DNA of 64,000 nucleotides, taken from positions 1-64,000 of the IMG/VR virus record IMGVR_UViG_3300033073_000243; one strand, 5' to 3'. The notes below the pieces were generated by a model, which was not told the DNA's origin, searched no databases, and saw only the letters and a program-made list of their open reading frames with translations. The stretch comes from a virus. Lineage: Duplodnaviria; Caudoviricetes. Position numbers and translations under genes: made by a program. Positions 1 through 64,000 of this stretch are shown piece after piece. The first letter of the stretch is position 1. Each line of letters begins with the position of its first letter.

Positions 1-56
1 TACTGCAACGCTGTTCTATGGCAGCGAATTTAACTGCTAATTAAAGGACAACAACA

Positions 57-608
57 ATGAGTAATTTTAAAAGATTTACAAGTAGCGACAATACAGACAA
101 CTATGATAGCGGTTATGTAGGCCGTGAGGGCGAACTAACTTGGGATTCAAGCAATGGATTAAGACTACACGATGGTTATACTTACGGAGGTAACTCCGTA
201 GGTGGTGGTAACATTCCATCTGGACCCGGTGCAATTCATACATTGGCGTTTGGTGGCGGTACTAGCGCCAACAATGGCAAAGTATTGATACAAAATGCCA
301 ACATTGAATCTGAATGGGGCTATGCTGATAGAGTTGACAATGCCAACAATGCCATTAACTTAGACGATCAAGCAACTGTTGCTTGGGGTGACAGAAGCGG
401 TATGATTGTAGTAACCGATCATTGGGCAGGTTACACTTATACTTGGATTGTAGGTGGCGGTGGTGTAACATTGCTAGGTAGCACCAATGGTGGTGCTTCT
501 GCAACTTGCACATTGACCTTTACAGGTGGACAGTACACATTAACTAACACCAGTGGCACAAATAGAAACTTTGGTTTTGCTTGGATTGTTACTAGACATA
601 ACACTTAA
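57..608 (+). CDS. Putative virion/tail-associated protein with Mtd_N-like N-terminal motif
   Basis: N-terminal YVGREGELTWDSSNGLRLHDGYTYGG resembles the major tropism determinant N-terminal repeat (GxxGE.T.D.....L.VHDG.T.GG). The rest is Gly/Thr/Asn-rich and beta-like. AAGGA RBS upstream. Confidence 0.5.
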   Translation: MSNFKRFTSSDNTDNYDSGYVGREGELTWDSSNGLRLHDGYTYGGNSVGGGNIPSGPGAIHTLAFGGGTSANNGKVLIQNANIESEWGYADRVDNANNAINLDDQATVAWGDRSGMIVVTDHWAGYTYTWIVGGGGVTLLGSTNGGASATCTLTFTGGQYTLTNTSGTNRNFGFAWIVTRHNT

Positions 609-1234
609 TGAAAATTCGTCCTGCTAATACTAGAGGTGAAATGAAAAAGTCCTGGATCACAAGTCTTAGGACTTTTTCTAATAATGACTACTGGGATCCT
701 CGTTATATGAATTGGAATTGTGTTAAAGTTATTAACGATGACACTCAGCAACCCGGCGGATTTGTTCCTAATCATGAGCATAAAAACTACGATATACTTG
801 GTTATGTTGTAGAAGGCGAACTCGAACACACAGACAGCTTAGGTAATGTAAATAGAGCTAGTGCTGGTCAAATACAGCACATGTGGTGCGGGAAGAGTAT
901 TTGGCACACAGAACGATGCATAGGTAACACGCCAGCTCGTTATCTACAGCTTTGGATTACTCCTAATCGACAATTAAACTCTCGGCCTTATTATGAACTC
1001 ATTGACAAGAATCTAGAGTTTGACATTATCCCTGTAGACTTTAAACAAGATGTAACTGTAAAAGGTGGTATACTTAGAGATAACTATACAATAAGTAACG
1101 CCTATCTATACATTGTAGAAGGTAGTTGTACAGTAGACGGACAACTATTAAACAAAGGTGATGGCGCAGAAATATACCAGCCAGTGACAATTTCTCCTGG
1201 CGAAAAATGTCACATACTAACATTTGAGGTTTAA
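608..1234 (+). CDS. Pirin family (YhhW-like) bicupin protein
   Basis: GFVPNHEHKNYDILGYVVEGELEHTDSLGN...IQHMWCGKSIWHTE matches the pirin HxH...H.E metal-binding pattern; LQLWI motif present. Confidence 0.85.
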   Translation: MKIRPANTRGEMKKSWITSLRTFSNNDYWDPRYMNWNCVKVINDDTQQPGGFVPNHEHKNYDILGYVVEGELEHTDSLGNVNRASAGQIQHMWCGKSIWHTERCIGNTPARYLQLWITPNRQLNSRPYYELIDKNLEFDIIPVDFKQDVTVKGGILRDNYTISNAYLYIVEGSCTVDGQLLNKGDGAEIYQPVTISPGEKCHILTFEV

Positions 1235-1303
1235 TTTCTTATTTTATTTTTTCGGTGTTAAAAGCTGAATTTTGGTAAATAGTTTATATTTTAAGGAACT
1301 GCC

Positions 1304-1396
1304 ATGTCTTCACAAAGCATAATGGGCCCACGCGGCCAAAGAGGTCCAAGGGGACCTAAAGGTGACAGGGGCGCAACAGCTAGTCCTGTAATTTGA
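1304..1396 (+). CDS. 30-aa collagen-like micropeptide (not in ORF track)
   Basis: ATG at 1304 after AAGGAAC; MSSQSIMGPRGQRGPRGPKGDRGATASPVI* contains six consecutive Gly-X-Y triplets; followed by a terminator. Confidence 0.5.
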   Translation: MSSQSIMGPRGQRGPRGPKGDRGATASPVI

Positions 1397-1427
1397 TGAG
1401 AGATTAATAAAATACTCACCCTGTAAT

Positions 1428-1452
1428 AAAGCCTGGCCAGTCCGGGCTTTTT
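1428..1452 (+). terminator. Rho-independent terminator
   Basis: AAAGCCTGG-ccagt-CCGGGCTTT hairpin followed by a T run. Confidence 0.7.
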
Positions 1453-1477
1453 ACTTTGTATCAAATGTTTTATTTCT

Positions 1478-1485
1478 AATAAATA
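1478..1485 (+). promoter_or_regulatory. T4 late-promoter-like TAAATA box upstream of the 1.5-16 kb gene cluster
   Basis: AATAAATA between the terminator and GGAG-ATG(1508); resembles the T4 gp55 late consensus TATAAATA. Confidence 0.45.
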
Positions 1486-1507
1486 ATAGAACAATATTGG
1501 AGTTAGT

Positions 1508-2254
1508 ATGATTTTATTAGAAGGTGGTAATGTATTTGCCAATGCCACGCCATTCGATCATAAAGATGTACCTGCTATACTGAACACAGTGAATTCAGCT
1601 TTAGAAGGTACTGGTATTACTGTTATACCGGTCGGTAGTGCCGCAAGTCCACGCCCTGGTAAGAAAAGCGGCGACATGGATGTATTAGCAGACGAAGCTT
1701 CTGTAATGAGTTTCTTCAAAGCTAAAGATGCCAAAACTGCTCGCAAAGCATTAAATGATTATATACATGCCAAAGGTTTAGAAACAGCACAAACGGGCAT
1801 CAATGTGCATGTTAATGTTCCGGTAGGCGGAGAACATCATCAAGTTGATATTATGGTAACTGCCAACGCAGGTCAAGTTGCTAAATTCCATACACATAAT
1901 ATTCCACAAGGTAGCCCTTACAAAGGTGTAAACAAACAATTACTAATGGCTTTCTTAGCCAAGGATAAAGGTTATATGTGGTCTGCATGGCAAGGATTAT
2001 TTGCTCGTGATGCTAACGGCAAGAAAGCAGACTTTGTAACAGATGATTTAGATAAAATTGCAGGCATTTTAGTTGGTAAAGAAGATGCTAGTGTATTAGG
2101 TAGCGTTGAAAGTATACTAGCTGCATTACCGCCAGATCAAGCAAAAGAATTATTAGCTCGTGGTAAGGCAGATCCTAATTGGAAAGAAGTATCGCAAGAA
2201 AGTTATCGCGTCGGGACAAACGAATGGTTCCGTAATATGTTGAACAAGTTATGA
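1508..2254 (+). CDS. Pol-beta-superfamily nucleotidyltransferase-like protein
   Basis: VGSAASPRPGKKSGDMDV fits the GS...SGD.D NTase signature, with a later third Asp (HHQVDIM). Confidence 0.55.
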   Translation: MILLEGGNVFANATPFDHKDVPAILNTVNSALEGTGITVIPVGSAASPRPGKKSGDMDVLADEASVMSFFKAKDAKTARKALNDYIHAKGLETAQTGINVHVNVPVGGEHHQVDIMVTANAGQVAKFHTHNIPQGSPYKGVNKQLLMAFLAKDKGYMWSAWQGLFARDANGKKADFVTDDLDKIAGILVGKEDASVLGSVESILAALPPDQAKELLARGKADPNWKEVSQESYRVGTNEWFRNMLNKL

Positions 2255-3117
2255 AAATAAACGAATTCCAATTAGACGAAATCGAACGCCTACGCCCAAG
2301 TGGATTTGAAGGCGGCAAAGAACATTTGAGTGGAGAATACGCAGCCGGTAAAATAGTTAAAAAGTTACCAGGCGGTAGTGGACTGTTATATTCCATTCAG
2401 AATGACAGCGGTGATATCAAGATTAGATTGTGGGATCCAAACAAAGGGGAATACCAACCTACACAAGAACCCAAGAAACAATCATGGCATAATAATAGAG
2501 AACATCAACAAAGAATTAGATGGTGGGAAGAAAGAAACGAAAGACTTAAGGCTGAGTTTGAAAAAGCTCCTGGCAAATTAATAGGCGAGTTAAATGTCGG
2601 CAAACCCTATGGTTTTCCACTAAAAAATGCGTTACAAGTTAACACTATCACTGTAGATGAAGATTACCGCGGTGTAGGTCTCGGTAAAGCATTGTATGGC
2701 ATTGTTCTTACTATCCTAAAGCGACCATTACTTGCGGGTTCTAGTCAAACACCCGGTGGTAGAAGAAATTGGGTAAGCCTAGCAAGTATTCCTGGTGTAG
2801 AAATGAAGGGTTATATTGCTGTAGACGACCTTGATTTGCAATCTATGGACACGAGTAAACTGGATCGTCGATATGATGATATAGCTTGGGTAAAGAGAAC
2901 TAACAAACAAGTAGAACAGAGAATCGATACTATCATGGGCAAGCTCGGTGGACAGTATATAGGCAGGGCCGATAATCGAGAATTTTTTGCCTTCGATGTT
3001 AGGCCCGATACAACAAAACAAGAATTGAAAGCACATGTAGATACTACTTTAACTAAAGTGTATGGTAGCTATAACTCCAGCGTTGGTTTATACGCAACTT
3101 GGACGGGACAAGCATGA
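2251..3117 (+). CDS. GNAT-family acetyltransferase with CTS-like leader
   Basis: QVNTITVDEDYRGVGLGKALYG is the acetyl-CoA-binding motif A (V...YRGxGxG); ATGA overlap with the upstream gene. Confidence 0.7.
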   Translation: MKINEFQLDEIERLRPSGFEGGKEHLSGEYAAGKIVKKLPGGSGLLYSIQNDSGDIKIRLWDPNKGEYQPTQEPKKQSWHNNREHQQRIRWWEERNERLKAEFEKAPGKLIGELNVGKPYGFPLKNALQVNTITVDEDYRGVGLGKALYGIVLTILKRPLLAGSSQTPGGRRNWVSLASIPGVEMKGYIAVDDLDLQSMDTSKLDRRYDDIAWVKRTNKQVEQRIDTIMGKLGGQYIGRADNREFFAFDVRPDTTKQELKAHVDTTLTKVYGSYNSSVGLYATWTGQA

Positions 3118-3662
3118 AAATAGTAGAATTATTAGAGGACGTCAAACAAGCATTGCATTTTGCCACACAGGCACATGCAGGGCAAACTCGTAGCGGTGGC
3201 GAGCCATACATCGGCCACCCTGTTAGAGTTGCACAGACTATTCGAAAATATAAACAGAGTCACAACATTGATGCCTTAATAGCTGCCGCTTACTTACATG
3301 ATACCATAGAAGATACAGACACTACCCATGAAGCATTGCATGACTTGTTTGGCGGATTGGTTGCTAGTCTGGTATTGGAACTTACTAGCGACTTAGAAGA
3401 AATTAAAAAAGTTGGTAAGAAAGAATACCTTGCTAAGAAGATGGCACACGATATGAGCAGCTATGGATTGGTTATTAAATTAGCAGACAGATTAGACAAT
3501 GTACAAGATATTGCAACTGCTAAGTCACCAGAATGGCGAGCACGATACAAAGCAGAAACAGAACATATACTCGACTATATTGAAAAGCATAGAGTGCTAT
3601 CTGGTACGCATCAACGTCTAATCGGTTTAATAAGAGATAAGTTAAACGAGATACCGGCATGA
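3114..3662 (+). CDS. RelA/SpoT-type HD hydrolase (small alarmone hydrolase, Mesh1-like)
   Basis: AHAGQTRSGGEPYIGHP, AAYLHDTIEDT, LELT and KLADRLDN motifs are all intact; true start is ATG 3114 (ATGA overlap). Confidence 0.85.
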   Translation: MKIVELLEDVKQALHFATQAHAGQTRSGGEPYIGHPVRVAQTIRKYKQSHNIDALIAAAYLHDTIEDTDTTHEALHDLFGGLVASLVLELTSDLEEIKKVGKKEYLAKKMAHDMSSYGLVIKLADRLDNVQDIATAKSPEWRARYKAETEHILDYIEKHRVLSGTHQRLIGLIRDKLNEIPA

Positions 3663-4213
3663 GATACTTAGAGATTATACAAGAATTCCAACTCCCAAAA
3701 AATTCGTGGGAGTTACTCATTTCCAATGCCGATAAAGAAGAGGCCGGAGATGAGCTTGTAAATCTCGTACAAACCGCGTATACTAATACACCTGACGGAA
3801 GTTTTGTTAATAGTATCCGTGATGTTATTCCTAGCGATTGGAATGTTATCGATTGGGATCAAGATCCTGATGTAGATAGTTGTGTATTTTACAGAAAAGC
3901 AAGAAACAACGAATCGTGGGTTGGATATAAAATACAAGGTATTGGACATGATGGTACAAAAACAAGTAAAGATAAAGCTATTACTAAAGTTCAATCAATG
4001 TTAACAAAGCCAGGCGTATGGATAGAATCTAGTGATGCTATGCGTCACATACTTAAGAAATTAAATGTTCCTTCGGTAGAAGATTTAAAAACATTACAGG
4101 CATTATTCAACGATCCTTTCTTAGAAAAATTTGATAATGACACTTACGACAGGCGTCTACCTAGCGGCAAAGTCGTAAGGGAAACAGTATTTGGGAATCC
4201 TAAACTAAAATGA
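3659..4213 (+). CDS. Hypothetical protein with CTS-like leader
   Basis: Coupled ORF (ATGA overlaps at both ends), starts MRYLEIIQE; no family recognised. Confidence 0.75.
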   Translation: MRYLEIIQEFQLPKNSWELLISNADKEEAGDELVNLVQTAYTNTPDGSFVNSIRDVIPSDWNVIDWDQDPDVDSCVFYRKARNNESWVGYKIQGIGHDGTKTSKDKAITKVQSMLTKPGVWIESSDAMRHILKKLNVPSVEDLKTLQALFNDPFLEKFDNDTYDRRLPSGKVVRETVFGNPKLK

Positions 4214-5349
4214 GATTACTAGAATTAAAAGAAGCCGCAGATCCTAAACTAGGTCGTGCATTTAACCACTTAGAGGATTTAGTTTTCTTCTATGGTACTA
4301 AGGGCACGATCGAAGCTCTTGAGCATTTAAAAGATATGAACACTGAGCAAGGCAGCGGTAGTGTTCGTATGAAATGGGACGGCAATCCTCAAATCTATTG
4401 GGGCAGAGAAAACGGACAAATCATTCCTCCACACGGACATGCTCAGTGGGGTCGTGCTAATTTGCCACAAACAGGCAAAGATGTAGCAGACTACATTATG
4501 GCAACAGGCAAAGCAACTACTCCAGAAGAGATTGCAAGTCGTCAACAGTTTGCAGACAAGTTTGCAAGTCTTGCAGATTTATTTGCAGCCGCAACTCCAG
4601 AAACATTAGATGGTAACAGTACATATTATGTCTATGCTGATGCATTATTTTTAAACAAACCAGAACTAGTAGATGGCGTTTACACATTCTGTCCTAACCC
4701 TAAAAGTCAAACTTGCTATCATGTAAAAGCTGATAGTGAATTAGGAGAACGCATCAAACATGCCGAAGTTATGGTTGTTGGTCATGCTTATTTTACAGCA
4801 CACGGACAGCCCGACAGCGCCCAGATTCCTATTAAAGACTTTAGTCAGTTTAACACAAACCCTAAACTAATTGTACTCGGTCCTATCTATAATGTTGCAC
4901 CTGTTGCTATAGATACAACAATGATAGATCAAGTCGAGGAACATATTAAACGTCATGCTCATAATGTTGATACTTTCTTAAATGGTACGGCAGGATTAAG
5001 TGACTTAAAACAAATCATATACACTTATGTCAATCAAAGTGCTAAGGCAAAACAGTTAGATAGTTTAAGTGCAGATCATTTCTTCCAATGGGCGGCGACA
5101 AAAGTCTCTGTGCCAAAGCAGGAGAAAATAAAACAGTTAAATAGTATGAACAACAATGCGTTGGAAGAGATATTTAAAATTGTAAGAGCGATTCAAATAT
5201 TAAAAGACAATGTCATTGACCAGATCGAAGCAGGACCTAAAGCAGACATTTGGGACACACATGGAGAAGGTCGTGTGCGTTATGCAGATACAAATAAACA
5301 ATTCGGTAATGTTAAGTTCGTTCCGAGAAAGCGTTGGACACCACAATGA
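4210..5349 (+). CDS. DUF6267-like protein (ligase-type KxDG nucleotidyltransferase fold)
   Basis: NHLEDLV...MKWDGNPQIYWG resembles the T4-like phage family found beside cytidylyltransferases; KWDG matches ligase motif I. Confidence 0.55.
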   Translation: MRLLELKEAADPKLGRAFNHLEDLVFFYGTKGTIEALEHLKDMNTEQGSGSVRMKWDGNPQIYWGRENGQIIPPHGHAQWGRANLPQTGKDVADYIMATGKATTPEEIASRQQFADKFASLADLFAAATPETLDGNSTYYVYADALFLNKPELVDGVYTFCPNPKSQTCYHVKADSELGERIKHAEVMVVGHAYFTAHGQPDSAQIPIKDFSQFNTNPKLIVLGPIYNVAPVAIDTTMIDQVEEHIKRHAHNVDTFLNGTAGLSDLKQIIYTYVNQSAKAKQLDSLSADHFFQWAATKVSVPKQEKIKQLNSMNNNALEEIFKIVRAIQILKDNVIDQIEAGPKADIWDTHGEGRVRYADTNKQFGNVKFVPRKRWTPQ

Positions 5350-6485
5350 AAATTAGACAATTATTAAAAGAAGCCGCTGGCGTTACTGCCGCATTTGCAT
5401 TTGGTCGTTTTAATCCAGCTCATCAAGGTCATATTGCCGTTTGGAAAACAGTTCAGAACGCAGGTGTTAAATGGTACATTGGTACTAACCCAACAACACA
5501 CGGACCAAATGACCCACTAACATTCGATCAGAAAACAGCGTGGATGGAAGCAATCTATCCTGCTATTGCCGGACATATTGAACCTGCTAACAGTGTTTTA
5601 TTTTTAGCCGCAAAGATTTATCAAGACTTGGGCGGTAATCAAGACTCTACAGTAGCTTATATTACAGATGAAACAGACTGGGCGTGGAGTGGTAAACTAT
5701 TAAATCAATACAATGGTGTTGAAGGTGCTCATGGATTCTATAAGTTTTCACAAATCGTTCATGTGCCTAGTCCACGAGTAAGTAGTGCAACAGCATTGCG
5801 TGATGCGGCTCGTGCAGATGACAAAGTTGCTTTCTATCATGCTAGCGGTACTGATCCTAAATTAAAAATTGCAGGTAAAACTTATTTTGATACTGTGCGT
5901 GAAGCTTGTTTAGGTGCAGATGCAAACAAAGCATCTAAGCGTAAACCTAAAGCAGAAAGCGTAGAAGAAGCAAGTCTTGCAACTATGCGTGATTATTTTG
6001 CAGGAAATAAAAATGCGGAAGATGAATTAAAGATAACTCAAATTCGTAAGCATTACGAAAAAGAAATTCCCCCAAATTCTAAAATTCAGAAAAAAGAATT
6101 CAGAAGCCATCATGACTATGACAAATGGTTAGAAAAGAATGGTTTAAGTAAAGTCGGTGGTAATCTAAAAGAGGTGGCTCCTCCTGGTATGGAACAATGG
6201 ATTAAAGATCGTAAGTCTGAGTTTAAAAAGCGTTACGGTGATCGTTGGCAAGAAGTTCTGTATGCCACAGCGTGGAAACAACATAACAACGAAAGCGTAG
6301 AAGGTATCGAAAATCAATCGTCAGAAGAGCTTTTAGAATACTTACGCAAGATACATAAGCGATGGGCCTTAGTAAGTAAAGGCGAAGGTAAACCTTTAGT
6401 TTATTACAAAGGCGAAGGTAAACCAAGTAAAGAATGGGTCAAGAAGCAAGAGCGTCGTATAGGTTACTTTAAACACAAAAAATGA
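5346..6485 (+). CDS. HxGH cytidylyl/adenylyltransferase-like domain plus C-terminal small modules
   Basis: FGRFNPAHQGH (HxGH) and RVSSATALR motifs; C-terminal third is split by SVEEA, LKEVA and SVEGI; true start 5346. Confidence 0.7.
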   Translation: MKIRQLLKEAAGVTAAFAFGRFNPAHQGHIAVWKTVQNAGVKWYIGTNPTTHGPNDPLTFDQKTAWMEAIYPAIAGHIEPANSVLFLAAKIYQDLGGNQDSTVAYITDETDWAWSGKLLNQYNGVEGAHGFYKFSQIVHVPSPRVSSATALRDAARADDKVAFYHASGTDPKLKIAGKTYFDTVREACLGADANKASKRKPKAESVEEASLATMRDYFAGNKNAEDELKITQIRKHYEKEIPPNSKIQKKEFRSHHDYDKWLEKNGLSKVGGNLKEVAPPGMEQWIKDRKSEFKKRYGDRWQEVLYATAWKQHNNESVEGIENQSSEELLEYLRKIHKRWALVSKGEGKPLVYYKGEGKPSKEWVKKQERRIGYFKHKK

Positions 6486-8695
6486 AATACAAAGAAATAT
6501 TTGAACAAATCATCAACGAAATTAATATGAGTCCGGCTGGTCTTCGTAGTCTAGTGGCCGATATTAATGCTCAAGCAGGTATGGAATTTGAAATGATTGT
6601 TCCGGGTGCGGCGGAAAGTGCCAGCAGTGATGATTACTTAGAACCAGATTACGATTCTAACGAAAGTACTCGCAGCTTTAGACAAATTCGCGATTTCTTC
6701 CATGATGGTGATTACAATGGACGCAGAGATGTAGAACGCTTGGAACAACGACTACTAGACGATTATATGGACAGCGATTTCTTAAGTGAAAAGAAACAAG
6801 AAGCATGGGGAGAAGCTTCCTATGATGCTGTTAGAGATTTAGTTGACAGAGATTATGCAGACGACTTGAGAGATCAAGCAACTGACGAAATTTCTGCTAA
6901 GACGCCAGAATTTGGTGTTAACGGTGATGAGTTCCAAGAAGCAGTTTTAGAGCGTTACAATGAATTAGTTCAGGAAAAAATTGACGACATTCTAGCTAAC
7001 ATGGGTAGCGAGTATGATGAAGCTTATGAGGAATGGGAACAAAACGAATGGCAAGATATATGGAATGACTTCGACTTACAAGAAGAATGGCTAGAACATG
7101 AAGGTCTAGAAACTATGAGTGATGTTGCCGATAATTACGATATCACATGGCCTTACTATTACAATCCAAACGATGGCGGCGGAGAAGTCAGTGTAGACGA
7201 TGCGGCAGACAGTTTTAGTCGTGCTATGGGTAAGCCAGTAAATGCCAGTTCCAGTTATCATGGTGCTCGCAGAGAAGCAGGGCATTATGTTGTAGAACCC
7301 GACGGCAGTTTAGAAGCAGACGATGATGAAGACGGTGGTTTAGAGTTTGTTAGTCCGCCTATGCCCATCAATGAGTTACTTGACGACCTAAAGAAAGTTA
7401 AAGCATGGGCAGACAAAACCGGATGCTATACAAATGACAGCACAGGTTTGCATATTAACGTCAGCGTTCCTGGATGGCAAGGCGATGTTGCTAAATTAGA
7501 CTATGTTAAACTTGCAATATTATTAGGCGACGAATATATCTTAAACGAATTCGGTCGCCAAGGTAATACATATTGTAAGAGTGCTTTGAAGATTGTCAAA
7601 GACAATATTACACAACGTCCAGAAGATGTAAAGCTATTACTAGATAAAATGCGTGAACATTTAAACACAAGCGCATCTAAATTGATACATAGCGGTGCCA
7701 CAAGCAAGTATACAAGTATCAATACCAAGACAGGTTACATTGAATTCCGCAGTCCAGGCGGCGATTGGTTAAACGAAAACTTTGACAAAATTGAAAATAC
7801 GCTTTATCGTTTTGTTGTTGCTATGGATGCTGCCGTAGATGAAACAAAATACAAACAAGAATATGCCAAGAAACTTTATAAGCTATTGTCTGGTAATGAG
7901 AAAGACAACACAAACACATTAACTTATTTTGCACAATATGCCGCAGGAGAATTACCACAAAGCGCATTAAAGAGTTTTATTAAACAGGCACAATTAGAGC
8001 GTAAAGTAAAGAAAGATCCAACAAGTGGACAGAAATATTGGTGGAGTGTTGGGCTAAGGTCTAATCCAAATTACAGAATTGAAGTAGTTGGTGCTAGTAA
8101 GGCGGAAGCCATTTCTGCCGCTATGGACAGTAACACCGATTTAATGAGATATAACGCTGACACCGACTTTACTGCAAAACCAATTCGTCCATTTGATGAT
8201 AGCTCAGTAAAGGCTACAGTAGGTGAACCACAACCTGCAGGTGGTTATAGGAACGCACTAAGTCAAACTGACATAGAAAATAGATTAGGTTGGGGTGGTC
8301 AAGAGGCAGATGCCAACTACGAAGTTGTAGATCGTAGCAATAATCGATCTGTATTTAAATTTATTGCTAATACTCCGCAAGAAGCACAGAGAAAATATGG
8401 ACAGGTTCTCGATGTATTTGGATTCCCGCATGATACAGAGAACTATGGCTTTAGGGAAATTGCTTTACCAGGGTCAACATTAGATTTACAACGTCAAAGA
8501 GTTGCCGCGGGTGATTTTACGGGCCAATGGAAAGTAATGATTGACGGCGAGGAAGTATACAGATTTGGTGGCGCCGGTAACAGCCAAGGCGATGCTAACA
8601 GAATCGCCCGAGAATGGATCAGACAACAAATATCAAGAGGAACTCTAAACCCAGCAGATAATGCAGATATAACTGTTGTACCAGTAATGAATTGA
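6482..8695 (+). CDS. Putative amidoligase (COOH-NH2 ligase type 2) with acidic insertion
   Basis: GMEFEM, GLEFVSPP, TNDSTGLHINVS, KYTSIN and IEFRSPGG are the conserved amidoligase-2 motifs; long D/E-rich insert. Confidence 0.7.
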   Translation: MKYKEIFEQIINEINMSPAGLRSLVADINAQAGMEFEMIVPGAAESASSDDYLEPDYDSNESTRSFRQIRDFFHDGDYNGRRDVERLEQRLLDDYMDSDFLSEKKQEAWGEASYDAVRDLVDRDYADDLRDQATDEISAKTPEFGVNGDEFQEAVLERYNELVQEKIDDILANMGSEYDEAYEEWEQNEWQDIWNDFDLQEEWLEHEGLETMSDVADNYDITWPYYYNPNDGGGEVSVDDAADSFSRAMGKPVNASSSYHGARREAGHYVVEPDGSLEADDDEDGGLEFVSPPMPINELLDDLKKVKAWADKTGCYTNDSTGLHINVSVPGWQGDVAKLDYVKLAILLGDEYILNEFGRQGNTYCKSALKIVKDNITQRPEDVKLLLDKMREHLNTSASKLIHSGATSKYTSINTKTGYIEFRSPGGDWLNENFDKIENTLYRFVVAMDAAVDETKYKQEYAKKLYKLLSGNEKDNTNTLTYFAQYAAGELPQSALKSFIKQAQLERKVKKDPTSGQKYWWSVGLRSNPNYRIEVVGASKAEAISAAMDSNTDLMRYNADTDFTAKPIRPFDDSSVKATVGEPQPAGGYRNALSQTDIENRLGWGGQEADANYEVVDRSNNRSVFKFIANTPQEAQRKYGQVLDVFGFPHDTENYGFREIALPGSTLDLQRQRVAAGDFTGQWKVMIDGEEVYRFGGAGNSQGDANRIAREWIRQQISRGTLNPADNADITVVPVMN

Positions 8696-8705
8696 GGATA
8701 ATACA

Positions 8706-8882
8706 ATGAGATTAAATGAATTAACAACAGACAAGTTAGCAAAATATAAAACGGCAGCGGCTGCTGATGCAAGTGCTGCTGATAAAGAAGGCGACTACAA
8801 ACGCGGCGATAAGCGTTTTAGTGGAATTATAAAAGCAACAAAAAAACAATTCGACAATGATGCTAAAAAGAATAAATCTTAA
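8706..8882 (+). CDS. 58-aa protein with CTS-like leader (not in ORF track)
   Basis: GAGGA RBS; MRLNELTTDKLAKYKTAAAADASAADKEGDYKRGDKRFSGIIKATKKQFDNDAKKNKS*. Confidence 0.8.
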   Translation: MRLNELTTDKLAKYKTAAAADASAADKEGDYKRGDKRFSGIIKATKKQFDNDAKKNKS

Positions 8883-9054
8883 ACGAGTATTTGTATTAAT
8901 TGCAACTCATGCGGCAGTATTTGCCGTTGGTGTTTACTATGGGTTAGAAGTATATGAAGCCTACATTAATGACCAATTTATTGTAGTGCCTAACGATGTT
9001 AACCGACAAGCACCATTTAAAGAATTTAAAGGTACAAAATATACAACGGTATGA
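8857..9054 (+). CDS. Possible small membrane protein
   Basis: One hydrophobic helix (VFVLIATHAAVFAVGVYYGL) and an ATGA overlap with the GH19 gene, but it overlaps the upstream ORF by 26 nt. Confidence 0.35.
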   Translation: MMLKRINLKRVFVLIATHAAVFAVGVYYGLEVYEAYINDQFIVVPNDVNRQAPFKEFKGTKYTTV

Positions 9055-9737
9055 AAGTTTCCGAGATAATATTAGAACAAGAATTAGATGAAGGTTGGAA
9101 AGACTGGGTAGCAGGCGCGGCTATGGGCGCAGCCGCATTAGGAGCAACTCCTGCAACTGCTAAACCAATGCCAATGCCAACGCAACAAGTATCTCAACAA
9201 TCATACAGTCCAGAAGAAAATAAAATTATTAAAACGATTTTACATCCTGCTGCCAAAATTTTAATTAAAACAGCTCGCGAAGCAGGATTAAATGGTGCAG
9301 AGCTTGCACAGTTTGTAGCTCAATGTGCTCATGAAACTTCTAACTTTACAAGCTTGAAAGAGTTCGGAGGTAAGTTAGATTTTAAAAAATATGACCCTGT
9401 ACACAATCCTCGCAAAGCAAAAATATTAGGTAACAAGAAAGCAGGCGATGGTGCTCGCTATCATGGCCGAGGATATATTCAACTAACAGGCCGAGACAAT
9501 TATAAAAGGGCAGGAGAAGCGTTAGGACTTCCGTTGGAAAAGCATCCTGAACTTGTAGAGAAACCCGAAGTGGCTGCTAAGGTTGCAGTTTGGTTTTGGA
9601 AGAATCAAGTTAAACCAAAAGTAAATAACTTCCAAGATACTGCACAAGTCACAAAACCAATTAATAGCGGATTGAAGGGTCTAGAAGACAGACATAACAA
9701 ATTTGCAGCCATTATGAATTTATTAAGGAGAAGCTAA
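9051..9737 (+). CDS. GH19 chitinase/endolysin-like peptidoglycan hydrolase
   Basis: AQFVAQCAHETSNF, YHGRGYIQLTGRDNY, AVWFW and INSGLKGLEDR are GH19 phage lysin motifs. Confidence 0.85.
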   Translation: MKVSEIILEQELDEGWKDWVAGAAMGAAALGATPATAKPMPMPTQQVSQQSYSPEENKIIKTILHPAAKILIKTAREAGLNGAELAQFVAQCAHETSNFTSLKEFGGKLDFKKYDPVHNPRKAKILGNKKAGDGARYHGRGYIQLTGRDNYKRAGEALGLPLEKHPELVEKPEVAAKVAVWFWKNQVKPKVNNFQDTAQVTKPINSGLKGLEDRHNKFAAIMNLLRRS

Positions 9738-9931
9738 TGAGAGTAAAAGACATTGTAGACGAAGCGGGCTTTTCCTATAAAGGATATCCTTGTACTAAAG
9801 ATTGCAGTGGACATATGGCAGGATATGCATGGGCAGACGATAGAGATATCAGCGACGAAGATGAATGCCCGTATCGTCCTACACACCCAAGCTTCTGGGA
9901 AGGCTGTAAGAGTAAAGCAGAAGGTAAATAA
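9737..9931 (+). CDS. Small Cys-containing protein with CTS-like leader
   Basis: MRVKDIVDE leader then CTKDCSGHMAGYAWA...C...SFWEGC; TAATG coupling. Confidence 0.75.
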   Translation: MRVKDIVDEAGFSYKGYPCTKDCSGHMAGYAWADDRDISDEDECPYRPTHPSFWEGCKSKAEGK

Positions 9932-9937
9932 TTTATT

Positions 9938-11284
9938 ATGCGTTTATTAGAATTAAAATCACTTGCCGAAGCCGCACTTACTGCTGGCGAAATCACTACA
10001 TACCCTTGGAGACAAGAGCTATTCATCAATAAGATTAGAAACGGAGAGCCTTTTGAATTAACCACAGGGGAAGAAGTAACTATTGATCCTGCTGAAGCAG
10101 ACCGCTTACAAGGTATGCTGGACTCTGGTACATTCGGAGGGACTGTTAAAATTGCATTAGACGACGGTACTATGCTATCCCTAGGCAAGCTACAAAAAAC
10201 TGTGGAGTTCCAAAAAGAAGGTGGTGTTAAAGGCGAAGGCGTTTCTAATAAAGGTGACATTTCCGAAGGTATCTTATCTGCTGCATTGTTTGCTAAACTT
10301 AAAGCTCGTGTCAACAAACAAATTGGCACAGTAACTCCTGATGACATTTGGTCTGTTGTTGACAGTTTAACTAAAACAGGCAAAAACACATACACAGTTA
10401 ATGTAAAAGACGGCAAGTCTATGGTCAATGATAGTATTGTCTTTACATTAATCTTACCTCCAGAAGCTTATAGAGATTTCATCGATCCTACAAAGCGTCC
10501 ATTATTAAAAGATCAAACAGACAGTGCCGCATTGTTTGCCAACAGCGAAGACAACGAAGAATTTAGTAAGTATTTCTATCTAAACGGACGTCCTGATATT
10601 ATTAATATCATTTGCGATGGCGGTAATCCAGAGAAACAAAAGATCAGTAAGGTCGATATTGAAGTTGTTATTACAGATAAATTAACAGGTAAAGTTGATC
10701 GTCGTCGTTTAGATATTAGCTTAAAAGTTGATGCCGCACAGTTCGGCCAAGTTGGTGTTGGTAGTACTAAAGACTATGACTTCTTTGAAAAGCAAGTTTC
10801 TTTATGGAATAAGTTTGGTGTTGATGTTCGCCCTTCTCAAGAAGGTTTTGACGAAGCATACAAAAAAGGCGGATTAGTTGATGCGTTAGCTTACATATAC
10901 GAATTTGCTGCCGATGTTATTGCTACTTTATTAGCCGATGATAATAGCGAAGATGAATATATGTTTATTACAGAACTAGCAAAGGGTATTAACTACTATG
11001 CTACTTTAGGTAATCCAAACATTATCCTATTAGACTTCTCGTCAGGAGGGTATAAGATGATGCGTTTTGACGATATCGAAGGCAAGCTAAAAGGCATTAA
11101 GCTAACAGCGTCTTATAACTATGACACTAAGTTACCTCAAGTTGACATTTATGATGCTAATACAGGTAAGTTGTTTGTTAAAGTCCGTGTAAAGATTACA
11201 GCCAAAGAACGCCGTAATTATATCGAAAAAGGCCCATTAATGACTGAACTATTGGGTACTAAGGTCAAGCGATTGAAAAAATAA
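9938..11284 (+). CDS. Possible PD-(D/E)xK nuclease-fold protein with CTS-like leader
   Basis: KGDISEG (helix Glu), KVDIEV and DISLK fit a restriction-endonuclease-like core; weak by-eye match. Confidence 0.4.
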   Translation: MRLLELKSLAEAALTAGEITTYPWRQELFINKIRNGEPFELTTGEEVTIDPAEADRLQGMLDSGTFGGTVKIALDDGTMLSLGKLQKTVEFQKEGGVKGEGVSNKGDISEGILSAALFAKLKARVNKQIGTVTPDDIWSVVDSLTKTGKNTYTVNVKDGKSMVNDSIVFTLILPPEAYRDFIDPTKRPLLKDQTDSAALFANSEDNEEFSKYFYLNGRPDIINIICDGGNPEKQKISKVDIEVVITDKLTGKVDRRRLDISLKVDAAQFGQVGVGSTKDYDFFEKQVSLWNKFGVDVRPSQEGFDEAYKKGGLVDALAYIYEFAADVIATLLADDNSEDEYMFITELAKGINYYATLGNPNIILLDFSSGGYKMMRFDDIEGKLKGIKLTASYNYDTKLPQVDIYDANTGKLFVKVRVKITAKERRNYIEKGPLMTELLGTKVKRLKK

Positions 11285-11311
11285 ATCGACATAAATTCGA
11301 TAAATAACATT

Positions 11312-11509
11312 ATGAAAATTAAAGAACTTATTAGTGAAGATGCAAGTATAGGCGGTATTAGTTCCGGCGGTTTTGCTACAGCACCTGCGGGTAATATTTT
11401 TGCCGTTCCTATGAAACGCAACCAGCCGCGCAAGCGTCCTAAAAAAGAACAAAACGAATTCGCTAATAGGCGTGATAATAAGAATGTTATCGAACAGGAT
11501 TTAAAATGA
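11312..11509 (+). CDS. Small protein with CTS-like leader
   Basis: MKIKELISEDASIGGISSGG; TAAATA box 5 nt upstream of the ATG. Confidence 0.7.
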   Translation: MKIKELISEDASIGGISSGGFATAPAGNIFAVPMKRNQPRKRPKKEQNEFANRRDNKNVIEQDLK

Positions 11510-12333
11510 GCAAACAGAGAGCCCAACAATTATACAAGCTTGCCGATAGTTTACTTAAGGTAAATGTAGCCAGTTTATCTGAAGCACAAAAAGCAGAGCG
11601 TAACTCCATGGTTGCTCGTTTACAAGAAGAATTAAAAACTCTTAAAGGTATCAAAGAAGCTCCTGGCGACTTAGGTAGCCAAATCGTTTATCTATACAAC
11701 AATATATATGAACTAGGAGATGATGCAGTAGACCACTTATATAACAATGCTCCGTTATTTGCACAATATTGGGATCAATACGAAGGCGATTTGGATAGTA
11801 TTATCCAAGAAGTACCTCCACAACAATTACAAAAGATTTATGCAGAGTTAAACAAGGCAGCACAAGAAGAAGGTTTAACTGAAATGGATTCACAAGGCTA
11901 TACAGGAAGTCGTGATCGTAAGAGCTCGAGCAAGTATGGTAGCCGCGATGATTATGAATTAGGTCAACCAGAAACAACATTAGGTAAAGATTCTATTATG
12001 ACTGGTCATGAAGCTTCCAATCAAGCATTGGACGCTCTTAAAAATGCATTTGACGACGAATATGACGAAGTAGAAGAAACAACAGGTAAGTTCGATCGTA
12101 AGGAAATTGCTCCAGGTCGTACACAATACACTCGTAAGGATGACACTTATACAACAGATGGAAGCAGTGTTGCTGACTACAGAGTATTAGCTCCGGGTCG
12201 TTCTATTGAAGATGACAACGAGCGCGAATTCAATCCACGAGATGATGAAGAATATGAGTTGGAAGAAGCGATAAGTACAGAAGCTTACGACAGACTTAAA
12301 AAAGTTTTCGACTTTAGTAATTTTAAAGGTTAA
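11506..12333 (+). CDS. Acidic multi-module (polyprotein-like) protein
   Basis: Segments separated by IKEA, LTEM, VEET and LEEA motifs. Confidence 0.7.
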   Translation: MSKQRAQQLYKLADSLLKVNVASLSEAQKAERNSMVARLQEELKTLKGIKEAPGDLGSQIVYLYNNIYELGDDAVDHLYNNAPLFAQYWDQYEGDLDSIIQEVPPQQLQKIYAELNKAAQEEGLTEMDSQGYTGSRDRKSSSKYGSRDDYELGQPETTLGKDSIMTGHEASNQALDALKNAFDDEYDEVEETTGKFDRKEIAPGRTQYTRKDDTYTTDGSSVADYRVLAPGRSIEDDNEREFNPRDDEEYELEEAISTEAYDRLKKVFDFSNFKG

Positions 12334-12336
12334 TAT

Positions 12337-13698
12337 ATGAAATTATTTGAACTATTTGAGAGCCCAGTTATTGCTGGTGCAAATAACTTAAAAGCAATTG
12401 CACAAGCGGCAACTAGTGCCAGCGATGCACACATCACATTGGGCGGCGAACCAGTTACTTTAGAGTATCCTGAAGCTCGCTTTATCTATGGCTTATACAA
12501 GAAGTCATTGCAGTCTGGTACACAAGAACAATTCTTACAGATGTTAACTAACCCTGCAAGTTTTGATAGCTTAATGAAACCAATGCGTAATATGCTATAC
12601 AAAGATCGCGGTCCAGAAATGGCTCAGGCGGCTGCTACCCGTATCGGTCAACCTGGTGTAGAAGAAAGTATCGACAAACCAGTAACAGGTACAGAAACAA
12701 TGAAGCACTTAGTTCAGCGTTTCCCTAAAGAAGTTAAAGACTTTATCGCAGGTGGCGAACTAGACAGCGACTTATACGAAGCATTATTTGATTACTACAA
12801 CTTACATGGCGAAATGCCATATGGTGTAGCTAAAGCTCGTACAGGCGATCCGTTCGAATGGGTAACACAACAATTTGACCGTGATGCACAAGAATATGTA
12901 ACTGAAGCTAAACAAGCTTACAAAAAATTAATTACAGAAAGCAAGAAACAAGTTAGCGAGCGTTGGGATGACGACGATGATGACTGGTATGGTTTTAACG
13001 ACAAAACTCGTAAAGCTGCCACAGGCGGTACAGTCACACAAACAGGACGCGGTGTTATCCATAAAGGCAAATATGGTAGCGAATATCAAGGTGACGATGA
13101 GGAAGAAGATAAGAGCCCATTTGCTATTCTCAAGACTGCTAAAGTAAAAGAGCCTCGTAGTGCTGGCCGTCCAAGTGCTAACATTAAAGCAACAGACGAT
13201 GGCATTAGCGTAACATCTTACTCTAGCTGGTATCACAAATCTAAGCGTAGTCACCCAGAGCGTAAGATTGTTGGTAGTGCAGAACGAGCAGTTGCCGTTA
13301 TTCCAAAAGGCAAAAAGTTTGCAGTTGTCGGTTCGTGGGATGGAGCTAAAGGCTTAATCAATGCTAAGGCAGGTGAAGTTGTTACAGTTGACCAACTAAA
13401 AGATTATAAATCTGGTCGCGGACGTCCAACTACACGAAAAGAAAGTGCAAGTTATCGCAATCGTGCTTTGCGTGAATGGATCGAACAATTAGTAGTTGTT
13501 TCAGAAGGCAAGAACCATATGGGCGAAACTGAATACAATACTTACAGCGGATGGAGAGCAGCTTGTAAAAGAGCAGGTGCTAACGAATTCGACGGAGATC
13601 GTGACATTTGCCAAGCTAAGAAGGACGGCAAAGGCGTAGGTGAATGGGACGGCGTAAGTGGTTCCGTTTATGATGACGCACATAAGAAAGCACAGTAA
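12337..13698 (+). CDS. Multi-module (polyprotein-like) protein with CTS-like leader
   Basis: MKLFELFES leader; internal VEES, VTEA, ITES, VSER and VSEG sites delimit compositionally distinct segments. Confidence 0.75.
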   Translation: MKLFELFESPVIAGANNLKAIAQAATSASDAHITLGGEPVTLEYPEARFIYGLYKKSLQSGTQEQFLQMLTNPASFDSLMKPMRNMLYKDRGPEMAQAAATRIGQPGVEESIDKPVTGTETMKHLVQRFPKEVKDFIAGGELDSDLYEALFDYYNLHGEMPYGVAKARTGDPFEWVTQQFDRDAQEYVTEAKQAYKKLITESKKQVSERWDDDDDDWYGFNDKTRKAATGGTVTQTGRGVIHKGKYGSEYQGDDEEEDKSPFAILKTAKVKEPRSAGRPSANIKATDDGISVTSYSSWYHKSKRSHPERKIVGSAERAVAVIPKGKKFAVVGSWDGAKGLINAKAGEVVTVDQLKDYKSGRGRPTTRKESASYRNRALREWIEQLVVVSEGKNHMGETEYNTYSGWRAACKRAGANEFDGDRDICQAKKDGKGVGEWDGVSGSVYDDAHKKAQ

Positions 13699-16139
13699 TG
13701 CGTTTAAATCAAATAACAGAAGGCCTAGCTGACGAATTTGCAGCTATGGCAAGAGCCAAAGGCATGAATCCACGGATTCATGGTACTCCTGAACAAGAGC
13801 GTGAGCGCACACGCCAGGCTCTTGCCCAACGAGATGCAGAAAGAGCAGAAGCACAGAAACGCGATACTGAAAATGATATTGCTCAACTTCCGGAATTAAA
13901 AGCTCAATATGATAAAATGAAGAGCGAATACGAATCACTAGGCGGAAGTAACTGGCAATATGCAGATCGCGAACAAAACTTATCCGATGGAGAACGCAAG
14001 GCTCGTTCAATGGAGCCCGAGTTAAATAACCTCTGGAGAAGAATATCTCGTGCCGAAAAGGCACAAGGTGTAAGCGAAGCAGGACCAACACGTCGTGGTT
14101 TTTTACAAAGCATTGGTGCAGCAGGTTTAACTGCGGCTGGTGTTGCATCTGCTAAAGGTGGCGGCGGTGGTGGAGGTCACGGCGGTGGTGGAGGACATGC
14201 TAGCTCTGGCGGTCATGCTAGTTCAGGTGGCAAAGGAGGTGGTGGTAAAGGTGCTAGTGCAGGAGCCAGAGGAGCGATGCACGGTGAACCATCTGCTAGA
14301 TTCGTACCTGGTCAACCATATGTTCCAATAACAGGTCATCATGTTGAACAAGGTGCTGGCAACGATGCTAATAAACAAGAATACATCAAGTTCCTAACAA
14401 GTTATGCTAATGCTATTCGTGCAGGTAAGATGACTCCTGAAATGCGTAAGTGGTTGAACAACCATCCTGAAGTCATCGAGGACTTGAAGCGTGGTAAGTA
14501 TGGATTGACTATGGGTCAACTTAATGCTGACTTGGTAGACATTGAATCTCGCAAGAATTATCACATGATGCGTGAAGGTGTATCTACGACATGGGAAGTT
14601 AGTTATGATTACGGTCCACATATGACTAAGACCGTTACGGTCAAAGCTAAATCAGAAGAAGAGGCTGCGGCTAAAGTAGAAAAGGCCGCAGAGAAAAAAG
14701 GCCTCAACATAATGATAAACTCTGTAACACCAGTAGAGCAAGGTGTGGTGGAAGGCGATGATCGCGGTAATTATCACAGCATTGCTAGAGCCGCAAACCA
14801 AGCAAGTAGAACAGCAAAGTCTAAACAAGATCACGCCAAGGCTGCTGACTTACACGACCGCGCCGCGACATATGGTCTATCAGCGGGCCAAGACCAATCT
14901 GTAATTCGTGACCATCAAATGGCAGCATGGGAACACAATCGTGCTAGTAAAAAAATGAAGGAAGATGTGGCGGAGGGCATAAATGACAAACCCGAAACAG
15001 GTGACAAGATTGTTTGGTATCATAGCAATCATTATCCTAAACTTGAAGGTGAAGTTGTTGGTTGGAAAGACGGGCATCTAATTGTTAAATCAATTGACCC
15101 TAGCCCTAGAAATACAGAAAAGACCGTAGCAACATATCGTGTGCCTAAGAATAATATAATGAGTGTCGAAAAGCAAGGTGTGGCGGAAGACCAATTAGAC
15201 GAAGCCAAGATTGCTTCAACTGAAGATGAAGATTTCTTTCATAAAGGAAAGAAAGTTGGTAGCATAACAAAAATCACTCTAAAAGATGGTATGGTATTTT
15301 ACCGTGCAACCGCAGGAAATTCTCATATTTCCGGTTCAGATACCCGTCAAGAAGCATTAAGAGATTTGAAAGAACTCTTGCGTAGAGAAAAAGAGGAAGG
15401 TGTGGCGGAAGGCTCGGATAACATCACTGCTGTATTTTCTGGTTATGGAAATTATATGAAAGGTCGTGCTGCCAATGTATTCAAACATTACGGTATTACC
15501 GTATTAGACCAACAATATGATGAAGATGAAGATATCGCAGAATATACAGTTAGCGGCAGTAAAGAGGCATTGGATCAAGCAAGAGCATACTTGGAACGCA
15601 GTGACCAATTTGGTGGCATGATCCTAAAGCAAGGTGTGGAGGAGGCAGAAAATGTAAGTCATTTACACAAAGCCTTAGACCGTGCTTTGAGTAAAGAAAA
15701 GAAAGCAAGCCCTGCACAAGTTCAACGCAACAAAGAGCGTTGGGCACAGCGTCAAGCAGAAAAGAATAAAGAAGTAGACGAAGGTGTAGCAACATCAATG
15801 CCAATGCAAGATGCTGTAAAATTATTGCGTCAGTATGGTGCAGATAACTTTAAAACAACTACAAACGAATTACATTTTTATAAAAACGGTCGAGCATTTA
15901 GTGTTGATTTGGTAATGAATCCAGATACTACTCGCAGTGTAACTTTAAGCAGTTTAAATGCAGCCACTCGTGGATTAAAAGGTAACAGTGCTTTACGTCA
16001 AGCGATTGAATCCATCGATGCAAACCAAAAACGAGTAGGTCAAGTTCCAGGCGAAGAGAAAGCTAAAAAGATCGGACAAGTACTTGCTAAACCTCCTAAG
16101 CAACATCCTTTTAAGGGACGCTTAGTAGGCGGTGAATAA
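13698..16139 (+). CDS. 813-aa modular polyprotein with repeated QGVAEG-type linkers
   Basis: Linkers ITEG, QGVSEA, MREG, QGVVEG, EDVAEG, QGVAED-QLDEA, EGVAEG, QGVEEA, VDEG and AIES separate about 10 unrelated modules of 40-165 aa. Confidence 0.8.
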   Translation: MRLNQITEGLADEFAAMARAKGMNPRIHGTPEQERERTRQALAQRDAERAEAQKRDTENDIAQLPELKAQYDKMKSEYESLGGSNWQYADREQNLSDGERKARSMEPELNNLWRRISRAEKAQGVSEAGPTRRGFLQSIGAAGLTAAGVASAKGGGGGGGHGGGGGHASSGGHASSGGKGGGGKGASAGARGAMHGEPSARFVPGQPYVPITGHHVEQGAGNDANKQEYIKFLTSYANAIRAGKMTPEMRKWLNNHPEVIEDLKRGKYGLTMGQLNADLVDIESRKNYHMMREGVSTTWEVSYDYGPHMTKTVTVKAKSEEEAAAKVEKAAEKKGLNIMINSVTPVEQGVVEGDDRGNYHSIARAANQASRTAKSKQDHAKAADLHDRAATYGLSAGQDQSVIRDHQMAAWEHNRASKKMKEDVAEGINDKPETGDKIVWYHSNHYPKLEGEVVGWKDGHLIVKSIDPSPRNTEKTVATYRVPKNNIMSVEKQGVAEDQLDEAKIASTEDEDFFHKGKKVGSITKITLKDGMVFYRATAGNSHISGSDTRQEALRDLKELLRREKEEGVAEGSDNITAVFSGYGNYMKGRAANVFKHYGITVLDQQYDEDEDIAEYTVSGSKEALDQARAYLERSDQFGGMILKQGVEEAENVSHLHKALDRALSKEKKASPAQVQRNKERWAQRQAEKNKEVDEGVATSMPMQDAVKLLRQYGADNFKTTTNELHFYKNGRAFSVDLVMNPDTTRSVTLSSLNAATRGLKGNSALRQAIESIDANQKRVGQVPGEEKAKKIGQVLAKPPKQHPFKGRLVGGE
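14064..15647 (+). repeat. Dispersed in-frame 18-bp linker repeat, consensus cAAGGTGTGGcGGAaGgc (6 copies)
   Basis: 14064 caaggtgtaagcgaagca; 14739 caaggtgtggtggaaggc; 14961 gaagatgtggcggagggc; 15174 caaggtgtggcggaagac; 15396 gaaggtgtggcggaaggc; 15630 caaggtgtggaggaggca. All are in frame with ATG 13698. Confidence 0.85.
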
Positions 16140-16197
16140 TACTTGCGTAGAACTTACATAAAATAAAATATAATAAATATTCAAAAGGATTTGGAAC

Positions 16198-16638
16198 ATG
16201 GATGAATTAATACAAGCACTGAAAAAAGTTTTAGGCAATCACTATGCGTATGCATTGAAAGCACAAAACTTTCACTGGAACGTCGAAGGACCAGACTTTA
16301 GTCAATACCACGCACTATTTGCTACAATTTATGATGAAGTATATGGCAGTGTAGATACTATCGCCGAACGAGTCAGAACGCTAGGTGCTTATGCTCCTGG
16401 TAGTTTCAGTCGTTTTGCACAACTATCTGAAATCGAAGATCAAGTTGAAGTTCCTAATGCACTATCTATGATTCAAAAACTTCTTGCAGATATAAGTATT
16501 GTACAAGCAAGTATTAAGGCATGTTATGATCTTGCCGAAATAAATGGCAATCACGGACTAAGTAATTTAATGGCGGACAGACAAGATGCATTTGCAAAAC
16601 ATGCATGGATGCTAACTGCTACATTAAAAAATAGATAA
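16198..16638 (+). CDS. dps: Dps (DNA-binding ferritin-like protein)
   Basis: KAQNFHWNVEGPDFSQYHALF...DTIAERVRTLG...KHAWML are the Dps ferroxidase signature motifs. Confidence 0.92.
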   Translation: MDELIQALKKVLGNHYAYALKAQNFHWNVEGPDFSQYHALFATIYDEVYGSVDTIAERVRTLGAYAPGSFSRFAQLSEIEDQVEVPNALSMIQKLLADISIVQASIKACYDLAEINGNHGLSNLMADRQDAFAKHAWMLTATLKNR

Positions 16639-16883
16639 TGCATCAATCGTTAAAAGAATTAGTTAAAGTCAAACTAACTAAAAACCAAATCCTCGCACTC
16701 GAGTCTTTTATACAAGATAGGGGCGAGGAAATTTTCAAAAACAGTAACTTACTCAAAGTCATCAACAAAGGTGATTTTGATTTGGTACCTGCTGAGTTAT
16801 CCAAATGGATTATCGATAGTGGACGAGTTCGCCCTGAGCTCGAAGAGATGCGTAAAAAAGAAATCGCATTGTTTACCGAATAA
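16638..16883 (+). CDS. Truncated GH24 lysozyme-like protein (C-lobe only)
   Basis: VKVKLTKNQILALESF...NSNLLKVINKGDF...ELSKW...RKKEIALF aligns by eye to the C-terminal half of phage lysozymes; the catalytic N-lobe is absent; TAATG-coupled to dps. Confidence 0.6.
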   Translation: MHQSLKELVKVKLTKNQILALESFIQDRGEEIFKNSNLLKVINKGDFDLVPAELSKWIIDSGRVRPELEEMRKKEIALFTE

Positions 16884-16884
16884 G

Positions 16885-16912
16885 TTGACTTTCCGTTTTG
16901 CTATGCTATAAT
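16885..16912 (+). promoter_or_regulatory. Sigma70-type promoter for the replication block
   Basis: TTGACT-N16-TATAAT with TG extended -10; AGGAG RBS downstream. Confidence 0.7.
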
Positions 16913-16937
16913 ACTTACTCATTTTATAGGAGTTATT

Positions 16938-17195
16938 ATGGATCCGCGTATGTTTAGTGCCGATGAAAAGGCAAAAATCAAAAAGCTATTTGCCGAGGGC
17001 ATTCAAGTGTTAAGCGAAGTTGCCGCACTTAATGAAGGTCTTAACGATACTATTAAAGGTATCGCAGAAGAACTCGACATGAAGCCAAGTGTACTTAAGA
17101 AAGCTCTTAAGATTGCTTATAAAAACGAGTTCGAAAAAGAACAAAACGCATTCACTGAAGTTGAAGAAGTCCTTGAAGTTGCAGGTCACCGTTGA
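16938..17195 (+). CDS. T4 DsbA-like double-stranded DNA-binding protein
   Basis: 85 aa; IKGIAEELDMKPSVLKKALKIAYK matches the DsbA/GapR-like pattern; next to DNA polymerase. Confidence 0.65.
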   Translation: MDPRMFSADEKAKIKKLFAEGIQVLSEVAALNEGLNDTIKGIAEELDMKPSVLKKALKIAYKNEFEKEQNAFTEVEEVLEVAGHR

Positions 17196-17470
17196 TCTAT
17201 AATATCTTTAATTGGATCAAGGAAGACTGGGAAAGTCATCCCTTTAGATTTATCGTCGAAACTTTAGCATGGACAATGAGTATAGGTGCGGCAATTTGGT
17301 TTGCCTCATCTGTACCCGCAGTTCCTTTTATATGGTATCTAATGCTAACTATTACTAGTTGTGCTATGTATGCCTGGGCTGCTTGGTCACGCAAAAGTTT
17401 TGGTATGTTAGCAAATTATCTTTTGCTAACTACAATCGATAGCATTGGATTATTTAGGATGATTACATGA
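17192..17470 (+). CDS. Small membrane protein
   Basis: Three hydrophobic segments; TTG start overlapping the previous stop. Confidence 0.65.
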   Translation: MIYNIFNWIKEDWESHPFRFIVETLAWTMSIGAAIWFASSVPAVPFIWYLMLTITSCAMYAWAAWSRKSFGMLANYLLLTTIDSIGLFRMIT

Positions 17471-20115
17471 GCTATGTTGACGCAATTTATGTAAAAGAAA
17501 AAGACATCATTAAAGTTGTCGAACGAGTTGAAGGTGTCAGGAAAGAGCGTCAATTTCCTGCACATTATCTTTTTTATTACCCCGATAACAAAGGTCAATA
17601 CACTGGTATTGACGGCAAGAGACTTAGTAAGGTTGCAGTTGCTACCCATAAAGCTTTTGAAAAAGAAAAGAAAATCTATGGGCACAAGAAACTTTACGAA
17701 AGCGACATCAAGCCACTTAATCGTTGTTTAGAAACAAACTATCTAAACAGCGAAGCACCAGAACTAAACAAAGCATTCTTCGACATTGAAGTTGCTTATC
17801 ATAAAGTAAAAGGCTTTGCGGACCCTAGTGATCCGTTTAACCCAATTACAGCTATTTCCATTTACTGCACTTGGCTAGAAAAACTAATCACATTAGTTAT
17901 CAAGCCTGACGCAATGGATTGGGAACTTGCACAAACTATTGTTAATAGATTTGAAGACACTATTCTTTGCCAAACCGAAGAAGAAATGTTGGATATGTTC
18001 CTTAGCTTACTGGATGATGCTGATGTTATTTCTGGTTGGAACAGCGAAGGCTATGACGTTCCTTATACCGTAAATCGTATCTCACGCATACTTGGCAGCG
18101 ACCATACTCGTAGATTCTGCTTGTGGGATATGAAACCAAAGCGCAGAGAATACGAAAAATATGGCAAGGTTGCAGAGACATATGACTTTGTAGGTCGGGT
18201 GCATCTAGACTATCTTGATCTATATCGCAAGTATACCTATCATGAACTTCATACATATCGACTAGACTATGTCGGTGAAATTGAAATCGGTGAAACTAAA
18301 GTTCATTACGAAGGAACACTGGATCAATTGTATAACAATGACTTTGAGAAGTTCATTGCTTATAACAGACAAGATACTGCATTGCTACACAAGCTAGATA
18401 AGAAGCTTCAGTATATTGACTTAGTTAATGTTCTGGCACATGCTAACACAGTTACACTCAGAACAACTATGGGCGCGGTTGCTATGACAGACCAAGCTAT
18501 TATCAATGAAGCTCATAGTCGTGGTTTAATGGTATTAGATCGCAACAGGGGCGAAAGTAGTGAAACACAAGCCGCAGGTGCGTATGTTGCGTATCCTAAG
18601 AAAGGCTTACACGATTGGATTGGCTCAATGGACTTGAACAGTCTGTATCCATCCTTAATTCGTGCGCTTAATATGAGTCCCGAAACAATTGTTGGACAGA
18701 TTAGACTTGTACAAACTAAAGGCGAACTTCGCGAGTGGATGGCAGCAGGCAATGACTTTGCTGCCTATTGGGAAGGTAAGTTTGCAGTTCATGAATATAA
18801 CTCTGTTATGGAGCGAGATAAAGGCTACGACTTAGTTATTGATTGGGAAGACGGTCGTGCTACAGAAATGTCAGCCGCAGAAGCATACGAATTAATTTAT
18901 CTAAGTGGTAACCCTTGGATGCTAACGGCTAATGGCACAATCTTTACTTACGAGAAACAAGGTGTTATTCCTGGATTGCTTGCTCGTTGGTATGCCGAGC
19001 GTAAAGAACTACAAAAGAAAGCTAAGAGTTGTATTGACAACGAAAAGGAATTTGAGTTCTGGGACAAAAGACAGTTGGTTAAGAAAATTAACTTGAACTC
19101 ACTGTACGGCGCTTTGCTTAACGCTGGCTCTAGATTCTTTGACCAGCGTATGGGTCAAAGTACAACGCTAAGTGGTCGATGTGTTGCAAAGCATATGGCA
19201 TCTCAAGTTAATGCAATGTTTACTGGCAAGTATGACCATGTAGGGGAAACAATTATCTATGGTGACACTGACTCTTGTTATTTTAGTGCTTATCCAATCT
19301 ATAAGAATCAAATTGCTAACGGCGAAGTCGATTGGACCCGAGATAAAATTATTGAGTTGTATGATACAGTTGCCGACGAAGTAAACGCAACATTCACTCC
19401 ATTCATGAACCAAGCATTTAATTGCCCGAGTTCATATGGCGAAGTTATTAAAGCCGGTCGTGAAGTTGTTGCAAGTAAAGGTTTGTTCATTACTAAGAAG
19501 CGTTATGCAGTTCTTATCTATGATAAGGAAGGTAAACGCAAAGACAAGGATGGAAGTCCTGGAGAAATTAAAGCTATGGGGCTTGACCTTAAGCGAGCAG
19601 ATACTCCAGAATACATGCAAAAATTCTTGGAACGAATTCTTATGCAAGTTCTACTTGGCGAAGGCAAAGATGAAATCGTTGAAGCTATTAACGAGTTTAG
19701 AACTGATTTCAAACAAAAGCCAGGTTGGGAGAAAGGCACACCAAAGCGTGTTAATAACTTGACCAAGCATACAGAAGTTTTCCAAAAGACGGGCAAGTGC
19801 GGAGTAGGACATGCGTTGGCTGCTATTAATTGGAATAGATTTAAGAAGGCTAACAGCGACCAACGAAGCATGGATATTACAGACGGTATGAAAGTTATTG
19901 TTTGTAAACTTAAACCAAACCCAATGGGTATCAACAGTATAGCTTATCCAACAGATGAGATGAGACTGCCAGAATGGTTTAAGGAAATGCCATTTGATAA
20001 TGCCGCGATGGAAGCTACTATTATTGATAATAAAGTGGATAACTTGATTGGCATTCTCGAGTGGGACATCAGTGCTAGTGACCAAAAAACTAGCTTTGAT
20101 ATGTTGTTCGGCTAA
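17467..20115 (+). CDS. gp43: Family B DNA polymerase (T4 gp43-like)
   Basis: Exo motifs FDIE, WNSEGYD and YNRQD; polymerase motifs DLNSLYPS, KINLNSLYG, YGDTDS and KKRY; 882 aa with no intein. Confidence 0.97.
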   Translation: MSYVDAIYVKEKDIIKVVERVEGVRKERQFPAHYLFYYPDNKGQYTGIDGKRLSKVAVATHKAFEKEKKIYGHKKLYESDIKPLNRCLETNYLNSEAPELNKAFFDIEVAYHKVKGFADPSDPFNPITAISIYCTWLEKLITLVIKPDAMDWELAQTIVNRFEDTILCQTEEEMLDMFLSLLDDADVISGWNSEGYDVPYTVNRISRILGSDHTRRFCLWDMKPKRREYEKYGKVAETYDFVGRVHLDYLDLYRKYTYHELHTYRLDYVGEIEIGETKVHYEGTLDQLYNNDFEKFIAYNRQDTALLHKLDKKLQYIDLVNVLAHANTVTLRTTMGAVAMTDQAIINEAHSRGLMVLDRNRGESSETQAAGAYVAYPKKGLHDWIGSMDLNSLYPSLIRALNMSPETIVGQIRLVQTKGELREWMAAGNDFAAYWEGKFAVHEYNSVMERDKGYDLVIDWEDGRATEMSAAEAYELIYLSGNPWMLTANGTIFTYEKQGVIPGLLARWYAERKELQKKAKSCIDNEKEFEFWDKRQLVKKINLNSLYGALLNAGSRFFDQRMGQSTTLSGRCVAKHMASQVNAMFTGKYDHVGETIIYGDTDSCYFSAYPIYKNQIANGEVDWTRDKIIELYDTVADEVNATFTPFMNQAFNCPSSYGEVIKAGREVVASKGLFITKKRYAVLIYDKEGKRKDKDGSPGEIKAMGLDLKRADTPEYMQKFLERILMQVLLGEGKDEIVEAINEFRTDFKQKPGWEKGTPKRVNNLTKHTEVFQKTGKCGVGHALAAINWNRFKKANSDQRSMDITDGMKVIVCKLKPNPMGINSIAYPTDEMRLPEWFKEMPFDNAAMEATIIDNKVDNLIGILEWDISASDQKTSFDMLFG

Positions 20116-20130
20116 CTAAATAAAGAACAC

Positions 20131-20230
20131 AGGACATGTTTGGCACATGTCCTTCACCTAGCAACTTATGTTTTGGTAACATAAAGTTTGACTATCTAAA
20201 CCTAAATACACTATACTAGTGTATAGGAGA
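20131..20230 (+). promoter_or_regulatory. Three tandem stem-loops overlapping promoter and RBS of the putative clamp gene
   Basis: AGGACATGT-ttggc-ACATGTCCT (20131-20153); AACTTATGTT-ttggt-AACATAA(A)GTT (20163-20188); TACACTA-tac-TAGTGTA (20207-20223) next to AGGAGA; TTGACT-N18-TATACT and a TAAATA box overlap them. Confidence 0.6.
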
Positions 20231-20236
20231 AAAATC

Positions 20237-20974
20237 TTGAAAGACGCAATTTTTGATATTGTAAGGCATACAGCTAGCCTTGGCTTCTTTGACTTGGCCA
20301 AAATTACAGGAACTGACGAAGGTACTGAAGTTTGGACATGCGACGAGAAGAAAACAGTTGTGCTTGATGCTAAACTAAAATCACCAGAAGCTGGATTGGT
20401 CGGTGAAGTTGGCTTAGGTAACTTAGGTTTCCTAAACGGCTTAACTAACCTTTACAACAAAGAAGGTGCAGAAGTAGAAGTCCTAACTACTACAAAAAAT
20501 GGCAACATCGTACCTGACTACATCCAACTCAAGGATGGCGAAGGTAATAGCGACAAATATCGCTTGATGAGTAAAGAAATCATCGACGAACAATTACAGC
20601 AAAGTAAGTTCAAAGGTGTTAAGTGGGATGTTGAGTTTGATCCACTTAAGAGCAAAGTAAGTGAAATGAGTCAAAAGGCTGGTATCTACAGCGCAATTGA
20701 ACCTACATTTACTGTTAAGACCGAAAACGGCAACTTAGTGTTTATCTTTGGTAGTGACACAGGCGGTAGCCACTTTGGTCGAATGGTATTTGCTACCAAT
20801 GTAGCAGGTACTGTTAAGGAAGGCTATGCTTGGCCCATTGACAAGTTTTTGGCAATCTTAAAGCTTGGCATGGCAGGCGAGTGTACTGTACACTTTAGTC
20901 AAGTGGCCTGTATGATTACCATCGATAGTGGCATCGGTGTGTATAACTATATCCTCCCAGGTCATACACGATAA
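20237..20974 (+). CDS. Probable sliding clamp (gp45-like)
   Basis: TTG start 6 nt after AGGAGA; about 245 aa with a two-domain alpha/beta pattern ending YNYILP; immediately downstream of the polymerase. Confidence 0.5.
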   Translation: MKDAIFDIVRHTASLGFFDLAKITGTDEGTEVWTCDEKKTVVLDAKLKSPEAGLVGEVGLGNLGFLNGLTNLYNKEGAEVEVLTTTKNGNIVPDYIQLKDGEGNSDKYRLMSKEIIDEQLQQSKFKGVKWDVEFDPLKSKVSEMSQKAGIYSAIEPTFTVKTENGNLVFIFGSDTGGSHFGRMVFATNVAGTVKEGYAWPIDKFLAILKLGMAGECTVHFSQVACMITIDSGIGVYNYILPGHTR

Positions 20975-21213
20975 TGGATAATATTCAGGAACAAATACTT
21001 GCAGAGCTTAAAAAGCAAAACGAGTATTTTGAGAAAATGGACTGGAAGCTTTGGATGCTTCAAAATATGATTAAGGCTATTGCCGAAGAGAATGGTTATA
21101 CATTTGATATCGAAGAAAACACAGCAACAGTCGAAACATATGAAGAGCCAGTAGAGCGCACAACTTCTGATCTCAAACCTAAATATGATGATAGTAATTG
21201 GAGTTTAGAATGA
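20974..21213 (+). CDS. Hypothetical protein
   Basis: TAATG-coupled 79-aa ORF. Confidence 0.65.
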   Translation: MDNIQEQILAELKKQNEYFEKMDWKLWMLQNMIKAIAEENGYTFDIEENTATVETYEEPVERTTSDLKPKYDDSNWSLE

Positions 21214-21587
21214 CCAAAAAAATGATATGGGTTACTTTCCAAAAGGAAGGTATTCACAAGTATCCAGCGGCATTAACTGATCCTAACTTAGCTACAGGCG
21301 ACGAATACGATGTTAGCTTTTTAGGATATCCGCATCGTCATATATTTCATTTCAAAGTAGCAATTGAAGTGTTTCATGATGATCGTGACATTGAATTTAT
21401 TCAATTTAAACGCTGGCTAGAAAACTTATACAAAGAAGCAACATTAACTCTTGACTACAAGAGTTGCGAAATGATTGCAGAAGATGTATATAATCAAATT
21501 AACGCAAGATATCCTAATAGGGATGTCTGGATTGATGTAAGTGAGGATAATGAAAATGGATGCCACATTCAATTTAACAAAGGGTAA
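21210..21587 (+). CDS. QueD-like T-fold protein, DpdL-type
   Basis: EGIH...LGYPHRHIF...RDIEF...SCEMIA gives three His Zn ligands and a C-terminal Glu as in PTPS/QueD. It has LxxxHRHxF instead of QueD CxxxHGH, which I recall as the DpdL signature. Confidence 0.65.
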   Translation: MTKKMIWVTFQKEGIHKYPAALTDPNLATGDEYDVSFLGYPHRHIFHFKVAIEVFHDDRDIEFIQFKRWLENLYKEATLTLDYKSCEMIAEDVYNQINARYPNRDVWIDVSEDNENGCHIQFNKG

Positions 21588-21597
21588 AGTTCGCACT

Positions 21598-21954
21598 ATG
21601 AACCAATACCATAACAATGTTAGTCGTGCGATGATTCACATCAACGACATTAAGTATGACCTACTAAAGATTGCAGAAATGTATGACGGCATTCTGCAAG
21701 AAGGCTTAGGTCATTTGGCAGCAGATATGTTCCAAGCATATCTAAGTGACCTCCGTGGTAATGAATGGATTCATGACTACGAAGTTACTGAAATTGTTCT
21801 TAAAGAACAAAGCTATACTTACGATGTAAGTATTCAAATTACTAAGGATCGTACTCCTAAGAAACTAAAGATCCACGTCGGTCTTTACAAGAGTGCGTGG
21901 CCGGAGTTGGCTGCTACTATGAAATATACAGGCAGCGGATATGTCTCTAAGTAA
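21598..21954 (+). CDS. Hypothetical protein
   Basis: ORF between the QueD-like and DpdA-like genes; likely start ATG 21598. Confidence 0.6.
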   Translation: MNQYHNNVSRAMIHINDIKYDLLKIAEMYDGILQEGLGHLAADMFQAYLSDLRGNEWIHDYEVTEIVLKEQSYTYDVSIQITKDRTPKKLKIHVGLYKSAWPELAATMKYTGSGYVSK

Positions 21955-23485
21955 AAAATCAAGAGTCGACTTACAAGCAAAGAATAAAGACTATGCAGTC
22001 TTTCTTCCGAGCATTAGCGGCTTTTACCAAGAGCAAGTAAGCAATCAGCAACAGGATCCTAACTGGATCTCATCTGATCGCTTACCGGCAGAGTTTGAAC
22101 AAGGAGTAGAAGGACTTAACTTCCTTAACAAGGAACAAGCTTACTTCTACTATCCAGATGCTCTTTACTCTGCTGGTCACGCTCAACTGAATATAACTAA
22201 GAGCGCAACAGAAGAAAGTATGATCCAAGACCGGGATCGTAAAAACACTTTCATCTTAGGCGACTCTGGTGGTTTCCAGATTGGTAAAGGTGTTATTAAC
22301 TTTGACTGGCAACACTTCTGGGAGAAGCAAGGCGATGCAGGTTATATCGGTAAAGCAGATAAAACCCGTATGGCTATTCTTAATTGGTTAGAGTACACTG
22401 CTGATTACAGCATGGTACTTGATATTCCAACTTGGGCGGCTGCTCCTATTAACCAAGAACGCACAGGACTTAGAGACTTTAAAGATTGCCTTAACGGAAC
22501 ATTGTTTAACAATGATTTCTTCTTAAAGCATCGTCAAGGTAAAACTAAATTCCTAAATGTTCTGCAAGGCGGTAACAACGTCGATGCTGAGATTTGGTAC
22601 GAAGCTGTCAAACACTATCCATTTGAAGGTTGGGCGATGGGTGGTAATAACATGAAGGACGTGGACTTAATGTTACGCCGCTTGATTAAACTTCGTGATG
22701 AAAAATTGCTAGAGCCAGGTCGTGACGTCATTCACTTCTTAGGTACAAGCAAACTCGAACTTGCTTGTTTGTTAACTGCGGTACAGCGTAACATTCGTGA
22801 GCATGTTAATCCTAACATGAAGGTAACTTATGACTGTGCTAGTCCGTTCTTGGCAACTGCCTACGGTCAAATCTATACACAGCATGTACACTTGAATAAG
22901 CGTTTTAGTTACATCATGGATAAAGCTATCGACGACAAACGATTGAGTGGTAGTAAGCTTCCATTGCCCTGGACTAGTCCTATCGCAGAACGAGTTACGA
23001 TGGGCGACTTGTGTTGGTACAAGCCAGGTGATACTAACAAGTTTGGCAAGGAATGTAAAACATCGTGGGATAGTTTCAGCTATGCAATTATGATGGCACA
23101 TAATGTCTATCAACATATCGAAAGCGTTCAACGAGCAAATGCATTACTCGATACGGCATGTGCATTGCATAAGCCAGATCCAAGCAAGTTTAGCAAAGCT
23201 AAAGGTCTAAGTGCAGAACTAAACAACTGGGTTCCGCGAGCAGTTATATATGGTGTCGAACTAATTAACCGTGTGTTTACTAGCGAAACTCCTTATACTG
23301 AATTAGACAATGCACAAGCATTATTAGCAGAACTTAATAACAAGAAAACTCTTAAGACTACTGCGGCAAGTCATAGTATGTTGTTTGAAGTCATTGACCA
23401 AGGCAACGACAATGATGCAGAAGCTTCTGAAAATTGGGATGAAGATACTGCTAACGAATTACTACACGAAGCATTAGATGAGTAA
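21941..23485 (+). CDS. dpdA: tRNA-guanine transglycosylase-like DNA deazaguanine insertase (DpdA family)
   Basis: GDSGGFQIG, MVLDIP, VLQGG, GWAMGG, IHFLG, YDCAS and AHNV follow the TGT fold in order; clustered with folE, queE and a queD-like gene near DNA polymerase. Confidence 0.75.
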   Translation: MSLSKKSRVDLQAKNKDYAVFLPSISGFYQEQVSNQQQDPNWISSDRLPAEFEQGVEGLNFLNKEQAYFYYPDALYSAGHAQLNITKSATEESMIQDRDRKNTFILGDSGGFQIGKGVINFDWQHFWEKQGDAGYIGKADKTRMAILNWLEYTADYSMVLDIPTWAAAPINQERTGLRDFKDCLNGTLFNNDFFLKHRQGKTKFLNVLQGGNNVDAEIWYEAVKHYPFEGWAMGGNNMKDVDLMLRRLIKLRDEKLLEPGRDVIHFLGTSKLELACLLTAVQRNIREHVNPNMKVTYDCASPFLATAYGQIYTQHVHLNKRFSYIMDKAIDDKRLSGSKLPLPWTSPIAERVTMGDLCWYKPGDTNKFGKECKTSWDSFSYAIMMAHNVYQHIESVQRANALLDTACALHKPDPSKFSKAKGLSAELNNWVPRAVIYGVELINRVFTSETPYTELDNAQALLAELNNKKTLKTTAASHSMLFEVIDQGNDNDAEASENWDEDTANELLHEALDE

Positions 23486-24365
23486 AGCATTAGTAGTCGG
23501 ACTAGGCATGGGGCAACAGTATGCCCTGTGGCTAGCCGAATTAGGTTACGATGTTTATACTGTAGATATTGATCCTAGCAAGGCAGCATCCTATACAGAT
23601 GTTGCTATTGCTTTGGGCGATCGTCCTGTTTTAGACATTGTTTATATCGGTACTCCAAACTGGACACACGAGCCTATTGCTAGACAAGTTGCTCCGCATA
23701 GCAAACTAGTATTGGTAGAAAAGCCGGGCGTCAGGTATAGCAAAGATTGGCAACAATTGGTTGCGGCTTATCCAGACACTCGTATTATGATGGTTAAGAA
23801 CAATCAGTTCAGACCAGAAATAAAACGATTCAAACAATTAGCAGACCAAAGCGAACGAGTATATGTTCGTTGGAATAATGCCAATCGTATTCCGCATCCA
23901 GGTAGTTGGTTCACTACTAAATCTAAATCATTTGGCGGAGTGAGCAGAGACCTTATGCCTCACATGCTCAGTTATTACTGTGCGTTGACAAACTATACGC
24001 AAGGTGTTAAAATTAAAGGGTACGCAAAACAAAACTATGAACTCGAGGATATTCATAATACTGATTACGGCAGCGTTAATCCTAATGGCACTTACGATGT
24101 CGATGACTTCTGTCACTTTGAATTCAAGAATGGCGACACCACTTGGATTTTAAGTGCAAACTGGAAAACAAACTTAGATAACGATGATAGCAGTATTGCG
24201 TTTGGTATGAAGAACTCTGCCGTTAGACATGAGCTAGGTTTGTGCCCTGGAGTAGCGTATAAGAACATGATAACACTTGCGATGAACAACCTAAATAACA
24301 ATGAGTTCTGGCAACAACAGCTAGCACAAGATCTGTGGATTCATCAACAAATAGAAAATCTATGA
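23478..24365 (+). CDS. Gfo/Idh/MocA family oxidoreductase
   Basis: LVVGLGMG Rossmann, VYIGTPNWTH, VLVEKPG and GGVSRDLMPH motifs. Confidence 0.85.
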   Translation: MSKALVVGLGMGQQYALWLAELGYDVYTVDIDPSKAASYTDVAIALGDRPVLDIVYIGTPNWTHEPIARQVAPHSKLVLVEKPGVRYSKDWQQLVAAYPDTRIMMVKNNQFRPEIKRFKQLADQSERVYVRWNNANRIPHPGSWFTTKSKSFGGVSRDLMPHMLSYYCALTNYTQGVKIKGYAKQNYELEDIHNTDYGSVNPNGTYDVDDFCHFEFKNGDTTWILSANWKTNLDNDDSSIAFGMKNSAVRHELGLCPGVAYKNMITLAMNNLNNNEFWQQQLAQDLWIHQQIENL

Positions 24366-25270
24366 ACAGAGTATTAGTTACAACAGGCGAAGGTGAGTTT
24401 GAGGAAACCGCATACGATATTCCTGCATTACTAGAAGACGATCACATTTTCGTTCGTTCAATAATGACAGGCGTATGTCGTAGCGACATCGATATGATGC
24501 AAGGCAATTTCGGTCCATTGCCTAAACACATGCAAGGGCATGAAGGACTAGCACAAGTAGTAAGGATAGGTAAAAATGTCAAAGACGTCCAAAAAGGCGA
24601 CTATGTCGCAACCAGAGGAGAACCAGCTTATGCCGACGAATACATTGTTCGTCCTAGAGAGTATGTTCGCGTTCCAGAGGCTCTTCCTAGATATATCCTT
24701 GAGCCCGTGGCTTGCGGCATCAATGTGGTACAGCAACCCATTCGTGAAATTGCCGAACGAAGCGGTCCAGGACAACGACTCTTAATACTAGGCAGCGGCT
24801 TCTTAGCTTGGGTCGCTTACAACACAATCAAACTTAACCATTTGGATTTTGACATTACTGTGTTTGGACACAGCAACAAAGAACTTTGGGGAGATGCACT
24901 AAGTCCAATATATGATGGGAAGTTTGATGTTGTTATTGATCTTAGCCCGCATTGCGATGTATTCCTAAATGACATGCTCAATAATGAAGCTCTTGTTGTT
25001 ATGGGTGTAGAGAAGCAAGTAAACACTGACTTTGCTAGATTACTTTGGAAAGCTTGCACTATAGTATTTCCAAGTCCACGCACCGATAAATTCTACAAGT
25101 GTATGCAAGATGCGGCATATTGGGTAGAGAATGGTGACCTTGTGGTTGATAACTTTTGGACAAAAGGTTATAATAGAGATACAGAATGGCAACAAGCCTT
25201 TGCAGACGGTCTAAACAGACCTGCTGGTTATAGCAGAGGTTACATATATTGGAATAACAATGGCACTTGA
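24362..25270 (+). CDS. Zn-dependent medium-chain dehydrogenase (sugar/polyol dehydrogenase-like)
   Basis: GVCRSD...GHEG catalytic Zn ligands, ILEPVACG and LILGSG Rossmann; true start 24362. Confidence 0.85.
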   Translation: MNRVLVTTGEGEFEETAYDIPALLEDDHIFVRSIMTGVCRSDIDMMQGNFGPLPKHMQGHEGLAQVVRIGKNVKDVQKGDYVATRGEPAYADEYIVRPREYVRVPEALPRYILEPVACGINVVQQPIREIAERSGPGQRLLILGSGFLAWVAYNTIKLNHLDFDITVFGHSNKELWGDALSPIYDGKFDVVIDLSPHCDVFLNDMLNNEALVVMGVEKQVNTDFARLLWKACTIVFPSPRTDKFYKCMQDAAYWVENGDLVVDNFWTKGYNRDTEWQQAFADGLNRPAGYSRGYIYWNNNGT

Positions 25271-25775
25271 TACAGTTGAAAGAAAAGCGGCAACATACTT
25301 CATCGGCACAGAAGTAGAACATACAGCAATGTACAATGAAAAAACTTTGTTTGTTGTAGGAGTTCGTCCTGTTGATGAAGTCGCGAAACATGCTAGACAG
25401 CATAACATTCGTCATTTATACTTTGGCACAAGTCAAAGTTTCCATCCTAAAACAAATGAAGAGTGGGCAGAGTGGAATAACATGATTACTCCACTACTAC
25501 AAGAAGGCTTCTGGGTTACATTAGACTTTGGTGTAGAATATGCAGATACTTTGCATGAAGAAGGATGGTGCGAGTTTAATACTTTTATTCCTATGATTAG
25601 TGTTAAGCTTCCTTACATTAAGTTATACAACTATAATGCAACTCTTAAGATTGACGACACCACATGGGGTCACAGTAATCCAGGAGTATGGTGTCATAGT
25701 TTACATGACTTAATGGATCGTAAAGTTTACACCGACTGGAAAGACTATGTAGGAGACGAACCAGTAAATGGCTAA
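25260..25775 (+). CDS. Hypothetical protein within the modification cluster
   Basis: 171-aa coupled ORF with conserved-looking YFIGTEVEH, HLYFG and GVWCH motifs. Confidence 0.7.
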   Translation: MALDTVERKAATYFIGTEVEHTAMYNEKTLFVVGVRPVDEVAKHARQHNIRHLYFGTSQSFHPKTNEEWAEWNNMITPLLQEGFWVTLDFGVEYADTLHEEGWCEFNTFIPMISVKLPYIKLYNYNATLKIDDTTWGHSNPGVWCHSLHDLMDRKVYTDWKDYVGDEPVNG

Positions 25776-26844
25776 AATTTTCTTAGTTGACTTAGAAGCA
25801 GTCGAAACCCGTTACACAGGAGAATGGAAACATTATGTACCCGAAATACTTACGAAACAAGGACATCAAGTTCAAATTATCTCTGGTCCTACGGACATTC
25901 CTAGTGCCACTACTCCTGGTGCCTTTCTTAATTTTGGGGGCACTAATATTTACAAGTCTGCACAAGTTGAGCAGATGGGCCGTTTATTTTGCGACGGAGC
26001 CGTTTGCCCCGGCGATCACTTTATTTTTACTGATGCTTGGCACCCTGGTATTATCAACTTGAAATACATGAGCGAGCTTCTTAACATTCCAGTTAAGATT
26101 CACGCATTGTGGCATGCCGGTAGCTATGACCCTGCCGACTTCTTAGGACGCTTAATTGGTGATGCTCCGTGGGTTAGACATGCAGAGAAAAGCTTCTTCC
26201 ACGCTATTGATTATAACTACTTTGCCACTAGCTTCCATATCAACATGTTTGCTAAAAACTTGCTAGATACAAACATTGGTACAATGTACAATTATAAAGA
26301 AGCTAAAAAGATTATTCGTACAGGTTGGCCCATGGATTATATGGATAATACTTTGCAAGTTTACAAAGGTATGAAGAAAACAAATACCATTGTATTCCCA
26401 CATCGTATTGCACCCGAGAAACAAGTTGAAATCTTCCGTGACCTAAAAGAACAACTACCACAATATAACTTTGTTGTTTGCCAAGATCAGCAATTAACAA
26501 AGAATGAATATCACAATATTCTTGGCGAGGCTAAAATTGTGTTTAGTGCAAGTTTGCAAGAAACACTAGGTATCGGCTGTTATGAAGGTTCTATTGTTGA
26601 TGCTATTCCAATGGTACCAAACAGACTAAGCTATAGCGAAATGTATTTAGACGAGTTTAAGTATCCCAGTGTATGGACTGCCGACTTTGACCACTACAAA
26701 ACTCGTAGAAAAGACGTTTGTGATAAAATTGTCGACTACATAGAAAACTATGAGTCATACTTGCCAGCACTTAAAAAGCAAACTGCTTTGCTTACTAATG
26801 ATTTCTTCAGTGCAGGCGATTTATTAAGGAACATAAATGATTAA
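25768..26844 (+). CDS. GT-B fold glycosyltransferase
   Basis: Two Rossmann-like halves; VFPHRIAPEKQ and SASLQETLGIGCYEG (E-x7-E-like) motifs. Confidence 0.75.
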   Translation: MAKIFLVDLEAVETRYTGEWKHYVPEILTKQGHQVQIISGPTDIPSATTPGAFLNFGGTNIYKSAQVEQMGRLFCDGAVCPGDHFIFTDAWHPGIINLKYMSELLNIPVKIHALWHAGSYDPADFLGRLIGDAPWVRHAEKSFFHAIDYNYFATSFHINMFAKNLLDTNIGTMYNYKEAKKIIRTGWPMDYMDNTLQVYKGMKKTNTIVFPHRIAPEKQVEIFRDLKEQLPQYNFVVCQDQQLTKNEYHNILGEAKIVFSASLQETLGIGCYEGSIVDAIPMVPNRLSYSEMYLDEFKYPSVWTADFDHYKTRRKDVCDKIVDYIENYESYLPALKKQTALLTNDFFSAGDLLRNIND

Positions 26845-27214
26845 AGTACAATTTACGGGCAGTAGCCCAAACATGTATCAAAATGATCGCAGTTACAACC
26901 TGCCTAGCATCACTGGTGCAGTGCAATGGAATGGGCAAAACAAATGGTTCGAAGTTAGCACTGGGTCTGGCTGGCAGCGTATTGACAATACTGTGGAGTT
27001 CAGCGTTAATCAACCGTCACATCCCGACCTGTGGTCAATGCATTATTGGATTGAAGAACAAAAGAAAGAACAGGCTAAGGAAAAGGAATTGCGTAGTAAA
27101 TATCCAGCACTAGACGAAGCTTATAAACACATGGAGTTTATTAGAGAAATCGTTAAAGCTGGACCAGAGCAAGAGAACGAGTCTGAAGCTGGGCTAGTAC
27201 AATCAGGACCATGA
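26837..27214 (+). CDS. Hypothetical protein
   Basis: Coupled ORF. Confidence 0.6.
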   Translation: MIKVQFTGSSPNMYQNDRSYNLPSITGAVQWNGQNKWFEVSTGSGWQRIDNTVEFSVNQPSHPDLWSMHYWIEEQKKEQAKEKELRSKYPALDEAYKHMEFIREIVKAGPEQENESEAGLVQSGP

Positions 27215-27678
27215 TATTTACTAAAGTTCGATCATTAAAAGAGCAAGGCAAGAAAATTGGTATTACATTTAGTACATTCGATCTTCTCCACGCTGGTCAT
27301 GTTGCCATGCTTGCCGAAGCAAAAAACCACTGCGACTACCTTATCTGCGGATTACAAACAGACCCAACCATTGATAGACCAGATACGAAAAATAAACCCA
27401 TCCAGAGTATTGTGGAGAGACAAATTCAACTTGCGGCGTGCCGTTATGTTGATGAAGTGGTTGTGTACTCCACAGAACAAGACCTCGTTGACCTCCTACT
27501 TATTCTCCCAGTTGATGTCAGAATACTTGGTGTCGAATATGCAGAAAAGGACTTCACTGGCAGAAGTGAATGCGAACTCAGATCCATCGACATTGTCTTT
27601 AACGGTCGAGATCACTCCTTTAGTTCCAGTAGCTTGCGTAAGCGTGTCTATGATAGTGAAGTCGAAAAACGAGGATAA
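27211..27678 (+). CDS. TagD-like cytidylyltransferase
   Basis: TFSTFDLLHAGHVAML (HxGH), LICGLQTD and SFSSSSLR motifs. Confidence 0.88.
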   Translation: MIFTKVRSLKEQGKKIGITFSTFDLLHAGHVAMLAEAKNHCDYLICGLQTDPTIDRPDTKNKPIQSIVERQIQLAACRYVDEVVVYSTEQDLVDLLLILPVDVRILGVEYAEKDFTGRSECELRSIDIVFNGRDHSFSSSSLRKRVYDSEVEKRG

Positions 27679-27681
27679 AGA

Positions 27682-28488
27682 ATGAAAACAAAAGTAGCGG
27701 TTATTGGGTTAGGATTTGTTGGAAGTGCAATATATACTTCCTTTCAACTCTATCAACCTACACTCGAAGTAGTAGGTATAGATCCTGCCAAAGGATATAA
27801 CACACCATTATCAGATATCAAAGACTTTGACGGTGTGTTTGTATGTGTGCCCAGTCCACAGTTAGAAGATGGTAGTTGTGATACAAGCATATTGGAATCA
27901 GTTATAAAAGAACTAGATCAAGTTGGGTTCAGCGGCGTTATTATTAGTAAAGTAACAGCACCGCCGGCTGTGTATCAAAAGCTACAAGAACAACATAGCA
28001 ACCTAGTTCATGCACCGGAGTTTTTAACTGCGGCTAATTCCTTTATTGATTATAGTACTGGCAAGTTTGCTATCATAGGAGGTCGTATTTCTGCATTTCG
28101 TTCGGAAGCAGAACGGCTTATTAGAATTAGTCAAACAAAGTTAGAAACCGTTATGCATTGTAGCATCGGAGAAGCAAGTTTAGCAAAGTACAGTATTAAT
28201 TCATTCTTAGCTACCAAAGTAGTCTTTATGAATGAAGTTGCCAAACTAACAGAAGCATCAGGTTGTAATTGGGAAACTGTTAGCAGTTTGATTAATCTAG
28301 ATCATAGGATCGGTTCCAGTCACATGAAGGTACCCGGTCCGGATGGGGAATATGGCTTTGGTGGCCATTGTTTCCCAAAGGATACTAACGCATTGCTCAA
28401 ATACGCAGAATCCGTTGATTCTAATCTAAGCGTTTTGGATGCCGCGGTAAAGAAAAACCTAGTAATTAGGTTGACTGATCCTAAATAA
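27682..28488 (+). CDS. UDP-glucose/GDP-mannose dehydrogenase family (lacks C-terminal domain)
   Basis: VIGLGFVG, VFVCVPSP, HAPEFL, LAKYSINSFLATKVVFMNE and GFGGHCFPKD motifs. Confidence 0.88.
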   Translation: MKTKVAVIGLGFVGSAIYTSFQLYQPTLEVVGIDPAKGYNTPLSDIKDFDGVFVCVPSPQLEDGSCDTSILESVIKELDQVGFSGVIISKVTAPPAVYQKLQEQHSNLVHAPEFLTAANSFIDYSTGKFAIIGGRISAFRSEAERLIRISQTKLETVMHCSIGEASLAKYSINSFLATKVVFMNEVAKLTEASGCNWETVSSLINLDHRIGSSHMKVPGPDGEYGFGGHCFPKDTNALLKYAESVDSNLSVLDAAVKKNLVIRLTDPK

Positions 28489-28500
28489 TAGTTGTATAAT
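28471..28500 (+). promoter_or_regulatory. Sigma70-type promoter upstream of folE with embedded TAAATA box
   Basis: TTGACT(28471)-N18-TATAAT(28495); TAAATA at 28482. Confidence 0.55.
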
Positions 28501-28542
28501 CTAAATACATTTGTGACCCACCACATTAACTCGGAGAAAAAA

Positions 28543-29262
28543 TTGACAATACTAAAATATAGAGAAGAAGACGGACGACCTCTTAGCCAGGTTATCCGCG
28601 ATAGACTTAAACGCGATAACAAACGCTTTTGGGCAGGCGATAACATTAGTGATTATATCAGCGATGTTGAAAAAGATGCTCTAATCGACGAAGCAACTAC
28701 AGCATTTGAACAAGTGCTAGACACATTGCTAATTGACAGGGAAACAGATCCCAACTCACAAGGTACAGCAAGACGTCTTGCTAAAATGTACTACAATGAA
28801 ATAATGGCAGGTAGATATGATCCAGCACCAGACGCAACAGCATTTCCAAATGATTCGAAGGACCGTTATGAAGGCATGCTGGTTGTTCGCAGTGAGCTTC
28901 GCAGTATGTGTAGCCATCATCACCAACCTGTGGTTGGCGTTGCTTATATTGGTATTATTGCTGCCGAGAAACTCATTGGACTTTCGAAGTATACAAGAAT
29001 CGCCCAGTGGTGTGCAAGACGAGGTACTCTCCAGGAGGAACTTGCTAATGACATTGCTCGGGAAATCGAAAAAGCCACAGGGGCAAAAGACCTAGGCGTT
29101 TATATTCAAGCAGTTCACGGATGCTGTGAGAATCGAGGCATTATGGCTCATAGTAGCTTAACACAGACAACAGTGTTAAGAGGTGCATTTAAAGATGATA
29201 TGGGTACAAAGAAAGAGTTCTTTGACAACATCAAAATGCAACAGGAATTTGCGCCACGATAA
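28543..29262 (+). CDS. folE: GTP cyclohydrolase I
   Basis: TARRLAKMY, SMCSHHHQP, GLSKYTR, LQEEL and HGCCENRG motifs; likely TTG start after GGAGA. Confidence 0.95.
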   Translation: MTILKYREEDGRPLSQVIRDRLKRDNKRFWAGDNISDYISDVEKDALIDEATTAFEQVLDTLLIDRETDPNSQGTARRLAKMYYNEIMAGRYDPAPDATAFPNDSKDRYEGMLVVRSELRSMCSHHHQPVVGVAYIGIIAAEKLIGLSKYTRIAQWCARRGTLQEELANDIAREIEKATGAKDLGVYIQAVHGCCENRGIMAHSSLTQTTVLRGAFKDDMGTKKEFFDNIKMQQEFAPR

Positions 29263-29591
29263 TGGCAAATCAATTTCCATTTCACGGAATAACAGGACCT
29301 GCGGGTCCTATTGGTGCTATTGGTGCAACTGGCAGTAACATGTCTTGGACTAATAGTGTATCGACTAGTGCATTTGAAATACGACAAAATAATAGTATCT
29401 TGCGTATCGATACAGACGGAACAATTACAACTCCCGGTGCAGGTAGTATACACGCTGACGAATGGATTGAAACTATTAAACTCATGAAACAACTTATCAT
29501 GGATATTGGCAGAGATCCAGAACTTAGCGAAAAGTTTCCTTACTTAAAGGAAGCCGCACATAAATGGCTAATGAAGGAGCTATCTAAATGA
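29262..29591 (+). CDS. Hypothetical protein with short Gly-X-Y stretch
   Basis: GITGPAGPIGAIGATGSN near the N-terminus. Confidence 0.65.
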   Translation: MANQFPFHGITGPAGPIGAIGATGSNMSWTNSVSTSAFEIRQNNSILRIDTDGTITTPGAGSIHADEWIETIKLMKQLIMDIGRDPELSEKFPYLKEAAHKWLMKELSK

Positions 29592-30040
29592 AGGTTTATA
29601 GAATTACTCCGCTTGAAAAGAAAAGCATCTACTACAAAGCGGAAATGTATAGAGACAATCCAGACGGTACTATAAGCTGGTTTAATGTAGAAGATCATTA
29701 CCGATGGGGTCAGGGCTTTATTAATGAAGATATGGATTGCAATCTTCCTCTTAAAGATAGTGAAGAAGCATATTGTGATCCAACTGCCGGCTGGGGAGCA
29801 GAATTAGACGATCAAGTTGCTTGTTGGTTCGAATACAGCGATGACATTCCACAAGAAGAACGAGATCAAATTGAAGAAGCATATCACGAAGGCGGCGCTG
29901 GGTTCTTACACGACGGTGACCATGAATGGCAAGTTGAAGATGATTACATAGTTGTAATAGGTCCTTTCAAAGTTGATTTATGTGAAGAAGATGGCACTGT
30001 ATTACAAGAAAATATTCCACTAAGAACAAGGGGTGAATAA
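29588..30040 (+). CDS. Acidic protein, paralog 1
   Basis: Shares EKKS...RWG..F...Y.D layout with the next gene; D/E-rich. Confidence 0.7.
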   Translation: MKVYRITPLEKKSIYYKAEMYRDNPDGTISWFNVEDHYRWGQGFINEDMDCNLPLKDSEEAYCDPTAGWGAELDDQVACWFEYSDDIPQEERDQIEEAYHEGGAGFLHDGDHEWQVEDDYIVVIGPFKVDLCEEDGTVLQENIPLRTRGE

Positions 30041-30450
30041 TGGCAACATGGAAAATATCTAATAGAGAAAAGAAAAGCTGCGAAGAACGCACATTCTGGA
30101 CGAAGGACGGCGTTACTGTTATTCGTACAGAAGGTTTCCGCTGGGGAACTTTTACAGTGGAAACTACTGACGACAATCCGCCAGAGGGCATCACGGAAGA
30201 GAATGAAGACGGAATTGACATGTATGGTTATTCTGGCGAAAATGCAGAAGATGGTGCTCAACTTGATATAATGGATGACGGCTGGTATGGCGACTGGGAG
30301 TTTCCAGACGATATGGACGAAGAAGAACAAGAGCGCATCATAGAAGGCTGGGACGAAGACAGCTATGATTTTATGGAAGGCGACGGATGGTACAACGACG
30401 AAACAGAAGCTTGGTTGTTTGGACCACTTGACATCGAAAGGATAGATTAA
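30040..30450 (+). CDS. Acidic protein, paralog 2
   Basis: About 40 D/E versus about 10 K/R in 136 aa by manual count. Confidence 0.7.
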   Translation: MATWKISNREKKSCEERTFWTKDGVTVIRTEGFRWGTFTVETTDDNPPEGITEENEDGIDMYGYSGENAEDGAQLDIMDDGWYGDWEFPDDMDEEEQERIIEGWDEDSYDFMEGDGWYNDETEAWLFGPLDIERID

Positions 30451-30451
30451 A

Positions 30452-30787
30452 ATGGTAACAAAACCAAAAGCAACTAAAAAGACTAAAGAGCCAGCAAAGG
30501 CACCAAAAGTTAAAGTAACAAAAGCTAAGAAAGAAAAAATCACAACTTGGCCACATGTTGTTAAAGGTACTCACTTAACTGTAACAACATACGAAGACGG
30601 ACACACTGAATTAGTTTGGGATGACGAACAGTTAGCTAAAGAAGTTCACGATGCTATTGCTAGCGTAGAATTAGCGAATATGAAGCCAGCAGTAAGAGCT
30701 AAAGTTGCAGTTCGTAAAAAGAAAGAAGCAGAGAAAAAGGCAGTACCAAAGATTACCGCCGCAAAGAAAACTAAGAGTAAAAAGTAA
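30452..30787 (+). CDS. Basic Lys/Ala-rich (histone H1-like tails) protein
   Basis: K/A/T-rich termini around a small core (WPHVVKGTHLTV...LVWDD). Confidence 0.7.
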   Translation: MVTKPKATKKTKEPAKAPKVKVTKAKKEKITTWPHVVKGTHLTVTTYEDGHTELVWDDEQLAKEVHDAIASVELANMKPAVRAKVAVRKKKEAEKKAVPKITAAKKTKSKK

Positions 30788-30930
30788 TGCCGACATTCCT
30801 TTCTATCATAGGATTTATTATTAGTATGGGTCTTGTATCATATGTAGTGAACAAGACTATACTCAAAAATATAAAAGGATGCAGTGGCGATTGTAATCAA
30901 GGACGCCGCGCATGTAATTGTTCAGAATAA
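30787..30930 (+). CDS. 47-aa membrane-anchored Cys-rich peptide (not in ORF track)
   Basis: TAATG-coupled; MPTFLSIIGFIISMGLVSYVVNKTILKNIKGCSGDCNQGRRACNCSE*. Confidence 0.7.
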   Translation: MPTFLSIIGFIISMGLVSYVVNKTILKNIKGCSGDCNQGRRACNCSE

Positions 30931-30931
30931 C

Positions 30932-31165
30932 ATGTCCAAATCTATATTACTCAATATTAACTTTTGGGAAGCAAAGCAGTTAGAATATTGGTTGAAAGAT
31001 AATTATCCAGATTGTACTATTAAACCAGTTAACCACGACTTATATGTTCCGCCCGAAGAACACGAATACTATCGAGTAGAAGGTAAAATTGATGTTGACT
31101 TGTCATGTATATTACAGTTAAAATATGGGTTATCAGATAATCATTTAAACCATGGAAAAAATTAA
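30932..31165 (+). CDS. Hypothetical protein
   Basis: Likely start ATG 30932, right after the peptide stop. Confidence 0.55.
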   Translation: MSKSILLNINFWEAKQLEYWLKDNYPDCTIKPVNHDLYVPPEEHEYYRVEGKIDVDLSCILQLKYGLSDNHLNHGKN

Positions 31166-32012
31166 AGTAAGCGAAATCTTTTATAGCGCACAAGGCGAGG
31201 GACGCTTTATTGGTGTCCCTAGTGTCTTTTTTAGAACCTTTGGATGTAACTTCAAATGCCCCGGCTTTGGATTACCGCCCGGTGTAAAAACTACAGAGCC
31301 AGACGAAATAGGTGCTAAGGTTCATCTATACAAATCATTTATGGATCTGCCATTAGCTAACAGTGGATGCGATAGTTATGCATCTTGGCATCCTGCATTT
31401 AAACATTTAAGTCCAAGCTATTCTGTCGATGAAGCAGTTGATGCAATGCTTAAACTCACACCCAATAATAAATGGACACAAACTAACGGCAACGATGTTC
31501 ATCTTGTTATTACCGGCGGTGAACCATTGCTAGGTTGGCAAGCCTTATATCCAGAACTACTAAGTCATAACCGCATGAAAGACTTACATAATCTTACATT
31601 TGAAACTAATGGTACTCAACCATTACATCATGCGTTTAAGTATTTCTTAATGGACGGTTTTAGACTTCCACGAGATAACATTACATTTAGTGTAAGTCCT
31701 AAGCTAAGTGCAAGTGGTGAGGCATGGAACGATGCTATCTGTCCTGATGTAGTTAGAGAGTATCAACAAGTAGGTTACACTTATCTAAAGTTTGTTGTAG
31801 ATAAAACAGCAGACTTTGAAGAAGTAGAAGCCGCAGTAAATGAATATCGCAAAGCCGGGTTCCAAGGTCCAGTTTATGTTATGCCTGTTGGTGGTACAGA
31901 TAATGCATACTTTGCAAATAGCAAACATATCGCAGATGTTGCATTGGAAAAAGGATACCGTTATAGTCCACGTCTACATGTAGACATTTGGAGCAATGGG
32001 TGGGGCAAGTGA
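31152..32012 (+). CDS. queE: 7-carboxy-7-deazaguanine synthase (radical SAM)
   Basis: SEIFYSAQGEG, FRTFGCNFKC...GCDS (split cluster motif), VITGGEP, FETNGT, SVSPKL and SPRLH motifs. Confidence 0.9.
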   Translation: MEKIKVSEIFYSAQGEGRFIGVPSVFFRTFGCNFKCPGFGLPPGVKTTEPDEIGAKVHLYKSFMDLPLANSGCDSYASWHPAFKHLSPSYSVDEAVDAMLKLTPNNKWTQTNGNDVHLVITGGEPLLGWQALYPELLSHNRMKDLHNLTFETNGTQPLHHAFKYFLMDGFRLPRDNITFSVSPKLSASGEAWNDAICPDVVREYQQVGYTYLKFVVDKTADFEEVEAAVNEYRKAGFQGPVYVMPVGGTDNAYFANSKHIADVALEKGYRYSPRLHVDIWSNGWGK

Positions 32013-32194
32013 AAAAACAGTTGTTGCTTACACGAAAACAATTCGAAGAAATTAAAAAGGTTTTCGAAGAGTACGATATAGATTATATTCTTTTGACTAA
32101 AGATAATTCGTCTGGCATTGGTGAAAACGTCTATATGGAATTTGATCCTTTGCGTACAATTACAAAAGATATAACAGACTATGAAGCGTGGTAA
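32009..32194 (+). CDS. Hypothetical protein
   Basis: GTGA overlap with the queE stop. Confidence 0.55.
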   Translation: MKKQLLLTRKQFEEIKKVFEEYDIDYILLTKDNSSGIGENVYMEFDPLRTITKDITDYEAW

Positions 32195-32196
32195 TA

Positions 32197-32397
32197 ATGG
32201 AAACACATAAAAGAACAATAGTTAGAATGATTAGTTACCGTATTACCGCGTTACTGCTTACGATCCCAGTTACTTACTGGTTAACAGGCGATTGGACTAA
32301 AGCGTTCGAAGGTTCTGTTTTAATTCACTTAATACTATCATTGGATTATTATATACACGAACGCATTTGGTTAAAGATTAAATGGGGTAGAGAATGA
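32197..32397 (+). CDS. DUF2061-like small membrane protein
   Basis: METHKRTIVRMISYR...YYIHERIWLKIKWG pattern. Confidence 0.7.
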   Translation: METHKRTIVRMISYRITALLLTIPVTYWLTGDWTKAFEGSVLIHLILSLDYYIHERIWLKIKWGRE

Positions 32398-32735
32398 AAG
32401 CACAAAAACCAGCTCAGGGTATTATGTTACAAGGCGACTTCGGTAACAGCAAAAACTTCAAAGTAGAATGTGATTGTTCCAGTGACGATCACTCTGTCTA
32501 TATGTGGATTGAAGTATCAGAAGATAAAGACATTCCAGATGTGGAAGTCAGCTTCTATGTAAAAACCTGGACGCCAGTATGGCAAGGATGGGGTCAACGC
32601 CTTAAAGCAGTATATGAAATTTTGTTTAAAGGCGTACACAGACAAGAACATCATATGCTTTTAAATAAGCAAAGTGCATTGAACTTTGCAGAGACTATCA
32701 AGCAAACAGTTAAAGAAATGGAAGGAAAGAAATGA
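32394..32735 (+). CDS. Hypothetical protein (CxC...H)
   Basis: Coupled ORF with VECDCSSDDH. Confidence 0.65.
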   Translation: MKAQKPAQGIMLQGDFGNSKNFKVECDCSSDDHSVYMWIEVSEDKDIPDVEVSFYVKTWTPVWQGWGQRLKAVYEILFKGVHRQEHHMLLNKQSALNFAETIKQTVKEMEGKK

Positions 32736-33832
32736 GTTATCTATTTACAAGTGAGAGTGTTTCAGAAGGACATCCAGATAAGGTAGCTGATGCTATCAGT
32801 GATGCCGTTCTAGATTTAGTTATGTCCAAAGAAGATACTTCTTTGCGTTGTGCTTGCGAAACATTAGTAACAACTAACAGAGTTGTACTAGCAGGCGAAT
32901 ATAAAGGTATTCTACATGAAGAAGAAGTAGAAAGTGCAGTCCGTAAGGTCATTAAAGACATCGGATATGAGCAACAAGGATTTGATTGGCGCACTGCTGA
33001 AATCACAAACCTATTACACGAACAAAGTGCCGATATTGCTCTTGGCACTGATAATTTTGGTGCGGGCGATCAGGGTCTAATGTTCGGTTATGCATGTAAT
33101 GAGACTAGTGCTTATATGCCCAGCGCCATTTATTGGAGCCATCGTATTGTAGAAGAATTAGCTCGTTTACGCAAAGTAGGCACAATAGCTTGGTTAGAGC
33201 CCGATGCCAAGAGTCAAGTTACTTTTGAATATAACGATGATGGTACGCCAAAACGAATTGCAAAAGTTGTTTGCTCAACACAACACGCACCTGATGTTGA
33301 TTTGTATGCGTTGCGTTTGGGTATTACGGAAATTATTCGTGCAATTTTACCTAAAGAATATGTTGATACAAATACTGAGTTTTACATTAATCCTACTGGT
33401 CGTTTTGTTGTAGGCGGACCTGATGGGGATACTGGACTCACAGGCAGAAAGATTATTGTGGATACTTACGGTGGTTACAGTCCTCATGGCGGCGGCGCCT
33501 TCTCGGGAAAAGATCCAACTAAGGTAGACCGCAGTGCCGCATACATGATGCGTTACATTGCCAAGAACATTGTAGCAAGTGGTCGTGCATCTTGGGCTAC
33601 ATGTCAAATCAGTTATGCTATTGGTATGGCTGAACCTATGAGCTTCTATATCGAATGCGAAGATAAGGCCTTAGCTAGAGACTTAACAATGCTCATTCCA
33701 AAAGTAGTTGACCTTACACCAAAAGGGATTATTGACAAGTTCCAATTGTTCCGCCCTATCTATAGCAAGACAACTAACTATGGACACTTTGGCAAAGATT
33801 ACTTGCCATGGGAAAAAGTAGACTTATTTTAA
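32732..33832 (+). CDS. metK: S-adenosylmethionine synthetase
   Basis: FTSESVSEGHPDK, GAGDQGLMFGYA, GGPDGDTGLTGRKIIVDTYGG, GGGAFSGKDPTKVDRS and YGHFG motifs. Confidence 0.97.
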   Translation: MSYLFTSESVSEGHPDKVADAISDAVLDLVMSKEDTSLRCACETLVTTNRVVLAGEYKGILHEEEVESAVRKVIKDIGYEQQGFDWRTAEITNLLHEQSADIALGTDNFGAGDQGLMFGYACNETSAYMPSAIYWSHRIVEELARLRKVGTIAWLEPDAKSQVTFEYNDDGTPKRIAKVVCSTQHAPDVDLYALRLGITEIIRAILPKEYVDTNTEFYINPTGRFVVGGPDGDTGLTGRKIIVDTYGGYSPHGGGAFSGKDPTKVDRSAAYMMRYIAKNIVASGRASWATCQISYAIGMAEPMSFYIECEDKALARDLTMLIPKVVDLTPKGIIDKFQLFRPIYSKTTNYGHFGKDYLPWEKVDLF

Positions 33833-33834
33833 TT

Positions 33835-34161
33835 ATGATTGATTTATTTAAAAACCTATTCAAAGGCAAACAGCCTACCAATCCAAAGGAAAGTAAAGAG
33901 CCTTGGGTTAATGTAGTTAACACAGACTTTGACGAGCAAAACCCTCGTCAAGGTTTCATGGAATTGGAATGGAACGCTGCCTTTATCCAATTTCTAAAAG
34001 ACCACGGCTACGAAGGTAAAACTGACGAAGAAATTGTCGACAAATGGTTTACCGAATTGTGCAGGAACATTGGTGCTCAGTTTGATGAAGAATCCAAATT
34101 TGTAGCTAATGCAGATGTCTTGCCCAAAAAGCGTAAAAAAGTTGACACAAAAAAGCAATAA
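33835..34161 (+). CDS. Conserved-looking hypothetical phage protein
   Basis: EPWVNV...GFMELEWN...IVDKWF; likely start 33835. Confidence 0.65.
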   Translation: MIDLFKNLFKGKQPTNPKESKEPWVNVVNTDFDEQNPRQGFMELEWNAAFIQFLKDHGYEGKTDEEIVDKWFTELCRNIGAQFDEESKFVANADVLPKKRKKVDTKKQ

Positions 34162-34170
34162 CGCTACAAT
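34142..34170 (+). promoter_or_regulatory. Early sigma70-type promoter
   Basis: TTGACAcaaa-N17-TACAAT; ATG 6 nt downstream. Confidence 0.7.
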
Positions 34171-34176
34171 ACAATC

Positions 34177-34386
34177 ATGAGTAAACTTAACTGGAGTTTC
34201 AAGGTCAATTTTGTTGGCGAAGATTTTATCCTTCTTTCCTTTAAAAAGAAGGACGAAGAAAACTGGTACGAGCTCTTACTTTCAGTAAGAGAATACACAG
34301 AGCTAATGACCTTGCTCCAAGCATTTAATATGCAATTCGGTTCACAAATTGAAAACAAACTTCTTCAACATTATCTAAATGGCTAA
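34177..34386 (+). CDS. Hypothetical protein
   Basis: 69-aa ORF, apparently leaderless. Confidence 0.6.
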   Translation: MSKLNWSFKVNFVGEDFILLSFKKKDEENWYELLLSVREYTELMTLLQAFNMQFGSQIENKLLQHYLNG

Positions 34387-35368
34387 AACTTATCTTCTCG
34401 TAGATGCCGCTAATATGTTCTTCCGGGCACGACATGTTGTTCGCGGCGAAGACCCTGAAACTAAAATTGGTATGGCTTACCATATCATGTTCAACAGTAT
34501 CAACAAAGTATGGCGAGACTTTAAAGGCAGTCATGTCATTATCTGTCTCGAAGGTCGTAGCTGGCGCAAAGACTTTGATACTAACTATAAAGCAAATCGG
34601 GCGGCTGCTCGTGCCGCCTTGACGGTTAAAGAAGCGGAAGAAGATAAAATGTTCTGGGAAGCTTTTGACGAGCTCAAAACTTTCTTCCAAACTAAATCTA
34701 ATTGTAGTGTATTACAACACGAAAACTGCGAAGCTGATGATTTTATCGCTCGCTGGATTCAGAGTCACCCTAACGACGAGCATGTTATTGTAAGTAGCGA
34801 CAGTGACTTCTACCAATTGCTTGCACCAAATGTTAGACAGTTTAATGGTATTAGTAAACAACTAATTACAGTTGAAGGTATCTTCGACGAAAAAAACAAG
34901 CGGGTACTAGATAAGAAAACTAAAGAACCACTAGCGCCGCCAGATCCTGCTTGGCTACTGTTCGAAAAGTGTATGCGTGGTGATAGTTCAGATAATGTCT
35001 TTAGTGCTTATCCAGGTGTGCGCGAGAAAGGTACCAAAAACAAAGTTGGTCTTCGCGAAGCGTTTGCCGATAAGGATACCAAAGGATATAATTGGAACAA
35101 TATGATGCTTCAGCGTTGGGTTGACCATAATGGTGTCGAACATCGTGTGCGTGATCGTTATCTACATAATAAGAAGCTAATTGACTTGACAGAACAGCCA
35201 GATGAAATTAAACTAGCGTTAGATACTACAATTACAGAAATTACAAATAAAGAGCCGGTTAAGCAAGCAGGCTTGCATTTTGTTAAATTTTGCGGTAAAT
35301 GGAACCTTGTCAATGTCGCCGACAGAATGACAGAACACAGCGAATACTTAGGAGCGGCTTATAAATGA
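34379..35368 (+). CDS. rnh: T4-type RNase H / 5'-3' exonuclease (FEN family)
   Basis: LLVDAANMFFR, EADD, SSDSDFYQL and GDSSDNV motifs. Confidence 0.92.
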   Translation: MAKTYLLVDAANMFFRARHVVRGEDPETKIGMAYHIMFNSINKVWRDFKGSHVIICLEGRSWRKDFDTNYKANRAAARAALTVKEAEEDKMFWEAFDELKTFFQTKSNCSVLQHENCEADDFIARWIQSHPNDEHVIVSSDSDFYQLLAPNVRQFNGISKQLITVEGIFDEKNKRVLDKKTKEPLAPPDPAWLLFEKCMRGDSSDNVFSAYPGVREKGTKNKVGLREAFADKDTKGYNWNNMMLQRWVDHNGVEHRVRDRYLHNKKLIDLTEQPDEIKLALDTTITEITNKEPVKQAGLHFVKFCGKWNLVNVADRMTEHSEYLGAAYK

Positions 35369-35835
35369 TTTTAGCAAAGAGTGTTATCAAGGATAAATTT
35401 TGGATACTAGAAGAAAATGCCCAGCGGGTGGGTATGATGAACTTCAAAGATAATAGCTACAGCATTAATCTAAAACGAAAAGACTACACAGCAAAAGACA
35501 GCAAGGATCTTAAGATCCTTGGTATTGAATTTGTTGTTAGAGACTTTAAACACGGCGGACACTTGGAAGTACTCGGCTATCCTACCGATCAAGAAGAAGT
35601 CTATAATGTAAAAGACATTGATGGCTATCCTACTTTTACTAAAAAAGCCGCAAGCAAAAGTACCCATGTAGCTGGTTGGTACGGTTTAAAGTTTAAAAAC
35701 GGCTGGGTTTGTAGCTTATGCCCGCGTCTAACTACAATTAAAACTAACACCCATGTTGGCCCTTATAAGACTAAAATGGACTTGAAAGTTGTTTTGGGTC
35801 AGCAAAAAGATAGCGTTATCGACGACGAAGAATAA
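35365..35835 (+). CDS. Hypothetical protein
   Basis: Coupled ORF. Confidence 0.7.
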   Translation: MILAKSVIKDKFWILEENAQRVGMMNFKDNSYSINLKRKDYTAKDSKDLKILGIEFVVRDFKHGGHLEVLGYPTDQEEVYNVKDIDGYPTFTKKAASKSTHVAGWYGLKFKNGWVCSLCPRLTTIKTNTHVGPYKTKMDLKVVLGQQKDSVIDDEE

Positions 35836-35887
35836 TTAAAATAGCTTTTAATCGCTTCTCTGATAAATAATACTATCGGAGAAACGA

Positions 35888-36205
35888 ATGGCTAGACCAA
35901 AACCAACAATATTATTAACACATACGGATCCAGGAACATACAAAAGCGACGAGATTTTGGAAGCTGATGCCATCTATGCGGTATTCTACAAAAACAAACC
36001 TTTTAACCTTCGTACATTCCTGAATAGTCTGCAAGATTATCCCGGACCTAAATATAAAAAGGTATCGTTTAGTAATCCAGGACATGCTTTTAACCTAATG
36101 GAAAAGTTAAACAAGTTATTCAAGTGTTCGGACTTTACTGTAGTTGAGCTAAAAGAAGGTACAGTTGTCAATGAATACGAACTTATCAAAAGAGCAGAAA
36201 AGTAA
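35888..36205 (+). CDS. Conserved-looking hypothetical phage protein
   Basis: MARPKP...YPGPKYKKVSFSNPGHA; GATAAATA box and GGAGA RBS upstream. Confidence 0.75.
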   Translation: MARPKPTILLTHTDPGTYKSDEILEADAIYAVFYKNKPFNLRTFLNSLQDYPGPKYKKVSFSNPGHAFNLMEKLNKLFKCSDFTVVELKEGTVVNEYELIKRAEK

Positions 36206-36512
36206 GTTAATACTAGACACTATACAACAGTCAGTGGATCTTCCACTGACTTTTTTTAAGGTTTTTAAAAACGACAAAGGCACAAGGTTCACTGGTATTG
36301 GATTTGAAATAGCAAAAACTTTATGGAATACATACACAGTTAAGCTACCGCAACACTATGTCGTTCTAAACAAAACTCTGCTACTCTTAGACGAACGCAT
36401 GGATTGGCCATACTATTTGAGCAAAACGAAACTGGTATTATTCAGCGAACTAGATGCTTTTGAATTTTCACTATATCAAGGAGACATAAATTTATGGGCC
36501 AACAAATTCTAA
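36165..36512 (+). CDS. Hypothetical protein
   Basis: ORF filling the gap; start uncertain. Confidence 0.55.
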   Translation: MSMNTNLSKEQKSKLILDTIQQSVDLPLTFFKVFKNDKGTRFTGIGFEIAKTLWNTYTVKLPQHYVVLNKTLLLLDERMDWPYYLSKTKLVLFSELDAFEFSLYQGDINLWANKF

Positions 36513-37189
36513 AAACATTACAAGAACAAGGATATTGTGTTGCCAAAAATGTCTTAGATATCAAATGGATAGAACAACTAAACTCTTTAACTAGTTTACT
36601 AATACCACAGCGTGGGCATGACTATAATTCTAAATATTTTCCAAGACAACGATTAGCAGAAGCAGACAAATTTGCTATATGGTGGAGTCAACAAGTCACT
36701 ACATGGGTAGGGGCTAAGGAAATCAACAATAAATTACTTGAAATAACAGAAGGTTGGTTTAATAATAATTGCGTGTATGTAAGTGATGTTATTAGCAATG
36801 AACCTGGCAATCAATTCGTAAAGCCGCATATAGATAGTCCTTACAGGTTTGATAAGTGGCACGAAAGTTTTGAGCTATTGGGTGTACAATGTATTATTCC
36901 GTTATGTGATTTCAACGAAGAGAACGGTGGCACAGGAATCTATCCAAGCAGTCATTTAAAGAACTGGGATGTGCAGGAATCATATAAAGGCAAATATACA
37001 GCAGAGTTTATGGAACATGTTTATCAACCCGAAATGAATGTAGGAGATGTGTTGATATACAATCCGAGAGTTTTGCACAGTACAATGCCAAACAACACAA
37101 ACACAGTAAGACGGGCGTTGTTAACACATATCACAACAAAAGAAATGGTTGTGGAAATGAAGTCTGTTGATAATATTTGGTTAGAATGA
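36494..37189 (+). CDS. PhyH-like 2OG-Fe(II) dioxygenase
   Basis: PHIDS (HxD), ENGGTGIYPSSH and GDVLIYNPRVLHS (distal His) motifs. Confidence 0.85.
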   Translation: MGQQILKTLQEQGYCVAKNVLDIKWIEQLNSLTSLLIPQRGHDYNSKYFPRQRLAEADKFAIWWSQQVTTWVGAKEINNKLLEITEGWFNNNCVYVSDVISNEPGNQFVKPHIDSPYRFDKWHESFELLGVQCIIPLCDFNEENGGTGIYPSSHLKNWDVQESYKGKYTAEFMEHVYQPEMNVGDVLIYNPRVLHSTMPNNTNTVRRALLTHITTKEMVVEMKSVDNIWLE

Positions 37190-37276
37190 CCAAATTGTGT
37201 AAACGCTTTAATAGGCTAAGGCGTTATTATATTAGCAAGTATAAGTCTTGCTAGATTTCTATCAAAGGAGATAAAC

Positions 37277-37507
37277 ATGAAATCATTAGTCGCTATCATC
37301 GCCGCATTAGGCATCGCTACAGCATTCGCCGCAGAACCTGCAAAAGCACCGGAAGCAGTTAAGGCACCGGCAGCTACAGCAAGTGCTCCTGCTACACCGA
37401 AGGAAATGCCCAAAGTCGAAAAGCCAGCTAAAAAGCACGATAAGAAAGCAGACGCCACTAAAAGCGAACCTGCCAAAGATCAAAAAGCCGAAGCTCCTAA
37501 GAAGTAA
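37277..37507 (+). CDS. Secreted low-complexity Ala/Lys/Pro-rich peptide
   Basis: AAGGAG RBS; Sec signal MKSLVAIIAALGIATAFA followed by PAK repeats. Confidence 0.8.
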   Translation: MKSLVAIIAALGIATAFAAEPAKAPEAVKAPAATASAPATPKEMPKVEKPAKKHDKKADATKSEPAKDQKAEAPKK

Positions 37508-37701
37508 TCCGCTAAGACTTTCTTCGATAAAATTTCTTGGCAGTGATCCATATGACTTACCAGACGACGAAGACATACTGGTAAACAATTTAAGACCTGC
37601 CAGGACTTTTAAATTCGTTCCAATATTTGATGACGAAGTAGAAGACCACATAGCCAAACGCTTAGAGCAAGCTCGTATGTTGGCGTTAAAAGCATACAAA
37701 G

Positions 37702-37726
37702 AAAAGTGGACCTAGTGTCCACTTTT
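37702..37726 (+). terminator. Rho-independent terminator before the early region
   Basis: AAAAGTGGAC-ctagt-GTCCACTTTT. Confidence 0.75.
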
Positions 37727-37796
37727 TATTTTGACACAAATATACCAATGTGTTATTATAACTATACCGACCACTCAACTAAGAAAGGACTCCAAA

Positions 37797-38006
37797 ATGG
37801 CAAAAGTCACTCTAGACCGGGCACTGTTCAAGGTTGTATTCACTGAGTATGATCGGTTCTCTGGTCAAAAGCACTGGGATACCGAGTATTACGACAACGA
37901 AGAAGAAGCTCGCAATCGTGCTATCTCTTATAACAAAGAGCACAATAACCTAGACTATGCGCCTGAATGGTATGTCCGAGCAGACTATGCAGGTAAAGTA
38001 AACTAA
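37797..38006 (+). CDS. Early hypothetical protein
   Basis: AAGGA RBS, ATG 37797. Confidence 0.75.
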   Translation: MAKVTLDRALFKVVFTEYDRFSGQKHWDTEYYDNEEEARNRAISYNKEHNNLDYAPEWYVRADYAGKVN

Positions 38007-38023
38007 AGTATACAAAAAAGAAA

Positions 38024-38332
38024 ATGAAGTCAGTAATTAAGTTAAACGGCAGGCATAAGTTGTACAAGGATTTGCGTATGTCTCATGCCTGGCGTTTTAC
38101 CGATTATGGTAAACATGCCAAGGAAATTCAAGCAATTGAAAGTTTCCTCCGTGATCGTTATGGCGATCAAGAATGGGGATGGAAGTTTCATGTTCGACAT
38201 TCATGGGAATTTAAAAAACAGTGGGCTACATACTGGAGCGACCCCAAGCGAGATCGTCCACGCATTTACTGGATTGGCGTCAAGGATCCTGAAATCATTT
38301 TGATGGCGGGTCTGTGCGGGCTCACGACTTAA
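38024..38332 (+). CDS. Early hypothetical protein
   Basis: Trp-rich 102-aa ORF. Confidence 0.65.
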   Translation: MKSVIKLNGRHKLYKDLRMSHAWRFTDYGKHAKEIQAIESFLRDRYGDQEWGWKFHVRHSWEFKKQWATYWSDPKRDRPRIYWIGVKDPEIILMAGLCGLTT

Positions 38333-38367
38333 TTGACACAAATTGGTTTTGGGCATATAATACAAGT

Positions 38368-38592
38368 ATGAAAAGAACCAATGACATCCTACAGTGGGCG
38401 GGCACAATTTGTATACTTTCTATGTATGCAGTTATGAGCTTTCGCAAAGACCTTTATCCGCTTAACTTGATCCTAGGTGTAGCAGGAAGTATACTTTTTC
38501 TTACATGGGCTTGGCGAACAAAAAATACTCCCCAGAGTATTGTAAACCTTGTTTCTGTAGTAATTTGTAGTATAGGTATCTACAATTCATAA
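38368..38592 (+). CDS. Early small membrane protein
   Basis: Three hydrophobic segments; ATG 6 nt after TATAAT. Confidence 0.7.
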   Translation: MKRTNDILQWAGTICILSMYAVMSFRKDLYPLNLILGVAGSILFLTWAWRTKNTPQSIVNLVSVVICSIGIYNS

Positions 38593-38648
38593 ATTGGCAC
38601 AAATTGGTTCTTGCGTTATAATACATACATGAACAAAACAGGACTGAA

Positions 38649-38825
38649 ATGAAAATCTTCATTGTACAAATCGATATGTCTGACGCTTACGATGGCACCG
38701 ATTGGCAAAATGCTGACTTGGCTTTCAAGTCCAAAGAACATGCGGAAGCTCACATCGAGCAAGTAATCGAAGAATACGGCATTGAGCGTAAAGGCCTGCG
38801 TATTGTTGAATTGGAGTTGGTATGA
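38649..38825 (+). CDS. Early 58-aa hypothetical protein (not in ORF track)
   Basis: AGGA RBS; MKIFIVQIDMSDAYDG...IVELELV*; ATGA overlap with the next gene. Confidence 0.7.
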   Translation: MKIFIVQIDMSDAYDGTDWQNADLAFKSKEHAEAHIEQVIEEYGIERKGLRIVELELV

Positions 38826-39031
38826 ACGAACGAATTAACGAACTTATCAAACAGTCATACAAGACTGTCCAATTTGAGAGCGGGTATTCGCAAACATATT
38901 TCAGCCAAGAAAAGTTCGCCGAGTTGATTATTGCTGAATGTATTGAGATTGCCCGCGAAGAAGAAGGCCATTCGCCTTTTGAAGGTCCTGTAGAAACTAA
39001 GATTAAACTATATTTCGGAGTCGAAGAATGA
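38822..39031 (+). CDS. Early hypothetical protein
   Basis: MNERINELIKQS...EKFAELIIAEC...YFGVEE, a common phage small-protein pattern. Confidence 0.75.
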   Translation: MNERINELIKQSYKTVQFESGYSQTYFSQEKFAELIIAECIEIAREEEGHSPFEGPVETKIKLYFGVEE

Positions 39032-39318
39032 ACCTGCAAACCGTAGCAGAGAACCTGCGTAACACAATTGCCGGCAAGGAAAAGTATCTTGCTCAAGTTG
39101 ATTCTGCTCTTGCTGAAGGTGTCGCTAGTAGTCAACTTCGTATTGCATTGTCAACTACCCAAGAGTTTCTGCAAATCAATATTGACGAACTCAAGCGGAT
39201 CCTATCCGATGTAGAGAAGTGTGTGGACAAGGATGTAGAACAAAGCTGGCGTGACAATCCGGACCGTATGGGCGGACAGTTTACGCAAGATGAAATTGAC
39301 AATGCGGAGAAATGGTAA
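39028..39318 (+). CDS. Early hypothetical coiled-coil protein
   Basis: Coupled ORF ending RMGGQFTQDEI. Confidence 0.7.
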   Translation: MNLQTVAENLRNTIAGKEKYLAQVDSALAEGVASSQLRIALSTTQEFLQINIDELKRILSDVEKCVDKDVEQSWRDNPDRMGGQFTQDEIDNAEKW

Positions 39319-39566
39319 TGATTAAGATTGACGGGCTAACTGCCGAGCAGGTTGACATGCTGGAAATTATTTGGAGTTTCAAAAGCAAAGACGAATACTT
39401 CGACTGGCTTGAACAACTTGACGAAGATGACATGGAAATGGCACAAGGGCTAATGCGTCTGCTTGCTATTGCAATAATCGACGAGGCTCAAGAAGAACTT
39501 ACAGATCCTTACAAAGATGCAAGATTGGTTATCCAAAAGATCCAATCAAAATTTGACACAAAATAA
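39318..39566 (+). CDS. Early hypothetical acidic protein
   Basis: TAATG coupling. Confidence 0.65.
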   Translation: MIKIDGLTAEQVDMLEIIWSFKSKDEYFDWLEQLDEDDMEMAQGLMRLLAIAIIDEAQEELTDPYKDARLVIQKIQSKFDTK

Positions 39567-39590
39567 ATAAACCAGTACAATAGAAGAATT

Positions 39591-39755
39591 ATGAAACGAG
39601 AGATTATCACTGCTAAACTGCCAAAACAGAAGCGCCGTGCTGACTTCTTGTTCCATAACGGGCAATTCAAACCAAAGACAGAGCAAAACCGCAAAGCCTA
39701 TAATCGCAAGAAATTGGCAAAAACGGATATTGACACAAATTTGGATGGTTGCTAA
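39591..39755 (+). CDS. Early 54-aa basic peptide (not in ORF track)
   Basis: MKREIITAKLPKQKRRADFLFHNGQFKPKTEQNRKAYNRKKLAKTDIDTNLDGC*, directly behind the promoter at 39553. Confidence 0.6.
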   Translation: MKREIITAKLPKQKRRADFLFHNGQFKPKTEQNRKAYNRKKLAKTDIDTNLDGC

Positions 39756-39825
39756 AATAGAGGTATGGTGAGCAATGGTGCAATCCATACATTTTTACAC
39801 ACACAGAGAAAAGGAAACTTTTAAA

Positions 39826-40086
39826 ATGGCTACTTCTAAGACTTTCAAGGTTATCGGTATTTCTACCCTTAACGGCAAAACTAAAGTTCGCTTTGCGAAC
39901 GATTTGGCAAGTCGCATCAAGAATCTTGTCAAGAACAACCACACCGACGTGGAACTGTTCGAGCTGCCTGAGGCTATGACTAAGGAAGCTGGCATTGCTT
40001 ATGCCAAGGCGAACAACCTGTTCGCAGTACCTGCAGACACAGACACTTCTGCAGAAGATGTAGTTGCCGCCGCTCAAGGCGAGTAA
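39826..40086 (+). CDS. Early hypothetical protein
   Basis: AAGGA RBS; MATSKTFKVIGISTLNGKTKVRFAND. Confidence 0.75.
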   Translation: MATSKTFKVIGISTLNGKTKVRFANDLASRIKNLVKNNHTDVELFELPEAMTKEAGIAYAKANNLFAVPADTDTSAEDVVAAAQGE

Positions 40087-40145
40087 CCCCTACAAGCGGT
40101 GGGGGTGCAATTCCCCCACACTTTCCCTAACTTTAAGGATAATCC

Positions 40146-40367
40146 ATGAGTAGATTACAACTGCATGGCAGACCGTGGGTGGTATTTGACGCAAAAAACA
40201 AAGATCATCGCCGGTGGTTTGCTGACTTTAATGAAACACTGTCGTGGGGTCGTTGTCCTGTTCGTTTTGTAGTAAATGACGATCATGGCGACTTGCTCAC
40301 AATGATCCAACGAGAACTTATTAAATTTTATGTCGACAAAGAATTCAAAACCAAACAACCTGCCTAA
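40146..40367 (+). CDS. Early hypothetical protein
   Basis: AAGGA RBS; RPWVVFDAKNKDHRRWF...SWGRCPVRF. Confidence 0.75.
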   Translation: MSRLQLHGRPWVVFDAKNKDHRRWFADFNETLSWGRCPVRFVVNDDHGDLLTMIQRELIKFYVDKEFKTKQPA

Positions 40368-40439
40368 GTCCATTCCTAGTTCAACTGGTGGAATCATCAC
40401 TTTTACGCCCACTGGTTTGATCCACACAGCCGCAAAGCG

Positions 40440-40766
40440 TTAATTGACACAAATTCATTTTGGTCATATAATACATACATAGCGTAACAAAACAGGAGCA
40501 CATTATGTCTAAACGCAATTCGCAAATCAGCCAAGACATTGCACGACTGAAAGCATGGTTGAGCACTTTTGGTTGCAATACTATTTTCCGGAATCAGATT
40601 TATATCGAATTCCAAAAAGGTATCGAGGGTCTAGTCCGTAAAGCCGAAGCTCTTGGTATTCTAAAACGTCTGCCTAAAGTCAAAGGCGCTGTGGCATTCC
40701 AAATCGTTTAATTGACACAAATTCATTTTGGTCATATAATACATACATAGCGTAACAAAACAGGAG
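40440..40766 (+). repeat. Exact 59-bp direct repeat (promoter plus RBS cassette) flanking one gene
   Basis: ttaattgacacaaattcattttggtcatataatacatacatagcgtaacaaaacaggag at 40440-40498 and 40708-40766. Confidence 0.95.
40505..40711 (+). CDS. Early hypothetical protein inside the direct repeats
   Basis: CAGGAG RBS; the stop codon lies within the second repeat copy. Confidence 0.75.
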   Translation: MSKRNSQISQDIARLKAWLSTFGCNTIFRNQIYIEFQKGIEGLVRKAEALGILKRLPKVKGAVAFQIV

Positions 40767-40772
40767 TCGAAG

Positions 40773-41129
40773 ATGGCGTTTGTTTCCCAAGAGCTGAAAG
40801 CTAAACTGGCACCCCGCATTAAGGCAATTTGCAATAAGCATGGTGTTAAGGCTTCCATTGCAGTTCGCAATCATATGACACTGGTACTCAATATCAAATC
40901 TGGAAAGATTGACTTTGGTGGTACTAACATTGATGTGAACACTTATTGGTATAACGAACACTTCAAAGACAAGCCTAAAGCACTGGCTTTCTTGAGCGAA
41001 GTCATTCCTGCAATGAACAATGGCAACCACGACCGTAGCGACATCCAGTCTGACTACTTTGATGTAGGTTGGTACATTGACGTTAACATCGGCAAGTGGA
41101 ACAAACCGTACACTGTCGAAAGTGTTTAA
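40773..41129 (+). CDS. Early hypothetical protein
   Basis: CAGGAG RBS; ends SDIQSDYFDVGWYIDVNIG, a familiar phage early-gene pattern. Confidence 0.8.
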   Translation: MAFVSQELKAKLAPRIKAICNKHGVKASIAVRNHMTLVLNIKSGKIDFGGTNIDVNTYWYNEHFKDKPKALAFLSEVIPAMNNGNHDRSDIQSDYFDVGWYIDVNIGKWNKPYTVESV

Positions 41130-41193
41130 TAGACACAAATCCCCAAACCTCGTATAATACACATATTGCAAAACAATTTAAGGAGTAAATGCA

Positions 41194-42303
41194 ATGGCTA
41201 AGAAAGATGCAGTGACCGAAGGTCGTACAGTTAAAATTAGTGAAGCCAAGCGACTGGTTCGTCGTGCAATGGCTGTCAAGCGTCCCGTTTTTATGTGGGG
41301 CCCTCCAGGCGTAGGCAAGTCCGATCTGGCTGCTCAGCTGGCAACAGAAATGGGCGGTGCTCTTGTTGACGTTCGCTTGAACCTTTGGGAACCTACTGAC
41401 ATTAAAGGTATCCCGTATTACAACTCTAAAGAAAATACAATGAGCTGGGCTCCTCCTAGCGAACTGCCTACTAAAGAGTTTGCCTCAAAGCATCCTATCG
41501 TTGTTCTGTTCTTGGACGAACTTGCAGGTGCTCCTCCTGCTGTTCAAAGTGCGGCTTATCAGCTGATCCTGAACCGCAAGGTTGGTACTTACGAACTGCC
41601 TGACAATGTTGTCATTATGGCGGCTGGTAACCGAATGACTGACAAGGGTGTTACTTATCGTATGCCTACTCCGCTGGCTAACCGTTTCGTTCACTTTGAA
41701 CTGCGAGTTGACTTTGCTGACTGGAACGTCTGGGCTCTACAAAATCGTATCCACCAAGACGTGGTTGGTTACCTGAACTATGCTAAGGGCGACCTGTACA
41801 ATTTCGATCCTACTGTCCATGACCGTAGCTTCGCAACTCCTCGTTCTTGGAGCTTTGTGTCTGACCTGCTTGACGACACTATGACTGAAAACGAGCAGAC
41901 TGACATGGTGGCAGGTTGTATTGGTGAAGGCCTTGCAATTAAGTTTATGGCTCATCGCAAGATCAGTGCCGATCTGCCTAACCCTGCAGACATCCTTGCA
42001 GGTAAGGTTAAGGAACTGAAGATCAAAGAAGTGTCCGCTATGTACTCTTTGACTACTGGTATGTGCTACGAGCTGAAGGACGGTTACGATAACGCCAAGA
42101 AGACTGGCAAGCTAGACACATGGCATAGCCAATGTGAACACTTTATCCAGTTCATGATGGATAATTTCGAACCTGAAATGGTTATCATGGGTGCTCACAC
42201 TGCGCTCAAGAACTACAACCTGCCGTTCGACCACAAGAAGCTGAAGAACTTCCCAGACTTCTTCAAGCGTTATGCACATCTCGTCGTCGACGTCAGTAAC
42301 TAA
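41194..42303 (+). CDS. MoxR-like AAA+ ATPase
   Basis: Walker A GPPGVGKS, Walker B LFLDEL, AAGN, PLANRF and TPRSW motifs. Confidence 0.9.
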   Translation: MAKKDAVTEGRTVKISEAKRLVRRAMAVKRPVFMWGPPGVGKSDLAAQLATEMGGALVDVRLNLWEPTDIKGIPYYNSKENTMSWAPPSELPTKEFASKHPIVVLFLDELAGAPPAVQSAAYQLILNRKVGTYELPDNVVIMAAGNRMTDKGVTYRMPTPLANRFVHFELRVDFADWNVWALQNRIHQDVVGYLNYAKGDLYNFDPTVHDRSFATPRSWSFVSDLLDDTMTENEQTDMVAGCIGEGLAIKFMAHRKISADLPNPADILAGKVKELKIKEVSAMYSLTTGMCYELKDGYDNAKKTGKLDTWHSQCEHFIQFMMDNFEPEMVIMGAHTALKNYNLPFDHKKLKNFPDFFKRYAHLVVDVSN

Positions 42304-42333
42304 TGGGGCGGGGGACTTGATCCCCCTTTCCCC
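42304..42333 (+). terminator. GC-rich hairpin after the AAA gene
   Basis: GGGGA-cttga-TCCCC with flanking GGGG/CCCC. Confidence 0.45.
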
Positions 42334-42340
42334 TTATGTA

Positions 42341-42616
42341 ATGCAACTGGCATATGGAGATCTAGATTATGTTAGAAGTGTGTTTGGTACTACAGATATC
42401 AACAGATATGATCTAGAACTTTATTATAATAATGCTAGCAAATACTGGACAAAGATAACAGGTGTAGAAGAAAAGATGCGAGAGCAGATAGGTAAATGGC
42501 TCAGATCATCTAATATGCGTGGTTTGGATTATTGGTTTCCACTAGGCAGAAATGCTATGTGGTTTAAGTATCCCGAAGATGCCTTCGCTTTTAGTTTAAA
42601 GTTTGGAATAAAATGA
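42341..42616 (+). CDS. Hypothetical protein
   Basis: Fills the gap; ATGA overlap with the pilin gene; start uncertain. Confidence 0.5.
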   Translation: MQLAYGDLDYVRSVFGTTDINRYDLELYYNNASKYWTKITGVEEKMREQIGKWLRSSNMRGLDYWFPLGRNAMWFKYPEDAFAFSLKFGIK

Positions 42617-42858
42617 TGAAACAAAAAGGTTTTACTCTTATTGAACTAATGATTGTCGTTGCCTTTATTGGCATTCTGGCGGCTATCGCTATGCCGGTCC
42701 TAATGGGTACTGCATCAGGTTCTAACAACACAATCAGCGTAGGATGGAATGGTCTTACAGAAGTGCGATGCATCGAAGGCTACAAGTTTGTAGTCGGCGA
42801 AAACGGACAAGCACGCCAAATCCTAGATGAGTTCGGTAAAGGTGCAAGGTGCAATTAA
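42613..42858 (+). CDS. Type IV pilin-like mini-protein
   Basis: Class III signal KQKG|FTLIELMIVVAFIGILAAIAMP with Glu5; C-terminal Cys pair. Confidence 0.85.
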   Translation: MMKQKGFTLIELMIVVAFIGILAAIAMPVLMGTASGSNNTISVGWNGLTEVRCIEGYKFVVGENGQARQILDEFGKGARCN

Positions 42859-43146
42859 ATGAGTTTCTTCGATTGGTTCAAAGGAAAGAAAATGGAAAAG
42901 GAAAATAATGTGATTAATTTTCCGCCACTTAAACCAGTTGAGCCGGTTAAACCAGTACAACCAGTGCCGCCGGTTAAACCAGCACAGCCCCGTAATGAAA
43001 ATCGAGAACACTACCGCATCGGTTGTACCCCAGCTGGTATGACTACACTTACTATCATGTCACATGACGGTATGTCTATTACATTGTCAATGAATGAAGA
43101 AGCTTGTGAGCAGATGATTAGGATGCTCAGGGCTACTTACGAATAA
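42859..43146 (+). CDS. Hypothetical protein with PV(K/E/Q) repeats
   Basis: KPVEPVKPVQPVPPVKP stretch. Confidence 0.65.
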   Translation: MSFFDWFKGKKMEKENNVINFPPLKPVEPVKPVQPVPPVKPAQPRNENREHYRIGCTPAGMTTLTIMSHDGMSITLSMNEEACEQMIRMLRATYE

Positions 43147-43197
43147 TTGACATAAATTCATTTTGGCTATATAATAAAGCATTACTAAGGAATTCAT

Positions 43198-44403
43198 ATG
43201 AAACTTGACGTTCGTGACCGCCTAACTAAAGCTCGTGTTAAGATGCTTCTCAAGCATCCTTTCTGGGGCAACTTGGCAACCCGACTTAAATTGGTAGAAG
43301 CTAGCGACTGGTGCCAAACTGCGGCAACTGATGGTCGCCACTTTTATTACTGTACCGATTTCATTAATCGTCTGGACGATGACGAACTCGTGTTCTTGTT
43401 TGGACACGAAGTAGGTCACTGCGTTTACAACCACATGAGCCGCCGTGGCGACCGAGATCCACAAGTTTGGAACATGGCAGGCGATTACCTTGTTAACGAC
43501 ATGCTAATCCAAAACAATGTGGGTCGCAAAATTACTACTGTCCCTATCTTGCACGATACAAAATATCGTGACATGACTGCGGAAGAAGTTTACGACGAGC
43601 TGATGAAGAACGCTGTCAAAATCCAAATGACCCTGGACATGCACATGGACGGCTCAGGTGAAGAAGCTGAAGATAAAGATGGCAACGGCAAAGCATCTGA
43701 CGGCAAGTCTAAATCCAGTGGCATTAAGATTGACGAAGAAGCGATGAAGAAGATTCGCGACGAGATTAAAGAAGCTGTTCTGCAAAGTGCCCAAGCGGCA
43801 GGTGCAGGTAACACTCCTGCTGGCATCCGTCGTCTGATCCAACAATTCACTGCTCCTAAAATGCGCTGGCAAGACCTGCTTCGCATTCAACTGGAATCTA
43901 GCTTGAAGAATAACTATAGCTTTATGCGTCCTAGCCGTAAGGCATGGCACACCGGTGCAGTACTGCCCGGCATGTTGCCAGCAGAACACTTGGATGTCGT
44001 TATTGCTATTGACACTTCGGGTTCTATTACTGAAGAAATGGTGCGGGACTTCTTAAGTGAAGTACAAGGCATGATGGAAATGTACACTACATATTCTATC
44101 CTTGTGTTTACTTTTGATACCCAAGTTTACAACCCTGTCGTTTTTAGCGACGACTACGGCGACGAACTTTCCGAATACGATGTCCAAGGTGGAGGCGGTA
44201 CAGACTTTGATGTCTGCTACGAGTACATGAAGGAACAAGGTATTGAGCCGAAACAGTTCATCATGTTTACTGACGGTTATCCGTTTGGTAGCTGGGGTGA
44301 CCCGGACTACTGCGATAGCTTGTTTGTTGTGCATGGCAATGACAAGATCGAAGCACCATTTGGAGTTACTGCTCACTATGAGTTTCAAAAAGTAACTGCA
44401 TAA
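43198..44403 (+). CDS. DUF2201-type metallopeptidase plus VWA domain protein
   Basis: TAATDG, HEVGH (HExxH), MIDAS IDTSGS, GGGTDF and FTDG motifs. Confidence 0.88.
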   Translation: MKLDVRDRLTKARVKMLLKHPFWGNLATRLKLVEASDWCQTAATDGRHFYYCTDFINRLDDDELVFLFGHEVGHCVYNHMSRRGDRDPQVWNMAGDYLVNDMLIQNNVGRKITTVPILHDTKYRDMTAEEVYDELMKNAVKIQMTLDMHMDGSGEEAEDKDGNGKASDGKSKSSGIKIDEEAMKKIRDEIKEAVLQSAQAAGAGNTPAGIRRLIQQFTAPKMRWQDLLRIQLESSLKNNYSFMRPSRKAWHTGAVLPGMLPAEHLDVVIAIDTSGSITEEMVRDFLSEVQGMMEMYTTYSILVFTFDTQVYNPVVFSDDYGDELSEYDVQGGGGTDFDVCYEYMKEQGIEPKQFIMFTDGYPFGSWGDPDYCDSLFVVHGNDKIEAPFGVTAHYEFQKVTA

Positions 44404-44418
44404 CATAGCAGAGCATAC

Positions 44419-44444
44419 AAAAAGGGCAGGCAACTGCCCTTTTT
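44419..44444. terminator. Bidirectional terminator between convergent genes
   Basis: AAAAAGGGCAG-gcaa-CTGCCCTTTTT with a GNRA loop. Confidence 0.85.
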
Positions 44445-45424
44445 CATTTTAGTCTTTGCTTTATATTACTGTATATGCTTTGTATCTTTTTGTTTAGCAA
44501 AAAGCTGGAATCATTAACTAGACTAGAAGTGTGGTCTAAATCAAATTGCTTTAATATTCCCACTGAAGCATCATGCATTTGATCTATTAATGCAACTTGT
44601 GTACGGCTTACAGATTCGCCTGTAATCTTTTCTAGCTCACTATAGTCTTTCTCAAAGATTAACTTATACATATCTACAACAGTAAAGTCAGGCTGTACTA
44701 AGTTGTTATAATGCCATCCACTTAAATGTGATGTTCGTTCATTGTTATATACATGCATGAATGAGCGGAATTCATTCTCACAATCATTTAAGAAGTTTGT
44801 TCCAAAGAATTTAAAGTAAGGAACTGAACCAGCAGAGTCTCTGTTTAGTTCAAACTCTTTATCTAACGAGAAATAATAGAAGTGTTTATAAAACACAAAC
44901 ATAGAACCTATCCATGCTTTGTGTTGCGGAAGTGTGCAGAATATTTTATTCTTCCAGTTAAACAAGTTCACCCTGTCTAATGTTGGTAAGTGAGCCTTTA
45001 CATACGAGAAGCCGTTTACTTTATCTATATTCAGTGTTTGGAGTTTGGGTATGAAGCTATCGATATCTCCGTTGTTCCAAATGTTTATTAACTTTAAATT
45101 TGGAACACTATTGTCAAACAAGTCAACTGACTTTAAGTATCCAAACTTCATTATGTTAGATATCAAGTCTTGTTCATCCTTGCAGTTTAATTTAGATGCC
45201 AGTTCATTGTAAGCAGATAAATCATTAAAGGACATTACTTGATATGTTCGTTCAACCCACGACCATTCCAATTGTGGTGTTGCTTTAAACATATGGTTAA
45301 TGTTTTGATTGGTAATAAACTTCTCGTTGATAAATTTGTCATTGAGTAGTCTTCCTAAACTTGCACCCATGTGACCGGGTTCCCATAGTATAGGAGTAAA
45401 GTGTTGAGTAAAATCGTCATTCAT
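44444..45424 (-). CDS. Hypothetical protein (possible sulfotransferase/P-loop-like N-terminus)
   Basis: 326-aa ORF; WEPGHMGASLGRLL only weakly suggests a family; TAAATA 5 nt upstream on the minus strand. Confidence 0.55.
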   Translation of the reverse strand: MNDDFTQHFTPILWEPGHMGASLGRLLNDKFINEKFITNQNINHMFKATPQLEWSWVERTYQVMSFNDLSAYNELASKLNCKDEQDLISNIMKFGYLKSVDLFDNSVPNLKLINIWNNGDIDSFIPKLQTLNIDKVNGFSYVKAHLPTLDRVNLFNWKNKIFCTLPQHKAWIGSMFVFYKHFYYFSLDKEFELNRDSAGSVPYFKFFGTNFLNDCENEFRSFMHVYNNERTSHLSGWHYNNLVQPDFTVVDMYKLIFEKDYSELEKITGESVSRTQVALIDQMHDASVGILKQFDLDHTSSLVNDSSFLLNKKIQSIYSNIKQRLK

Positions 45425-45481
45425 TGTGCTATTTAATGTATTGATCCTGCAACATTTTTAGTTTATAATAAGAACATACTC

Positions 45482-45489
45482 TATAAATA
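45482..45489 (+). promoter_or_regulatory. T4-type late promoter
   Basis: Exact TATAAATA upstream of AAGGAG-ATG(45533). Confidence 0.65.
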
Positions 45490-45532
45490 AAATAGGTATA
45501 TAATAGATCACTTTATACTATAAGGAGTTTAA

Positions 45533-45775
45533 ATGAACATTCAAGATCTTTCTATCATTCTGGCTGCAATTGAACTAGCTATCAAGCGTGGAACATACAG
45601 CCTATTTGAAATTGGCACAGTTGGACAAACTGCCGAAAAGTTAGCAGCCTTCTTAAAAGAAGCTAACGCTCAAGCCGAAGCCAATGCACAAGCACAAGCA
45701 CAAGCCGCTGAAGGTGAAGCAAGTGCAGAGCAACCTGCTGCCGAAGCACCAACAGGCGAGCAACCTGCTGCCTAA
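45533..45775 (+). CDS. Hypothetical protein
   Basis: AAGGAG RBS; A/Q/E-rich tail. Confidence 0.75.
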   Translation: MNIQDLSIILAAIELAIKRGTYSLFEIGTVGQTAEKLAAFLKEANAQAEANAQAQAQAAEGEASAEQPAAEAPTGEQPAA

Positions 45776-45787
45776 TTGGAGAGTACT

Positions 45788-46408
45788 ATGCCCCAATTTA
45801 TCAAACATGTCGGGCAAGTAAACAACACAGGCAAGAAGTGTGTTGTTTTGTTCAGGGAAATCCCTGGCGAAGCGAACTCTTGCCTTGTTGTCGAAACAGA
45901 AGACATACCACAAAAGTATCATGACGAATTGATCGCCGCCGTCGAAAGCCCAGGCGCTCAAGAAGAAATGGATTTTTACAAGTACGCTAATCGTATGACC
46001 TTCCATGATGGACGCAACATTTTAGAAGCGTTACATTTAAGTGGCTGGTTAAGAAAACATTCTACTAGTGAAGTTTCTATGCTTCCTACTAGAGAGATTA
46101 GCATTCGTTTAAGTGATTTAAATAATCAACTTAATGAAATTAACAACGCAGGCAGAACAACTAGTGGCGACATCAGTCAACCTCAAGCAGATACACCTGC
46201 AACATCTACAAATCCTCCAGGAACACTAAGCGATTCTCAAATTGCTAACCAAATGCGAAGCCAAGCGGCTTTCTTTAAGAAAGAAGCTGAGCGTTTATAT
46301 GCCGAAGCAAACACATTAGATCCGCAAACTACTGCCAGTCTAGTGACTGAAACTGCTGCCGCTACTCCCGAAGTGCGAGTTAAAAGAAAATACACTAAAA
46401 AAAAGTAA
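45788..46408 (+). CDS. Conserved-looking hypothetical phage protein
   Basis: GGAGAG RBS; IKHVGQ...FREIPGE...YHD motifs. Confidence 0.75.
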   Translation: MPQFIKHVGQVNNTGKKCVVLFREIPGEANSCLVVETEDIPQKYHDELIAAVESPGAQEEMDFYKYANRMTFHDGRNILEALHLSGWLRKHSTSEVSMLPTREISIRLSDLNNQLNEINNAGRTTSGDISQPQADTPATSTNPPGTLSDSQIANQMRSQAAFFKKEAERLYAEANTLDPQTTASLVTETAAATPEVRVKRKYTKKK

Positions 46409-46424
46409 CTAAGGAAACAAACGC

Positions 46425-46730
46425 ATGGCGATTAGGAGAAAGGATCGAAGTTTTGAAGAGATCCTTAAAGACGTGGTCATGGAAGAAGTCCCGATAGAAT
46501 ATATCACCCATATTCAACTCAAGTTAAAGAACGGTGATATATTAGAGTTTAGCCAAGACGAACTGTCGGGAATGAATAATGCTACTGAAGTCTTAAAGGC
46601 GCAAGGTCTAGAACATCTAAAAGAAAACATTCAAGATATTGAAGTGTTTATAGACAGTGCTAAGATTAAAGGCAAAGTAGTTCAGTATGTCCGTACATTA
46701 TTGACTAGCCAATTTGGCGACGAAAAATGA
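46425..46730 (+). CDS. Hypothetical protein
   Basis: AAGGA RBS; coupled to folA. Confidence 0.7.
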   Translation: MAIRRKDRSFEEILKDVVMEEVPIEYITHIQLKLKNGDILEFSQDELSGMNNATEVLKAQGLEHLKENIQDIEVFIDSAKIKGKVVQYVRTLLTSQFGDEK

Positions 46731-47191
46731 AAGCAATATTTGCTATCGATACTAAAAATGGTATCGGCAAAAACGGAACCCTTCCTTGGCCTAAAAGCAA
46801 AGAAGATTTTGCATGGTTCAAAGAACACACAACAGGAAAGACAATAGTAATGGGTCGCAATACATGGGACGACCCTGCTTTCCCTAAACCCTTACCTAAT
46901 AGAACTAACATTGTTATTACAAGTAAACCTATTAGCATTGATAAAGTTATCACAACTAACTCTATCGACGATCCCATTATCCCCGATGATGCTTTTGTTA
47001 TTGGTGGAGCAAATTTAATAAAAAGCTTTTCAGACAAACTAGATACAATCTACATTACACGATTTAACAAAGACTACAATTGCGATGTGTTTGTTGATAT
47101 AGATCAACTACTAGACAATTTTAGAATCATAGAATCAAAAGTCGTAGGTGATCTTATTTTTGAAACTTGGATATTATGCAACAATACTTAA
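46727..47191 (+). CDS. folA: Dihydrofolate reductase
   Basis: GIGKNGTLPW, DFAWFK, VMGRNTW, PLPNRTNIV and VIGGA motifs. Confidence 0.93.
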   Translation: MKAIFAIDTKNGIGKNGTLPWPKSKEDFAWFKEHTTGKTIVMGRNTWDDPAFPKPLPNRTNIVITSKPISIDKVITTNSIDDPIIPDDAFVIGGANLIKSFSDKLDTIYITRFNKDYNCDVFVDIDQLLDNFRIIESKVVGDLIFETWILCNNT

Positions 47192-48087
47192 ACGACTTAC
47201 AATACATTTTAGACAACGGCGTTGAAAGTAACGACCGCACTGGCACAGGTACCAAAAGTATATTTGGTATGCAAACACGCTACAACTTAGAAAAAGGATT
47301 CCCTGCTGTTACTACAAAGAAACTAGCATGGAAAGCTGTTGTTAGTGAACTACTATGGTTCATAGAGGGAAGCGGAGATGAAAGACGACTCGCTGAGATA
47401 TTACATGGAACTCGTGACGCTAGCAAGTCAACGATATGGACGGCCAACGCTAGAGCAGATTATTGGACTCCAAAAGCAGAGTATCCCGGAGACCTCGGAC
47501 GGGTTTATGGAGTACAATGGCGCAAATGGCGCACACCAGTAGAACATAAAGCAACTACATTTAAAGATGACTTTGGCAGTACATACAGTAGAGCAGGTTA
47601 TGTCCACTTTAAAGAAGTCGATCAACTTTCAAACTTGATTGAAGGTATCAAATCTAAACCAGAAGATCGCAGACATATCTTATCCGCTTGGAATCCTGGC
47701 GAACTAGATAACATGGCATTACCTCCTTGCCATTCATTCGCACAGTTTTATGTTCGCAATGGAAAATTGAGCTGTCAAATGTATCAACGAAGTGCTGACT
47801 TCTTCTTGGGCATTCCTTTTAATATTGCCAGCTATAGTTTACTAACACATATGATTGCACAAGCTTGTGACTTGGGCGTAGGAGAATTCATCCATACTAT
47901 AGGTGATGCTCACATATACAACAACCATATAGAACAAGTTAAAGAACAACTTGCAAGAACACCATTAGCATTACCTACACTGAAACTTAATCCTAATATT
48001 AAGGATATCACAAAGTTTACCATGGAAGATATTGTGTTAGAGAACTACGAAAGCCTAGGCACTATTAAAGCGCCTATGGCTGTTTAA
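47176..48087 (+). CDS. thyA: Thymidylate synthase
   Basis: DRTGTGT, ELLWF, LPPCH, YQRSADFFLGIPFNIASY and GDAHIY motifs; uninterrupted by an intron. Confidence 0.97.
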   Translation: MQQYLNDLQYILDNGVESNDRTGTGTKSIFGMQTRYNLEKGFPAVTTKKLAWKAVVSELLWFIEGSGDERRLAEILHGTRDASKSTIWTANARADYWTPKAEYPGDLGRVYGVQWRKWRTPVEHKATTFKDDFGSTYSRAGYVHFKEVDQLSNLIEGIKSKPEDRRHILSAWNPGELDNMALPPCHSFAQFYVRNGKLSCQMYQRSADFFLGIPFNIASYSLLTHMIAQACDLGVGEFIHTIGDAHIYNNHIEQVKEQLARTPLALPTLKLNPNIKDITKFTMEDIVLENYESLGTIKAPMAV

Positions 48088-48641
48088 AACTGCAACGGAT
48101 CTAAACTTATTTCGTTAATGTGAAGTTCTGCAGGCTGCTCGATTATCCAATTGATATATTGAGCAGCCTTTTCTAATGACATTGTTTTTCTGTCAGGATG
48201 CTTTGCTTGCATGTTGCTTAATGTACCAAAACTAATTAAAGTAACACGAGGATTATTTCCCCACACACCGGTTAAAGTTAAACTGTTGCAATAATCACGC
48301 AAGGCTTTCTTCTCTGCATTGTATAACCAATCGGTTGCTTTCATAACTCTATCAGTTGTACTACCTACACAGATAATTAATGTGCGCTTGTTTTCGGCTT
48401 TCAACTTTTTATATGTTGCTTCTAACAATAGCGTTTGATTAAAACGCCACAAAGCACTACATATAATAACTAAATCGTACTCCAATGCCATTGTAGCGAA
48501 TTGCTGTTGGCACTCTGCTCTTGTCAAATCCATTGGATTAGGACTACTTCTACTTACAAAAGTGAGATCGTGTCCTTTTAGTTCACTAGCCAATGCATTA
48601 CCCAAACCATATGCTGGGTTTCCTGAGATTAATATTTTCAA
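48084..48641 (-). CDS. Short-chain dehydrogenase/reductase-like protein
   Basis: ILISGNPAYGLG Rossmann, IICVGS and YNAEK (YxxxK) motifs. Confidence 0.75.
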   Translation of the reverse strand: MKILISGNPAYGLGNALASELKGHDLTFVSRSSPNPMDLTRAECQQQFATMALEYDLVIICSALWRFNQTLLLEATYKKLKAENKRTLIICVGSTTDRVMKATDWLYNAEKKALRDYCNSLTLTGVWGNNPRVTLISFGTLSNMQAKHPDRKTMSLEKAAQYINWIIEQPAELHINEISLDPLQF

Positions 48642-49951
48642 TTGAATAGTCCTTTGTACTGCGGTGCAATGTCTAATATGCTATGTCCGCGAGCTTTATC
48701 TAAGTAAGTTGTGAACTTAACAAATTCTTCTAATTTGTCTCCATAGTCTGCAGAGTTAGTGTATTTTAGAATACCTCGTAAAATCGATTCTGCATTTTTT
48801 GCTATTTCTTCTGGATAGCTAACTTTAAAGTCTGCTATACATTTCTCGTAATACTCTGTTAACTCTTGTTTCAAGTTAGCAGGTAAGATGCGAACATTAA
48901 CTCTCTTTGGTCCATGCGCTACATGATGAGTTATTATTGGACGTTTCTTTGTGCTGTTAATTTTAACAAAGCCGCTGTCATCTAACTTCCATTTCATAAA
49001 TGTAGGAATGTGCCAAACATTGTATGCTGTTACAGTACAAGCCAACCATGCAATGATGTTAGAATTCTTTTGTGCGTATTCATCTAGCTTTTGTAAATTC
49101 TTATATGCCTGACTCCACTTTAGTGGCCAGCGTTGATATTCTACAGTTTCACCCATTCCATCCATACTTGCACCAACGCGAACTTGCTTAAACTGTGTCC
49201 ACATATCCAACACACGATTGGGCAAGTTAGCCATGTTTGTATTGTATTCAAGTATCATCTTTTTACTTTGACCCATGTCTATACATTTTTGCAAGAACTC
49301 GTAATGACGTTCAATCATCATTGGCTCGCCTCCTGCCATATAAACATGTTTCAAGTTAGGAATGTTATCTTCCATCTGTTGCCAAAAGCTTTCGCTATTG
49401 TGCCAATCATAATCAGATGTCGTTAAACGACCGTTTTCGTTACGAGTTAATTTAACTATGCCATGTGTGTCTTGATAATCTGTACTACCGTGATACTCTG
49501 TCCATTGTTCATACCAAGTATGACTATCAGTTGGTCCGCACATACGGCAAGCTAAGTTACATAAGTTACCAAAACGCAAATCATAATATTCTAACTTAGG
49601 TTCTGATATTGTGCCGTCTTCATTAGTAACATAACGGGCATCATCTAAACTAAATTTCCAATTTTCAAGCTCGTATTGTCTACGACTGTTTAATCCTGAT
49701 TCTTCTTCTTGTTTACAACGACCGCATTCCTGGCTCCACTCTCCTACTAACATGTTCTTGCGAACTTCTTTCATTAGAGTGGCATTACGAGCTTCTGACA
49801 TGTTGTCCCGGCCTGCATTGTAAGGAGACCCATCTTCGTGTCTAACAACACCTTGATTGTCTGTTACATTGGCTTGACAACAAATACGGATGTCGCCATT
49901 ATTTCTAACTGCTTGGAATATCCAGGGAATAGGACAAAAAGTATTACTCAT
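48638..49951 (-). CDS. Radical SAM protein 1 (N-terminal SPASM/Twitch-like Cys motif)
   Basis: FCPIPW...ICC; CNLACRMC; AGGEP; YNTN; GASMDG. Confidence 0.92.
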   Translation of the reverse strand: MSNTFCPIPWIFQAVRNNGDIRICCQANVTDNQGVVRHEDGSPYNAGRDNMSEARNATLMKEVRKNMLVGEWSQECGRCKQEEESGLNSRRQYELENWKFSLDDARYVTNEDGTISEPKLEYYDLRFGNLCNLACRMCGPTDSHTWYEQWTEYHGSTDYQDTHGIVKLTRNENGRLTTSDYDWHNSESFWQQMEDNIPNLKHVYMAGGEPMMIERHYEFLQKCIDMGQSKKMILEYNTNMANLPNRVLDMWTQFKQVRVGASMDGMGETVEYQRWPLKWSQAYKNLQKLDEYAQKNSNIIAWLACTVTAYNVWHIPTFMKWKLDDSGFVKINSTKKRPIITHHVAHGPKRVNVRILPANLKQELTEYYEKCIADFKVSYPEEIAKNAESILRGILKYTNSADYGDKLEEFVKFTTYLDKARGHSILDIAPQYKGLFN

Positions 49952-50723
49952 ATGCCTCCCAGATTAAATAATGTTCCAGCGTTTTCGATGGAATAACAAA
50001 GCTATCATGCGTTAGCATTAGCTCTCCTGAGAAATTATTATCTATAGCTTGTAGCAAAATATTTCCTAAAATTAAATTGTTTTCTTCCGATAAGTGATTG
50101 CATCTAATATCTCTTGCAACTCGTTTGTTTTCTGTATCTACGGTTGATAAATTATTATCAACATTTACATGACCTACTGCTACAAGCTCATTCATAGAAA
50201 CATCTACTAATGCTGCTTTCTCAGTTGAAGAGTTCGAGTCCACTAATATGATATTTTTATCAGAGCGAATCTTATCAATTAATGCTGCATTAGTTTCGGT
50301 TAGATAAGCAGTGTCCATCCATGAAGCCATTGCAAACTCTACATTTTCAACTACCTTTAATTTGAATTTTGTTCCGCTATTTGTTTCTTGATTAGCTAAG
50401 TGTATTTTAGCTAGCTCAACAGAACTAAGATTCACGAACCAATTCCTAAAAAGTAAAGTATCTTTTAATAAATTAAACAAGTGTTCGGAGAAGAATCTCT
50501 GCAATGTAGGAATTATAAAAATATTGTAATCATGTTTGTCTTTATTGTTGATATAATCTTTGTAGCATTGGTACGGGGAATTACCACATTCCCCGTAGTT
50601 GACTACATTATGTACTGTTTGTAAATGATGAACCCAGCTATAGCTCCCTGGTTTATCCAAGTTCATATTAGCATAACTATCGCCATAAACACCAACAGAT
50701 ATTTTATTCATATGTCTTATCAC
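49944..50723 (-). CDS. SGNH/GDSL-hydrolase-like protein 1
   Basis: YGDSYA (GDS) and C-terminal NHLS. Confidence 0.6.
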   Translation of the reverse strand: MIRHMNKISVGVYGDSYANMNLDKPGSYSWVHHLQTVHNVVNYGECGNSPYQCYKDYINNKDKHDYNIFIIPTLQRFFSEHLFNLLKDTLLFRNWFVNLSSVELAKIHLANQETNSGTKFKLKVVENVEFAMASWMDTAYLTETNAALIDKIRSDKNIILVDSNSSTEKAALVDVSMNELVAVGHVNVDNNLSTVDTENKRVARDIRCNHLSEENNLILGNILLQAIDNNFSGELMLTHDSFVIPSKTLEHYLIWEAYE

Positions 50724-51870
50724 CCGGGAATAAAGGAAGCTTGGTACCTGGCGCTCGTTTAGGAATCTTACTGTCTGCGCTACTTACGCAACTTGTTCCG
50801 CCGCAAGGCATTGGCTTGTCATATAACTTAAAGCCAGTTTCAATATGACCTAGCGGGACTTCGCTACAGCTATAACTTCTTTTAACTGTGCCATCGGGTT
50901 CACGAATAATAATACTGCGATAGCCACTGCTACATTCCCAACCATTGAAGTTGTTAAAGTTAAACGCATTGAATCGTTCTGCTTGGTCCATGAACCAAGG
51001 ATTACCTTCCTTATCAATAAATTCAATTTGGAAATGAGGATCTACTTCGACTTGCTTTTTACGGTTGGCATCTGTTTTGTCGATTAAATAAGTTGGCTTT
51101 GGACGTTGTACTAATCCAGCCTTCTTTGCTTTCTCTTCTGTAAATGCTCGCTGTGGCATCCCGTTATGCAACTTAGCTAACATGTCATCAGTGTAACCAT
51201 CTACTACACGACTAGCTGTTGGATCGCTTTGTGGCTTCAATGTGACATTAATGCCACGATCATGAAAGTAAAGAGCAAGATCATAAATTTCATAAAACTG
51301 TTCCGGAACCATAACTTGATTCACTGTTACTTGTGTATCATATTCTTGACACAATACCAGTTTGTCGGCAAACTCTTTAACTTTTGCATCAGTGTTTACA
51401 TGTTCACGATGGCAACTTGCTGTGATACTAGCGCGGTGGAAATTCTTAACTGCCGGTACATATTTTTCTTCAAACCACTTTAACGGACGACTCATGTTAC
51501 TTGTCATATGAACCGATGTATAGTTTGTATTTTGTACATCATCATTTAAGTAGTTTAAGATGTCAATGTAAGCAGGGTGGAATGTTGGTTCTCCTCCGCT
51601 TAGGCTAAAGTGATAGCTATTAAAGCCACGCTCACGAGCTTGGCGTTTAATCTCATCAACAGTCTTAAGCATTAAAGGAGTAGGGCGATGATCTTTTGTA
51701 TCGCTGCGAGCATATGGCCAGCAATAGCTACAGCGATAATTGCAGTAGCGTCCTAGTAACCACGACACAGTAAACATGTCACGGTATAGCATTGTTCGTT
51801 GCCCTACTCTAACTAAATCGTCGTAGGGAATTTTTGTAAAGTCGTATTGGCTTACTTTTAAATCACTCAT
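50704..51870 (-). CDS. Radical SAM protein 2 (C-terminal SPASM/Twitch-like)
   Basis: CNYRCSYC; SGGEPT; C-terminal C..G...SC...C...C..SAD; likely start 51870. Confidence 0.92.
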   Translation of the reverse strand: MSDLKVSQYDFTKIPYDDLVRVGQRTMLYRDMFTVSWLLGRYCNYRCSYCWPYARSDTKDHRPTPLMLKTVDEIKRQARERGFNSYHFSLSGGEPTFHPAYIDILNYLNDDVQNTNYTSVHMTSNMSRPLKWFEEKYVPAVKNFHRASITASCHREHVNTDAKVKEFADKLVLCQEYDTQVTVNQVMVPEQFYEIYDLALYFHDRGINVTLKPQSDPTASRVVDGYTDDMLAKLHNGMPQRAFTEEKAKKAGLVQRPKPTYLIDKTDANRKKQVEVDPHFQIEFIDKEGNPWFMDQAERFNAFNFNNFNGWECSSGYRSIIIREPDGTVKRSYSCSEVPLGHIETGFKLYDKPMPCGGTSCVSSADSKIPKRAPGTKLPLFPGDKTYE

Positions 51871-52096
51871 CTTGTTCGTATACCATTTTAATATCTTTGC
51901 CGGGACCAACTTCACTAGGCAGTCCGCCGTATTCTTTTATATACCATTCGATTGCCGCAACATACCAACCTTGGCTGTTATGTCTACTTGCTATATTGAA
52001 CTTGTAAATGTTATCGTTAGTTGCTGGCATTGTGCTAATAACACGAGCGGCTTCTAACTGTAATGTTCGCAAAGGTAAATCTTTTATGTCTGTCAT
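51863..52096 (-). CDS. Small hypothetical protein within the radical SAM cluster
   Basis: 77-aa ORF coupled at both ends. Confidence 0.65.
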   Translation of the reverse strand: MTDIKDLPLRTLQLEAARVISTMPATNDNIYKFNIASRHNSQGWYVAAIEWYIKEYGGLPSEVGPGKDIKMVYEQDE

Positions 52097-53289
52097 AGAT
52101 CTAAGTTATCCATTAATTTTAACAATGCATCGGTCTTTTTATATTTTTGCTTCTTCTCTAAAAATGCCAATGCCGCTTGTTTATAATCAGGGTTATAAGA
52201 AGTTCCTACTCTGTTTCGCATTTGATTTAAGTAATCAAGGAATTCTTGCTTCCTAACAAAATTTATACCTTCTGAATTGTTAATTGCCTTTTCTGCAAGG
52301 TCTATATATTGTACATAATCTTTAGGTAAATGAGCAATATCTAATTCGTCTGGCCAGCTGGTAAAGTTACCATACCAAGTAAATTCTTTTGTCGGTGCGT
52401 ATTTTCTAAACTGCTCATGTACCCAATCTATATATAAATGGAACGTCTTTAAACTAAAAATACTTGCCGCTGGGCTTAATACTATTAGTTCAGTCTTTGG
52501 ATGACTAATGTATTTTACAAAGTTACCAGTGAATCTCTCCCAACTTAATCCATGACGAATTAGTTCAGCATCTATACCAAAGCCTTCGTTGCTAATACCA
52601 ATTCCCCACGACAACTTACTAGTATCCATACGAGCAATGATCTTATCCATTAAGAATCTCTTGCTGTTAGCGTTAGTGCATATTTCTAAACGAATGTTTT
52701 TATGCGAAGTCTCTGCACATTCTTCTATGTAATCAACTAGTTCGTAGAAGCGTTCACTAGTTGTTGGCTCACCGCCAAGGAAAATAAAAATTGCTTGGTT
52801 ATTTGCACTTTGTTTATTGTTTAGGAAATCACGAATCCATTGTTTAAAAACAGTGTAGTCATTTTCTTTTGTCAAATCTTCGTAAGGTTCGTTTTGTTCT
52901 TGTGCGACTTTACTGCTACTCCACGAACTGCAATATAAACAACTCATATCACATGTTCTGTCTGTTTTAATTTCTACATAATAAACATGACGGTCATCAT
53001 TAAGAATATGTCTATTACTTTCTACAAAGGCGTCTTTCCAATTATTAGCCCAATCTCTGTATGCGCTGTTACCTTTGGCATAATCATTCCAGCAACTGGC
53101 ACAATCAGAATGTGCGATGTTCTGCAGACTTTGTGCCCTGCGTTCTTGTATTCGTGGACCGTTACTAATGAACTCGGTTGTGAGCGTTTCAGGGAAATCA
53201 TATGTTACTGCTTTACAGCAATGTTTTAATGTCCTTGACTCAAAATCGATATTGATATCCGTCCAAGTTTTTGAACAATATGTTTTCAT
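52093..53289 (-). CDS. Radical SAM protein 3
   Basis: YCSKTW...HCC; CDMSCLYC; LGGEPT; CTN. Confidence 0.9.
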   Translation of the reverse strand: MKTYCSKTWTDINIDFESRTLKHCCKAVTYDFPETLTTEFISNGPRIQERRAQSLQNIAHSDCASCWNDYAKGNSAYRDWANNWKDAFVESNRHILNDDRHVYYVEIKTDRTCDMSCLYCSSWSSSKVAQEQNEPYEDLTKENDYTVFKQWIRDFLNNKQSANNQAIFIFLGGEPTTSERFYELVDYIEECAETSHKNIRLEICTNANSKRFLMDKIIARMDTSKLSWGIGISNEGFGIDAELIRHGLSWERFTGNFVKYISHPKTELIVLSPAASIFSLKTFHLYIDWVHEQFRKYAPTKEFTWYGNFTSWPDELDIAHLPKDYVQYIDLAEKAINNSEGINFVRKQEFLDYLNQMRNRVGTSYNPDYKQAALAFLEKKQKYKKTDALLKLMDNLDL

Positions 53290-54014
53290 ATTTCAATAAT
53301 CATGCTTCTTTGTTTAGAATTTACAAAAAAGCTTTCTTCTCTTCCACGACGCTGATAATGAGTCACACCATTTAAGTAAGGCTCTTTTACTACATCGCTG
53401 TCACCTGCATATATGTCGATGATTTTTTGATCTTTAGGTCCTATGCACAAAACAACAATTGGCTCTATAAATTCTCCGTTCAATTTATCTTCAAATAAGT
53501 TTTTAAATTTTTCATTGGACATCATATCTTCAAGACCGCAAGCCACAAATGCTGTCCCGTAACCTAACTCTTCTGCTGTTAATTGAGCATAACTTGCACT
53601 AATCATAGCGTCACGAACACTGCTCTTAATCATTGCATATTTGTTAACAGAACTTGTTACTTCACTATAAGATCTATCGAAAATTTCAGTTCCGGTTTGT
53701 TCATTGACAGATAACATCTGATGCTCAGGAGCAGGATTGGCAACATATACCAAAACCAAAGGAGCCTTCACTTGCATCAAATATATAGTATCATCGGTTT
53801 CTTCATATAATGTTATATGATCGCATAGCTCCTTCTTTAGTTCATTGGCTTCTGCGGTTTCTCCTAATGCAAAGATTTTATAACCGTAAATCTTATTTTT
53901 ACTAGGAGCACGCCTTGCACTATCTAGTATAGTGGCTACATCATTTTCGGATACAGATCCTGACATTAGTCTTGTTGTGTGACGTTTATTGATTATGGAA
54001 TTAATTTTAGACAT
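53286..54014 (-). CDS. Nitroreductase family protein
   Basis: INKRHTTR, ARRAPSK and LTAEELGYGT motifs. Confidence 0.8.
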   Translation of the reverse strand: MSKINSIINKRHTTRLMSGSVSENDVATILDSARRAPSKNKIYGYKIFALGETAEANELKKELCDHITLYEETDDTIYLMQVKAPLVLVYVANPAPEHQMLSVNEQTGTEIFDRSYSEVTSSVNKYAMIKSSVRDAMISASYAQLTAEELGYGTAFVACGLEDMMSNEKFKNLFEDKLNGEFIEPIVVLCIGPKDQKIIDIYAGDSDVVKEPYLNGVTHYQRRGREESFFVNSKQRSMIIEI

Positions 54015-54037
54015 GTGAAATTTATTAAGTTAGTAGA

Positions 54038-54047
54038 TAAATATTTA
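54038..54047. promoter_or_regulatory. Palindromic TAAATATTTA, a candidate bidirectional late promoter
   Basis: Perfect 10-bp palindrome presenting TAAATA on both strands between divergent genes (54014 minus, 54080 plus). Confidence 0.5.
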
Positions 54048-54079
54048 TTAGTAACAACCATGAAGCATAGGAGACAAGC

Positions 54080-54823
54080 ATGAGCGATGACAGCGTACTA
54101 AATGAGTATGGGATCAGCGGTGAACCAATCGAATCATTTGTTAGACGAAATGATTTCCCAGCAAATATACATTACCCACAAGATTTACAAACAGGAATGG
54201 AAGTAAGACGAGATAGTCGTATTCCATTTTTACCAATCGATGATTGGATGCAAACCGAAGATTGGGCAGGTATGCATGAAGAAGCAAAGCGTCTTAGCAA
54301 ACATTATATTCAACATAGAAGTCATGAGTCTCATAAAGGTTGGAGCAGTTTGGTAATTCACGGTCTAAGTAGCGTTCACACAGAAAGCAGTCATACATAC
54401 GGCTTTACAGATGAAAATGCTCCTTGGCGTTGGACTGACGTTTCGGATTGGTGTCCACTTATTACTAACTTTATCAAAACCAAAGTCAACTACAAAAAGT
54501 TCTTTAGAGTTCGTATTATGAAACTTGCACCAGGCGGCTGGGTTATCCCTCATAAGGATAGTTTAACACAACAAGAAAATCATATCGGTCCATTAAATAT
54601 TGCGTTGAATCATCCAGACGGCTGTAAGTTTATTATGGACGGAGTTGGATGTTTACCATGGACGCAAGGACGAGCAATTACATTGAACCTATTTAATGTA
54701 CACGCTGTTTATAACGATAGCAACGAAGATAGATATCATATGATTGTGCATGGTTGGGCTCCTGATCACTGGAGCGATTTAGTCTACAACAATTATAATA
54801 ATTGGAAGAAGGTGTATGCGTAA
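54080..54823 (+). CDS. Aspartyl/asparaginyl beta-hydroxylase-like 2OG-Fe(II) oxygenase
   Basis: RVRIMKLAPGGWVIPHKD and HAVYNDSNEDRYHMIVHG motifs. Confidence 0.85.
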   Translation: MSDDSVLNEYGISGEPIESFVRRNDFPANIHYPQDLQTGMEVRRDSRIPFLPIDDWMQTEDWAGMHEEAKRLSKHYIQHRSHESHKGWSSLVIHGLSSVHTESSHTYGFTDENAPWRWTDVSDWCPLITNFIKTKVNYKKFFRVRIMKLAPGGWVIPHKDSLTQQENHIGPLNIALNHPDGCKFIMDGVGCLPWTQGRAITLNLFNVHAVYNDSNEDRYHMIVHGWAPDHWSDLVYNNYNNWKKVYA

Positions 54824-56303
54824 AACCTATGTAAATGCATTAGTAAGCGACAAAGGCAATCTGGGAATAGACCCAGCGGTTAGACAAAGTTTAAGAATTT
54901 TTTATCAAAGAAATATATACATTGATAGTATTGCAGATAACCCGATGTGTTCCATTATATGCGACACAGAGGATGAATGTATTCGTTCTGCTGCCGATCA
55001 AAACTTTAATTACCTAATACTAACATGGGAAGGGAATATTTTTAATATTCATCAATACCATCAAGGATGTATTGCTGCCATTAACAAAATGGAAGAGCAA
55101 ACTAATGGCGATTGGCTTGTTGCTGGTCATCTAATGGATCAGTATCAAAACAGAATTCTATACAAAGACCCCAATGCAGATCAATGGAAAGATAGCTTTT
55201 GGCTATTCCCTATCACTGCTATTATTAACATTGACAAGTGGAAAGAACTAGGATGCCCTGCTTGGGGTATCGATAGTGGCAGAGCTGTACAAAAAGTTAT
55301 TAAAGCTATACCTAGTTCAGAAACCATCCACGACAATTACACTCCATTGGAGTTATCAGCAGGTACAGAAGAAGTCGAAGTAAAAACTAAAAAAGGCTGG
55401 AACATGATTAACGCTTCGCTTAAGGCAGGTTATAAAGTCTTAAATGTCCCGGTTGAAGTTAGAAATTTACAAAACTACTTGTACCCAGAAAACGATGTAA
55501 AGCAATTCAATAACTTTTGGAATTCAGTTTATATGATGCCAAAGTTAAACGGACAATACAAAAGAGTATTGGAAAGCATCTTAACTAGTAAGAACCCGAG
55601 ACGAATAAACGACCATACTTGGCAATGCTTTATCCGAAACACAGAAGAATATTTCCCACTAAGAAATAATCTAGACTGGTCTTCTATTGATACTATCGCA
55701 TTACCTAGTAGCGGGTTTAAAGATTTTATTGTTAGCATGGGACGCGATGGCATCAAGAGAGATAATTTAAATGTTATACACTTTGACATTATCCAAGAAT
55801 GTACAGAGATCAAAAGAAAAATGATCGAACGATGGGATGGCAAGCGTAGCACATTTGAAGAAACTTTACTTGGCATTGGTGGCGAATATAGAAAGAATCC
55901 AACGGACGCATTTCACATGCATTCTATGAAATCTGTTATAGAAGCATACGAACATTTATTGCCGTTCTTTGATAGCGAAGACGCTTTGGAACAAGCTTGG
56001 CTTAAATTTAAGAGTTATAATCACGCTTACATTGCTACTGATATGTTAACAGATCCGTGGCCAGCAATCAAACTAGTACAAACTAAAAATGTTTATATCT
56101 GTCTAAGCGATATTGCAGGATGGAGAAACAACATTATTAGTTATGGTTGTAAGAACCTTAGACAAGATATCGCAACTTGTATTAAGGCATTAACAAATAA
56201 AGGTGTCGACGGATATCTTGATTATAAGGATCCTGCATCAGACTTGCAACAATGGCAGTCATTTACAGATGCAATAGCGTATTTGGAACAACCAATTACA
56301 TAA
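54816..56303 (+). CDS. Large hypothetical protein (possible transferase)
   Basis: 495-aa ORF; no confident motif. Confidence 0.7.
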   Translation: MRKTYVNALVSDKGNLGIDPAVRQSLRIFYQRNIYIDSIADNPMCSIICDTEDECIRSAADQNFNYLILTWEGNIFNIHQYHQGCIAAINKMEEQTNGDWLVAGHLMDQYQNRILYKDPNADQWKDSFWLFPITAIINIDKWKELGCPAWGIDSGRAVQKVIKAIPSSETIHDNYTPLELSAGTEEVEVKTKKGWNMINASLKAGYKVLNVPVEVRNLQNYLYPENDVKQFNNFWNSVYMMPKLNGQYKRVLESILTSKNPRRINDHTWQCFIRNTEEYFPLRNNLDWSSIDTIALPSSGFKDFIVSMGRDGIKRDNLNVIHFDIIQECTEIKRKMIERWDGKRSTFEETLLGIGGEYRKNPTDAFHMHSMKSVIEAYEHLLPFFDSEDALEQAWLKFKSYNHAYIATDMLTDPWPAIKLVQTKNVYICLSDIAGWRNNIISYGCKNLRQDIATCIKALTNKGVDGYLDYKDPASDLQQWQSFTDAIAYLEQPIT

Positions 56304-56304
56304 C

Positions 56305-56330
56305 AAAATAGGACCAATTGGTCCTATTTT
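56305..56330. terminator. Perfect 26-bp palindrome, bidirectional terminator
   Basis: AAAATAGGACCAATTGGTCCTATTTT between convergent stops. Confidence 0.8.
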
Positions 56331-57598
56331 TATTTCACTATACTTGCTAACTCTGGAAACACTGTGCTAAAATCAGTATCAGCATATTTGTCCATAAACT
56401 TGATAAACTCTACAGTGTCGTTTAACTCATTCGAGTAATCTTCAGCGTTCATGTAGTTAATGGCATAATCACCATAGCGTATAATTCTACGCTTTTGTTG
56501 CTTAACTAATTTTTCATTTTGCCATTGACTATGTTGCCATAACGACATATCAGTGTCTATTGTTTCCTTAAACGCATTCCATTCTGCTGTTAACTTTTGC
56601 TTAATATCAGCTGGTAAAACTTTAGGGTTAATTGCCTTTGGATATTGCACAATGCTAGTATGGAACAACCCGCCTGCATTGTTAACAAATCGAACAATGT
56701 CTACCAGTCTAGTTATATTGTAAATGCTAATAGTAGTTGTAAGACTCATTTCAACATTCTTTAAAGCGTGAAGCTTTTGAACATTTTCTACGATCTTACC
56801 AATGTCCCCGTTAGTTCTAAAATAACTAAATGTGTTATCATCACCGTCTATACTTACACGCAAAATGATCTTTTTAAATTTAGGCCAATGATCCAATACA
56901 CTATAATTACCAATACCTAACGCTGTTAGATTACTGTTATAGCTTAATGTAATATTAGAAGCATAAGGCTCCATTGCTTCTATCATTTCCCAATGGCGTT
57001 TCTGTTGTAATGGTTCGCCGCCTGCTACTAGCACTTCCTTTAAGTAAGGAATAGCTGTTTTGAATTGTTCAAAGCTTTCTTCTGGTAAGTTGATATGCTT
57101 CTTCTCTAAACGTCCTGCTCCCCACTTAACAAAGAACTCTTTAACTTCAGGGTCTTTAAACGCCAATACTTCCCATTGACTACTGTAAGTAGGACTACAA
57201 TGTCTGCATCTTAAATTACAAGTATTGTCAAAACGAATCTCTATGCTTTGAGGTTCATAAGGCATACTGTAATCATCTGCAACTTTGCTAACAACTTCGT
57301 CAAAGTCAATCTTATATGATTGGCTGTATGTTTCATTGCAAGTATCACGAGTACTTGCAACTCCGCTATCTTCAAAATCCCAGCAACTACGACATCCGTT
57401 TGGACGCTCACCATTTAATAGTGCGCGGCGTAATTCTTTCGTTTCATCGCTGTTCCAAATGTCTTGTAGACTTTGTTTACGATAATCACCTATGCGATCA
57501 GGATATCTCCAACAAGCGGCAACTTTGCCTTCTTGTTTAATATTCTGATGTATAAATGGCATTATACAAAATGTCTTACTTCTTTCTGTAGTCATCAA
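56330..57598 (-). CDS. Radical SAM protein 4
   Basis: FCIMPF...ACW; CNLRCRHC; AGGEP; YNSN; SIDG. Confidence 0.92.
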   Translation of the reverse strand: MMTTERSKTFCIMPFIHQNIKQEGKVAACWRYPDRIGDYRKQSLQDIWNSDETKELRRALLNGERPNGCRSCWDFEDSGVASTRDTCNETYSQSYKIDFDEVVSKVADDYSMPYEPQSIEIRFDNTCNLRCRHCSPTYSSQWEVLAFKDPEVKEFFVKWGAGRLEKKHINLPEESFEQFKTAIPYLKEVLVAGGEPLQQKRHWEMIEAMEPYASNITLSYNSNLTALGIGNYSVLDHWPKFKKIILRVSIDGDDNTFSYFRTNGDIGKIVENVQKLHALKNVEMSLTTTISIYNITRLVDIVRFVNNAGGLFHTSIVQYPKAINPKVLPADIKQKLTAEWNAFKETIDTDMSLWQHSQWQNEKLVKQQKRRIIRYGDYAINYMNAEDYSNELNDTVEFIKFMDKYADTDFSTVFPELASIVK

Positions 57599-59069
57599 AT
57601 GCCTTTGCTATGTCAGGGAATGTTTCTTCAAAACTTTCTTCGCGCAACTCGTCTAAGTCTTTTGTGTAGATTAATAACTTCTCGACATCGTTTGGTACTG
57701 GTTTGTATTTCTTGAAAATAGAAATCAACTTTTCTAACTTGACACGCATCTCTGCAATAAACCAATGCTCGTAGTCATCAAACGGCAAATGTTGGTACAT
57801 TACTTTAGTTTGACGATCTACAATGTCTAATAATTCTTTTGGTAACTGAGCTTCGTATAGCCCATTTACATTTACTTCTCTTAGTAGATCAAGACATAAC
57901 AATCTATTTCTAAACTTCAACTCGCTTACAGCAACAAGAATGTCGCAAATTGCTTTTTCTTTTATTTCCCAGGGCAACTGTATCATGGACAAATGACTTG
58001 GATATGTTAACACATTGAACTTAAACTTGCCGGCGGGCAATACTTCATTGCTCTTAGCAGTTTTATTAATGTTAACACTTGCAGCCATCCAATGTTCATT
58101 AACGCTTTCATTCTTAGCAATCCACCAATCGAACATTTCTTTAATAGAACTAACATTATATACATTCAATGTTGGATTCCAAATGACGTTAATTGTTTCG
58201 CGTCGGCTTTCTTCTAACTCTAACCATGCCGTGACTGCATTATCAACAACATCCCATTTACTAGGATTGCGAATGTATTCATTAACTTTACCTACTCCAT
58301 CAATACTTAAAGAAAGAACAATCCGCTTAAACTGCTTTAGTCTCTCTAAATACTTTTCGCCGGGAATCCAACTACAGTTAGTGAAGATATCTAGTTTAAT
58401 GTTCTTAGCTACATCGATTTCGATTAGCATATCCATTAACTTAATAAAGTCAGGATGTACCATTGGTTCACCGCCAGTGAACTTGATTTCTTCTACATTA
58501 ACAAAATCTTCCTTTTTCCAGTTAAAAGGAATGTTCATTGTTTTCTGTCCATGACTGTTAAGATACAGTTCACGCTCTTTGTGTCTACCGCTAGCAACTA
58601 ACGCATTTTCATCTTCCCACCATGTGCTAGATAAGTCAGCATTACATGTACGACATTTTAGATTACAATAATTTCCAAATGTCATTTCAAGATATTTAAT
58701 TGTAGGTTTAGTTACATCGAAGGCAGGAGCCGAATTGTTTTTATCATTGCGTAGTTTATTTTCGGATGTACGCATCGAGAAACCATTGGTTGCTTCCTCT
58801 TGATAACACTTACTGCATCCAGCAACTGTCTCATTGTTTAGTAATTTTTGTCGTATGCTTTCCCAAAGTTCGCTGTTCTGCCCTTCCGATAAAGAAGTTC
58901 CTTTAGTGATGTTGTAGTGGTCAAAGACATATTTCTTTTCTGTTTCGCTGTCTAAGTATTCTTTGTTATGGAATTCAAAACGACAGCATGGCTTCATAGC
59001 ACCGCTTGGTTTTACTTGCATGTGTACAAACGGTAATATGCAAAATGTTGTTCTTTTTTTCTCGCTCAT
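57576..59069 (-). CDS. Radical SAM protein 5
   Basis: FCILPF...PCC; CNLKCRTC; TGGEP; FTN; SIDG. Confidence 0.92.
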   Translation of the reverse strand: MSEKKRTTFCILPFVHMQVKPSGAMKPCCRFEFHNKEYLDSETEKKYVFDHYNITKGTSLSEGQNSELWESIRQKLLNNETVAGCSKCYQEEATNGFSMRTSENKLRNDKNNSAPAFDVTKPTIKYLEMTFGNYCNLKCRTCNADLSSTWWEDENALVASGRHKERELYLNSHGQKTMNIPFNWKKEDFVNVEEIKFTGGEPMVHPDFIKLMDMLIEIDVAKNIKLDIFTNCSWIPGEKYLERLKQFKRIVLSLSIDGVGKVNEYIRNPSKWDVVDNAVTAWLELEESRRETINVIWNPTLNVYNVSSIKEMFDWWIAKNESVNEHWMAASVNINKTAKSNEVLPAGKFKFNVLTYPSHLSMIQLPWEIKEKAICDILVAVSELKFRNRLLCLDLLREVNVNGLYEAQLPKELLDIVDRQTKVMYQHLPFDDYEHWFIAEMRVKLEKLISIFKKYKPVPNDVEKLLIYTKDLDELREESFEETFPDIAKAFDDYRKK

Positions 59070-60127
59070 GACTTTAAAATGTTCTCTTTGTTTAAATTCT
59101 CTGTATAATATAATGTGGTGTTTTCTTCATATCCGCATATCATTAAGCAAGTTAGAAGATTTCCATTCTCGATTGTATCATTCCATTTATCACTTATATT
59201 ATACATCTTTTCAATAGCGTAGTCTACAGTTTTGGTGTTCAAGTCAAAATCATCTAACTTATGCAATTGATTGAACTGCAATGCCCCTGAACTATCATGT
59301 GTATATGTTCCAAGATAACAACATGGAAGCAATAAGCCACTTGCTGTTAGATATACTTCCTGTCTCTCTAAACTTTTACAACTAACCTTATGCTCATTGA
59401 GCCAAGTAAACTTTTCTAAATTAACCTTGGTTATAGATATCGGTATATGTTCAAGCTTACCGACATTGGAATGCTTGTACATATCTTGTTCGGGTGGCTC
59501 CAAAGTAAAACGATGTTCACCGTCTATCATTACCTTGTGCTCGTACTTTCCCCTGAACTTTTGGGTTACTTTGATTCTGAACTTTGCACCAACTTCTTCT
59601 GCTATTCGCTTTGCTTCTTCGACTTGATGCTCATTGTGTTTGAACACAATAAAATTCCACTGAGCGGCCCCGCCTGAGCTAATGTAAGATTTTAAGTTAG
59701 CTAATACTTTGTCATACCGAACACCGATTCTATACTTGTCTAGCGTTTCGTTATCTGTGCCATCTATTGCAAAGTTGATTAGAACATTTGGATGTGCTAA
59801 CTTTGCCCACCAATCTTCACCCCTATATCCGCCATTAGTGTCAATACTAACGCTCTTACATCCGTTGTTAAGCAAATAATTAACAAACTCTGGCAAGTCT
59901 TTATTAAGGCAAGGATCTCCGTATACTCCACTAAAATAAACATGATCCATTTGGCTTGCAAACTCTGGCGTAAACAACTTGTAAAATACGTCAGGTGATA
60001 AATCGCCTTCTTGTAAATCAGGTTGAACAAAGCCAGTGGATGTGAATCTACTGCACATAGGGCAACGACTGTTGCACCTACTACTGGCTTCGACGTGGAC
60101 CATTTTAATTTTTTGTTTTTCAATCAT
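59066..60127 (-). CDS. Radical SAM protein 6 (C-terminal Twitch-like)
   Basis: CNSRCPMC; GVYGDP; DTNG; IDG; C-terminal C...LLPCC...C..IC. Confidence 0.92.
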   Translation of the reverse strand: MIEKQKIKMVHVEASSRCNSRCPMCSRFTSTGFVQPDLQEGDLSPDVFYKLFTPEFASQMDHVYFSGVYGDPCLNKDLPEFVNYLLNNGCKSVSIDTNGGYRGEDWWAKLAHPNVLINFAIDGTDNETLDKYRIGVRYDKVLANLKSYISSGGAAQWNFIVFKHNEHQVEEAKRIAEEVGAKFRIKVTQKFRGKYEHKVMIDGEHRFTLEPPEQDMYKHSNVGKLEHIPISITKVNLEKFTWLNEHKVSCKSLERQEVYLTASGLLLPCCYLGTYTHDSSGALQFNQLHKLDDFDLNTKTVDYAIEKMYNISDKWNDTIENGNLLTCLMICGYEENTTLYYTENLNKENILKS

Positions 60128-60948
60128 TTTTTAATTGTTGTCATCATTGCAAGGCCGCACTTCATTGTAACTTTATTCTTTTGAAAGTTAATACCGCTAT
60201 GTGCTTGGCAACGGTCAAATACAATTATTCCGCCACGCTTCCAGTTATACACTGCTTCTAATTCAAACCCGTCCAACCATTCACGCTTATAATGAGAAAA
60301 ATACTTATTATAAGTTTCATCATCTATTGTACGCTTATTCCAATCTACATCCCATGGCGTTCCATCTCTGTGATAACATGGCATACCACGATAGTCGCTA
60401 ATTGTGTAGAACACATTTGTTTCGTATTGCGGGCTATTCTTTGCAAAGTTTGTTCCATACATTAGGAAACGGTTCTTGAAGATTGCTGTGCCACACATAG
60501 GATGATCTTCTTCTTTGTTAGTGTGACATACCCATAATGGAATAATAAACTGCTTACCAGGAATACTATCACTGTCTTTTAGTGTATTAGGATTACCAGT
60601 ATCGATATGCAAGTTATATGGCGTTGCTGTTAATAAGAAGTTGCCTTCCCATATTGTTTCATTTTCCAATTCTGGTATAACTGATTTAAGTTTGTCAAAG
60701 AATTTGTTTTGTATTACTCTATTATCAACATTGAAGTGTAGCGTACCATTCTTCTTAACACGACGAGATTGATGCTGTCTATGCATGAAATCTTCTAGCC
60801 ATAACAATTCGTCTTCTGTAAACACATTGTCAACAGAATAACTACTGTCACTCCATGTGCTCATCCATTTTGGATGCTCGATTGGATCAACAGGTATAAA
60901 CTCTTTAACTAAATTGTCTCCGGGTACATATTCTAAATTATGTTCCAT
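60124..60948 (-). CDS. 2OG-Fe(II) oxygenase-like protein
   Basis: YNLHIDT (HxD) and IVFDRCQAHSG (distal His) motifs. Confidence 0.65.
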   Translation of the reverse strand: MEHNLEYVPGDNLVKEFIPVDPIEHPKWMSTWSDSSYSVDNVFTEDELLWLEDFMHRQHQSRRVKKNGTLHFNVDNRVIQNKFFDKLKSVIPELENETIWEGNFLLTATPYNLHIDTGNPNTLKDSDSIPGKQFIIPLWVCHTNKEEDHPMCGTAIFKNRFLMYGTNFAKNSPQYETNVFYTISDYRGMPCYHRDGTPWDVDWNKRTIDDETYNKYFSHYKREWLDGFELEAVYNWKRGGIIVFDRCQAHSGINFQKNKVTMKCGLAMMTTIKK

Positions 60949-61660
60949 CTTTAATCCCTTTCATTTTTTCGTATATCTTTTCCGCTAAAAATTCGTTCCC
61001 GTCGTGATCCAAATGATTACAATCTATTTCCGGATGCAAATCTTTACCAACTTTATATCCAAACTTCTTGGCATATTGTATAATGCCACCAAAATCAATT
61101 AGAGGCAGATTGTAGTCTTTATTAACAATCCCCTGTGGCGCTAACATGTTCACAAAATAGTGCTCAATGCCATAATGCTTTAAGAATATATGTAATGTCA
61201 ATAAATCCAAATTAATCTTTTCAGTTTCGTAGGTATCGTTATAAAACACACCATAATGAACATCTAAATAAGTTTGTACATCTTTCATAGGTACACGACA
61301 CCACGGTCCTACAATGTTAACGATATAACTTTTATTTGCAAAAAAATCTACAGCCGGTCCTTCTATTTGATGTTCTGTAACAAGTTCTAATCTACTTAAA
61401 TCTGTTATACCAAAGAATACAATAAGATTACTTGCATTTTCTAAGTTGTCTAAAATGTATTCTTTAATAACTCTAAACGATCTTGCATTAGATCCGCCCG
61501 GTGCTGCTAAGTTTACAACATTATTAGTTGGAAAATATTTGTTTCCAAGCTTCTTAACCCATGAACGCTGATTGCATTCTTCTTTTGCAAACATATCATT
61601 GGAATTTAGATAACTCCCAAATACATGACTACACCCGACTGCAACTATTGTTTTAGACAT
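60938..61660 (-). CDS. SGNH/GDSL-hydrolase-like protein 2
   Basis: VGCSHVFG, NLAAPGGSN and C-terminal NHLDHDG motifs. Confidence 0.65.
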   Translation of the reverse strand: MSKTIVAVGCSHVFGSYLNSNDMFAKEECNQRSWVKKLGNKYFPTNNVVNLAAPGGSNARSFRVIKEYILDNLENASNLIVFFGITDLSRLELVTEHQIEGPAVDFFANKSYIVNIVGPWCRVPMKDVQTYLDVHYGVFYNDTYETEKINLDLLTLHIFLKHYGIEHYFVNMLAPQGIVNKDYNLPLIDFGGIIQYAKKFGYKVGKDLHPEIDCNHLDHDGNEFLAEKIYEKMKGIKDGT

Positions 61661-63069
61661 TAGATATCCTTAAAAATATCTTTCATCTCCGGGAATGTTT
61701 CATAGAAGTTAGTGCCACGCTGTGCATCTAGTAATTCAATGTACTCTTTCATTTCTGGTAAGCGTACACTCCAGTCTTCACTCTTAGCAAAACGAACCAT
61801 GCCTCTTAAACGATCTATTCCGTAGTTAGCACCCTCGAACATTTGTTGAGTTACTTTGCCTTTATGCCATTCAGGAACACCTAACTGCCAATTCTCTTTC
61901 CACCATGGAATGAATTCTTCATACTTGGCTTCGATTTCATCCTTGAACCATGCTGGTAATATCTTAACATTGAGATGCGGCGGATGGTAAACAAAGTGAT
62001 AGTTAATGCCGCCGGCGCCAAATGGCCACATGTTTACTTTCTTAAACCCGTGTTCTAGTTTCCACTTCAAGAACTCTGGAATGTAATAAATGTTTAATGC
62101 TTGAACTGCACAAGCGATTGTAACTTCTACATTATCAGAGGTTTCTTCGTCTAACTGTCTAAATGCTTCTAAGTTTCGTTCCCACTTACTTGGATAACGA
62201 ATATAATCATTGCGTTCTCCAACTGCATCAACACTATAGTGATAACGAACAAGTTTGAAGTGTTTCCACAACTCAAACAAGTCTTCACGCCATTCTACAC
62301 CATTACTGTTATAACGAATTTCCATATCTTTGGCATAGCCGCGCTTAATACACTCTTCTAAAATCTCATAGTGTTCTTCAATGATTAGCGGTTCTCCTCC
62401 TGCAAAATACAATTGCTTCATGTTAGGGATCTGTTCCCATAACTGTTCCCAGAACTTAGGATTGTTCTTATGCCAATTGTAACTTGCCCCGTTTTCTTGT
62501 CCTTTGTTACCCCATTGCATACTGTCTTTTAAAACAGGATGTTGGACTTTTGGATACATCTTTTGCCACTCTGGAATCCATAAGCTACTGTCATGAGGGC
62601 TACACATTACACAAGCTAAATTACACTTGGTGCCAAAACGCATATCAATATAAGCAATATGAGGAGGTACGCTTCCATCTGGTTCAGTATCTGCAATTAG
62701 CTTATCTAAATCAACACGCTGACGCCAATATGCTGTTTCCCATTGACGTTTACTTTTGTGTCCTTCTCTTTCCTCTTTGTAGCATTTGATACAACTAGGT
62801 GGCTCGGAACCCGCTAACATGTGTAAGCGGTTGTTCTTCATGTAATCGTTATTCCAACTTGTTAAAAAGTCAGTGTGGTTTAGGTTAGCAGGTTTGCCGT
62901 CTGCGTTTTTGAGAACGCCAACTTCGCCGCCATAAACTTTATCGTTGGTAGGACCAACACTACTGGCATTAGCTGTACAACATACACGCATGTGTCCATT
63001 TGGTCTTGTGCTTAAATGTACCCATGGTAAGATACAAAATGTTTTGCTTGGTAAGTTATCTTCTGTCAT
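61660..63069 (-). CDS. Radical SAM protein 7
   Basis: FCILPW...VCC; CNLACVMC; AGGEP; YNSN; SVD. Confidence 0.93.
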   Translation of the reverse strand: MTEDNLPSKTFCILPWVHLSTRPNGHMRVCCTANASSVGPTNDKVYGGEVGVLKNADGKPANLNHTDFLTSWNNDYMKNNRLHMLAGSEPPSCIKCYKEEREGHKSKRQWETAYWRQRVDLDKLIADTEPDGSVPPHIAYIDMRFGTKCNLACVMCSPHDSSLWIPEWQKMYPKVQHPVLKDSMQWGNKGQENGASYNWHKNNPKFWEQLWEQIPNMKQLYFAGGEPLIIEEHYEILEECIKRGYAKDMEIRYNSNGVEWREDLFELWKHFKLVRYHYSVDAVGERNDYIRYPSKWERNLEAFRQLDEETSDNVEVTIACAVQALNIYYIPEFLKWKLEHGFKKVNMWPFGAGGINYHFVYHPPHLNVKILPAWFKDEIEAKYEEFIPWWKENWQLGVPEWHKGKVTQQMFEGANYGIDRLRGMVRFAKSEDWSVRLPEMKEYIELLDAQRGTNFYETFPEMKDIFKDI

Positions 63070-63073
63070 ATTG

Positions 63074-63826
63074 TTATTTACTGTTTATTATCTGCTTAAA
63101 ATGTTCCGTTATGAATTCAGCTAAATCTTCATGAGACTCTTGTGACCAATGATCTCCTGCCAATTGGTAACCTCTTTTCTTTATGATATTATTTACATTG
63201 ATAGTTGGTAAGGATTTTGCTTGTTCTATTAAGAAATGATATCTAGGTTCGTTTTCTAACTCTATATATCGTTCTTCTATTTCTTTTCCAAATTCAAGAA
63301 ATGTTACAGGTATATTAAGCGTTTTTAAATGCGATGTTAGCATAATTAAATCCATAAGATCCTCAACTGCCCATTGTATTGGATTGTGTGATAGTACTTT
63401 TTCTTTTAAGTAATCTTTCCATATAAAATGAGGATGTATTACTGCTACTTGAATATCAGTAAAATTACCGTTTGGATATATAAACAACTCCCTAAACACC
63501 GGAGGAACTTGAAAATATATTGCATCAATAATTTGTCCCGATGCTAATACTTCTAACAGTCTAAGCATATTTGCTCTAACTGCGCCGCCGTTCTCTGCAA
63601 GATTGTGCGTTGTTATTTCATCGGTATTCATTAATGCTGGATAAGCTAACTCTTTGTTATCCTTAATATATGCTTGTAAAAATTCATGATTCGAAAAAGC
63701 TTTTGATCTTCTGTTGTAATACGCATCTCTGTCAGGTTTATCCGTAAACTTCCACGGAAACCATTTGGCATCAGAAAGCTCGTCACCTGCTGTGAAACTG
63801 CAACCAAAGAAATAAATGTTCTTCAT
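63074..63826 (-). CDS. SGNH/GDSL-hydrolase-like protein 3
   Basis: FGCSFTAG, NLAENGG and C-terminal DHWS motifs. Confidence 0.65.
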   Translation of the reverse strand: MKNIYFFGCSFTAGDELSDAKWFPWKFTDKPDRDAYYNRRSKAFSNHEFLQAYIKDNKELAYPALMNTDEITTHNLAENGGAVRANMLRLLEVLASGQIIDAIYFQVPPVFRELFIYPNGNFTDIQVAVIHPHFIWKDYLKEKVLSHNPIQWAVEDLMDLIMLTSHLKTLNIPVTFLEFGKEIEERYIELENEPRYHFLIEQAKSLPTINVNNIIKKRGYQLAGDHWSQESHEDLAEFITEHFKQIINSK

Positions 63827-63999
63827 AAAACTTTATATCCCCCAATTGGTAGCTTTTCTAATTTCTTAACACTACACACCTCTGTACACCTATGTATGCG
63901 ATCAGTTTTGCCGGTACCATGAACATTACTGCTCCAGCTTTCTACTAAGTCATTTGAATAGAAAGAATGACTTAACACTTCAGCTACACTGTGCTTTTC
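63823..63999 (-). CDS. Partial CDS (C-terminus), probably another radical SAM/SPASM protein
   Basis: EKHSVAEVLSHSFYSNDLVESW...HRCTEVCS...KVL*; terminal CxxxC resembles the end of rSAM 6; ATGA-coupled to the next gene. Confidence 0.45.
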   Translation of the reverse strand, partial: EKHSVAEVLSHSFYSNDLVESWSSNVHGTGKTDRIHRCTEVCSVKKLEKLPIGGYKVL

Positions 64000-64000
64000 T

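Follow-up and report, generated by a model that had tools for sequence, protein, structure and literature searches.

A radical SAM-rich gene island behind fibre-type genes of a jumbo phage and its putative role in making and editing an unusual sugar

Introduction

Why does a tailed phage carry a dense array of radical SAM (rSAM) genes, and what do their products modify? The question arises from a 64,000 nt stretch of a caudovirus genome (the window; positions 1–64,000 of IMG/VR record IMGVR_UViG_3300033073_000243), in which an initial annotation made from the sequence alone had delimited a 16-kb island of tailoring enzymes and proposed that it decorates a virion structure, the DNA or the host envelope. 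That annotation knew of no characterised phage pathway of this kind; none is characterised, but multi-rSAM phage arrays had already been remarked upon in 2010 and 2020 (PMC2853527; PMC7029224). Campylobacter phages CP220 and CPt10 carry 11–12 rSAM genes, partly in an exchangeable module (Timms 2010, PMC2853527), and pelagimyophages have rSAM cassettes in host-recognition clusters, next to tail-fibre genes (PMC7029224). Like the present phage, these are lytic myophages rich in rSAM genes, and in both papers a benefit to host metabolism was proposed or the function was left unstated (PMC2853527; PMC7029224). Close homology to CP220 and CPt10 is unsupported, as both were absent from the tblastn matches of the core N_Twi rSAM gene of the island (see below) at E 1e-5.

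Results

The source contig is an 84.6 kb IMG/VR record (CheckV completeness 22%) of an uncultured jumbo phage with a RaK2/Atu_ph07-like polymerase. The minus-strand block continues past the window to contig position 84,518, so the 16-kb extent first given was too small: the island spans about 36 kb and holds 12 intact rSAM genes. Gene packing is as tight as had been described, with 54014/54080 and 56303/56330 as the only junctions that neither overlap nor stay within 6 nt. TM-like segments were found in 0 of 37 island proteins, all of which are predicted to be soluble. The thyA and DHFR genes adjoin the island, a separate plus-strand putative deazapurine/sugar locus (FolE, UDP-sugar dehydrogenase, oxidoreductases) lies at 21–32 kb, and a phage MetK is a possible SAM source for the rSAM enzymes (Table 1).

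Table 1. Coordinates of the features discussed (positions in the window).
Feature	Position	Strand	Evidence
Phage SAM synthetase MetK, outside the island	32732–33832	+	three S-AdoMet synthetase domains, E 1e-33 to 1e-57
Small Rossmann/SDR-like protein, final gene in the 54–48 kb sub-operon	48084–48641	-	adh_short weak, E 0.09
N_Twi rSAM enzyme	48638–49951	-	NF033640 384 bits; CNLACRMC; N-terminal C6/C24/C76/C79; dN/dS 0.047
SGNH-like protein, motif level only	49944–50723	-	N-terminal GDS block, C-terminal CNH block; family match absent
rSAM, group B, C-terminal Cys cluster, conserved core member	50704–51915	-	PF04055 E 4e-13; dN/dS 0.032
77-aa conserved accessory protein	51863–52096	-	in 42/80 related loci; dN/dS 0.033
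Divergent N_Twi-type rSAM enzyme	52093–53289	-	NF033640 165.9 bits; motifs intact
Nitroreductase-family flavoprotein	53286–54014	-	PF00881 25.2 bits (cut-off 23.5)
Bidirectional late-promoter-like palindrome ATAAATATTTAT	54037–54048		ATAAATA on both strands
Asp/Arg beta-hydroxylase-type 2OG-Fe(II) oxygenase	54080–54823	+	PF05118 E 2.5e-11
495-aa protein without family match	54816–56303	+	orthologs 48–62% identical in relatives
N_Twi rSAM, last gene of the long operon	56330–57598	-	NF033640 333 bits
N_Twi rSAM enzyme	57576–59069	-	NF033640 292 bits
rSAM, group A, C-terminal twitch-like module	59066–60127	-	PF04055 E 1.5e-11; C250/C269/C270/C327/C331
Possible second 2OG-type oxygenase, motif level only	60124–60948	-	HxD...H; family match absent
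SGNH/DUF6071-like protein	60938–61660	-	weak DUF6071/GDSL matches, E 3e-3; paralog of 78028–78834
N_Twi rSAM, most conserved core gene	61660–63069	-	NF033640 430 bits
SGNH-like protein, motif level only	63074–63826	-	N-terminal FFGCSFTAGDEL block; family match absent
Group A rSAM, cut by the window edge	63823–64000 (whole gene on the contig, 63823–64884)	-	PF04055; CNALCLGC

All seven in-window rSAM ORFs first listed are intact, carry CX3CX2C and match Pfam PF04055 (E 1e-5 to 1e-13), 48638–49951 with 26.3 bits against a gathering cut-off of 29.5 bits. The probable eighth, at the window edge, is confirmed as an rSAM gene, and the two architectures recognised at the outset are present: five of the genes have four Cys in an N-terminal module (C-x17-18-C(C)-x38-60-CxxC), and two have C-terminal Cys clusters. 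Over the whole contig the rSAM genes split into three subfamilies, N_Twi, group A and group B. Seven belong to NCBIfam NF033640 (N_Twi_rSAM, with the auxiliary Fe-S domain N-terminal; cut-off 170 bits), six scoring 240–430 bits and the seventh, 52093–53289, falling barely below the cut-off; the in-window genes include four at 292–430 bits. All seven have the four invariant N-terminal Cys, CX3CX2C and GGE, and in 56330–57598 Pfam places SPASM (residues 11–73) before Radical_SAM (125–303). By hhalign, homology links the C-terminal module of 59066–60127 to the N-terminal domain of N_Twi (probability 77.7%, E 1.9e-5). Gene 50704–51915 is a paralog of 64877–65839. NF033640 is already a curated family, but as a sequence model only; here seven anciently diverged members occur in one phage operon together with two other rSAM subfamilies.

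The core N_Twi protein 61660–63069 gave an AF2 model with a pLDDT of 91.9. Structural neighbours of the N_Twi core fold include the peptide-modifying anSME (Z 12.2), CteB (11.8), SkfB (11.2) and SuiB as well as the sugar/nucleotide enzymes BlsE (11.8), viperin (11.3), DesII (9.3) and AprD4 (8.1), so that the modelled fold appears equally close to both classes. A phmmer search of the N_Twi core against the PDB returned zero matches, and sequence similarity to BlsE-type enzymes is negligible. BlsE, DesII and AprD4 nevertheless share with N_Twi a partial TIM-barrel rSAM core and one auxiliary 4Fe-4S module, which is C-terminal in BlsE-type enzymes and N-terminal in N_Twi. BtrN is a further twitch/auxiliary-cluster rSAM enzyme of sugar/nucleoside pathways.

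The other tailoring genes of the window fared unevenly. The nitroreductase clears its Pfam cut-off, as does one of the two proposed oxygenases, 54080–54823, the family of which occurs three times beside the bacterial arrays described below; the other, 60124–60948, is a motif-level candidate with a 90% identical ortholog in a relative. The SDR assignment of 48084–48641 is likewise at motif level, and its orthologs in related islands show 59–66% identity. Each of the three SGNH-like genes has a GDS/GCS block-I motif and an rSAM neighbour, but the calls rest on motifs because only 60938–61660 gives even a weak Pfam match. In the island as a whole, two proteins pass the Pfam cut-off for DUF6071, and motifs mark four more as SGNH-like. 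The 77-aa protein was considered as a precursor peptide and rejected, being conserved over its whole length and Cys-free.

That no scaffold synthase was seen applies to the window only. Scaffold genes lie directly past 64 kb, where inspection for glycosyltransferase (GT) and fibre genes, as had been advised, found both. This flank encodes three predicted GT-A-fold glycosyltransferase paralogs, a sugar-1-phosphate nucleotidyltransferase/kinase fusion, a NodU-type O-carbamoyltransferase (TobZ/NodU-type), and aldolase-, shikimate-dehydrogenase-, SnoaL- and cupin-like proteins. The AF2 model of the GT-A protein 68910–69920 (pLDDT 88) is nearest to B4GALNT1 (VIA Z 10.3), STIV A197 (9.9), SpsA and SunS (both 9.0) and PBCV-1 A64R (8.3). 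Pfam GT2 matches the GT-A genes at just E 0.011; D84 (at least 90% conserved) and the invariant D86 form a DxD motif. The prediction that the three are transferases comes from this motif and the modelled fold, which nucleotidyltransferases share.

The hexamer TAAATA is depleted contig-wide (59 observed, 121 expected), and ten of the 11 copies of ATAAATA stand immediately upstream of start codons. One such site (82763) stands at the front of the 26-kb operon, another (84529) precedes the fibre-type genes, and each of the two divergent sub-operons has its own (54037/54048); there the palindrome is 34–43 nt ahead of the two start codons (54014 and 54080). In relatives the position of the motif is conserved. 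One of the two boxes originally marked, the palindrome at 54038, holds, whereas that at 63075 is just a TAA stop codon with ATA after it. With these T4-type late-promoter-like motifs ahead of its operons, the island is probably expressed late, as had been suggested.

Island genes have dN/dS values of 0.03–0.15 (with dS saturated), and the twelve rSAM genes are under purifying selection. Related phages keep the core order carbamoyltransferase, three GT-A, two group A rSAM, N_Twi. Each of the seven N_Twi paralogs has its own supported clade, with bacterial members in four of the seven, and on this tree the copies are old, separately diverged subfamilies. Of 201 Bdellovibrionota genomes, 45 have above-cut-off NF033640 matches, located on Mb-sized contigs, and orthologs of three rSAM core genes cluster there with the GT-A family. 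The orthologs are 54–59% identical to 50704–51915 and 56–64% to 61660–63069, which has >4000 homologous clusters. Neighbours of these arrays are GT2 (7 members), Polysacc_synt_2 (3), epimerase/dehydratase (3), Bac_transf and PMT_2. The chromosomal setting of the core orthologs is thus described by GT2, sugar-dehydratase and phosphoglycosyl-transferase genes. In the cultured Ralstonia phage RsoM2USA, genes 199–203, all annotated as hypothetical, read DUF6071-like, N_Twi, two DUF6071-like and carbamoyltransferase; the N_Twi protein is 36% identical to 81323–82732 and the carbamoyltransferase 48% to 71676–73148. This phage has a single rSAM gene, and the GT-A trio was undetected in the 19 kb inspected. 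The data support a coherent, conserved and selected biosynthetic or tailoring cluster and reject a degenerate or accidental set of genes, the outcome that would have spoken against the first interpretation.

The island lies directly behind fibre-type virion genes, here and in 5/5 relatives. Homologs of 83961–84518 and 82828–83925 head it in all five related records, preceded there by phrog_10938 virion structural giants, and the C-termini of the relatives' proteins match a tail-fibre PHROG. The fibre-like protein 82828–83925 has a low-complexity tail of 190 aa rich in Pro/Thr (Pro/Thr/Ala/Val-rich), which cannot be a general acceptor because the five relatives lack it.

Discussion

Among the targets first listed, a virion structure is best supported, given the fibre-gene linkage in all five relatives; DNA and the host envelope are less so. 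Virus-encoded virion glycans have precedents. Capsid and tail-tube O-glycans on the C-terminal ends of structural proteins are described for mycobacteriophages (Freeman 2023, as cited in PMC12619734), and the capsid and fibril glycans of chloroviruses and mimivirus are virus-encoded (PMC9614988). Such systems are cytoplasmic and have GTs beside structural genes, to which giant viruses add sugar-nucleotide genes, and the chlorovirus capsid GT A64R is a structural neighbour of the island GT-A model. They differ in that radical SAM use is not reported for them in the accounts cited, and in that glycosylation of the present virion is something we infer.

Modified sugar could instead enter a lipopolysaccharide, capsule or protein-glycosylation route of the host, possibly blocking superinfection or keeping progeny from being trapped on debris. 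The Bac_transf, PMT_2 and GT2 genes beside the Bdellovibrionota arrays are typical of surface glycans, and marine myophages combine LPS-type genes with rSAM cassettes in host-recognition clusters (PMC7029224). We consider this unlikely, however, since the lack of membrane segments leaves the island without flippase, polymerase, initiating transferase or GT-C, and a role in assembly agrees better with the late-promoter motifs and with the orientation shared with virion genes. A RiPP-like role, in which rSAM enzymes directly epimerise, cross-link or C-methylate a protein such as the fibre-like one and the sugar genes are a separate add-on, would suit the N_Twi fold as well as any sugar enzyme does; it would also suit the adjoining fibre-type genes with their one low-complexity tail, and the Asp/Arg-hydroxylase-type 2OG hydroxylases, which act on proteins. 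Against it, family searches of the island found no RRE/PqqD domain, leader-bearing precursor, protease or exporter, the sole small conserved ORF is the one rejected above, and every NCBIfam peptide-maturase match to the rSAM genes is far under its cut-off; with bacterial arrays amid glycan genes and five relatives without the tail, we regard it as quite unlikely.

Sugars attached to phage DNA bases, or rSAM enzymes acting on bases, would explain the adjoining thyA and DHFR and the weak N-terminal matches of group B proteins to models of viperin, MoaA and QueE, which act on nucleotides, and phages are known to attach a variety of glycans to DNA (Pyle et al., as cited in PMC12619734). Yet the contig already has its deazapurine/sugar locus on the other strand, the island follows virion genes and late-type motifs, a DNA-binding or base-flipping domain was undetected in it, and its bacterial homologs are in polysaccharide clusters, all of which makes DNA hypermodification very unlikely. 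Least probable is a diffusible aminoglycoside- or cyclitol-like metabolite made during infection. Twitch-type rSAM enzymes, the TobZ/NodU-type carbamoyltransferase and shikimate-dehydrogenase-like, aldolase, kinase and nucleotidyltransferase proteins do recall aminoglycoside/aminocyclitol clusters, but no aminotransferase, 2-deoxy-scyllo-inosose synthase-type cyclase, resistance gene or exporter was found in the island, the GT-A trio and fibre-gene linkage point to a macromolecular acceptor, and late expression in a lytic phage would leave little time for a secreted product.

We therefore favour, with a probability of roughly 0.55, a late, wholly cytoplasmic jumbo-phage pathway that makes, transfers and edits an unusual sugar, likely as a glycan on fibre-type proteins of the virion. 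The aldolase, dehydrogenase, cupin and kinase-nucleotidyltransferase block would convert central metabolites to an NDP-sugar, and the GT-A enzymes would transfer it to an acceptor, for which the Pro/Thr-rich tail of 82828–83925 is a candidate in this phage. Supplied with SAM by the phage MetK, the rSAM enzymes, which all come from different old subfamilies, would perform oxygen-independent H-abstraction at different sugar or glycan positions; possible reactions are epimerisation, oxidation, deoxygenation and the formation of C-C or C-methyl bonds. Carbamoyl and acyl groups would be added or removed afterwards.

Extent and Conservation of the Island

The IMG/VR record is a single linear contig of 84,599 bp with a CheckV completeness of 22%, and the window is its first 64 kb. 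The family-B DNA polymerase shares 43–50% identity with its counterparts in the jumbo phages Phosso, Atu_ph07 and the RaK2 group, which together with the CheckV estimate indicates that the record is a fragment of a jumbo phage genome of roughly 350–400 kb. There is no near relative among deposited phage genomes (megablast of the 16-kb stretch against phage records gave no match), and tblastn searches of phages with the core radical SAM (rSAM) gene returned three distant records only. The initial annotation had described a tailoring-enzyme island of 16 kb, an extent that proved too small, as the minus-strand block runs on to contig position 84,518. The whole contig carries 12 rSAM genes, comprising seven that belong to NCBIfam family NF033640 (N_Twi, with an N-terminal auxiliary Fe-S domain), three of group A and two of group B (Table).

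The island is real, conserved under selection and larger than first described. Metagenomes contain over 4000 protein clusters homologous to the core N_Twi gene, more than a hundred of them at least 68% identical to it, and some homolog contigs of up to 271 kb carry at least 10 rSAM genes. Orthologs (at least 40% identity) located no more than 10 kb from the core gene were counted in 80 IMG/VR loci: those of 67063 occur in 75 loci, 68910 in 50, 63823 and the 77-aa ORF in 42 each, 50704 in 35 and the carbamoyltransferase in 26. Close relatives retain the gene order aldolase, carbamoyltransferase, three GT-A genes, group A rSAM and, further along, a second group A rSAM followed by N_Twi. Degeneration of the genes can be dismissed, as they are conserved and dN/dS is 0.03–0.15 wherever dS is unsaturated. 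A tree built from 100 N_Twi sequences assigns the copies of this phage to seven separate supported clades, each of which holds orthologs from other phages and four of which hold bacterial members, so that the array consists of old, distinct enzymes rather than a recent expansion. A marine multi-rSAM array includes a gene of 964 aa that matches Radical_SAM weakly (L005:11382-14276, minus strand) and may be a fused form.

Table. Features of the contig and island (contig coordinates; single numbers are gene names).
Feature	Coordinates	Strand	Remarks
Gfo/Idh/MocA oxidoreductase, Zn-ADH-like, UDP-glucose/GDP-mannose dehydrogenase and GTP cyclohydrolase I genes	21900-29300	+	
MetK (SAM synthetase)	32732-33832	+	complete phage MetK, all three domains
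Group B rSAM	50704, 64877	-	
77-aa ORF	51863-52096		
Group A rSAM	59066, 63823, 67063	-	C-terminal C-x18-CC-x56-70-CxxxC
Core N_Twi gene	61660-63069		
GatZ/KbaZ-type aldolase-like, shikimate-dehydrogenase-like, SnoaL-like and cupin genes	beyond 64 kb	-	
GT-A paralog	68234-68935		
GT-A paralog	68910-69920		
GT-A paralog	69892-71679		C-terminal third only
NodU/TobZ-type carbamoyltransferase	71676-73148	-	Carbam_trans_N E 3e-38, Carbam_trans_C E 2.6e-52
Sugar-1-phosphate nucleotidyltransferase / APH-type kinase fusion	75270-76868	-	
DUF6071 (SGNH-type)	78028-78834	-	PF19547 68 bits, above cut-off
DUF6071 (SGNH-type)	78831-79730	-	PF19547 57 bits, above cut-off
One additional SGNH-like gene	beyond 64 kb	-	
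Two ~270-aa paralogs	79727-81348	-	N-terminal (C)xxGQPRTW motif, weak DUF7796 match only
Fibre-type gene	82828-83925	-	

Radical SAM Genes

The seven rSAM ORFs initially reported between 48 and 63 kb were borne out: the CX3CX2C motif is intact in each and each matches Pfam Radical_SAM, 48638-49951 at 26.3 bits, which is under the gathering cut-off of 29.5. The suspected eighth gene at the window edge is also an rSAM gene (63823-64884). Across the contig the motif is intact in all 12 genes, with matches to PF04055 or NF033640. A SAM-binding-type GGE motif is invariant among the 100 N_Twi sequences, and an AF2 model of N_Twi has a core that aligns structurally with anSME, BlsE and viperin at Z 11–12. 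The cluster motif, the GGE-type motif and a partial TIM barrel thus place the 12 genes, by prediction, in the radical SAM superfamily.

Whole-protein scores against the NF033640 model (curated cut-off 170 bits) were 430, 384, 356, 333, 292 and 240 bits for six contig genes. The five in-window members scored 430, 384, 333, 292 and 165.9 bits, the last (52093-53289) being slightly below the cut-off. In all five a four-Cys module precedes the core, as had been noted, and its C12, C30, C93 and C96 are invariant among the 100 N_Twi sequences; in 56330-57598, Pfam SPASM matches residues 11–73 and Radical_SAM residues 125–303. The C-terminal Cys clusters described for two in-window rSAM genes were likewise found. 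The rSAM paralogs share only 21–34% pairwise identity. Comparison of the N_Twi N-terminal module with the group A C-terminal module (hhalign) gave a probability of 77.7% and E 1.9e-5, indicating that the same auxiliary-cluster module lies at opposite ends of the two groups. SPASM and twitch domains are placed C-terminal to the barrel in the literature (PMC9477430). Phmmer searches of the PDB gave no match for two rSAM genes and only an N-terminal similarity to NifB for a third. To our knowledge, the N-terminal-twitch architecture of NF033640 defines a curated family without any characterised member, and our literature search found no characterisation of rSAM enzymes with an N-terminal twitch domain or of rSAM arrays in phages.

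Other Island Genes

Among the other in-window genes named in the initial annotation, those of the nitroreductase family and of Asp/Arg-hydroxylase type exceed Pfam cut-offs, while three SGNH-like genes, a second oxygenase and an SDR-like gene are represented by motifs or sub-threshold matches only. The SGNH-like genes score at most 17.8 bits against PF19547 (DUF6071; cut-off 27) and have GDS/GCS and C-terminal His motifs. The genes do overlap or lie within 6 nt of each other as described, except at one divergent and one convergent gap. The 77-aa ORF was considered as a precursor peptide and rejected; being conserved along its full length and devoid of Cys, it is better regarded as a folded partner.

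The stated lack of a scaffold synthase holds within the window, but three GT-A paralogs, a carbamoyltransferase and a nucleotidyltransferase/kinase lie past 64 kb. The AF2 model of 68910-69920 (pLDDT 88) has a GT-A fold at residues 20–194 and matches B4GALNT1 (Z 10.3), STIV A197 (9.9), SpsA and SunS (9.0 each) and the chlorovirus capsid glycosyltransferase A64R (8.3); nucleotidyltransferases, which share the fold, reach Z 8–9. Following beta-4 is a DxD motif formed by D84 (at least 90% conserved) and an invariant D86 (consensus VVDAD, 54 family members). The family matches Pfam Glycos_transf_2 at E 0.011 and 16.1 bits, under the cut-off of 23.3; in the Protein Atlas, a neighbour with GT2 scored only 0.86, and the 595-aa GT-A fusion returned unnamed viral clusters only. 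In more distant phages the GT-A-like domain of the island is found inside proteins of ~1000–1200 aa rather than in three genes (L056:1213-4446, L081:1276-4944, L080:31-3303 and L079:3925-7101). The carbamoyltransferase scores 141 bits against the NodU model, far under the equivalog cut-off of 1000, which denotes family membership and not orthology. MetK may be a source of SAM for the 12 rSAM enzymes and, should the phage have it, for QueE. The plus-strand genes at 21900-29300 would suit a DNA-modification locus of deazapurine-plus-sugar type, distinct from the rSAM island.

Related Arrays in Bdellovibrionota

A single-protein scan of genome contigs reached four short MAG contigs only, and the NF033640 family search reached Bdellovibrionota genomes. 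Of 201 Bdellovibrionota genomes sampled, 45 had matches above the cut-off, located on Mb-sized contigs, and of 14 control genomes none did; the search scores up to eight matches per genome, and many Bdellovibrionota reach eight. Clustered orthologs are found there of 61660 (56–64% identity), 50704 (54–59%), 67063 (43–47%) and the GT-A family (37–44%), and the 43–64% identity of the phage core to these sequences suggests gene exchange. The commonest Pfam families among 91 neighbour proteins of the bacterial arrays were GT2 (7), Polysacc_synt_2 (3), NAD epimerase/dehydratase (3) and Asp_Arg_Hydrox (3), with single matches to Bac_transf, and one contig, of 2.9 Mb, has four GT2 genes and one PMT_2 (GT-C) gene bordering the array. 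This glycan-gene context is the strongest evidence that the rSAM family may act on glycans. In Bdellovibrionota chromosomes the number of N_Twi genes per array rises to eight or more, and their neighbours include GT2, PMT_2 and flavin amine-oxidase genes (L094-L099); examples are located at 2.38-2.40 Mb of contig C1 in genome G028 and 1.41-1.43 Mb of contig C1 in genome G166.

Candidate Late Promoter Motifs and Virion Genes

The contig has fewer TAAATA sites than expected (59 observed against 121). Of 11 occurrences of ATAAATA, which forms the core of the T4 late promoter, 10 stand directly before a start codon. The full TATAAATA element is present four times; three copies are on the island coding strand, and two of these occupy the only intergenic gaps of any size in the island. 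T4-type late -10 elements (TATAAATA-type) are thus predicted upstream of genes. One ATAAATA, at 84529, precedes 83961-84518; another, at 82763, precedes an N_Twi gene (81323-82732), from which 25 genes follow with no gap above 6 nt to 56330. A palindrome (54037/54048) heads both divergent sub-operons, while the TAAATA box proposed at 63075 was rejected. In relatives, ATAAATA likewise stands before the first genes of the island operon. Elsewhere, on the plus strand, it lies upstream of start codons at 1479, 11300, 16173, 35863, 39563 and 45483. The ATAAATA set and the roughly two-fold depletion of TAAATA point to a set of candidate late promoters in this phage lineage; scans for sigma-70 promoters and intrinsic terminators were at chance level.

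The two genes at the island head (83961-84518 and 82828-83925) are virion-type. The N-terminus of 82828-83925 is fibre-type (phrog_14394, phrog_15511), and five homologs in related records, downstream of giant phrog_10938 virion structural proteins, have a C-terminal tail-fibre-type domain (phrog_19602) that is replaced here by a 190-residue low-complexity tail of Pro/Thr/Ala/Val/Ser. In one relative the corresponding position is taken by a separate Pro/Thr-rich gene of 468 aa, and the gene truncated at the contig end also closes with a tail of this kind (...TTASPVVGTSPSPIY). Up to 10 kb away from the core gene, none of 80 related loci has a Pro/Thr-rich ORF, so a general association with mucin-like proteins was not borne out; the five relatives have the tail-fibre-type C-terminus instead.

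Discussion

The best-supported reading of the island is a late cytoplasmic pathway of sugar activation, GT-A transfer and editing. The GT-A enzymes would transfer an activated sugar, probably to a fibre-type virion protein, and editing would be carried out by the twelve rSAM enzymes, the oxygenases, the carbamoyltransferase and SGNH-type acyl hydrolases or transferases. None of 37 island proteins has a membrane-like segment. The glycan part of this reading is reasonably supported; the acceptor and each chemical step we infer.

Direct modification of protein is one alternative, and here the fold matches of the N_Twi model (pLDDT 91.9; anSME Z 12.2, CteB 11.8, BlsE 11.8, viperin 11.3, SkfB 11.2) give no winner between sugar- and peptide-modifying enzymes. 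An RRE domain was found in no gene and maturase models all score far below their cut-offs; thus the island shows neither a leader-bearing precursor with RRE/PqqD nor a maturase equivalog, by which a RiPP cluster would be recognised. The enzymes might instead remodel the host envelope, modify DNA or make a small molecule. Set against these four alternatives, sugar tailoring is the most likely role of the island.

A bolder version of the sugar-tailoring reading, which we regard as rather doubtful, is that the seven N_Twi subfamilies and two further rSAM groups form an undescribed assembly line for radical editing of carbohydrates or glycoproteins. Each enzyme would abstract H at its own distinct site on a virion-bound glycan or its NDP-sugar precursor, giving epimerised, deoxygenated, C-branched or cross-linked sugars without known biosynthetic route; the resulting fibre coat would resist host glycosidases and proteases, and the chemistry would be common to surface glycans of predatory Bdellovibrionota.

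Phages CP220 and CPt10 carry 11 and 12 rSAM genes, termed 'highly unusual' (PMC2853527), and pelagimyophages have rSAM cassettes in a host-recognition cluster (PMC7029224). Virus-encoded virion glycosylation is established in giant viruses (PMC9614988) and in mycobacteriophages (PMC12619734, citing Freeman 2023); rSAM enzymes are not reported for these systems, in contrast to the twelve of the island. The island is probably a novel form of virus-encoded glycosylation machinery, built on NF033640, a family with no characterised member. The cultured Ralstonia phage RsoM2USA has a five-gene mini-version (genes 199-203, in the order DUF6071-like, N_Twi, two DUF6071-like and carbamoyltransferase), which makes the question open to laboratory test.

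Radical SAM enzymes have received little attention in work on phages, yet the core gene is widespread in metagenomes, and jumbo phages sampled in many environments repeatedly carry islands with at least 10 rSAM genes. Should these islands build a virion glycan, phage glycosylation would gain a large oxygen-independent sugar-editing repertoire, which would matter for host recognition, for the stability of the phage and for evasion of immunity or defence, and NF033640, a curated enzyme family abundant in Bdellovibrionota, would gain its first function.
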